NCBI GenBank assembly: GCA_964247055.1
Contig: OZ176050.1
Location: 10,044,001 to 10,108,000, forward strand
DNA length: 64,000 nt
Direction of reading: 5' to 3'
Origin: Paragordius varius
Taxonomy: Eukaryota > Animalia > Nematomorpha
Below, in pieces: positions 1 through 64,000 of the stretch. Position numbers and translations under genes: made by a program. Positions within the stretch are counted from its first letter, which is position 1, and each line of letters begins with the position of its first letter. The notes under the pieces were generated by a model, which saw only the letters and a program-made list of their open reading frames with translations, did no database searches and had not been told where the DNA came from.

Positions 1-355
1 TTACTTTCATATGATTTATGTGGCTAAATTAATATTTGAATTGCATTATAGTGTATTTTTGTGAAACTTATTAGTAAGCAAATTCTGGCAATGATTTCTT
101 GATAAAGTTAAAGCCGTTTTACTTTATAATTTGAGAAGTCAAATTTATAAAAATTTATCAGCACTTGACTTTTATTTCAATAAGAGTTTAATATTTAACT
201 AAAATGCCACAACAAATTTTACTTAATTCATCACTTCTATGTAAGAATAACAATTTTTCCCTCAAAATCTTTCAAACCTTTAATCAAATTACTCAACTCT
301 TTAAAAATATGATTAAATAGGATATTTATAGAATAGTCAGTTTCTTTTTTATTAA

Positions 356-830
356 CGCTTCAATAACTTTTGGGGTATTTTATATCCCAGACCGATTTAA
401 AATTTGAATATCATAAAAAGTAAATCCGAATTTAAAAATATTCTTTCTTTAGTCTTTAGGCGTATTATAAAAAAATTGTTTGAAATAATCTATTGTAAAA
501 AAATCCTCATCTCAAACTTTCAAGCCGCCATTTTTTCTCTAAAATATTTTTAAATCTCTAATGCAACAGGCAAATAAGTGTACATTAAATTAACTTAAAA
601 AAGCTTTCACACTAAATACCAGCAAAAACATATTTTGATTCTAACATCAGCTGTTATCAATTGTGTTTTGGAGGTTTAGATTCTAGAAGTCACAAAACTG
701 TAAAAATAAGCTTTTTATCTCATACATGAGATCAATGTTTGAGAATTAAATTTTAACTAAAATACTTTCAAAACTATAGTTTATTTACAAAATTGAGCTC
801 TAAATCATAAAACTACCCCAAAATGTAAAC
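356..830. mobile_element. Diverged relative of the TTAA-flanked MITE family; right end not defined
   Basis: TTAA at 352-355 is followed by CGCTT..TTTGGGGTATTTTTATATCCCAGAC, resembling the left end of the 10124 and 42648 copies. Internal GCCGCCATTTTTT motif is shared. No clean right TIR. Confidence 0.3.
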
Positions 831-1153
831 AAGGGCCAAATGAAAAAGTAATGAATGTAAGATTCGTAAAAATAATATTTTTGGTGAGAAGGGTAATTTT
901 ATTCTTTTAGTCATACCCATCTGATTAAAAATATATTTTTAATTTTTTAAAAGCGTAGCTAAAGACTTGAATAAGTTTGCTTTGTTATTGATGCATATAT
1001 CAGCAAAAGCGCAATATCCAGGAATGTACCATGTTTATTCATATATATATATTCCTAAAAGTAAAAAACCATTTTTTATTTATAATAGTTGCATCTAATG
1101 TCCATTAAAAACATTAAAATCTATAAATTAATCAAACAAAATAATGTCATAAA

Positions 1154-4100
1154 TTATTTCCGGGATTTATGTTGTGTCATTACACCATAGGAAGAAACAC
1201 TAACATTAGTTGAACTCCCGTATGATGTGTTACTTTCGAATTCCCATTCTGTAGACGTGGTAGGCTGATTTCGTTTGTTAGATTTTCTTTTATTAGCATG
1301 ATTTGTTTTATTTTGATTTTTAGTTATGTGCCTTTTTGGCCTTGATTTCCGTGAACGGGTCTTATTTAGTTTTGCCGTTTTTTTCAAACACAAACTTTTT
1401 GTTCTTTCTTTTGATTTGGTTGTTTTAGATTTAGATTTAGGCTTAGGTTTTCTTTTAGATTTAGGCGATAGTTTTCTCTTTTTCTGATATCTAATATATT
1501 TTCTTGGTTTTACTGGTTTTTTAGCTTTTGGTTTTGATTTTAACCGTTTATTAGTGTGCTTTACTTTTTTTGTTGTTTTGTTATTCAAAGGAATTTTGCT
1601 ATGTGGCCTGCTATTTTTTATATTTTTGGGTTTTTTTGATTGGCCAATTATTATATGTTTAGTTGATTTGCTTTTATTGGTTTTTTGGCTCGATTTTTTT
1701 TGAAGACGTTTTAGTGAATTGTCATAATTATTAGACACATTTTTTCTTTTTCCTGGTTTCTGGCTTGTTTCGTTAGATTTAAAAGGTTTTTTCAATATTC
1801 TACTCTTTCCAGATTTAGACGTTGTTTCGGTTGATTGGCTTGATGTAGGATATGCAATTTTTTTGACTTTAGCATTACTCTTTGTGTTTGTTTTAGATTT
1901 TACTTTAGTTTTTGTGGTTTTCGTTGGTACTATGTTGAAATTAGTATTATTGGCCATATCAAATTTAAATGTTTTACCTTGCTTACCAGTTTTTTTAGAG
2001 TTACTTTGAGATTGAGAAGATGTCATCGTAGCTTGGCGTGCAATATCTATATCATGGACAGAAACTAAGGTATATGTCGCTGGAATTTTACATTGAATAT
2101 TATTTGGTTGTTGGATTAAGAATGGTTGCGCATATGCTGTGGGAAGGTCCTTGATAAATTTTGCATTCAATATATTTTGTTTATCAAACTTTTGCCTATC
2201 ATTATCTGATTTTTCGCTTTGTATGCTGGTTGCAGATAATTGTATAGTTGGAACTGTATATACCAAGGATTCCGTAGAAAAATTATTTTGCGGAATATAT
2301 GAGTTCAATGACTCGTTTTTATGGTGGTCAGTCTGCAAAAAGTTTTGTTTAGAACAAAGAGCACAATTGGATGATTTCTGCTCAACGAATGCTACAAGGT
2401 TAGAAATAATTTGGGGTACATCATCATGGATAACAGTTTCCTTACTTGTTTCCTTGACATCTAAGGCGGCAAATTGTACATCAGGCGGCATTGCATTTGA
2501 TGAAGTATCACTAAGAGTTTTATCCAAAGTCAATGATATTTGGCATACATTATCTTGTTTACTAATAATATCTCTGATAGTATCTGTCACTTCCAATGTA
2601 ATAGATGATTTTTGCTTTTCCAGAGTTGTATTCGATGCGTGGTCATCATATTGAGAGAAAAGATTGTTCATATTTGGTATCTCAATTTTTTGAGTTTGGG
2701 CCAAGGTTTCCGTGTAAGACATTTGTATTGAAGGGCTTAGTTGCAATGAAGGCGACATTAGTTCCGTATTTTGAGTTTCATAAGGTAGCAAAATAGCTTC
2801 GAGTGCATTCGATTGATCGCTTTTTTGAGCTGTGGGAGAAGTTAGCGTTTTATCACTTATTCTCTCGTTGTTAGTATTAGAAATTATTGTTTGGTTTACA
2901 TCAAAAAGGGGTGAGTATTTTCTTTTATGATGAAGTTCATAATCGACAGACATTGCAGTTGTAGTCATATCATTCATTGGTGAGGGTAAATCGTCCCGCG
3001 TATGTTTGTCCCTCAAAAGTTGCACTGAATCTTTTGGAACCTTTTTGGGCAATACATCAAGGGTAGTCATGTCTAATGGCGAATTAATATCTTGTCCTTC
3101 AGAAGATTCATGCGGTGAATTGTGCGGACTTTCCTTCAATATACCTTGGAGAAATGTGGTGGTATTTTCATCAAATCTAAATTGTTTGGGGATGTGCTTT
3201 CGGTTTTCCTTTACATTTTCCTTCGCAACTATTTTTGTGTTTAAATTTTCAGTGGATTTATTTACATCTATAAGGACAGGTTTGTCAAAATTATCGATTG
3301 CTTTCTTATTTGTTTCCGACACTATACCTGAAGGTGCAGATAAACTCGACGGAATTAAAGGCTGAGAATATGTGTTGATATTTATAGTCATGCATGGGTT
3401 GATGGTGGAAGGTATGACCACATTATTAGCGTCACATTTTAAGCGTTTAACTTGAGGGAACATCTCTAATAATTTATCCTTGTTGGGTGATATTATGTTT
3501 GCATCAATGGGCGGACTAACAGGAAATATTGAAATATCATTAAACGATTCAATAATGTTTTTGGCAGCACTGAGAATAATTGTCGGAGTGTCGGAAGTAG
3601 TAGGCATAACATTGGTATTAACATTATTATGAACAACAGGTAATATTGTTTCCATTTGTATTAAATTAACGTTTTTGGAATCATAAGCTTTAAAGTCAAG
3701 AGAGTTTGGTTTGTCCTCCCACAAATGCTTTTTATTTGAATTGTCATTTTTTACAAGCTCAGAAATAACTTCTTTATCAACCCGGTCAACATTCATTTTC
3801 AGCTCATTCGTATCTGTGTTTTTATTATTTAGTTCTTGTTTAAAAGCTCTGATTCGCTCTTTGAGATCGTTTAAATTCTCGTAATCATCCAGGAATTTCT
3901 CGATTATTTTGCGTCTCTCAACAATATCCAAATGATCTTGTATATTTTTTGGTTTTACAGGAAAATCTGACAACCTTCGTTTTTGATATTCTACACGTTC
4001 CTGAAAATCGTCAAACTGCATTTTCTCCATTTCCTCGTTTACTAGTCGCTTCTCAATTTCGCCCGTTAATTGGTTTAACAAAGTTTTAACATCCACATTA

Positions 4101-5950
4101 TCGTTCACATTTTTATTTAAAAATGTGTCAAGATCGTATTTTTCGAGGTTACTGCATTCATCATTTATTTTGCTACTTGTCTCTTGCTCCTTTCGAACAG
4201 GGGATTGAATGTCTACATTTTCATTTTGTTGATTTTTAATGTTTTTTAGAGGCGAGGTCACTTCTTGAAGACAAATTGGATATTTGTCCTCAGTTGAATT
4301 AATGTTTAAAGAATTTATTGTTTGAGTTTCTTTCGTTTCACTTTTTTGATGATTTTCATCAATCACAATTGGTAAATACTTTAAGTTTTGTGGCATATCA
4401 ACTAATTTTTTTTGTTCAATATTTTCAAGAGCTAAGGATCTACTTTGATTGCAAAGAGCTTTTAATTGATCAAAAAAATCAACAATATACGGTAGAGTTT
4501 GACTAGAAGATTCCATATTGCTGCCGGATTGTAAATGCGTAGTATTTATTTCTTTACTATCCGTAATATATTTAATAACTGTCGTAAGTTCTTTTAGTAT
4601 AATCGGTTCTTGATTTGTGGGTGTGACTGGAAGGTCGGTGTTCTTGTTCAATTCATTTAGACTTGTTAATTCAGTTAATTGTTTTTCGATTTTATTAAGC
4701 TTCGTCATGGTTTCTACTGATGAACTTGATTTCAAGACAGGACGTATGGTTATAGAATCTTTCAACGATATATAGTTGTCATTTAATTCATTTATGCTAA
4801 TTGTAAGGTTTTTGAGGTCTTCGATGACATGAGAATATTGCTTTTCTAAAGAACCTATATCATTGCATTTGTTAACACAATCACTTATTTGAACGGATAT
4901 TGTGTTAAACTTTTCTTGACCAGCCACCAAATTACATTTAAAATTATCCATTTGTTCGGAAAAAGTATTTGTAAGTTTATCCAATGAAGATTTAAATAGC
5001 TCGTTAATATTTTCAGATTGTTTTACATTCATTTCTATTAGATCACCTTTTATAGAGTTTTTTTGTGCAGAGTTTTCTACCGTACTTTTAATTTCTTTTA
5101 GATCCTGGTTTAGAGATTTAATCTTATCGGCCAATAATTTTAATGTTAAGACAATATCCTGTAAAAATGATGAATTGACATTCTCATTTTCAGGCGAAAT
5201 AAAATGGATGTGGCTACAATTATCCTCCGAGACCTAGAAAAAAATAACAAAAGGCGTTCTTTCATTCCGTTAAAAATCCTTTTTCCAATAAAAAATTATT
5301 CACAAATAAAATAAAACCTTTGTTTTGCTGCTTTCTTTGACTATTTCTAAGTTTGGGGATAAATTATGGTTGACAGCTGAATTTTTTTTTAGAAAAGTCG
5401 AAAATAATTTATAACAATGTTTGATTAAATCCTTTATTTGTTCACTAACACGATCGGTATGTATGATAGCCTGGTAAAAAGAGCCAATTAAATTTTCTAT
5501 ACTACGATTTGTGATTGGTTCTGTTTCCAATGAATTATGTGCTGAGTCGCTAGTTGAGGATGTAATCTGAGAAGACATAGAATCTGTAGGAAATTGAACA
5601 GAACTGCTTAACACTGTTAATGTTACAATAAATATGCAGAAGGCATCCTCTTTCAATGATTCACAATCTAACGAATACAAAGTGGGTGTAATTGGGAGAT
5701 GTGATATCCATCCCCAAGGTAAAATATCTTGAATCAGGACAAAATTTATGATTTGAAGTGACACATCGCACAAACATTCGAAAAGAATACTTGGAAGAAT
5801 AATATATTGTGATCCAGTTAGTATAAATTCTTTCAGGATATTAGAGATTTGTTTGGGTATAAAGGCTGTATCTATCATAAGTTTGCAAACGTCAACTAAT
5901 ACGGTGTAACATTTTTTTGCGATAATGTAAGAAGGCAGGTAATTATCCAT
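1154..5950 (-). CDS. Orphan ~1570-aa protein with predicted coiled-coil segments, long S/T/N/Q low-complexity middle and a ~280-aa Lys/Arg/Ser-rich basic C-terminal tail. Two exons: 5950-5318 and 5233-1154
   Basis: The ORFs 5300..6010 and 1154..5134 join in frame through an 84-nt intron (5317-5234, AAG|GTTTTA...TTCTAG|GTC), giving ...SKTK|VSEDNC...LLADKIK. First ATG is at 5950 and an upstream exon cannot be excluded. I recognise no domain. Confidence 0.7.
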
Positions 5951-6929
5951 GCCTATTTTTATATTTTTACTTAATTTAAATTTGTTATAATTAAAATGTT
6001 CACGTAACAATCAAATGGTGTAACAAAATTGTGGTTAAATTATAACGCATTAATATGTATACTATTTTGAATAATTGGACCTACAAAAGTAAAGATAAAC
6101 TAAGGTTTCCCGATAAGCATTTTATTACCGTGACTGCGCTTATAAAAATAATCAGTACTATTTCGAATATTTTATCAAGGAATATATAAAATAATGGTAA
6201 AAAATTTAATAAAAAAAATGCCAAATTAAAAAAATCACTTTTAATTTGTTTTTCCTCATTATAACTAAAAAAAATTTCGATGTCACTCAAGGACTAAATA
6301 AGATGCCAGGCCGACAGATCACACCAACTTTAGGCGTTATAAATTAATGGCTAGTAATAATATAAATTAAATACTTTGGTTTAACCATTTTTTTCACTTA
6401 TACTCTAAAATATAATTTAAAAAGATACTAAAAGCGACATCTGTGGCTTTTGTTGCCTGTGAGTTACTACCATTGGCGGCATCGGGTGCACGAATCCTTG
6501 TTTTAGGTGCCACATAAAAAATAACCTCGAATCAAACTAGAAAAATCTTATAGCGCCTCTTAAATTATAGAGAACATAAATGTACATTTTTTTACCTTAG
6601 CGTAACGCTCATGCATGTTAGTTTTCGGCTTAGTAAAAATCGAATGGTTTAAAGCACATGCGAAAAAGAATAATTGTGCAAAAATATTTATATCAGATAT
6701 GTCTTACTATTCGGGCCGAGTTCATTTTTAGACGGTGGGCCTTTTTTTAAATTAAATTTTATTAGCAGGCCGCACATTAAATGTAACTTTTATAGTTGTG
6801 ACAACAAATCAATTTTTCCCCAGTATTACGTTAACGCTACCAAATACACTATTAAATTAAATATCCATTTGTATTTGTTGTTTTCACCAATTAAACTGCA
6901 TCAAAAATCGGGCATTATATAAATTAAGT

Positions 6930-6933
<4 letters not shown>

Positions 6934-6962
<29 letters not shown>
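6934..6962. repeat. (TA)n microsatellite. Similar tracts at ~24178-24207, 40132-40163 (TA then TG), 42470-42510, 48610-48690, 51205-51230, 61930-61963, 62355-62391
   Basis: Dinucleotide runs directly visible in the sequence. Confidence 0.9.
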
Positions 6963-6965
<3 letters not shown>

Positions 6966-6999
6966 TGTTAGAAATATATCAGAATTATCATGGTGTTTG

Positions 7000-7095
7000 G
7001 CTTTGGCCCTTACGAGTGATTTAATGAGGTTATTTACACTTTTATGGTGAGTGTTCCATATCAAAAAATGGCAAAATTTGGGCCCATTTTTTAAA
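7000..7095. repeat. Dispersed repeat segment shared with ~43770-43860
   Basis: TTGGCCCTTACGAGT...CCATATCAAAAAATGGCAAAATTTGGGCCCATT here versus TTGAGCCTTACGAGT...CCATATCAGTAAATGGCAAAATTTGCGCACATT at ~43770. Confidence 0.45.
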
Positions 7096-10000
7096 TACAT
7101 TTTTTTGATGAAATCTAATTGCTTCATTTCAAAAAACATCACTAAAAGATATCATAAATTGCATATTAAAAAATAATATTTATTTTTAATTTAATATTTA
7201 GATGTGGCTCATAAAGTCTGATTATCTCTAGCTCATGTAAATGGGTTAGTTTATAAAATAAACGCAAATTGCTATTGAATGTTAAAAATTTAAATATAAG
7301 CATTTTGATATCTAATATGAAAAAAATGCATACTTTTTTCAAAAATTTAATTTTTATCAAAATTTTGTTGAAACCTACCTCATACTATTTTGAGGCATGA
7401 TAACGGTATAAAAACGTTTTAAAATATTACAAAACCACTTTTTTTTATATAATTCGATGTTAAACATTTATATTACCTCAGAATTATAATATAATGTTAT
7501 TTGCTTTTAAATTTTGGTGAATTTTTGTAAAAAACACAATTTATATATATTAGTTTGATGGCTAACGAATAGTTTAATAAAAATTTTAGGTATATGCCAA
7601 TCGAAGCAAAATATTAAGGTAGGATTTAAAGAGCATTAATAAAAATTCAGCTATGTTTTTCCATTGCGTGGATAACAAACATGAGTGCTCTTTAGCCATC
7701 GGAAGTAAGTACAAGTTAATGTTAACAAAGGAGGCGCTCTTTATACAGAGTTCAAAAAATAGTTTACTCAATCGACCTGAAGAAAGGAAAGCATAAACAC
7801 ACAAACCAAATCATTTATAAAAAATTTTCACATTTTTAATCATAAACCGCTATACAGTTAAAATATTACGTGATTTTTCATAATTTTACTATTATTTTGT
7901 TTGGTTGTTTTAATTACATGAATATCATTGGGTGGAGTGAATATAAAAAAGGAAACCCTGTTTCCTTATCTTTTTTAAGAGATTCCTTAGTTTGGAGAGA
8001 ATAAAAAGCTAAGGCCCTAAAATAATTTACATTAGATTTTTAAGGTATTTGGTTTCTAAATAAAAAAAATTATCAAAGGAAACCCTACATATTTAGGATG
8101 CTAAATACCATCCTTAAAAATTTATAAATTTTATTACAATTGATAGTAGAGGATCAAACAAGGCAATTAGAGCTGATAGGGTTTTGATATTAGATTCAAT
8201 AAGTTTAAAATTTCAAGCTTCAAAGTTTATATATTTTAGATTTTTCTAGTATATTTGGAATACAGTGTAGAAATTAAATGTTTGTTATACGATCTTTGAT
8301 AAGAACCATTATTATAAAATAACAGTTTCTTTGTGATTTTTCCTACATAAGTAGGCTCAATGATTTTATATTTTATAATTTAATTTTTATACATGTATAT
8401 ATATATATCTTAATTTCTCCTGATGATGCCACTGGCCATAATTTGAGTCCAATAAATTATATTTTATTTTTACGTTATTTTACGACGATTTCCTATTCGT
8501 TTACTACATAAACCCTCGTCGTTACCTACTCAATTAAACGTATGTTGTTTTGCCAATTAGTATCTAATTTATTTCGTCCAAATAGAAATAAGTAATTGTC
8601 CAATTATATACTATATTAATTATTCAAAAGCTGCTCTTTATTTCAGTTATTGATAAATTTTAAATTGACAAAATTTATTATTGCAAAATTTTTAATTTAA
8701 TGAGTGTGGCGCTATATACAGGACTCAATTTTAAGATTCATATAAAATTCAAACTTCCATTATTAATTTTATATTGACACATATGCCTTCAAAATTATAG
8801 CTTCAATGACAGGATATACATTTTTATCGAATAAAACAATGATAATAAAGGTCATTTTGAAAATTTACCTTTATGAGAATAACGAAGTTTAACTATACAA
8901 AAAATGCGCATTCCAGAAATTTGAGATCTATTGCGAGATATGAATTTTTAATATATGGTACAAAAACACCTTCAATAATACAAGATTTAGAAAATGTTTA
9001 TTAAAGTGTAGGTTGTTTATAACATGCCGGAAAAACTTGAAACAAAATACATTTTAAAATTAGATGTTTTAGAAAATTATAGTATGAAACTGGATTTTTG
9101 AGGGGACATAATTATTCGACTGGAAGTAACAACTCAAAGTTCCTAAATCTTCGTTGAAAACAATTACAAAAAAAAATATATATAGTTATGTGTTTATAAT
9201 TTGAACTAGTCTGGATAAATTAAAATATAATACTAGCTGTGCTTTGTGAGCTATAATAGAATGTATTTTAGTTGATTTCCGGTATATACTACAGATATTT
9301 TAAATCTATAATTTTGTATTTTATTAACTTCATCCAAAAAAAGAATTTTTTTATTAGATTTCACAGTGAGAGAAATCTTTATAGTCGTTTTATAAAATAT
9401 TAAAGGGTTTTTATAACGTATCCGCCATTTAATTATCATAAATTATACTATTCAACAAAATTTGCCACCTTTAGATATAATCTTTTTTCAACTATATCTT
9501 ATTATGTCATTCATATAGTAAAATAGTTATCATGCAATATAGGCAATTTTGCGTTATATAAAAAACTAACTCATTTTAAAGGGGTACAAAAATTTGATAT
9601 TTTTTATGTCTACATCTTTAAATGATATAAATATTTCATTTCATAGAAATATTTACCAATATTTTTGGAATAAAGCAACTAGCTTTTACCAAAAATTATA
9701 ACAGAATGTGTGCGTTAATTTCAGATTTTTCAATGTGAGAATTTGTCACAAAAATGGAAAATTTTCTAAAGGATTCTTAAGACCAAAGCAAAAGTAAATA
9801 TGAGAATCCAGATACATTTTACTATCAATACATATGAATTTTATAAGGATATATAATACCCTACACTGCGTATGTTAAAAATTATATAGTAATGCACATT
9901 TACACATTAGCATGTGAAAGACAAATTATGTCCATAATTGAATTAAATTTTATGTTGTAAGATAATTTTTTTTTAATCATTTGTAGTTTCTAATCATAAG

Positions 10001-10123
10001 CTACCGTATTATCAAATAGAAAATATGGTGATTTGGCTAACATAAATTGCGTACTGTAATTACCTAGACTTACTCGGCATGAGACGCCGAACTCCATCAC
10101 TTCCATCTGCAAGACTTTTTTAA

Positions 10124-10690
10124 CACTTCGATTCAAATTGGGGTATCTAAATACCCCAGACAAAATTAAAGTTAGGATTAAAAAATGGAACTGAAGGAAA
10201 CGGTCCGAATTTTAATTTATGCTTCTATCCTAAAAAAAATTATATAAATATGCCAAAATATCTAAATAAAATTTCGTTCTGTAAAAAACTTCTATGTCAA
10301 ACTTCTTGGACACCATTTTTATTTTACAAAATTTTTGCTATCGTCTTCAATTAATTTTAAGGGTAAAATTAAGGCTAATATATTATTTAAATTACATCTA
10401 ATATTGATAGTAATATAAAAAGCGGTTTATTTTCTATTATTTTTCAATTTTACCATTGCCATGTCACGTTGACTAAATTTTCACCTTTCGGTTTTAGCTT
10501 AAAATAAGTTATATCAAGTATTTTTGAATAAAATTTTTTATATATTTCGGTTTATTAATGCTATATAAGTGCAAAATTTTGCCATGGTTTCGTCCTTCCA
10601 TATTTTATAATGAATTAAATCAACAGGCCTGGGGTATTTAACAACCCAATTTGAATCGAGGGTCTAAAATGAATGCGTTGTATCCAAGTG
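10124..10690. mobile_element. Non-autonomous piggyBac-like MITE, copy 1 (567 bp)
   Basis: TTAA on both sides (10120-10123 and 10691-10694). Termini CACTT...AAGTG. Subterminal inverted TCGATTCAAATTGGG..AAATACCCCAG. Second copy at 42648-43154. TTAA TSD is the piggyBac hallmark. Confidence 0.75.
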
Positions 10691-11557
10691 TTAAGAAAAA
10701 GGGACTTTAAACGGACTTTTTTAGGAAAGGCTTAGTCACATTCGGCGCATTTATAAAAAAACCATATAGAAACCAAGCTCACATGCTTTAGCTTCAAAGT
10801 AAAACCCTATTTTCACAATGTATTGTAAAACTCAGGCGCTAATTTTACACATGATCTTTTTGGGTAGTTTTAAATCCTAGAACAATTTGAAATTTAAATA
10901 TCTCGAAAAGTATTAAAGATATGAGGCTGTTTTTAGCCTTTTAGGCAGGTAATATATTTTTAAAATGTAAAATTATAAAAAAATCATGATCTCTTACTTT
11001 TCATCTCCATTTTAAAATTTTTTAATCGCTAAAAGTATAGGCAAATAAATGTATATTATGGTAAAAAATGTATAAATCAACTTTGGTAAGCTTCAATTTT
11101 AATCTTAACGGTCAAAAATATTGATCTTAAAACAAGCTGTTTAGTTAAATCTTGGGAGCTGTCCCTTTAGATTTTAGAAGTTATTACTTTAGAAATATAA
11201 TTGTTTTTATCTAATACAGAAGAAAAATGTTTGATAATTAAATTTTAAAAAAATAAACCTTCAGTAGTATATTTATGAAATTGGACTCTAGGATATAAAA
11301 CTAACGTCAATATGTTATCGCGGTCAAAAAGTGTTTTTAGATAGTAGTTTTTGTAATTCTTCGCAGTTTTAACAATGTATACATCTTAAAAAAGTCTGAT
11401 AATGACAGGTAAAGTATATTTTTTGGTTTAAAAATGTTTTCGTTTTAAAAATATATATTTAACAAATATTATATATTTTAAAATTTTGAACGAAAGACGA
11501 ATATTGCCATAAATTCATTTGCGCCATTTTATGCTTTCCAGCTTGGGGTACCCTCGT

Positions 11558-14500
11558 ATGTCTGATCTTGATTTCGTGGACGAGCTTCTTGATGAACCTT
11601 GCGAATTTAATTTACCACCGACTAAAAAAAGAACTCTGAATGACATTCGGCAGAGTCTTCTAGCAAAAACCACCAAGTTGCGTAAAAATGGGCAACACGA
11701 AGAAATACTGATCGAGGACGACGATGAAGACGACAGTAATCCACTTTGTATAATTTTAGTTTTTATTTTAACTCCTCCCGATCCAAATCCATATGAATAT
11801 ATACGGTTAGATCCCACATCTATAGAGCTGGTAAATATAGTTGAACAATTACCTTTTAATGGCAGGATTTTATGTGAAAAACAATTGATTGAAGTGTTAT
11901 GCCATTCAAGCGATTGCTTTTTTAGCACACCACGACTTTGGTATAAAAACTTTGAATTATTAAAAAAGCAACATGAGGAAGTCCTGAATAATATAACGGA
12001 TTTTAATTCCTGGGTTGTTTTACTACAATACAGCGAATGCCAGGTATAAATTATATTTTTTTACATATAGCTCCGAAATCCACAAATTATTAGTGAAAAC
12101 AAACAACAGGTTAAATTTTTATTAATAATATATAGATGGCCCTAAATTTGATGCGAAATTCATTTCATGAATTTCTCAAAAGATATCCCTATTGTTATGG
12201 ATACTGGAAAAATTATGCAGATATAGAATTACGATTTGGTGATTTGGATAATGTCTTTAAAGTAATTACTATTAATAAATTATATGCAAATCTATCCTCA
12301 AATATATCCACAAATCTTATAGTAGCTAATAACCTCCATATTTCTTGCCTTAAGTTACTTTCAAATCTCTTTAACATGTCAACTGGTTTACATAATTAGT
12401 ATAAAAACATAAAAAAACCTTTTTTAGATTTATCAGAATGCATTGCGCGCATTCCCCAACAGTGTCGATTTGTGGATTTTTTATTTGAATTTTATCATCG
12501 AACGATCTGCCGCTGAAAATTGTAACCCTATTTTACCACCCGTAATTACAGAACATCAATGGTCTAATGAACAAGTTGACAAGTAAATGTCACATAATAA
12601 TATTTTAGCTATCCAAAATAATGGTTTAATTCGGGTAAAATCACAAATGATTTTGATTATATTAACTATGACATACTTTTTAATATTTTGTAATTTACTC
12701 GAATTAAGTATATAAAAATCACGTTATTTAGCAAATCGTCTGCCATGACAACTTCGGGATTTTTAACATTCGCGATCCAAAAAAATTAATAATGTACTTT
12801 TAAAAATCATATTACACAATAATCTCAAGATTATTTATCATATTTATAATACTCTATATGTTTATTAGAAAAAAATACACTTTAAAAATGGGATCTGACT
12901 CAAATTAGATTTTTACGGTTTCCTACTATATTTAAATTTTCTCAAAATAAAGTATTACAGCATTACAATATTATCAAATCTGGCCAACAGGCTTTTAAGT
13001 TAATAGTTATCATTTTTTTCGTTATACTTGATTTGTTTGAATAAAGAAAAACGGTTTTGTAGATAATCATAGCAAATAAAGTAGGTGGGTAAAGAAAGCC
13101 CGGCCGCTGCAAAATGCTCTAAAAATTTTGGGCAAAAAGTATTTATCATTACCAAAAAAATTACTTACTTGCTAAATTGTAAAGTGGCGCATATCAAAAC
13201 GCTTTAGACTGACAATTTGGCCACACATGACAAATATTTTATGATAATGATCTGTCAGTTATGCCTTTGACGCCTTATAATTACCCATTCAATTTATAAT
13301 AACCCATTTATAATACAAATTATGTTTTAAAGTTTTAAATTAATGTGTTTAATCCCAAATTTAATATTAGCCAACTTTGTTATTTTTTCGGTATATCATC
13401 CTATTTAATTCTGTCACGCTTGATCTTTAATGAGTCATTGTATTAATTCATTTATTAAAGTAATATATGGTTACTATATTTAAGCAGAAAGATGAGAAAG
13501 AAGCATTTTAAGACTTTTTTGGTTGACTTACATCCACAGATGGATTGATTGATTCGTAGTTTTTTTTTAAAAATTTACGGCATACCGAATTAAGTATTTT
13601 CTCTACCTGGTACAAGACGTTTTAGGACATATAGTTTATGAAAATAAATTTTAAATTTATTTCACCACGATCAACAGCCACATATGTGGCAAGTATAATG
13701 AATATAATATATTCTTATTTTACATTAAAATTAGTTTGTATCAATACATTATGTGTTTTTCACTCAATACTTTAAAAATGAAAAATTAAATAAAGTTAAA
13801 AAGACGATATTTTTTTATTGCGGCATAGGATTAAAATAATTTAAAATCATTTATACATAACAACAATTGTCTTAAAGCATGTTGATCATGCTATGTTACA
13901 CAACTTAATGTAATAAAAACGGTTTTTTCCCATAACATAGAAAAAGGCAGTAGCTTTGCCATATAAATATTTTTGTTCTTACATTTATGCTGGTAATGTG
14001 GTTTGATAGTTTTTATCAAAAACTTTGACCACAGATTTTCTACGATATGTAATTTGTTGGTTCGTAATATTTATTCCATGGATTTTTTTAGCCTGTTCAA
14101 ACAAGCTGTTGGCAAAATTGGGTCTGATTTTAAATCTGAGCCATTTTGGGATTTATTCATTTCGTGGGAAATGAAGCATGGATCCATGAAAAATGTCACT
14201 AAGATATACGACGATGTCCTGCGCCGACCTATTGCCGCTTACCGCTATTTCTTTGCAAAGTTTGTCATCAATACCTATATACATCCTTAAAACCATATAA
14301 AACATGCACATTTTTTTTACTGTTTAGATTTAAGAATCATATTGAGACAAACGATCTCCATAATATTTTGGATAGTTCTGAAATAGACTCTTTCATCCGA
14401 GACATGGGCTTAAACTCTACCTACATGGTATATTTGCTTTTTGTAATTGAATGTTCTTTTTAGCTATTGCTTATCCCCTCGTGATACATTTTTTTATTTT

Positions 14501-17500
14501 GACTTTACTAGAATTATATTTTGTAGGATTTAGACGATGATCAAATTATTACGATAAGACAGAAAATTCTGGAATCTCGGCAAAGTATTGTCACAACCAC
14601 CGAAGAAGAAGTTAAACGCATCAAACCTTTTGAAGATAATGTATTTAACATGTTTTTTTATCACTTTATAAATGTCAAATTACTTTAAAATTTTTACAGT
14701 AATCTTTTATAACATTCCTTATTTAATATATGTATAGATCCGTAGACCATACTATCACATTAAGCCGTTAGAACGGTTCCAGCTAAAAAATTGGATGAAT
14801 TATTTAGATTTTATAATGACACGCATTCCTGACTACAATCAACCGGATAGTGTGGCTAAACATAGACTTCGAATTAGGGAATTATTTGAGAGGTGTCTCG
14901 TCACCTGTGCCAATTATGAAGAATTTTGGTTAAAGGTATATTTATACAATGCTTAACTTGACAAGAAAGTTTCACGTTATATAGATATATTGATAAAAAT
15001 ATAGTTGATGCCATTGAATTTATAATATTTATTTCAAGAGTTTTAATTGACATGAAAAATTAATTTTTTGATTGTTTAAAGATTTTTTTTATAACAACAC
15101 TATTTTTGCGCGATTATCCGTCAATTTAGGTGGTTACATTATTAAAAATTTCAACAAACTTATTTCTATTTTTTACTTCGAATAGTTTGCCAAGCATCTT
15201 GAAACATATGATCTTACAACTATGAGGCATGTTTTGCAAAGAGCTGCATTTATTCACCTTCCTACCAAAACCAACATTTTTACCTTTTGGGCAGCTTTGG
15301 AAGAAAAATATGGTATATTTTATCGATTAAATATTTTTGACGTTTTTTCATTAAAATTAAAATTGTGTTTTGAATAATATTTAAATTTTGGAAACATATG
15401 TAAAAAGAATCAAATTTATTATTATTTTTGGCTCTTTAAAAATCTTCAAACTTATATGCAATCTAGGAAGTTTTTAAATATATATATTCAATTTTAAATG
15501 ATTAAAACTAATAAATTAGACCATTTTTTAATAAAATAGTAGATAAGTTAATCAGTGTATGATCACTTTTTATTTTGAAAAAAAGCTTATAACTGAAGGA
15601 ATCAACTATATTTAAATGTTTTAACATGTAACATTCATTGAAATCAACATTTAGTATAACCTTTTGTTTGTTAGGGAATTATCAAACGGCCTTTTTTCTC
15701 CTGAATTTGTTGGATGCAAACGTACCAGATCTCATGCAAACAGCCATTAGTCGAATCAACCTAGTTCGCCGTTCTCCAGTTTTACAGTCCAGGCTAGCTC
15801 TTGAATTCAATCTTTTCACAACAACGAATAACACCAACACTAACCATGCAATCATAAAGAAAGAAGAACCGGTGAATAATGACAGTAATAGTGTTGTAAA
15901 CAAAAAGGATGATACTGTTTTATTAACGAATGGAGAAAATCAGGGCTATGACGCGACCGAAACTGATATAGATGGTAAAATAATGGAAAATTACAAGGAA
16001 CCTACATTATTAACAGATGATGGGGAGCCGTGTGATGTAAAACCCGATCTTTCAAGCATTGCCATTACGTACGATGCTCATTTGATTATAGAGGCTATGT
16101 ACCGGGCCCTACTGAAAAAATATGCAACAAATTTGTGTTACTATGGTTATTATGTCATACAATATGCGCGGTTCCTTGATAAAGTATTACTTTTTCGTGT
16201 TTTATGATAGAAATTTATTATTGTGTATCTTTTACAATGTTGTTGTTAAGTAATTATGAATAATGTGGCTCTATTGTATATATATAATTTACTATTTCTT
16301 AAACCAAGTATTCTATTTTTTTGCGTTCAAAAGCATATTTACTATAATTTGTAATGAAAATATTTAATTGAGTTATATAATATTTTATTTTTAGGTTAAA
16401 AACTCGCGTTTACAAGCTCAACAATTGCTTTTGGAGGCCATTGCCACTGATGCAGTATATTTTTGGATTTTATCTATCTGAAAAAATAAATCAATTTTGT
16501 AAGACATTTTATTATATTTGCCATTATAAATTTTTTGTTATAATAGAATAACGAAAAATTATACCTATTACTCATTGATCTCGAATATCAAAATGAACCA
16601 TTTAACATTGATGCGGTGATCGAATGTTTCGATTTGGCGCTCAATAGTACGTTGCCTGAAACAAGCAAAACCGCTTTTGCACAGCGAAAATATGAGTTTC
16701 TTGAAGCCGTTGATAATGATGTTATGAGGTTTTTTTAATAGTTTTTCCAAAACATTATTTTACGACTATGTTTTTGTATAAACACAATATACCTAATTAT
16801 TTATCTCACAGAATTAATCAAGCAAGGGATGAATTTACCTCAATGTTAAAAAGTTTATTGGGTGGGGAATTTGGTCCTACCTACAACAAGTAGATAATAT
16901 TTTAATTATTCTATTGACTAATAGAATCTAATCATAGTTTTTGGAAACATAATATTATAATTCCTTTGAATAATGCTATAAGAATTGAAGCATTAATTTA
17001 AAAATCATACGGCTTTATTAACGACAAAAATCTTTTATTTTTGATTTAGAAACTTGGTAAAATCCAACACCCCCTTATCACAGCCTGCATCCAATGACAC
17101 AAATGGTGATCAAAATAAAGGTGATGAAAAAAATAATACATTATTGGGTGGTGGAAGCAGTATTAGTACACACAAAATGCACTCCAACTATTATGCTAAT
17201 TATTACCAGAGTTATTTCGCTCAACTTGCCTCAAAGGTTAACATAACCAATTTTAGTTTCTAAAATATAATTATACTTCTCAATTTTGAATAAAACTATT
17301 ACAGTAAATTATACGGACAAAACGTAAAAATATAAAGACAAATATTTTTTTTCAACAACCATACTTTTTAGACCTTAATTTTTCCTCTATAAGCTATTTA
17401 ATTTAATTGTAGTATATAGAATTGAGTGTGTTAGTAATATATATATCTTTATCACACTTGAGTTATAATTAAAAAAAATCAATATTTAAAATTATCATTT

Positions 17501-17652
17501 TTTTAGAAAAAATATTTGTCTTTATATTTTTACGTTTGGTCCGTATAATTTTTTACTGTATTTTAATGTTCCATATTAATATTTAATAGGGTGCCAGCGC
17601 TTTTAAACAACCCTCTACTCATCTTGCCACGATTGTCAAGAAGCAAATTTGA
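11558..17652 (+). CDS. PRPF39: Pre-mRNA-processing factor 39 (HAT repeats, U1 snRNP-associated). About 14 exons: 11558-12043, 12136-12261, 12428-~12582, 14092-14259, 14328-~14428, 14527-14640, 14738-14935, 15186-15312, 15675-16183, 16395-16454, ~16546-16728, ~16811-16889, ~17049-17236, 17590-17652
   Basis: Spliced translation gives [100 protein letters not shown] and [10 protein letters not shown]. These are collinear with PRPF39/Prp39 as I recall it. All junctions are GT-AG and in phase. Confidence 0.93.
17302..17558. mobile_element. Tc1/mariner-like MITE in the last PRPF39 intron (257 bp)
   Basis: TA flanks on both sides. ~50-bp TIRs CAGTAAATTATACGGACAAAACGTAAAAATATAAAGACAAATATTTTTT and its reverse complement. 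Related copy at 39351-39639. Confidence 0.8.
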
Positions 17653-17825
17653 AAAATGCACTCTATTTAGATTTTACACAATCATCTTAATATATATAAA
17701 TTGAATCTTGTCAATCAATAATATACACATACTTATGACTAATAATAAATATATAAAATTTATTTCGTTTTTATTTATATGGTATAGTTTTGGCGTTTTC
17801 AATATATATACATATAGTAATAAAA

Positions 17826-20800
17826 TTAAAAATAATTTAAATAAAGGCAATGTATCACATAAACATTAACGAGTAAACTTAAAATAATGTGTTTTTTGTA
17901 ATTATATGAAGCATGCGTTGGTTTTGAGCCACCTGTCGGGCAATTTTGAGTCATTTCATCTAAAATTTAAAATAAATCATTGGTAATATAAATTAACTTT
18001 GAATTGTAACATATTCAAGTATTTTACATAGTCTTATAAGCCATATTTAAGTGGTAATTATCAAATATGTTTAAGACATCAATTTCACCATTACTTGAAT
18101 TTTAGTATTTTAATATTAATTCGCCTAGTTTAATAAACAAGTTCCTTACTAACTAATTAATTTCGTTATTATTGTTCGCATTAATATAATATTTTCCGAA
18201 TGCGTGTCATGTTGCCATTTTAATTTTTGCAATATCAGATACCTTCACTTTTTTATTTATTGTTTAATAGCTCCTCCCTGAATATGAGATGCCGTAATAA
18301 CCCCACTGTATCGTCTATACAAACATTTTCACTTTTATATTTTAAGAACACATTTTAGGTTTATCCGAACCTCAAATTTATTAAATATAAAAGGTGTGTA
18401 GTTTAAATTAAAACATGATTAACATTATATTTATTTACTAGAGTCACTTTTTTGCTTTTTTATATAATGGTTAAGACTTAATTTGTATCCTGACTTGTGA
18501 AGGCTTTAACATATGCCTGCCCAAGGCTGACAGATATGATGGAAAAATGCGTAGTTTTGGGGTTCCATCTCCGGCAATCAGTAAGAGTCTTGCGCCCTAC
18601 CTACTAAAGCTTTAATTTTTAAGTTTTTAACTTTTACACAATTTGGATATCTCTGAAGCAAACACATTTTAGTAAAAATTATTTCAGCATAATTTTTTTG
18701 TTACAATTTAAATTGGGTCAAAAAAAGATTTTTTAACATTTTTATTCCTGATATTTTTGTGTTTATTACTATAATGTTTTAATTTAAATTATACCAATAT
18801 CATTCTGGAGTTGAGGTAAATAAATTTTTTGAAAAGCACAACTTCGCATACGCGGTCCTCTTTCTACGTTCAGTGTTCTTGGGGTCATGTGTGTTGTTAA
18901 TTTCAAATAATATTTTTGATAGGCATTGTACAAAGGCCAAGGGATATCGATTGTTCTTCCAGTAGGAAACCGATTTGGATTACTATTAATATTGCAAAAA
19001 TATTTTATAGATTCTCGCATAAAATATTATAAAATTAACATCGTTGCCAATTATAAATTTTTTTGTTCCTCTATAACACGACGTCAAAATAAGGACCCTA
19101 AAATAATACAAATTTATTAATTTTAATTTATAAATTTACAATCCGCCTAAGTCTCTAGAAATATTCGTTACGGAAGGCCGTAAAGTGGTAACCGCAAAAA
19201 ATCGGAAATAAATTACTATGTTTATGGATAATTACACTAGACAACAAATTTTAACTTTTTTTAACTGCCATTCTTGTAAATTTAAAATTTATTTCATTAA
19301 AGTACATAATTAGTATATCTGAAAAGAAAATTGGTCTAGCATGGAAGGATTTTTTTATATTAGAGTTTATCGATAATTTTTAGCCCCGATTTAACATTAA
19401 ACTCGAAATTTCGAAAATTAAAAGTTTTAGATATGAAGCCATGTATTTTATATCATTAGAAAGAGCGCAAAAAACTGCATCTTTTAAATGGTAGTAAGTC
19501 ATTTAAATCAATCGGATGTAAAAGTTATTTGGATTTAAATGGTTGAAATTTTCAATCCTTAAATAAGTCAGGAATTTTCACAGACATACTAATTTGAAAT
19601 TCATATAAATTATTTTGATATAATTATTAGGGTTATATTAATTATTAATTTTAAAAAAAATGTTTGAAAAAGCTTTTGGTTTGCTTTTTTAATAAAAATT
19701 ATTATTATCATAAATATTTTACCTAGTGGATACTAAAATGCATAGTTATAACTGTAACTTAATTACATAATGGCTATAAAAGATCAAAAATACCTTAAAT
19801 TTTGTTTTTATTTTTAAAATTTCAAAATTATCAGCCTTATAAAGAAAATAAATTAATATTGATGAGATGGTAATTTTTAAAAAACAAAAAACTTAAAAAT
19901 GGTTGTTTTGAGTGACATAAAAGCAATAAAAAAATGTTTTAATCAAAAAAACTTTCTTGTGTTATCTTTTTTGGACATTCATCACCATCTAAACAAAGTT
20001 TGAGCTATTTTCATCCATTAGTTTTAAAAATATAATAATTTAAAAAAATGCTCTCGCTTCGCGCGTTTGTCGCTCTTAGTGTCCAATATTAACTGTCGAT
20101 GTAATACATATTAGTATGAATTTTATAGAGTTTTTATTACTTATTCGAATGATATATTACAAATGGGCATTACTTGTATATTTTCAAAGAAAAATATTTT
20201 TTAGTAAAATTTTGATAAAGAGGGCGCATAATCAAAAAAAATCAAATTATACAAAATTCTTCCAACGAGTTATAATTTTTATTTCAGATTTACTGTTAAA
20301 ATGATACTAAATATCAGAAAATTCAAAAAACTCGAGTGGCAGAAAAATTTGTTGTCCAGTGTTATTAAGAGAACGTTAAAAAAATATATCTCTTTTATTC
20401 TTTATTATCGCTTTTCAAATATAATTTTTTCATTAGCGTCTTTTACGAATCTATGTGTTAATAAAATGTAGAATGTTGGACGTGTTTATCTATTCAAATT
20501 TAAAAGTGAAAATTTTGCGCCGACTCTAACCGGGCTTTTTGAATTAGCTCCTCATTAAGCCCCACCTCGGGTCACTGAGGTTTTTGAAACAGAACAGACC
20601 CTAAATAACGTGTTTATTAGTAATTTAAAAATCATGTAGGCTCATTTAATTCAATAATAACATTAATACTTTTTTATGAGTCCGTTTACATCATCGCCCA
20701 CTTTTTAAATAGCCCCCTTATATTACTTGTCGCTCGGTAAAATTGAATTTTTTACACCAAGTTTACAAAATTAAATTTTTGAAGCAAAAATTTGTAGAAG

Positions 20801-22963
20801 TTATAGGACTCTAACAAATCAATAGTAGTTTTAGGTACTAGTATAGAGGCAATCCCCCAACACCTTTTTAGTTAGTGGATGGGTGAGTCCCCCCTATGTT
20901 AAATACCCACTATATAAAAATAATTTGGTGGAGCAATTTTTCGGTAATGGATATAGTTTTAGGTGTTTCTTGCAAAAGGCAAATATTTAGTGTCCATACA
21001 ATTAATTTTATCCAATAATTTTTACTTCCATTAAAGTTTGATTAACTGCTAATAATATAATCCAAGTTAATTAAAAATTTATATACCTGGTATAGGCAAA
21101 GTTGGACCAATATCTCATCATTAGCATGCTCAATTGTTTCTCTTCGGGTGTGTAATTAAGCATAGTATCATTTCTAAAGGGTTCACCAAATACGAAGGGT
21201 ATTTCATCCCCGTGCATTACACCCATCCAAACTGGCCAAGGATTTTGTGAGGACCGATGAGCAAATTGATACATGTAAACATCCATTCCCATTACGGCAT
21301 AATGACTCGCAAACTCATTAACATTACAGGTAAACCATAAATCACCTGCCATGTAATCGATGGATCGTAAAATTTTCTCCGGGTTTTCTGGTTGATCCCA
21401 TGGGCTGTAATGAAAGGCTACGCTTTGTTGGGATACCGGATCTAAATGCCAGTATATGTCCTTGGTAGCGATACTTATATCATTTGGCCTTAAATTGCTT
21501 ACATCATTACGGAGAGGTTGAAACATTTTATCCAAATAGTAGATGCTGAAAGAAGTGCCCTCATTAAGATTTGATCCAACCAACAAGGGTGCACGTTTAA
21601 ATAATCCAAGAGCCAATAACTTTCTCGGGTTAGCTATGATAAAATGTCCATCAATAACCGGAACAAATGGGAATTGCATGACATTGGTTGTAACGAATTC
21701 CCTGTCTAGTAATGTCGTATGATTAACACTCCTTAAACACTTCATAATTTCATTGGCATATACACCACTTATGTTAGTGTGTGGACATTTCAATGAATCT
21801 GCTAGCAGTGTTGTTCGATGGAGAGCCTCTTGTGGCGTAACCAAAGCCCAAGGTGATGTAGCCGAGGCACTTTGAAGGATAGCATTGTTAAAATATTCGC
21901 TAGAAACAGGCGACAAAAGTTGAAAGGCTACACTAGACGCCCCAGCCGATTCTCCCATTAAAGTAATGCGTTTTGGGTCCCCACCAAATACCTTCGCATT
22001 AGATTGCATCCATTTTATGGCAAGGAGTTGATCTAACAAACCCTGGTTTCCGGGGGCCTCTTGTGTCCCGGAATATAAAAACCCTAATGATCCAAAACGA
22101 TAATTCATGGACATAACGATAACATTCATGTGAGATGCTAAAATTTTAGCATTATATACATCTAAAGTTATCGTTCCACTGTAATAACCTCCGCCATAGA
22201 TCCATACTATAATGGGTAGATAGCTTGTAATAGGTATTGTTGATACATTTAATTGTTGATTCCTGACTCTATCAGAAAGCAATTTAGATTTTGATTTGTT
22301 CGGAACCCATAAGTTAAGATACAGGCAATCTTCCGAAATGGGTGTATTAGCGTTCCACATATTTGACCCGCGAAAGTCTCCAAACACCGTATCTAAAGTT
22401 TGAACACATGAATTTGGGGGATGTAATGCATCTAAAATCCCTTCCCAGTGTTCTATAGCTTTGGGTGCTCTGAATCTTAATTCTCCGATCGGCGGTTTAG
22501 CAAATGGTATGCCATAATAAACATCTAAACAATCGAAATCCTTTGTTGTAGTTGTAGGGTAGGTTCGCAAACCTCTAACTTTGCCTGACAATGTTTGTGT
22601 TATCACTTCATCTGTTTTTACATTATCATTGGGTTGGACTTTGTTCCCTTGTAAAAACTTACCGATATTCAGGAGGGGTGGGTGTAATGGAACCTTGTTT
22701 GCAGAAACGTTAATTAAGAAACTGCTACCCAAACTTTCCAACCCATAGATGGTTTTGATATTTTGAGAATTGGTTTGATAAAAGCTACTGCAGATAAGTA
22801 TGATGATATAAAAAATATAGGGAACTTTGAGTGAGGTAGGCTTTAAAAAACATATTTTTTCCACATATTTTAGTGTAAGTGGTGGTGGTGGTTTAATTTC
22901 TTTCTCAGATTTCGGATGTAAAAATATGGTGGGATTAGTTGCGTTTAATAAAATTTGAGGCAT
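17826..22963 (-). CDS. ace-1: Acetylcholinesterase/cholinesterase, ace-1-like, ~732 aa. Exons 22963-21087, 18982-18795, 17959-17826. Predicted GPI-anchored form
   Basis: Catalytic triad motifs GESAG, GSNLNEG and GVMHGDEI. Choline-site W (GSNMWNAN), SEDCLYLN, GGG oxyanion hole, MNYRFGSLGFL and GNQGLLDQ present. Exon 2 encodes SNPN..WPLY..GPRMRSCAF. Exon 3 encodes DEMTQNCPTGGS...IILSLLVNVYVIHCLYLNYF* (Cys, small residues, hydrophobic tail). Total 2199 nt, in frame. The ace-1 subtype call rests on resemblance to arthropod ace-1 motifs. Confidence 0.9.
18515..18605 (-). mobile_element. Probable tRNA(Lys)-derived SINE head, copy 1
   Basis: About 90-bp element shared with 26138-26231. Minus strand reads AGTAGGTAGGGCGCAAGACTCTTA..., resembling the D-arm/A-box and anticodon arm of tRNA-Lys(CTT) (CAGTCGGTAGAGCATGAGACTCTTAA). 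Confidence 0.5.
19235..20361. mobile_element. Non-autonomous CMC (CACTA/Chapaev-like) element in AChE intron 1 (1127 bp)
   Basis: TIRs CACTAGACAACAAATTTT and CACTGGACAACAAATTTT (reverse complement of the right end). 3-bp TTA duplication on both sides. No coding remnant seen. Confidence 0.7.
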
Positions 22964-24175
22964 ATAAAAGCATATTTTGGATGAAATTATGTTTTTGGTT
23001 TCTTTTAGTAACGTTTCATATAACCGGATTTTTTCCCCAATATTAATTTTTGCTCTTAAAAGTATTTTTAGCTATTATACCATTAATTCATCTACAATTT
23101 AAAAGGCGATTTTCTATAATACCACATTGCGGGATGTAATATGAAAACCAATTTCAGGTGTAGTATAATCCAATAATTACATTTGAGAATCAAATTGAAT
23201 TTAATTAATTGAATTATAAATTCATATCATGTCGTCCTTCGAATAAATATTGTCTTATTGTGCTGTCTATAGGTCGTAAAACCTGAGCTGCCTACCTTTT
23301 GTTTTGTTATAATGACGAAAAAACTAATTAAAATTTTGGAATTTAACAACTTTGCAAACAAAGTGTTAATGTAAATTAACATTTGTGCATAATATCGCAA
23401 TAGTATTATAGGTGTGAAAAGAGTGTTGTACCCCGTAAAATTTAGATAATTAAAAAAGTACGCAAGAACATCGAGAATATGTGGTTGGAATTTAAATTTT
23501 GCGGAATATACCACACCATTACTTTTTTACAAGAGTAAAATGAAATTAATTAATATGTTGATTACTTTGTATGGAGAATATAAACAATATCATATCATAT
23601 ATTATTTTTTATTATAATTAATCTTTTTTTACATCAAAATATATAATTAATTTAAGAAAGAGTATTCCTTGATGGTAATTAAGAATTTTTATACTAAACT
23701 ATCTCATTTTTAATATCATAGAAAAGAAAACAGTGGATAAGTCTAAAGCGCAGTATATGTGTAAGTTGTAAAAATATTTATATTTTTGTCATAATTATTA
23801 AGTTATTATAGGATGATAGTGTGGTAGAGAATATTCATTCCATGATAAACTTATTATTTGTGACAAGTGTGTGACACATAAAAATATGTATTTTTTGGAT
23901 CAAATAATAATTAACTAGTAATTTTTATTATGTTCACATCATTATGGTAAATATTTTTCTGATAGGCTTTAGGCAAAAATAACTGTAAACGAAATAGGAT
24001 TCAGTGCATTCAATTATTTATTTATATAGTAATTTGATAATCTTTTTGCTAAAACACTCGCAGTGCTAAAATGGTCATAAGATCTGATGCAACGTATAAT
24101 TGATAGATATGAAAGGTTAATAATATCAGTTTATTTATATATACATATCGGGATAACATATTCATTAGTAAACAT

Positions 24176-24211
<36 letters not shown>

Positions 24212-24845
24212 TAATAAAAATAATATTTGATTAAAACTAAATAAAAAATATATGCATCTCCAGGGAAAACATAAAATGAATTATATATATTATATATAAT
24301 AAGTTCTCGAACTGACCAAACAATACAATGCTAGAATTCCACAAATGGCAGTTTATTCCTTATATGCAACTATTATTATAATTATATTTCATTAAAGCAT
24401 AACAACTAAATATAATAATAATTAATATATTATATATATTTTATTATTTACAAAGAATAGCATTACCCATAAAAACAAATTGACCCGTTACGCTATTTTT
24501 TTTTATAAATTTAGGCGGCATTTTAGTTTTATTATGTTATAAGGTAAAAAAATTTTACCATTGTATATATAAATCCATAGATACAATTTTTTTGGTATTG
24601 CTTTAACTATTAACTGGTTTAATGAAACTTAATTTAAAAAAGAACTTTTTGAGGGCAAAAGTATCTTTTAAGTGAATTTTTCGGGATTTTCGGATAGGAC
24701 TTGAGATTATTAAGTAAATGCTTTCTCAAAAACCGTCAAGTAATTTACATTCATTTATTTCCCTATACTTTACACTAATTTTCCTCTGATTTAAAACAAA
24801 ATTTATAGTATTAACATGCGATTTAAATTTATTTATAAAAACATA

Positions 24846-25015
24846 CAGTAGCGTATGCCATAAAACAATATTAGTCCATAAAAGAGTAAAAAGTTTTTTT
24901 ATAAAAACAACAGGATATTATGGATATGTGTGTATACAACTAAGCTTGTTATTTTTAAAAAAAACATTTTTTTATTCTTTTATGGATTAATAATATTTTA
25001 TGCCATACGCTACTG
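24846..25015. mobile_element. Tc1/mariner-like palindromic MITE (170 bp)
   Basis: TA flanks. ~45-bp imperfect TIRs CAGTAGCGTATG(C/G)CATAAAA...TCCATAAAAGA. Confidence 0.75.
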
Positions 25016-26137
25016 TATATAATAAATATGTTATTTATTTACACGAACGGAAATCGACTTGATTTTATATAATTTAGTAATAGAAGATGAATAAGTAATA
25101 AAAGTTTTTATAAAACACAAAAATGTAAAAAAGATAAAATCTTTTCCAATAAAGCTTTCCCTGTTTTTACATAACTATTGATGATTTCAGAAAATGTGAG
25201 ATTTATTGATCAATGGATAATACGGGTGATAAATCATTTTTTTTTGTTAAAAACTATATATTTTGGCTATTTCATACATTTTTAAATAATAAATACTTAA
25301 TTTGTTTTAAATTATTTTTAAAATAATACATGACGAAAAAGAATTTATTACTATTTCGTATATTTTAGGCTACTCACATCAAATAATTTTATATTGAATA
25401 CAATATTATTATAGTATGATTTAAGTATGTGGTCAAATTTCAATTTTATAGTTTATTTAATAAAAATAATTGTTCTTACCTCTAGAGATAATTTTTTAAT
25501 AAAAAAAATAATATGATAGAATTATTGTCTTTATTTCAAGGTCCACCTTGGTTACATACAATTTATTTTTGTAAGATAAATGTTGAATGATATAGTGAAT
25601 AGACAGTGAACTGATTAAAAATGACCCAAATCAGGAAAATACATGGCCCAATGTCGGCATCAAGACTCTTTTGTGAGAAAAATATTTATTTTTTAATTTT
25701 AAATATTATCCAGTTTTGTTGGTAAATTATATATAAAATTATTTTCATATTTGGCAGATCATGAGAACTAAAAATAATTTTACAAGATTAGAGTTATAAA
25801 GTTAATAGCTTATTTTTACAATATTGCATATGATCAGCATGAGCTCATTAGTTCATAGATAATTTATGAAAGCTCAATACATAGCGAAAAAAAATAAGTG
25901 GTCATAAATATATCTATATATATATTTAGGTAAAAATAACTCACTATTCATATGATGCCTTTGTTTTCGATCATCATTTAGAAAGATATTGACTATTATC
26001 GCAATCGATCCATATCGAAAATCAAAAAATAGCTAACTTTATGTTGAATAAAAAATTTCGATGGAAGCTAAAAGCCACAATCTAGATTTATTTAAAAGTT
26101 TCTTTGCAAAGGTAGTTTTCTATCGCAAAGAACACTC

Positions 26138-26231
26138 GCCTGCCCAGGGCTGACAGTGATGATGGAAAAATTGCATAGTTTCGTTCAAACTCTGGCACCC
26201 AGTGGAAGAGTCCGGCGCCCTACCTACTGTA
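26138..26231 (-). mobile_element. Probable tRNA(Lys)-derived SINE head, copy 2
   Basis: Minus strand GGTACAGTAGGTAGGGCGCCGGACTCTTCCACTGGGTGCCAGAGTTTGAAC has A-box-like and B-box-like (GAGTTTGAAC) segments. Collinear with 18515-18605. Confidence 0.5.
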
Positions 26232-28879
26232 CCATCACGCTTCCATATCATACTACATTAACAGAGCAAATAATAAATTTTAAATCTTATTCCAAGAATC
26301 TCATAGGGCTAGTTTTGATAAAATATGCTGTGTCAAGATAAATAACGTAAAAGCCATTATTTGCTTTAAAAATTTTGACCAAATCTTATTGAGGCGTATT
26401 TTTACGAACGGTTTAAAACACTTTCATCAGAATTCGATGATGCTAAACATTTCTTCCACTTGATTAAATGATTTGTTAGCCTTCAAATCAAGTTAAACAT
26501 AATCTATAAATTTGAAGCGCACTAATCCTTAATTAATTTAGGGATATAGAAATTTATCTATGATACATAAAAAATTAACCCATTTCTAAGTGGTCATATC
26601 CTTGAATTTGGCAAGGAGTTGCATGGAAGGGGAGGGATACGCCATCACAGATTCATGCACCGGGCGCCAGAAATGCAAGATACTCCTCTGGTCATAGCGA
26701 CGCGTAACCGGGTATAATTAAATATTTAATGCGTCTTTTGAATTGGATTTATGAAGGAGAAATTTACTAACTTTTCAAGAAATATTCGCTAACCTTTATC
26801 CTTTTTGGTGAAAATATTTTTTAAAGCTTTTGAGGTAATATTCAAAATGATTTAACATGTCTACCTGTTTAAAATAATCCATAATTTTATAATAATAATG
26901 ATTTTAGTATTATGTACAATTTTTATTGGTATTAATGTAAAAAGCTTATTTGGTCATTCATTATTTCCGACATGGCAAAAATGATTAAATTAATTTTTAC
27001 ATCCAACTAGTAGAATAAACTGTGAAATAACCAAAGATCAATGCTTTATGACCTAATAAAATAATTTAATATAGTGCTTTTTTGGTTTTTAATGTTACAA
27101 CTTACAGTTTATGAATATAAACAATATAGCTAGCTTTATGATTTAATTTAATAAATTTATCGTTTTCAAAGGGGTTACCTCTGCCTCTCTCCATTGTATA
27201 TGTAGTTATTTTTATATGAACCTTACGTTTATAATCTCATATTTGTCAAGCGACATAACTATACAATATATTATTTTGATGTATTAAAAATGTTTAATGG
27301 GATATTACATCCTACAAAATAGATATATGTAATCCACCATAGCCATATATTTTTACAAGAAATTTAAAATTGACATTTGCGTTATATTCTTGTCTAATAA
27401 TATTTCATTTTGATTTTTTTTAATATTTAGTTCAACTTGAATTTCAGAAAAATACGCTTTCTCTGCCATAAAAATCATAAGATTCTATGCGTTGCCAATC
27501 GATGGCAAAACATCTAAAAAAAATTTAATAACCGCGTAAAAATACTGACTTTTTTGAATCGTTAATTTATTAATAAATCATTTTGTTACGGGCTTTTATA
27601 AATTACAATTGCGGAATGATTTGGGTTCGACACTCGTCTTAAAGCTAGCATTTGATATTAGAATTATGGGCCATAAGCATTTTTTCTACAGTTGATTATA
27701 AAGATGGATCTTCAAGCATTATCTGCTTACCAATAAAATATTGACACATTTTAGCATGTATGCATATTTGTAAAATATTAAAAAAATAAATATTCTCTAA
27801 GTAAAGAAAATATGAATTAAATGTTGCCTAAAGCTTTTTCCTTTGGTGCCTCGCTTTACAAAGCCTTTTCAAAGTTAGTAAGGGTACCCATATTTATTTT
27901 TACGTAGGTATTTTTTATAATTGAAAGTTTTACTCGGCAATATTTGAGATTCATAGTGAATTTGTCATTCAAAAGAGGTATTAGGGGTACAAGACTCGAT
28001 TTTGTAACTATACCTATCATTAATATAAAATATTGTTGAAACCAAGTCATAAAAATGCATGAGTATATTCGAATTTAAGTTTATATTTCACCGTGTTTAC
28101 CCAAAGCTAACGGCATCACATTTTAAAAGATTTTTATATAAAAAGTGTATGACGGCCATTGATAATTTGTTAATGTGTGTGCACATGGTAATCTTTAATT
28201 TGTTGGGAAATATTAAAATAATATTTTAAATAAATAAAATTTTTGTTATAACATTTGGCTTAATGGCGACACCGGAATGAACCTAACAACAACGGACTGT
28301 ACTTATAATGATCCCGATAGTGGGTAAAAATACATGAGTTATTATCCGCATAAGATATTTTTTATAAAAATATATAAAATTAGTTTTTAAATAAAACCAA
28401 ATTAATATAAAATTTTAAGACTTTACAGATATTAAAAAAATAAATTATAATTTGATTGTTTTACATTTTTTGCTTACCCGCAAACTATATTGTTTTATAC
28501 GAGCGGTGTATTTTAAAAAGCTTAATTAGGGAAAGTCCATGTAGTTTGTTTATACAATCATTAAAGAATTGATTTGCTGTATTCTTCATAATATTTATGT
28601 TGATATTTTGAAAAAAAGTTGAAATATTTATTTACAGGTTATAACGTATCTTTGTAGCGGGTTTAAACGAATTCGAGTATATAACATTAAGGCTATTGAA
28701 CTTAACTAAAAAAATCTTAAAACAATGCTTAATCGATCATTAACCGATTAAAATATAAAAAAGAGAAAGTTTCACATTTACCTAAAAACCTTAAACAAAA
28801 ATTTTACCCAACTTTAAATCTAACACATCAAAGTAATATATACAAAATTTATTAACTATTGATATAGATTCATCAATTA

Positions 28880-31800
28880 TTACTTAGAATTAAGATTATT
28901 ATTATTGTTGATATATATAGGAGTAATTGTCGGTAGAGTTGAAAAATGTTCTTGATTTACAGGATATAATATATCTCCTGGTGATAGTTGTTTTATTTCA
29001 TTTTTATTGATATTATTATTATGATTTGAAATATTATTTAATCCATTGATCATAAGGTTAGTGGGATTATTACTATTAAAATTTGTGATATTAGGAATGA
29101 CTTTAATAATGTTGTTATTGACATTGACTTGATTTAAGTTTGGCGCAATTATATTTGTCGGATAAAGAGGTATAACAGTTGGTCTAATGGGTTGAGATAC
29201 TATTTTGGTCGCAATAGGACGGTTAACAAAAGATGTTCTGTTCGGATTATGATTAACTATATTATTTGGCACATTATAATTTACAAGTGGTATAATTTGT
29301 GGACGATTTTGGATGGGTAAAATGGTAGAATTTTGAGTCAATTGAGTATTAATGCGTGTAGTATCTATAAATATGGGTTATAAAGATTACAAGTTCTATA
29401 AATTTTGAGATAAGATATTTATTTAATGTCTTGTTAGTCAAATTAATACTATAGAAGCATCATTAAAGATTAAATATTCATCAAATTTTTTTGAGAAGTA
29501 TATAAAGAGCAGTTCTAATATTCTGATTATTTTTATTGTCATTTGTTAATGAAAGTAAAAGTCAATACAAACAATAATTTTAAAACATTAAATTATTAAA
29601 AAAAACAATTATATATAATCGATAATAAAATTAAAAAAGATACCGGCAGTTGTTACGTGGCTTTGCACAACATTACTCGTCATAAATTTAAGATTTTGCA
29701 ATGAATTTTTAGTTAACACCATCACCGATGATGATGGAATGCTAGACTGGAGATTATTGTGAGGAAATAAATTATTAAAGAAATTGGTATGTGATAAATT
29801 TTGAGGTATGAGATTTGATACGGGTTTCGTGGTAGTGTGTTGTTTCCCACTTTTAGTGTTATTATTACGATAATAACCGTCTTGAAAAAGATTGGCAGAT
29901 AGGAGGGATGTTGCGTCCATCGTTTTGTTCGTTTTAGGGGCACCGTGATCATTTAACTCAAGCGTTGAGGTAAGGAGATGATTAAATGCTGATTCTTTGT
30001 GAAAAGGAATAATAAAATAAAAATTAATTTTGTGTAAAAACAAAATCGACATAAAGTATCTTGCAGGAAAATTTTTTAAAACATTAATCAAAATTCATTT
30101 TCTATATTGAAATTACATTAACTATTAAATAGCTTGTTCCACCCAAATGCTACCAACACATATTCTATGAGGTAAAAAAACAAAACCCATTTATTTACAA
30201 TGACACTTTTAGTTTTTTATTGTGCTGAGATAAAAATATATACCCTTGGTAAATTGGCCTTCTCTACTTTTGACAAGGTTAGTAATGTTGGTGGTCTTTG
30301 TTTCTCCTGTTTTAGATTGCACATTATGTAAAGGGAGAGTGGGATAAGAGCTCCGTTTCTTATTTGTACCCGATTCTCTTGTATGTTTGCGAATATGTTT
30401 CCGTCGTGGTTTATAACCTTCAAAATCATATTCGAATTCACTGTCAAAACTTTCATTCTGATCATAATAATTATTGTCATTATCAGAGCCACCACCATCA
30501 TCATTTTTATGCGGAGAGCCACTATTCACGTAACGTTGAGATCTACGTACTTCTCCATTCTGTAATGCATTATTATGATTAGGTTCAGTTCCCCCATCGT
30601 CATCAGAAACAATACCTGAAGTTGTATATCTTTGAGGTCTTTTACGGGCCCTGGCTGAACGCTGGAGAAATAAGATGTTTGAGGAACTATCATTATTCCA
30701 CCACTTTGAATCAGTGCTTTTCTTTGACGCATTTAAGTCATTATATTGGGATGATGATGTATTTAACAGCTTATTTTGGTTATTTTGAGCGTCTGATGAA
30801 TTTAATTCAAGCTTTTTGTCATCTAATGATTGTGTGATGGTATTGTGAATTAACGCACCAATTTGAGATTGGCTTAAAGTATCAGTATTGTTAGATGATA
30901 TAATGGGGGACAACGTTTCGGTAGTGTTTGTATAAGGTGCTGTTGATAAGGAAGCATCCATAATACTTTGCACCTGATAAGGGTTATGATTTGGACTTTT
31001 GGTTATAGAAACATTGTTGTTGGATTCACTAAGAAAAGAAACCAAAATACATTTGAAATGGAAAAATGATTTAACTTTAAAAAGTCAAACAAAAATGGTT
31101 TTGAATTTCATTACAAACTAATTATGATGTTAAAACTAATAGTATATCAAGTAAATATAATTACATGGCTTCTGATGGGCGCGGCTCATCGATTTCATGA
31201 GATGGATCTCTTTTAACAGTTTTGTGAGACGATGCTATGTTGAATAATAGAATAAATTCAAAACGATAAAATAATAATTTAAATATATTAATTCCTAACA
31301 AAAAAATAAATAAAATATTTAGGAATGTTGCTTTGCTATTATTCTGTACAAACATTTTGTGATTATACCATACATTGGATAAACAAAAAAACAAGACTAG
31401 GCTATATAGATATATCTATATAACTTATCTAATTTTACTTACCGATCCTGAATAAAAGTTCTATGGTGCTTTTACCTTCTCAAATGTGATTTGATATGTA
31501 TCGATTGTTACATATTTTCTATCTATTTATAATGACCGTTTCAAAAACTTTGAAATGTTCGAATAATCACATTTTTATAGATCTAGAGAAAGTTTTTGAT
31601 ACCATACCCAGACATTTTATTAAATCAATTAAGATATCAAAAAATAGAAGAAGCTGCGTTAAAACACCATTGATTATATAACCAAGTCTATTCACACGAT
31701 TCAAAAAGCTTATCCAATGGTACTGCTGTTCATAAAAACGGATTTATAAAGCAATGTATCAAAAACAAAAGTAATGATTGGAGATAAAAACATAACTCAC

Positions 31801-34800
31801 CGAGGTAAAAATGCCATTTTATGCAAATCTTGGCTCCACAAAAAGTGCCCAAACTTCAAAAGATAATCAATTGATAGCAATAATATTATATGCCAAAGCT
31901 GCACATTTAAAAAATCAAACATAACTTAAGAAAGTTGACTTACATACGCCAGGGACACTCGGGTTATCACAAAAACACTGAAATAATGACTTCAAACAAA
32001 CGAAAACACAATGCTAAAATATATGGGGCTTAACCCTACCCTAAGTAAATTAAAACCAATAACATCTTTAATCAGTTAATTTATTTATTTCTTAATATAG
32101 CGCCGACGTATTGGGAGTTTGATGTATGAATGATTGACCCTACTTTGGCCACAAAAACAGATTTAGTAAAGACTCATCTGCTAAAGTTCACGATATGAAT
32201 TCCTGTTTCAAGCGAAAAGGTAGGCCTAAAACAACTATTAAGGCAGTTTAATCATTGTGATACACATTAATGCCCATTATATATGGGAACTAAAAACAAT
32301 TGCAATGGACATACAACTTTCTATTTGTATTAAAAAACATAGAGTTACCAGACAATTTTATTGAAGTCAAATAAATCCGAGTAAATATAATGAAAAATAT
32401 TTTGATATAATCCAATACCTAAAACCTATTCAGATCTAAAACAAAAATGCCCAAATTTATAAACATACTAGTATGATCCTTAATTGCTTTGTCAATCATT
32501 TGATCAAATGCATCGAATTGATAATCGATCGGTTTACGAGTCCTTTGTACCCGTGGTGGATTGTGAAACAAATTATCAATGTTAGTTTGTTGGTTATTAA
32601 AAATTTTGGATCCCATATCAAACAATTCTTCGAACGTTGGTTTACGCTTGATTAATAATTAACATATAAAATAGAAAACTAATGTTATATAAAATATGGT
32701 TTACAGCTAGAGAATTGATTTTCCATTTTTATAAAAAAAACCGCTTTGCACTTCCCATTTCAAAAATTATTTTGAGAAAATATTTGTACTATTTGTTGAA
32801 CTTACATGTAATCTACCATTTAAATGCGAATAAACATACAAAAAGCAAAATTATAATGGCCATTTTTATCTTAAACTTTAAGTTTTAAACCAGGTTAAAA
32901 TTGTATTAAAAATCTTAAAAAGATAATAGAAAAAAAGGGTTTTAAATTGAAAATCCTAATAAAAATTTTTTTAGCTCTCAAAATAGGTAATAGTTTTGGT
33001 TCTAATATCCCTGATAATTTTATCAAAAAGCGTAAAAAGCTTATATAATTATAAAATACATCATCCAAAATATTGGTGAGTTGTATTCCGGCAGATCGCA
33101 GCCTTTCTTGTTTTCGGGCGTTAGCTTTCCGTTTTTCTTCAACGACTGTTAAAATATCCAATTTCTCTTTAAGGGACTTTATAAGAGCTTCCTACAATAT
33201 AATTAAAGAAATAAAATTAATTTCACGCTTATAATAAATTAAAGGGAATGTTATAAAAGTATATATAAATTTTAATTTTTTCTTACATGGGGACATATTA
33301 GTGAAATATAACCAGCACACGACTTAGACATATAAATAAAAAGGTATTGTCTTATGATTACATTCTTATAAAATAATTCAATTTGATAGTAACTTAATAA
33401 ATGTTGTTAATATATTCCTTTATTACACTGTGCGCAAAAAAGGGGGTTAAAAATAAACGAACATGAGTTTTATCTAGAATAATAAGAAATCCCTTGGAAA
33501 ATGAGACCCCAAATATTTAGGGGCAAAAATGCGCTCGAAAATGGAAATCTTCCATTTTTGACTAGAAATAGATTTTTGTCCATATTTTTTAAACTTATTG
33601 AGCAAACACGATAAAACTTTTATATAATATATAAAATATATTCTTAAGAAATTATTTTAGAGTATCAAATTTTTTAATTCCACAAAATAAAAATTCGTAA
33701 ATTTTACGACATTGGCGAAATATGTTAAAAAAATTATTTGCAAAAACTTCATATTGTTATTATTATTTAAGTTCTTGACTTATATTAAACATACCAAAGA
33801 GTTGGTATGCCTAATAAAGGCTATGTATCTTTTTAAGTCCCTCAAAAATTTGTATTTTTTGGAATATTTTCGTTATTTTAATTTTATTTTCCTCACATGC
33901 TTTTCTCATTGTTTCATAATAACATAAAGCCGCAATTTTCAAATGCGACAAAAAAACCAGCAAAATTCCAAAATTATAAAATTTCCCTTTACATTACTTT
34001 GGAAAAATATTTATATACTATATAATCTATAGATAATAAATTTAATTAAACTTTTGATATGCAGAAGGCAGCATCGGAAATATAAATAGCTTTTTTTGCA
34101 ATCAAATAGTTACCTGCTATATAGCTTATTGAGAAAATTCTATTTGTAAAGAATAATATTAATGGCAAATGAAGTTTCGCGTATATTTTCTTCATATAAT
34201 TTTAGTTACAAAATAGAATTTTCCTTGCACCAAAATTATTCTGACATTTGTAAATAATCTACTTCCAGAAACTCTATTGCTCAAATTATAATCAAACAAT
34301 TATAACAATTATATATTGAAAAACTGATAATAAATGGATTTATTTTTATTCGATAGAATTTTTAGCATTCTTTTACAATAAGAATATTTAATTAGGTTTC
34401 TACAAAATTTTAAAATAAAAATGTTCCGGTCTTATCAAGATAGTGTCAAATACAAAGTTCGCTTGCAAAAATTGCTCCTGCAACATCTCTTCAAACACTC
34501 CCAACCATTCGATATACAATGAATCTGATTATGTTGTTTGATTCAAATATCTAGGTCACATCATTACTGCCAACGGTGGCGTAACTGAGGCTATCAAAGA
34601 TAGTATAATCACACAAACATGGAAAAGCTACCATGCATTCAAACATACTATAAATAATAAATATATTAAGCTAGAAACCAAAGGACAACTCTACTGTACA
34701 GTAATAAGACCGGTGTGTTGACATACGCCTCAGAGTGCTGGCCAATGATGGCATGTAAAATATTAAATACAATCATATTTGCTCATAATCTTATACTATA

Positions 34801-37800
34801 TAATTATAATATTACATTTGACCCTTACGTTATATTAAATATCCCAAACATCGAACAAAGTTTAAAGATAAACCGCTTAGGATATGCGGGCCACATCCAC
34901 CTGCGTCCACAGGAACACCCCTTACAATACATGCTTGACCGCCAAAAAATTATAGGGGCCGACCCTTTGAAGATTGGTCAAAAACGATAAATGTAGATAT
35001 GATGATTTGCAACTTAAACATTAATGATGCGCTGCACTTCTTAAAGAAAAAAATACGACAAGCTTCAAATCTGAAGATAGTCTAACTCAACAACAACACT
35101 TCAATACATATAAGAATTTCAACTTTTTTATACACAATGAATACATTATTCAGACGTAAAATAAATACAATAGTATTCACCAATCATATGGATACTATTG
35201 AAACTATTATAGTTTTTTTCTATTTGTTTGAGCGTTTGATGGAACCCTTCTCCATCCTGGTCTATAGCCCTCCACCGGGGGAATTTATCAAGATGTTTAT
35301 CCACAAGATGTAGTTTTATGGACATATTAACACCGAAAAATAAACAAATAACATTAAATGTTCAAGGAAAGTTTTTAAAAATCAAATATTTGCCTAGGAC
35401 TTTAAAGGAGTCCGCTACTTCTGCTCCTAGAGAGACATAATCTATGGATTTAAATTTCCCAAAGATTCTCTGCTGAAAGTTTTAAATGCATTAAAGCTCT
35501 TTTTTCAACAGGATTCATTATGTTGTAAAAGGCGTCCGATTCAAATAAACTTTCTATTTGAGGTCCAGTTAAATATCCTGCCGACAATTTGATTGGATTG
35601 ATTTTAAATATATTTAAATAAAATAAATATGCTGGTCCTTCCTTATTCATATTAATTATAAAGGTTCGGTCTAGACCTAATTTTATATGCAAGGGAGGAA
35701 TAATCAGGTTCTCCATATGCAGCGGTTTGAAAGGCGGGTACCCTACGTACGCCTGTCTTTTTTGCCTCTTTAAATCCAGAGATAAAGGAAACCATTATAA
35801 TCCACACTATTTATACCATCCTGGAACGGATGATGTCATAGCTCTTTAACATTTAATGTTATTTATTTATTTTTAGGTGCTAATATATCCATAAAACTGC
35901 ATCTTGTGGATAAACATCTTGATAAATTCCCACGGTGGAGGGCTACAGACCAGGATGGAGAACGGTTCCATCAAACACTCAAACATATAGAAAAAAACTA
36001 TAATAGTTCCAATAGTATTCATATGATTGGTGAATACTATTGGAATCATTTTATGTCTGAATAATGTATTTATTGTGTATAAAATTGAAATTCTTATACG
36101 AATTTGAAGTGGTGTTGTTGGGTTAGACTATCTTCAGATTTGAAGCTTGTCGTATTTTTTTCTACAAGGATTGCGATCGAGCGCATCATTAATGTTTAAG
36201 TTCGACAATGTCATAAAAATTACGAATTTCTATTTTTGTGGAATTAAAAAAATTTGATACTTTAAAATATTTTATGTACTTTTCTTAAGAATATATTAGG
36301 TTTTATATGATATATAAAAGTTTTATCGTGTTTTCTCAATAAGTTTAGGGGCGCATTTTTGCCCCTAAATTGATATTTTCCAAGATATTTCTTATTATTC
36401 TAAATAAAACTCATGTTCGTTTATTTTTTTATGCGCACTGTGTTAGTATATAAAATGTACATTTTCGATATCATGTAAGAATCAAATAGTAATTACAAAG
36501 TTACACATTATAATCTTTTTTATATGTATGGCTACAAATTTATAACATACATGATCACACACAGGGCATTGCCAATCAAAATTATCTTCCGTGAAAATGT
36601 ATCGATGTGCTGGTAATGGTAAACACTGGGGATGCCAATATAAGAAACAAGTTCCACACCTCTGAAGCTAGATATTTTATCAAATATGGTAATGAATGGT
36701 ATTTCCTTTAAAAAAATTTAAAGTTTTCCAAAAATATATTACCGTTTTTGGTTTATTTTTGTCACAACTTCGACACTTTTTGGGAAATTTGAATTCTTTG
36801 TTGGGAATTTTATCTATATAAAATAAAATATAGTTCATATATTAAAAAGAAGTATATATGAATAAATAATTTAGGATACAAAGAACACTTAATGTTTAGC
36901 CACTTACACCTCAAATTCACTCTTGAAAACTTAAAATTAACCTTAGACAATTTAATTTCACCCTAATTCAAATGCACCTCTGAACGTTTCAAATTCATAA
37001 ATTGTGTTTTTAGGCTAATTTAACTCAACATTAATATAAAAGAAGTCTTTATGGCATAATCTATTATTTTTTCTGAATGATATTAAGTTTTATAGGTAAT
37101 TTTTGATATTCAAAAACAATTTATTTTAGGATGAATTTAAAATGTTCAAGGGGGAATTCAATTGTTTAGGGGTAAATTAGAAGTGTTGTAATGGTATATA
37201 AATAACTCTCCATGGACATACCTTGTGTCTTAGCCATCTTATTTGGAGAAGTTAAACTTTTTTGTGGCTTTATGGCTTCCTTGCTTTTAACTTTGGTTGA
37301 ACTACGTAGTTGTCGTTTAGGAATTGCAAACATGTCAAAATTATCATAAAAATTATCATCTTTATTATTTGCATTTTCGAGATTATCATTTGTTACGGTA
37401 AGACAGGTCATATTGTCTGGATTTTCTAATATTGGTTGTTCTTTTAACAAACTAGTATTTTGGTTTTCATTAATTTCAGAATTGAGATTTAAATTATTAT
37501 TATTATCTACATCTTTTACATTTTCATTGACGCCCTCTGGAACATGTGAGTCAGGAGAAATAATATCTTCTGCCGTATCATTTTCTTTTAATGTTAAATA
37601 CTCATTTTCTGATTCTAAAGTGCCGTTTGAATGAGCGTTTATATTTGGTTCTATTGTCATATCATCTAAAAAAATATTAATTGTTATAATAATTTTCCAG
37701 TCAAAAGAATCAAATCAAATATCTTAATAAATAGTATCCCCCTGTAATCAACCTCTATTCACATTCATTTTAATATTACCAAAAAATTCAATAAAGGAAG

Positions 37801-40129
37801 TATTAAGTGTTCTCTATAATAGTATTATAACACAAAATATCACCGTATTTTCAAGTTAATTTTAAAAAATTGAAATGTGTAAAGTCATGTATTATTGTTA
37901 TATTGTAAAAAAATAGTCTTTAAACTATGTGTATCATTGTGGTTTTAATTAGAGGTGAAACTTTTAGATTGTTAACAATTTAAAAAAAATAAAATTAAAA
38001 ATATCATAATTTAACGCTAAAAAGGCATATGAAAAAAAACAGGATGAACCGGCCAATTATGATATTAATATAAAATAATTATTAACAACGATAAAAAAAT
38101 ATATTGTTTTCTAATGTTTTAGGATCAAATTATTATATATTTCGTTCATAATTAGATAAAATATAAAAAAAAATTCTTAGAGATAAAATTATTAGTATAT
38201 TGGTAATTTACAGTTTTTGCCGACAATAAACTTATGGTTATCAACTAATTTCTACTAAAAATATAAACATGGTTTTTCAAGCTTTCTATGACTAAACATT
38301 ATCACGAAAAAAACCAATGAATATTTAAATATAAAAATGATTAGTACATGTTTAAAAAATATGTTAAATTTCCAAGTAGATACAACAATAAGGATTCAGA
38401 AAGGATAGTATATGGTTTATTTGTTAAATATTTTTTTAACCATGTGCCAATCATATTTTTTTTCATTTGGATATTCATTTATTTTTCGTGATAATCATTT
38501 ATTAATCTCTCTGTGTAATCTATTTAATTCTTTTAATTACCTTTGGTTTGGGGCTCATTATCATTTTCGATAACCTGTGGTTGTTGTTGAGGCGAAGAAC
38601 CAACATTGTTAGAAATAGTTGATTGATCCGAAGTATAAAATCGTTTTATAGTTTCGTGTAAATCGTCTATAACCGTTCGGAAACAATCAATTTCACTAAT
38701 ACAATAAAAAAATATACAATTAAATTTAAAATAGGAAAGGAGATGTTTCCTATAATAATTTATACTACATATTATATCTCTATATATATAGAATTTTACT
38801 ATTTAATAATTAAATTTGTAGTATTTTTTTGAATCACACCTTATAATTAGAGCCATTAAAATATTATATTATAAAAATTAATTGTTAGAACTGACTGTTT
38901 TCCAACATTGATAGAACAAAAAAATGAATATAAATAATAATTGCCAATAATGGGAAATGATATGTGGCAAAGAAAAAGCAGAGTGCCCATGTATTTAAAT
39001 ATTTTCCAAATAAGTTTTTTGTTTAGTAAATAAATGTTAAATAAACATGTAACATTAAAGTCCGATTATACGTTTATAACACCGTATGTAAACTTTTATT
39101 AGCTGAAAAACCATTTATTCTTTTTATCAATATATATTCATATAATTTAAACCAAAGTTGTAAATTAAAATTTTGTACTATCACGGGGTATTAGCATAAA
39201 TATTTTATTTTCGACTTAATATTATTAAAGTAAATTGTTATAATTATAAATATTTCAGTAACTTTTTATTAACACGGTGTTAAAAACCATACTGGATACT
39301 GTTTATAAAAAAATTAATTTATTTGTGGGCTGGTTATGGTATTTAATATACAGTAAAAATTGAAATTATACGGACAAACGCAAACCTTTATAGGCAAATT
39401 GTTTTTTCTGAGGACAACCATACTTTTTGAAACCCTAAATTATCCTAAAAAATCATTATATTACAATCGTATAAATAAAAATATATTGTGTTACCAATCA
39501 TCTCTATTTTATACTTTGCAATTTAAAACAATCATATTAATTTAAAATAATCTAGATTTAAAACGTATGATTGTCTTTTAAAAAAAATGTTTGTCTTTTA
39601 TATTTTTACGTATTATCCATATAATTTCAGCTTTTACTGAACCTTTTATTGATAACTCAACTTTTTCATCAAACTCAATGCTAATTATGTAATCCTTAAA
39701 TAACTCTAAAGCATTTAAGTGTTTAACGAGCAGATCACTAAATTTTAGAGTTTTTCAATAATTTATACATAAAAATTTTTGTTCAAAAAAGCGTTATTTA
39801 TTACAAAGCCCTATATAGAAAATTTAAAATAAAATTTTAACTAAAATTTGTCAAATGGAAAAACTAAAAAACATATCGTATGAGGGACTAAATGCCTTAT
39901 TAAAAGAGTGTTTAGTTAATAGAAAATTATGTTAAGTTTGAATGAAATAGCGTTGTTTGTTTGGAGAAATGTTGTTTGATTTAAAAAGTGGTGGGTATTT
40001 GGTTTAAAAGTGTTGAATTTGTATGAGAAGAGCTATAAATAGGGTTGTGCTGACAAGATCAAATACCTTTGGTCATAACCCCTTGTTATTTATTTTTTCA
40101 TTTTAAATGTATACAATTTAAATGAAAAC

Positions 40130-40165
<36 letters not shown>

Positions 40166-41734
40166 AATACAACATCATGCCCGCACTTATATTTAATGGC
40201 CAACGGTTTCTGTGGTAATTATATCCATATTTTTCCGCATAAATAAACTTCTTTCCGCTGCACAACTTGAAGCGGGCATAAAAATAATTCTCCTGACAAG
40301 TGAAGACGTATTGGTAATCAGTAAATGTGCCAATAAACTGCCATATTTCTGATACTCTTAATTGTATCTGTCTCAATTATAATTTTCCATGTAAAAAAAT
40401 ATATTCACAGTTCGTAAAATAATTGCCAAAACTTGAATTTTTGAATAATTGGAATATTGCCATTTAAATGTCGAAGAATTTTGAAAGTTTATCGGTACAT
40501 TTACCGGTTATCAACACTTGTCTCTACTAGTCAAAAGTATTTTTATACCCGCAAAGAGTGCAGCGAGATTCTAGCATAAATATGTACACCGTTTATATGT
40601 ATATCGTTGAAACAAATTAATGGCCAACTAGTAGTAATGATGAAAATATTGCATGATTGTTTGAATTTATAATTTTAATAAATTTTGTTAAATTTATAGG
40701 TAAAGCATAAAAAAGTATTTCGTTACATTAAATTCCATATTCAGCATTTTTTTCTTTCACTATTAATAATTTAAATGGGTTGTATTAAATTTTTTCTCAA
40801 CAGTCTTAGCTTTTAGCTGTGATTTAAAACTTTGTTTAAAGTCTTATGTATAAATCTAGGGAAGATCATTAATTGTAGAAATTCAAAAAAATTGTTTTGG
40901 TATTAATAATAATTTTTAAAATACATTTTTTATTTAACAGGGGTCAAAATTACAACCCTAGTAAATAACTATAAAGGTATTATTTAATATTAAATGCAAT
41001 AAATCAAATAACTTGGATATGGTGGTAATTCTATTTAATAAAAGGTGTATAAAATATATATTTTATGAACCAATATCTCTGATTGGGATGCATAAAAATT
41101 GTGTAATTATGATTAGATAAAAGATGTAACGCCTGTTGTAATTATAACCTGCATATGTGAGTCCAATCGTCATAATCTGCAGATTCTTTGTATAAATTAA
41201 AGTTTTCTTCTCTGTCATATTGATACCAATAAAAAGATCCATCAAAGGATACACCAATGGGTAAATCTCGTTCCGCCTTAGATATAAGAATGTCAGATTT
41301 AAAAGTCCAATTTTTTTCATATTGCAATTCTAACATACCCTAAAAAATTCAATTTGAACATTACTCTCAAAATTTGGACTTTGGCAAATGGAGATAACTT
41401 ATCATAAGAATCATTGTACAATAATTCATAATCATCTTGTGACAATATTTCAAAATCCTAAAATATTATTTGTCTCTACTTTTAAAGAAAGTGCCAATAA
41501 TTGTTGCCATTTTTCTAGTTTTATTGCTTTTCTAACTTTTTTGAGCAATAAAATAAATAAGGGTTTGAGGCCTAATATTTTAATCAACAATTCCATACTT
41601 AATGAAGAAGATTCAATCGTTCTTTGAAGTTCAGGCATTGAGATGTAAGGTATATCCAGCATGTGACCATATTTCTCCAAAAATGAACAAACAACTGCAA
41701 AACTACTATCATTTAAAATTGATTGACTGTCCAT
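28880..41734 (-). CDS. RSF1: Remodeling and spacing factor 1-like (DDT-like and WHIM/WSD N-terminus, PHD finger, Asn-rich C-terminus). About 14 exons, including 41734-41599, 41571-41480, 41457-41365, 41339-41149, ~38697-38539, ~37667-37220, two PHD exons (~36810-36550), ~33190-33060, ~32650-32472, ~31230-31165, ~31027-30243, ~29996-29644, ~29366-28880
   Basis: FAVVCSFLEKYGHMLDIP, EKWQQLL, YDKLSPFAKVQILRGMLELQYEKNWTFK and LPIGVSFDGSFYWYQYD are collinear with the RSF1 N-terminus. PHD reads CRSC..CGTC..HPQC..WQCPVCDH. It is followed by KQERLRSAGIQLTNIL and RTRKPIDYQFDAFDQMIDKAI, both conserved RSF1 blocks. The 3' end is least certain. Confidence 0.87.
31560..31800 (+). mobile_element. Degenerate non-LTR retrotransposon RT fragment in an RSF1 intron
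   Basis: Translates as HIFIDLEKVFDTIPR, matching the RT motif F(I/V)DLEKAFD. The frame is broken downstream. Confidence 0.5.
33426..36442. mobile_element. Rearranged, defective Chapaev-like (CMC superfamily) DNA transposon, ~3.0 kb, inside an RSF1 intron
   Basis: Termini CACTGTGCGCA and TGCGCACTGTG with TTA on both sides. Long inverted subterminal arms (~33426-33715 versus ~36200-36442). Transposase remnants: GLKGGYPTYACLFCLF (+, ~35722), IIPPLHIKLGL..GPQIE (-, 35450-35716) and IKLHLVDKHLDKFP..DQDGERFHQ..MIGEYYW (both strands). The Chapaev assignment is from recalled motifs and the TWA TSD. Confidence 0.75.
34530..34990 (+). mobile_element. Non-LTR (RTE-like) LINE fragment nested in the Chapaev-like element
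   Basis: Frameshifted translation FKYLGHIITANG...LYCTVIRPV/LTYASECW...NRLGYAGHI matches the C-terminal RT/thumb region of RTE-type LINEs (FKYLG, LLYGSETW, RLRWAGH). Confidence 0.7.
39351..39639. mobile_element. Tc1/mariner-like MITE, second copy of the 17302 family, in RSF1 intron 4
   Basis: TA|CAGTAAAAATTGAAATTATACGGACAAACG at the left and TGTCTTTTATATTTTTACGTATTATCCATATAATTTCAGCTTTTACTG at the right. Shared internal CAACCATACTTTTT. Confidence 0.65.
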
Positions 41735-42472
41735 GGATTGGCTAAAACCCTTATGGTTTAACGTGCAAGGGTTGCAATCGACCTTATATAATAAAAAATT
41801 TAGCTTGGTCTATTTATGCCTATCACATATAACTTAAATAAAACACATTAATTTCAGTCTTTGGATTCAAATTCGGGTGGTTGGATGGGCCAGTTTTAAA
41901 TTAAATATTATAAAAAATATGGAAGGAATCAAAACAATGGCAATATTTTGCAATTATATTACATGAATGCACCGATATATAAAAGATTTATTCAACTTGA
42001 TATTGCTTATTTTATAAAACCCAAAGGTAAATGTAGTCAGCATGTCATGCGTCTATTAGCTAAATATATAAATAAAACAAAATACGCCACTTTTGTGATT
42101 CTATCAATGTTAGATGTAAAAATTAGCTTATTTTAAGCTTAAAAATTAAATATCACGATATTTTGCAAATATGTTGTAAATTAAAAATGGCACCAAAGTA
42201 GTTTAACATAAAACTTTTTTAAAACTAATTTTTTTGGATATTCGTATATAATTTTCATTAGGATAGAAGCATATTTAAATCAAGACCGTTTCTTTCAGTA
42301 GTTTCTTATCATTGTCAGCTTAAATACAGTCTGGGGCATTTATAGAATTTGTATAGTAGTTTTAAGTTTATTAAAAAATACAAAAATTTTATAATCTAAA
42401 ATTATTTTCTACTTACTTTGCGTCCTAGGGGGTATATAATATTGTGATAAAATATCTATATTCTCAAATATA

Positions 42473-42506
<34 letters not shown>

Positions 42507-42647
42507 ATATAGTAATGATTCTAGTGATGTTATTAGTTTTAGGTGAGTGATACAACAAAATTATTTTACTTTTGTGCTCGATATAGCAAAATCTCATTAG
42601 CGCTCATTATGCTTGATAAATTTTGATTTACCAAAAGTTATCATTAA

Positions 42648-43154
42648 CACTTCGATTCAAAATGGGGTAAAATACCCCAGACAATATTCAATTTAATATT
42701 TTTAAAAAACTACTGAAAGAAACGGTCACATTTAAATTTATGCTTCTATTCTGATAAAAATTTTCTAAATAACCCGAAATTCAATAATATTTAGTTTTGA
42801 AAAAAGTTCCATATCAAACTACTTTGGCGCCATTTTTCTTTTATAACGTTCTTGCAAAATTTCCTGCTTATTTATTTTATAGCTAAAATTAAAGGTCATT
42901 TTTTATTTAAATTCTGTTTCTATTATATTTAGCTATTGCAATAAATTTTTACCTTCGTGTTTTACCTTAAAATAACTGGTAACAAGTATTTTTGAATAAA
43001 TTGTTTTTTATATTTCGGTATACATATTATATAAGTACAAACCTCGGCATGGTTTCAATTCTTTACTTATTTTTAGAAATATTTTTTAAACAAGCCTGGG
43101 TATCCTACCCTAATTTGAATCGAAAAATTGAAATGAATGTGTTGTATCCAAGTG
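42648..43154. mobile_element. Non-autonomous piggyBac-like MITE, copy 2 (507 bp)
   Basis: TTAA flanks at 42644-42647 and 43155-43158. Ends CACTTCGATTCAAAATGGGGTAAAATACCCCAGAC and ...GTTGTATCCAAGTG. Collinear with 10124-10690. Confidence 0.75.
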
Positions 43155-43715
43155 TTAATATTTATTGTATATTTATTTAAAAACTAAAACAATATTATTA
43201 AATTATAATTTCTAGATGTGGGTCTTACCTAAGCCCTTCAATGGACTAGTTATCTTAATAAAACAAAGATGCCGAGATTGCGCGATATTGTGTAAGCTTG
43301 TGACGTAAAAATAAGTTAATTTTTAGAAAAAATGGATATTTCCTATTGTAGTAAAATATTGCTAAACGTAGATAGCTTTTTGAAACAACAGTATAAAATC
43401 ATACAAAATATAAAAATACTTTGTTATGAAGCTCATGATTTTGTGAGATTTTTAACTAAAAGACTCGCTTGCCAAATTTATTTTTTTTGAGAACTCGATT
43501 TATATTAAACTTAAAAATAAGGACAAATCAATCGTTTAATAAAACCTCGGATGCGATAATCTTCATCATCGACTTATAAAGTGTTTTATATATTTTAGCG
43601 TGTTTTCATACTGTTTTCATATGTTTTAAAACACCATAAAGCCAACAGTATTTTGCTATTATTAAAAACCAAAATTTATTTTCGGAAAAAATAACTTATT
43701 TTGTAATATAGCATA

Positions 43716-45190
43716 TACGCGGTGTCCAGAAAAAAATGTTCTGTCACAATATAGGATTATTATGTAGCTTGTTTTGAGCCTTACGAGTAAGAAAGAGAAC
43801 ACCTTTTTAATAAATTTCCATATCAGTAAATGGCAAAATTTGCGCACATTTGCTTAAATATTTTATATTACAAAATAAATAAAATCTATATATTTATAAA
43901 AATGAAAAATGTTGGCTGTGTGATCTGTTTTCGAAAAGCCGGTGGGACCAATTCAAATCCAAATGTAAATATAAACATTAATGAATGCTCCGGCAATAGT
44001 TTCGCCCTTTTTTAAGTTAGTCCCCAGTTCGGGCCCACCCCGTGTAAAAAACGGGCTTTTTTCGAAAACAAAAGTCAACAAAAATCGTGTCTTTGAGACA
44101 ATTTTCCGGAAGACATGTTGGACCATTCAATTTCAAATATAATTTTTTTACTTTTTTTTTCTATTGCGCTGAACATAGTCGACTCGCTTTTTTAATTAAG
44201 AAATGCCATTTTTTTCAAAAAAACTAAGCCTACAAAAAAATTTTTTGAATCTATTTTTCGCCCAAGGTATGAGACCGTTAAAATTTTATCATCATCCCAG
44301 GTATTCTCCGTAAAAAAGGCAAAAATATTAATCAAGCTTTTTTTTGTTTCGCCCATGGTTAGGGGGCTACCCGCGTAAAACTGCGTCACCATATCGATAC
44401 AACATGCCTTTAGAACCAAAATTTCAGAAATATGAGACTATGTGAGTTAAATAAAGGCCCGAAAGATTTATAACCCATTAAAAACAAATATTTTAGTATA
44501 GGGGGATATTTTACTGAGTCTCTAAGTAAAGTTCGACGCCCTGACAAATGCGCCGCCATAGAACAATTTTTGAGTTTTTCAAGCAATATTTCCAAGAAAT
44601 AATAGGAACATATGGAATCCATTATAATTCCAGATATTCCCCATATAAATGCAAAACTTTTACCCAACGCTTTTCTATACCCCCCCCCTGGGTAAGGAGC
44701 TACTCACCAAAAACTTCCGCCACTATATACAAATTGCGTTGTTTTGGAGCTAATTTACAGAAAATTTATGAAGCCATATGAGCTCATTAAAGCTTGAAAT
44801 ATTACCTGTAAGGTAAAAATTAAGGTAGGGCGTTTTTTATTATTAGTTAATTTGAGGACTTTTATGCCCTAAAATTACGCCATCATATAACGATTATTAA
44901 GTGTTGAGGTTTTTTTCGAAAACCCGTGAGACGATGGTGTCAAAGAGGATTCCAAATATTTGCCACCTAAAGGCAAAGAATTCAACTCAGCGCTTTTTCC
45001 ATATAGGTCTATGGGTAGAAGTCTACCCGTTTAAAACTGAGACGCCATACAAAAATAGCGTGCTTTTGGAGCTAATACTTTAGAAGCCATACGAGTTTAA
45101 TAAAGGCTCTAAATAATACCCAAAAAAGGTAAAAATTATAGTAGTTTTTTCCGTTAGCCGTCAATTTAGGGCCTTCAAGGCCGTAAACAA
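43716..45190. repeat. Comparatively GC-rich non-coding repeat, probably transposon-derived, with an internal ~320-bp degenerate direct duplication
   Basis: TACGCGGTGTCCAGAAAAAAATG at 43716 resembles a Tc1-type end. Block TTGGAGCTAAT..GAAGCCATA(T/C)GAG..AAGGTAAAAATTA occurs at ~44745 and ~45067. No right TIR or transposase seen. Confidence 0.35.
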
Positions 45191-48100
45191 TATATTAGTA
45201 TGAATGCACAGTTTTGAAATACTATGAATGAGATCATAGCTGTTAAATAATGTTTGGAAATAATCTACATATATATATCTCAAGTTGAGCCCTTTTTTTC
45301 AAATAGCGGCTTCGCAGGCTCCAACTTACACTATCATGTTTACCACGGTAAAAAAATATATAGGAATTTTACAAATGTGTGTAAATCTAACCTCTTTACT
45401 CCATAAGGACAAAATTACACATGTCTTTTTATTTATATACTTCACCCAATTGCTTATGTTTTATATATAAGATATTGGTGAATATATATTTTTGTTAGGG
45501 CATTTATACCCTTAAACCAGCTCAACAATATGTTTTTAAGGCTATTTTTCGCCAAAATTATGGGATCATAATAAATTAATTAGGAGTGCAGATCGCGTAT
45601 AAAGGCAATTAATAAAATCCAATAAATGATTAAAGTTTATTATAGTCCTAAAAATTTTATTTTATAACAACGATATTTATTGTAAGGCATGGTATTTTTT
45701 TAAAGATTTCATAGCAGCATCAATAAGATATATGCAAAATCAATGCATCATTCGTTGACGATGATTAATACAGTTATTTTTTATGATCACTAATTCATTG
45801 AGTTTATTTATTTTTATTAAAATATATATATGTAAATAGGAAATTAAAATAGTAAAATCTAGGTACGATTCCCTAATAATGAGTACAAATTTAAATGTAG
45901 CTTATTTTCGCATTGTTTTTAAATAAATAGCTGATATATATTGTTAAATTTAAAAACATAATAATTTTATATATAAGTTTCAAACACCTTAGCATTTGCT
46001 AAGTTATGCAAACTTTTAAAAGTGAAAAATATGGTATAAATAAGTTTAAAAAACCGGAGTTGTCGTTCCTTGCTCATATAAATTCTGATTACCATCAACA
46101 AGGTGTGTAAGGTCGGTAAATTCAAAAAGAGAATGGGCGGAAATCGAAATCCCTTTGTAATAAAAATATAAAATTCAGAAAAAATAATGGAATCGGCATG
46201 TTGGTTCCAAAACCCGTTTTTTAAATAGGCTCTCTAATTCCATTTTTTTTCATAATAATGAATTATAAACAAAAGAAAATTGATATGGTTCTTGTGACTG
46301 ATTTTATTTAACTATTAGAATATTATCAAAGAATCTAGATGAAAATATTATTGAGGTGAAATGTCATTAATATAAATGTTTGGGAATTAAAATATTGGGG
46401 CTATTTTATAAAAATATGAAATTTCCAAAAACGCTAAAAATAAAAAATGATTTTGCATATTTATTGAACTTGGGTGACTAATAGCAAGGTATGTGATTAA
46501 TCATATTAAGTTTTATTATGGGGAATTTAACATTATTTACATTTTTTTATTATGTTTGTCTTTATTATGGAAGAGGGGTGTGTAGTCATTATCACCTTAG
46601 ACAATTTGTCTAAAATACTAGTAAAGCTATAAAGATTATACAATAACATATCAATTTAATATTATAAAATTATGTTGAAAGTTAATTAGAAAATTTTTTC
46701 TAAATAGTTTTATCGAACACTTTAATGGGTTATCCAACAGCTATATTGGCGAACGACAACACAATTATATTCGAAAATGATAAAACCTAAGCCAAAACAA
46801 AATATTAAAAATAATTTTTAAATCAAATATGCGCCAAAATTAACTATTTATTTATGTATTTTGGAAGAATTAATTAATCTCGATAAGCAAAACTAATTGA
46901 GTTAAGATGTAACTTTATACCTTTAATTCGTCGTTTTTGAAATGTGTTTCGAAATTTAAGTAAACACAAACATCCTAATATCTATATGTTGTTTATAAAG
47001 GTGTTGTAAAATTAGTATCGATAAATGCTTATCAAACTTTAAGCTAATAAATACGATATGTAATATATATCGTATTTATCGAATCTCAAATCGGATTGTC
47101 ATCGTTATATTTGTGATACTTTATATCATCATTTTATTTTAATCTGCGCAACATTAGCCATAAACAGGATATTCCTTTTTGAAAGTAAAAAACATCTTTT
47201 ATTTAAAAATACGAAACTAATTCTACATTTTTTACATTCACATAGTTTTATTTTTGGTATTAATAATCCTAATTATTCTTATTCAAAAATAACCCCTATG
47301 TTATATAAAAATTCAGATAGTTTCCATGTTTCTTCAAACCTGTTTATTTAGATTTAAAAGAAAATGTATTTGATTTATGTCACATACTCTCTGGTCAAAA
47401 ATACCAAAATTATGGATCTAATAAGTAATTAAAATGATTCGTTTTTATATTATTTCCATCTATAATATTCGAAAAATAACATATAAAATACATATTTCAT
47501 AAAGTATATAATATTAAAAATTTTGTGAACATTTTGGCATAAAGTGTATTATATTAAAATTTTTATCTGCCAATCAAAATGATTGATGTTTTAATCGGAT
47601 TAGTTAAGGCGATTATGTAACTAACAAGTTAAACAAACATTCATATATATAATGCTTTAATAACCTTGTATAAAATTTATTTACATTGTTTTTTTATTTA
47701 TATTGTTTGATAACAAATTGGACAGAAAAAATAAGGCAATCTCTAAAATCTAATTTTGTAAACGAAAATTTTTAAAATTTTATACATTGTATATAGTAAA
47801 AAAATCACAATCCACCATTTTTTTCTTAATAGTCCACTAAATACTATTGTAATAACAAGAGTTGTAATATAAAAGGGTAAAGCCCCGGATATTTGCATAA
47901 GATATTAAGATAACATGTTGTTTTCAAAAAATTATGCAAAAGGATGAATTGTAAAATGTATTTATTTAAAATAAATATATATCTTATATATTTGATCCGT
48001 GGCGCTCTTTCTATAATAATCGAATCACTTAATCTAGAGACAAGAAATATATCAAAAGCATTAACGCTAAATTATATTATAGAATTGCTTAACACGAAAA

Positions 48101-51100
48101 GTGGATATATGCTTTTTATATTGTCGGAATATGTATATCTAATATCCCTTCCGACACTGATCTCAAACACACATAATTTATGTGTTTAAACGATATGATT
48201 TAACATTTATAAAAAATATTTTATATATGTTTATTTGTTGAAATGTAATGTAATCTAATACTATTAACACAAGAAATATCGCTAATATTATATTAAGCGC
48301 GATTCGTATTTTATGGAAAAGTCGCTGGATCCTCTTAAAATTTCCTTAAATTTTAGGTACAGATTTTCACGGTAATATCAAATTTACAAATCTTGATATA
48401 ATGTTTTTCGGTTAAAAACACGTATTTATCAATGTCACATCATCTAACAATATAAGTATTATTTTTGTAAAACTTGGGAGTATATATATACATTATATAT
48501 ATATATATATAAATCGCATTAAATGAATGCGTTTTAAATCATATTATGTAATTAGTTTTTTAAGGTATTTGCTTATAATAAAAACTACCTAAATGACGAA
48601 AAAGATAATAATATATATATATATATATATATATATCTTAAATAAACATTTAAATACATATGAGAACATATATATATATATATATATATCGATAAATGAT
48701 ATCGTTATATAATTTTTTCTTGTAATCATATTATCGAGTTTTATCCTAGCTTTTTATTTTAAACGAAAGCAACGCAACACAAGATTAGGTTACAATTTGC
48801 TATACAAGTAGGTGTTCGATGTTTACAGCTGTAAATGTTTGTTTTACACTTACGAGAATTCGAAAGTCTAATCTAAAATATGGAAATGGTTGTTAAAGCT
48901 TTGTAATCAAGCGATGATTATCGCCAAAAGTTTACGTGATTGAATTTTACTAATCTAAGAGTTTCATAATTTTTAGCCATTGCACATTTTGATTTTTAAT
49001 TAAATCTTTAAATCCAAAAAGTAATTTTTTCCCTTATAATATATGTGGCTAAAAATTTGTATCCTAAAGAATTTTAAATTATTGTTGTATGTAACACTTG
49101 TATATTAATCATCTAAATTTGTGTTTAAAACAATTGTTTCAATTTAATTTATTTACCAATATATTACAATATATTTATTATATTATATAAAAACTAACTA
49201 ACTATATAAATACCTTGTGAATGCTGTACTCATCATAATATAAATTCAATCTTTTTTATTATATGTATGAAAAATCGAGTTTAAGATGCATATAAGTTGT
49301 AAATGCTTAGAATTGATATGTGACAAATTCAGGAAACTTAATTCAGTTAGTACATATTCTTGTTGCTAAACAAATACTCTTTTTATTATACTAAAATTTT
49401 TAGAAGTTAAGAATTGAAATAGATATTTATATATAAGCTATTTAAAATTTGTGCATCCTATAATATATGTAATAAAGTTATTGTATTAGCAATTATATTA
49501 TTTTTTAATTATCTTTTTATAACAAGTATAAGTATATATATATTTTTAAACAATGATAACCTGATAGGAAACGAAAATACAAATATAACTCGTTAACCAA
49601 TCCTCACAGTACTCAGAATTACTTCCTCTTTGTATACTTTACGTAAGTAAAGAACATATAAATTAACTTTTGTGAAATTAGTCATTTTTTTGTCAAAATG
49701 CATTCATCTTATGCAATGAGAAATATTTTATCGCGTAAAGTATTGCAGAGTATCATTATAAAGTTTTGTAAGTAAGTTTAAGAATCTCTAGCTAGGAAGA
49801 TAATATAAAGAGACAATCTTATTGACAAAGATGATAATTATATTTGAACTAGTTGTGTGAAGACATAATTGTAATTTTTGGCACATTGTAAGATGTTTTT
49901 ATTTGTAACTTATCTTTGTAATTTATTTATTATTAAATTGAATAGCAATTTAAATCAAAGCATTTGAACAGGTTTAATGTTTACTGTAAAATATTTGGCC
50001 TTCATCGCATAATTTTATCATGGCTTAAGTTAAGTTCATTCATGTAAAATTTTAATTTTTTATTAGGAGATTCCAATTAAACATCCAAATTTCGGTATGC
50101 GTTTTAAGCAGGCTTTTATGAATCATTTTAATTAGCATTGCTTAAGCTAATGAACTTTGTAGCAAAAATTAATTACAATACAAAAATTTATAAATGATTT
50201 ATATTTATGTATAATGAAAAATATCTATCATTGTATTATGCCAAGGTAAAAAAATGAGAATATAATCCCCTTACTAATAATTGACGTTTGATCCGATATT
50301 TGATAGACAGATTAGTTTGAAGTTAAATTAGGGTGTATACTTAAAAATAGTATGAAGTAAGGTTATTGTTATAAAGTATGTTTATCTTATTAAAATTAAA
50401 ATAAATAATTGGTGTAAAATTAAAATTAAATCTATAAAAATGTGAGTTTAAAAGTTACATTTGACCTGATTGTTACTGTATTTTTTTGAAACTATTAAAC
50501 CAAATTTTGGATGATAAACTTATTTTGTGTGGGTTTTAACTATATTTCCAATTAGTAATGATGATAGCTTTTCAGTGACTGTATTCGTAAACAATCAGAC
50601 CGGTAATTATTTTTGATATATCAAAAACTCAAACTTCATACGAAGCTTGCATAGAAATTAAGCTAAAACATAAAAGTATTGCCGTGAAATAAACATTTTT
50701 CATAATAGATAAAATTACCGATTAATAATTTATCAAACATTTTGCTATTTGAGTGTCCTAACATCAATGATTTTGATTCTTAAGCTAAATATAATCAAAT
50801 ATTCCATAAGTACAAGACTATATTATTTTTTTTAAATAACTTGCGAAATCGTTTTACGATAATTTTAATATAAGACTAACTTTTATAATGTAATTTTTTC
50901 CCAACAAATTGCAAAAAATGTTTTTTAAGTCATCATTGATATAAAAGTTTGACGGAAACTACATTTTCGAAAAAATACATTTTTACCTATCCCATTATTA
51001 TATCTATATCAAAATCACACTTTGTAAAGATAGTATATTAGCATTATTGTTTGTTTAGATTTAACAATTGTATGTATTTGTATTTTTCTTTCCAAATATC

Positions 51101-51202
51101 CCTTATACTATTACCAATTTATCAATATCGAATTCAATAAAAAAAATGTTTAAATCCAATACTGTTTATATAAATTATATTTATCTATCTATCTTTACCT
51201 GT

Positions 51203-51233
<31 letters not shown>

Positions 51234-51431
51234 GTGAAAAACATCAATCTTATTTCATTTACTTTTAAAGGTGGTGCGAAAATATTTATACAATTATTTT
51301 TAATGATAATTATTAGTTATTTTTTTTTGATTTATTACCTTGAATTCAAAATTAAACTCATATCTTTTTAAAGCAAAGCAATATTTTATTGATAATTTTT
51401 ATCTATCAGAGTTGGAATTAAAAATCAAATA

Positions 51432-54400
51432 ATGAATCCAACATCACAACTTTTACGTAAATCAAGTGCAGTTTTGGTTGAAAAACCAAGCAATTCTTCG
51501 AAATCCTTGCAAGAAGAACCAAACGACAATAATAGTTTTAATAGAAATAATAATAATGACAAGTACCGACCCACAAACGGATCATATGAAAATGAAATGT
51601 TTCATAATCTCTTAGCTTCCATGGGATCCCAATTCCGACAAATGATTCAAAACTTATCATCAACTAATGGACATGCGGCAAACATTGATACCGTTAATAA
51701 AAACGGCCAAATATCTGATACGATTGAAAAATGTTCCAACAACAATTCAATGCTAGGTGAAGGGACGACTGATATGAATAAAATTTTTGAATTCATTAAG
51801 AATGGCATTCCACTTTCCCAGTCGTTTCATGCTAATGGTATTAACAAGAGCGATGGAATTACAGAAAATCCGGAAGATATGACTGATCATTCAAAAGAAG
51901 AAAATGAAAGTCCAGATTACGATGATTTTGATGCAGGTTAGCAAAGAAATTATTAAAAAAACACATTGATCTCATTTTTTAGTTAATATCCTAGCAAAAC
52001 TAAAATTTTGCAAATAAAATATTTTTATAATAGAAAATGGGATGGATTTCTTTGATCATCACAATGGGCACCAACCATACAAAAAACAAAGGAGAAGCAG
52101 AACGGCTTTTAGCACGGAACAATTGTCGGCTTTGGAAAAAACTTTTCAAAAAACACATTACCCTGATATATTGATACGCGAACGATTAGCATTATGTACT
52201 AACTTACCTGAAGCTAGAATACAGGTAGTTAAATAATCTATGCCTTAATTTCTTCTTCTGAGTTATGCCCTTTATGTAATTATTTTATTCAGTTTAAGTA
52301 ATGATATAGTTTTTTGTTTTTTACCTTATTTAAAATATTTTATTTAATCAATTGGCATTTTTAGTTAATTGGTTAAAAACGCTTTCCTTGCTTGCCTAAA
52401 TATAACTTTTCATCGTTAACTAAAACATATATATGCGCTAAAATTGAATTAGCAATATATATATAAAAAAAAGTAACCAATTTAATTGGTTTATTCGTAT
52501 CAAAATTTCCATATTTACACAAGTGTGGTATGGTATATTAATATTATTAAATTTTGATAGATTTCGATACTTTTTCTTGTTTAAAAAGAGTTGTTAAATG
52601 CGAAAATGATGTATAAGGATGATAATTGAAATCAATAAATAATTGATTTATAAGAAAATGATATGCAAACCCCATTAATTAACCCCTTAAGTGAATAATG
52701 TGCCCAAAGTTATATGATTTTATATTTGAGTTAGGTCGGCAATGTTCAAACTCATTAGTTGTTTTATTTTTAATAATTTCATAATAAAACCATTTATAAA
52801 ATTCACAATGCTTTTATTATAACTAACAATTAAAAATTTATATGTTTTATTCTATCTTGCCAAAATTAATCAATAAAAGGTGTAATATATCCATTCAATA
52901 TAACTAATTAATCAATTATAAAACTTAAAACGCATTTAGAGAATATGAGTATTTACGTGTATTGGCAGACAAAAATTTGATTTATCTTAACAAAATATTA
53001 CTCATATATCTGATTGTCTGGTACAGGCAAAATGTATTGATTAAAAAGGATAAAATTAATGATATAGATAATATTATTTACAAAAATAAATTCATCTACA
53101 TAGTAAGGCTGAAAAATAGTCAATTTCGATTATGAAGTTGGGCAGAGTGAAACATGTAACATAAAATAACACTCTTGGTATTAATTATACAGTCATGGTT
53201 TAATTATAAACGTTTTGTATCGGATTACCGATAAAATAGTTAAAATACCGATCACGAAGGATACTTTGACAGAAATTAACTTTTATTAAATTCTATAAAC
53301 CAGGGATCGGTGAAGTTGAATCTGTAGAGCCGAAATAAGGTCTTACCAACATTGATGGACCAATATTTAATGATCGAAAAAAATTTTTATCGTGGATTTT
53401 TACAAAATTTGTTTAACTTATTCTGGCAGAAAAACCTAAAAATACATAGCTTTTATATAAATAATACTATGGTCATCAAATTTGTTTTAATGAAACAATG
53501 TCATATAATAATAATATATATATTTTACTAGGTATGGTTTAAAAACCGACGTGCCAAGTTTCGCAAAAAACAAAAATATAATCGATCAAACGGAGGTGGA
53601 ACCCAAAATACCGGTGTTATAATAGCTAAATCTTTAAACAATGATCAACTAATGCACAAGGAAATAAAAAATAATGGTAGTCATTTAAAATTTGATTCAA
53701 AATTTTGTGGTGCTCCCCCTAATGGCAGCACAGAGAAGGCTTTAAATGGCGAAGAAAATTTTGTATACAATGATGAAACAGATGACAAAGCTTACGACAA
53801 AGCTTATGCCATGGATCAAACGTTGCAAAATATCATAAAAAAAGAGGTTAAACAATTCAATCGATCGGAAACGGGGAAGAAATTATACCCGACGGAAAAG
53901 AATACTGCTACACAAGGAAATGGAAACGTTGCTGTTGAAAGATTTATTACCAACAATATTCCTAAATCTTTTGTACCGGGTGCTGTAAATCAAGCTCCAA
54001 ATATTATGAGTAAAATGAAGACAAGTTCCATCCCATTTGATGATGACAAACAGTATGAACCAACTATTAATGCCCATGATGCAGACAAATATAATATTGG
54101 AAAACAAACGGATGATACAGAAGACAGCCAAACCAATAATGGTATTTTAAGCAATGAATACATACAAAAAGAGAAAATGAAATATGACATTGGTAGGAAC
54201 TTACATGATAATGTCATGAACAGATATATGGCCTATTACAGCAACATGTATAATTATCAAAAGCAAAACGAACCCGACATCCGTGGTGGCACTCAAGGTA
54301 GTTTAGGTGAAGGAATAAATGTAACTTCTTCTGATCGAAACAATAAAATTAACTTGAATCATCCCATAACCATGTTACCTACCAACATGTTGAAAGAAGA

Positions 54401-55073
54401 ACAACATTTGATGTTAAAAAACCATAATTTTTACAATTTTCCAATGATGACACCGTCATTGTTTAATATACCAATGGGGTCAACTTCTTACCCCAACTTA
54501 CCAGCACCGCCAGCCCCATCAGAGATTATGAATATGTATGGGAGCTTTTATTTGGAATATTTGCATAATCTTTATGCTCGTTTTTATGGGAATAACGCCT
54601 ATTTCGCTGACTATCCATTAAATAATGGTGCAAGTATGCTTGCTAATTCAACTCATACACCAGCAAGTGTTAATGGCCCGAGCATCGTTTCAGTAGTTTC
54701 AACAACAATGCATCAAAATGAAACGGGCAAAAGCGATAATCTAACCATTAACTCGACAACGTGTCAATCGAATCCAAGCCGACAAACTATCATAAAAAGT
54801 GCTAAAAACCAAGAAGTTAATCCAGTCATATCAAATGCGACAGAAATAAATAAAATTGGTTATGCTTGGAGTAAGCCAGAGAATGTAAATAATACTATGA
54901 TAACAAAGGGCCATTTAGCTAAAAGTATTGTAAAAAAATATTTTAACCAAAACATGTATAACCATACCAGCAATCATCATCAACATTCCTCAGTCATAAA
55001 ATCTCACTTAACAAAGCCATCTAAATTTAGTGCCTTGAAACATCTCAGCTTATCTGGTCAAGAAAAAAATTGA
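51432..55073 (+). CDS. DMBX1: PRD-class K50 homeobox protein of the Dmbx family, at least 745 aa. Exons 51432 (or 51410)-51936, 52034-52224, 53532-55073. A further upstream exon is possible
   Basis: Spliced homeodomain [46 protein letters not shown]|[15 protein letters not shown] nearly matches the Dmbx1 homeodomain as I recall it. The intron lies at the typical PRD-class 46/47 position. Total 2238 nt, in frame. Confidence 0.9.
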
Positions 55074-55761
55074 AACCAAAATTTTTTAGAAAAAAACATA
55101 AAAACAATATTATGATAATAAACTTGTTTTTTTTCTTGCAAAACATTCCTATGCAAAAAATTATATAAATATATGTTTTAATCGATTAAATTAATAAAAA
55201 TGTAATAAATTTATTTTGTTCATGATAAACCCTTTAAGGCGTAATATTAAGGCCCAAATTATTTATAAAAATTTACTTTTGCAAATAAGGTTATGTAAAC
55301 ATATTTATGATTTTATACTTGCACAAAAATATTAATTGATTTTACAAAAGAAGATTTCTACATTATATATCATTAATATTGTTCAAAGAAAATGATATAT
55401 TATGAGTAAAAAACTAATTATTTTTTTGTTAAAAGAAATCCATTAAGACTAATATACCGCCTAGTGCGTTTTAACAATAATAGAAAATAAAAACATCACA
55501 CGCTTTTAACGGATTGTTATAAACAACTATAATTACATATATAAAATCAATTGTGCCGAGCCCATTTTCTAAAAATTTTGTGCAAGTTACAAGTTGTAAA
55601 AAAGTGATAATTATGAATAAATTTATTGCATATATTTGCTAATAAAAAAATATTAGCTATATTTCCTAATTTTAAAAAGGATTAAAAATCATAAAGTTTT
55701 GATGTGCGCAATGATTGGTCAAAACATATAGTGCTGATTAGATTAAAAGAAGGCGGAAAAA

Positions 55762-63851
<8,090 letters not shown>

Positions 63852-64000
63852 ATCCTGCTGATTGTCAAACCTAGGAGAGAATAATAAGTGTTATAAACAT
63901 GACAAAAAATATCCCGATTAACTGAGGGAATATTTATTAGGGTTTTGGATGTTTAGAGTAGGAAATATAGCAAATTTTACCCAAAAAAATTAAATCATAC

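Follow-up and report, generated by a model that had tools for sequence, protein, structure and literature searches.

In Opisthorchis felineus and other Platyhelminthes, intron lengths peak at about 37 and about 90 bp, and the microintrons, a class defined as shorter than 75 bp, are clustered and lie preferentially near the transcription start; intron definition has been tentatively proposed for them (Ershov et al. 2019; PMC6530080). For example, the sgtp2/3 genes of S. mansoni begin with introns of 31-41 bp and have large introns towards the 3' end (PMC4653847). Shorter introns are known from myxobolid myxozoans and Dicyema, where GT-AG introns of 20-30 nt occupy conserved positions, the genome-wide median intron is 22-27 bp and the genomes are compact; in a survey of 51 animal genomes, introns below 30 nt were found only in these two groups (Hadjez et al. 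2026; PMC13644364).

We analyzed a stretch of 64,000 nucleotides (the window, to which all positions refer) and rebuilt the models of three of its genes, LONP1, an RSF1-like gene and PRPF39. As in flatworms, which also have kilobase introns, a separate short class stands beside long introns in the same genes, and the short introns lie side by side and are 5'-proximal, here near the ATG. The short class measures 22-26 nt, below the 30-nt mark, instead of having a mode at about 37 bp, and the nearest protein match belongs to Gordionus, a member of Nematomorpha and not of Platyhelminthes. Proximity to the start is a preference in flatworms, whereas here it looks absolute, though the sample is small. 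The positional pattern is thus not new in kind, and the earlier note, which presented it as unprecedented, went too far, since flatworm microintrons had already been described near the transcription start (PMC6530080); what differs here is the length of the introns, below 30 nt, and the phylum. The mini-introns share with those of myxobolids and Dicyema an A-rich stretch a few bases upstream of the 3' AG but, unlike them, they make up only 4-7 of about 45 introns, are found at gene starts only and belong to a repeat-rich genome with introns of up to 3.4 kb.

Introns of ciliates are uniformly tiny, about 25 nt in Paramecium and 15-16 nt in Stentor, and they follow no positional rule. In Paramecium, tiny introns whose length is not a multiple of three, and whose retention therefore breaks the frame, are favoured. 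Intron length here is similar to that of ciliates, and all obligatory mini-introns have lengths that are not multiples of three, which is partly a detection bias.

Mini-introns of LONP1 and the RSF1-like gene

The LONP1 gene extends from ATG to stop over positions 56420..63851 of the minus strand. Its model, aligned to frog LONP1 (P0003), encodes 950 amino acids and contains 17 introns, of which the first two measure 26 and 25 nt and the remaining 15 measure 77-569 nt. Both short ones are obligatory and have GT...AG ends: intron 1 (63547..63572, minus strand, 26 nt, phase 0) and intron 2 (63433..63457, minus strand, 25 nt, phase 2) flank an exon 2 of 89 nt (63458..63546, minus strand). With intron 1 removed, exon 1 reads on into exon 2 in collinearity with the frog protein, the same collinearity holds for intron 2, and the whole spliced product is collinear with P0003, both mini-intron junctions being gap-free. 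In the LONP1 genes of two other animals (L001 and L002) exon 2 also measures 89 nt, and the flanking introns are found at the identical codon and phase, with lengths of 2564 nt (L001) and 646 nt (L002) for intron 1, and 681 nt (L001) and 603 nt (L002) for intron 2. The comparison with orthologues that the earlier note proposed has thus returned counterparts of 603-2564 nt for the LONP1 pair.

The second gene (28883..41734, minus strand) is an open-frame model with the tentative name RSF1, which follows the earlier reading of the locus. Pfam recognized in it nothing but a PHD half-finger, the second half of the domain (36545-36667), a homologue search with the N-terminal frame found none, and a protein atlas search with exon 4 gave noise only. 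Its first sure introns are an obligatory, frame-shifting segment of 22 nt (41458..41479, minus strand), which connects an open frame of 116 codons to one of 46 codons, and another of 25 nt (41340..41364, minus strand), which joins the 46-codon frame to one of 65 codons; both have GT...AG ends and they are followed by about 10 introns of 75-3359 nt. Once the two mini-introns are removed the frames form a single open frame.

The four obligatory mini-introns were located exactly where the earlier note had placed them. None of their lengths is a multiple of three, so that removal is required for the reading frame. Moreover, the hexamers at their splice sites resemble those of the long introns (GTA/GTT ... 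TAG/AAG), with no separate signal class visible. From these sequence features we infer that the segments of 22-26 nt would be spliced out as U2-type GT-AG spliceosomal introns.

A comparison with sequencing reads covered the LONP1 pair in four runs (X1, X3, X4 and X5) from three samples. All four are DNA, as judged from the even depth over introns; their contigs traverse the LONP1 segments with no joint skipping 25 or 26 nt, and the X5 contig spans intron 2 without differences. The earlier note had allowed that the frame breaks might be assembly errors, and for LONP1 this is contradicted, because several independent runs yield DNA contigs that contain the segments. In putative RNA runs deposited under the same species label, the sampled words were absent.

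Three further segments with GT...AG ends are candidates. An in-frame, stop-free segment of 27 nt lies just upstream of the 22-nt intron of the RSF1-like gene (41572..41598, minus strand), a second in-frame and stop-free one, of 24 nt, lies in PRPF39 (11736..11759, plus strand), and a segment of 28 nt with a pyrimidine-rich 3' end lies upstream of the ATG in the putative 5'UTR of LONP1 (63871..63898, minus strand). They are unproven and add nothing to the case, because GT...TAG look-alikes are common by chance, with 13 in 17.1 kb of coding exon (about 0.8 per kb). In fact, a 22-nt GT...TAG look-alike about 800 nt into a conserved acetylcholinesterase (AChE)-like exon (22138-22159) has to be retained, and the string is thus insufficient by itself; a further look-alike whose length is not a multiple of three (41515-41536), inside the 5' zone of the RSF1-like gene, must also stay unspliced, and position therefore cannot be the sole determinant. 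A blind scan for GT...AG segments joining open frames was too noisy for use.

Size classes and position in the gene

Distances were counted from the ATG along the coding sequence, the 27-nt candidate of the RSF1-like gene being counted as coding. The mini-introns lie at 279 and 368 nt in LONP1 and at 255 and 347 nt in the RSF1-like gene, all four within about 369 nt (about 0.4 kb) of the ATG, and in each gene they adjoin each other (introns 1 and 2 of LONP1; the 22- and 25-nt introns of the RSF1-like gene). The first ordinary introns are intron 3 of LONP1 (62799..63265, minus strand, 467 nt) at coding position 535 and intron 4 of the RSF1-like gene (38696..41148, minus strand, about 2453 nt) at coding position about 539. 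If mini-introns were placed randomly among the introns of a gene, the chance that both would occupy the first two slots is 1/136 for LONP1 and 1/66 for the RSF1-like gene, with a product of about 1e-4.

PRPF39 (11558..17263, plus strand) is a complete open frame. Its 12 sure introns measure 68-1509 nt, and its exons give collinear Pfam matches to HAT_PRP39_N and HAT_PRP39_C. The first sure intron (12044..12135, plus strand, 92 nt) is found at coding position 486; HAT_PRP39_N continues gap-free across it, the match ending at profile position 26-27 in exon 1 and resuming at 28-30 in exon 2. From this position onwards no intron of PRPF39 is shorter than 68 nt, the length of the smallest ordinary intron in the window (14260..14327, plus strand). 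A possible intron of 133 nt in the 5'UTR of PRPF39 (11409-11541) would place ordinary introns near the promoter too.

Single further introns were delimited in a gene at 1154-6010 (85 nt), in a homeobox gene (1305 nt) and in the AChE-like gene (about 2 kb). The AChE-like exon has 67% identity to Gordionus sp. (Nematomorpha), the next matches being insects at 49%, and the Gordionus AChE-like locus (L003) shows no synteny with the window. Overall, introns below 30 nt number 4-7 of about 45, the obligatory ones being confined to LONP1 and the RSF1-like gene; the other introns delimited, about 40, have a minimum of 68 nt, and sure introns of 29-67 nt amount to zero in the window. The two size classes claimed earlier, the short one 5'-proximal only, hold within the window, and the lengths given for the next intron (467 nt in LONP1, ~2.4 kb in the RSF1-like gene, 92 nt in PRPF39) were reproduced.

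Several alternative models were discarded. An intron of 85 nt (5233-5317) took the place of one of 25 nt (5279-5303), and candidates of 48 and 60 nt before the homeobox exon at 53532 were spurious, the real intron being the one of 1305 nt. In PRPF39, an intron of 66 nt followed by an exon of 62 nt was replaced by a single intron of 362 nt (15313-15674), because the Pfam profile stops at '...EEKYG', and a reading of the 92-nt intron as 27 nt, a micro-exon of 39 nt and 26 nt was unsupported, HAT_PRP39_N being gap-free.

Origin of the two size classes

The reading that we favour, with a probability of roughly 0.55, is that the mini-introns are shrunken ancestral introns, restricted to roughly the first 0.4 kb of the coding sequence and allowed there by a cap-proximal intron definition. 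Ordinary ancestral introns would have been reduced almost to the physical minimum (22-26 nt), in a genome of Nematomorpha type, only within about 0.4 kb after the start codon; further downstream introns would keep a length of at least 68 nt and could host transposon-like insertions. The layout would be the hairworm counterpart of the flatworm microintron arrangement, with introns shorter still. As a mechanism, pairing across introns this short may be possible only as long as the nascent RNA is near the cap and the early-elongating polymerase, so that deletions leaving less than about 65 nt of an intron would survive near the promoter only, and the ordinary minimum length would hold away from it. 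Against this mechanism, the documented effects of the cap-binding complex concern mainly the first intron, and here two to three mini-introns follow one another.

The mini-introns could also be real and 5'-proximal for evolutionary reasons only, with a spliceosome able to remove 25-nt introns anywhere. Selection against insertions near promoters, a deletion bias or more effective selection would then keep the first introns small, and distal introns would gain transposons. In fact, distal introns do carry insertions, such as an unstranded element with long terminal inverted repeats (35034..36174) inside the 3359-nt intron of the RSF1-like gene, whose arms of 241 and 71 nt are 92-93% complementary. 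A Pfam search of the reading frames within introns gave no transposase. The similarity of splice-site hexamers between mini- and long introns agrees with this explanation, as does the length of the orthologous introns in other animals, from which it follows that the shrinkage is lineage-specific. However, a gradient of insertions and deletions predicts graded sizes, and the range of 29-67 nt is empty; the switch is sharp, an intron of 25 nt being followed about 170-190 nt further along the coding sequence by one of 467 or 2453 nt. Moreover, many distal introns measure 68-107 nt but none is shorter, and this suggests a strict minimum from which only introns near the start are exempt. We consider the purely evolutionary explanation rather unlikely.

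That the positional rule is an artefact of a small sample or of detection, mini-introns being present anywhere and noticed only where they break the frame or interrupt a conserved N-terminus, is improbable. The obligatory cases come from two genes only, and in-frame, stop-free mini-introns are invisible to frame analysis; LONP1, however, is conserved over its full length, its conserved exons lack insertions of 7-10 residues relative to P0003, adjacent exon pairs downstream of intron 2 are never closer than 77 nt, and the downstream exon gaps of PRPF39 and the RSF1-like gene are never below 68 nt. It is very improbable that the segments are not spliceosomal at all, that is, assembly errors, frame breaks of pseudogenes, sites of ribosomal frameshift or bypass, or somatically eliminated DNA. 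The DNA contigs without a skipping joint at the LONP1 segments oppose both an assembly error and a segment-free form of the DNA, both LONP1 segments sit at ancestral intron positions, and the LONP1 and RSF1-like frames are otherwise long and intact where a stop would be expected about every 12 codons. Signs of programmed DNA elimination of the ciliate type (IES) are lacking, all four segments having GT...AG ends and not TA, and the LONP1 pair showing no segment-free DNA form in the four DNA runs.

Beyond the cap-proximal reading of this locus, a more general and tentative proposal is that in animals the minimum length of a removable intron varies with its distance from cap or promoter, introns of about 22-40 nt being accepted proximally and rejected downstream, and that hairworms and flatworms independently evolved or retained such a mode; we regard it as doubtful at present.

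Possible consequences for hairworm genes

If the pattern is true in RNA, introns below 30 nt would extend to one more animal lineage, Nematomorpha, which would be the first such case among animals in a repeat-rich genome. The sharp restriction to gene starts, a trait in common with flatworm microintrons, would make testable what sets the minimum intron length, including the role of the cap or promoter. The preprint on the Gordionus genome, in which introns are not discussed, reports a BUSCO completeness of only 71.6%. Software for gene prediction or read alignment that accepts no intron shorter than 30-40 nt would leave many hairworm genes broken or truncated at the 5' end, and such broken gene models could inflate estimates of gene loss for Nematomorpha.

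Shrunken introns in LONP1

The LONP1 gene (63851 to 56420, minus strand) was modelled with the full-length frog homologue P0003 as a guide, and it contains 17 introns that measure, in order, 26, 25, 467, 100, 304, 259, 460, 419, 504, 278, 293, 86, 77, 184, 569, 400 and 107 nt. The spliced product of 950 residues is collinear with frog LONP1 (74% identity over 641 residues), and the junctions of both mini-introns, 63547-63572 and 63433-63457, are ungapped in this alignment. In codon and phase these two introns are identical to introns in the LONP1 loci of two other animals, L001 and L002, which are not demonstrably hairworms: intron 1 lies in phase 0 after '...LE', intron 2 in phase 2 at the seventh codon past 'F(M/L)KK', and in all three species they flank an exon of 89 nt. 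At these identical sites L001 has introns of 2564 and 681 nt and L002 introns of 646 and 603 nt; the mini-introns of the window are thus ancestral introns that have shrunk.

In four public DNA runs, which represent two samples under one species label and one run under another label, contigs span both LONP1 mini-introns and contain no joint skipping either; this rules out an assembly error as well as a DNA form without the segments. The evidence that the LONP1 mini-introns are real is strong, and their excision is predicted. The runs in which the locus occurs are DNA: read depth stays even across introns, and contigs traverse every one of them. Runs of the same species label that were presumed to be RNA contain none of the sampled words of the locus; splicing of the mini-introns is deduced from the genomic sequence.

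Within LONP1 introns there are (TA)n microsatellites (61918-61972 and 62342-62401) at which the assembler contigs break. Over 58001-63900, many substitutions and small indels separate the window from the other sample under the shared species label (runs X3 and X4, as against X1), whose contigs are mostly 95-99% alike; the same DNA occurs at low depth in run X5, which carries a different organism label.

RSF1-like, PRPF39 and neighbouring genes

Open-frame chaining with Pfam profile coordinates gave the models of the other two informative genes. The gene at 41734 to 28883 (minus strand) is presumably RSF1; in it Pfam recognises only part of a PHD finger, the second half, the finger being split by a 75-nt intron. 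Its 5' part comprises three open frames that abut, of 116, 46 and 65 codons, each in a different frame, in DNA (27% G+C) that should contain a stop roughly once in 12 codons. GT...AG segments join them exactly; these are the first sure introns of the gene, both obligatory, of 22 nt (41458-41479) and 25 nt (41340-41364). Frame logic, the sole basis here, suggests that these mini-introns are real. Later introns measure about 2453, 875, 408, 75 and 3359 nt and are followed by five gaps of at least 136 nt each. The 3359-nt intron harbors an element, about 1.1 kb in length, bounded by long terminal inverted repeats of 241 and 71 nt whose arms are 92-93% complementary; Pfam found no transposase domain in the reading frames of the element.

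PRPF39 (11558 to 17263, plus strand) has 12 sure introns of 92, 166, 1509, 68, 84, 97, 250, 362, 211, 92, 83 and 160 nt, and the HAT_PRP39_N and HAT_PRP39_C profile positions are collinear from exon to exon. A 66-nt intron of the initial model was dropped against the Pfam profile. In the 92-nt intron at 12044-12135, a 39-nt segment free of stops could be read as an exon between two mini-introns of 27 and 26 nt; the profile does not support the 13 residues that this would add, although a minor isoform could be spliced in this way.

The first coding exon of an acetylcholinesterase-like (AChE-like) gene (21074-22963, minus strand; 1.9 kb, 630 residues) shares 67% identity with a protein from Gordionus sp. 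m RMFG-2023, ahead of insect matches at 49%; a further exon lies at about 18796-19017. The first intron of this gene is about 2 kb in the window versus about 300 nt in the Gordionus locus (L003), which is AT-rich too (29% G+C); the published Gordionus genome has 26.9% G+C and 64% repeats. By its sequence the window is that of a relative of Gordionus (Nematomorpha), not of a flatworm.

A paired-type homeobox gene (51432-55070, plus strand) has its homeodomain split past profile position 46 by an intron of 1305 nt (about 52227-53531), and no mini-introns were seen in its coding 5' part. A large gene at 1154-6010 (minus strand), without any Pfam match, comprises a 1326-codon low-complexity exon linked to a 236-codon upstream exon by an 85-nt intron (5233-5317); its 5' end may be near 11.3 kb, in a head-to-head arrangement with PRPF39.

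Two intron size classes split by position

Mini-introns fall at CDS positions 279 and 368 in LONP1, and at 255 and 347 in the RSF1-like gene (counting its 27-nt candidate as coding). The next intron is 467 nt at CDS 535 in LONP1 and 2453 nt at CDS 539 in the RSF1-like gene, and the first sure intron of PRPF39 is 92 nt at CDS 486; among about 40 later introns none is below 68 nt. The introns fall into two size classes, divided by a sharp boundary in position. If mini-introns were placed at random among the introns of each gene, they would occupy the first two slots of 17 in LONP1 and of 12 in the RSF1-like gene with a chance of 1/136 x 1/66, about 1e-4. The rebuilt models of the three genes bear out the earlier note in its claim that obligatory mini-introns lie near 5' ends only, and likewise contain no sure intron in the 29-67-nt range that it described as empty. 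The interpretation in the note is thereby supported in its descriptive part.

The three further mini-introns listed in the earlier note are candidates only. Those of 27 nt (RSF1-like, 41572-41598) and 24 nt (PRPF39, 11736-11759) are in frame and stop-free, and that of 28 nt (LONP1, 63871-63898) lies upstream of the ATG. Strings of the form GT[A/T]...TAG, 20-30 nt long with at least 72% A+T, occur 13 times per 17.1 kb of coding exon; the 1.5 kb in question should thus contain about one by chance, and the candidates are not to be counted. Two 22-nt GT...TAG look-alikes, one lying some 800 nt inside the conserved AChE-like exon (22138-22159, minus strand) and one, not a multiple of three, within RSF1-like exon 2 (41515-41536, minus strand), must stay unspliced because excision would break the frame; therefore neither the string alone nor the position alone is the full splicing signal.

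A proposed positional limit on splicing, and known systems

The explanation that we favour for the boundary is that splicing competence is limited by position: mini-introns would be spliced, by intron definition, only close to the cap and to polymerase in early elongation. Its chief competitor is a gradient of evolutionary origin alone, in which DNA near promoters is compact and distal introns tolerate insertions, the RSF1-like intron with the inverted-repeat element at 35034-36174 being an example. The positional limit is preferred because the size switch is abrupt, because many distal introns are small, yet none is below 68 nt, and because flatworms share the layout.

Among 51 animal genomes surveyed in 2026, introns below 30 bp were found only in myxobolid myxozoans and Dicyema, where they are the genome-wide norm (PMC13644364). 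A direct precedent for the positional pattern is in flatworms, whose microintrons peak in length at 37 and 90 bp, apart from a further peak at 3 kb. These microintrons tend to lie next to one another and close to the transcription start, and have been tentatively attributed to intron definition (PMC6530080); in S. mansoni sgtp2/3, first introns are 31-41 bp and 3' introns are large (PMC4653847). No statement on intron sizes was found in the hairworm genome literature searched. The layout is the known one of flatworm-type 5' microintrons, and what would be new here, given the predicted splicing, is a size below 30 nt and the occurrence in Nematomorpha.
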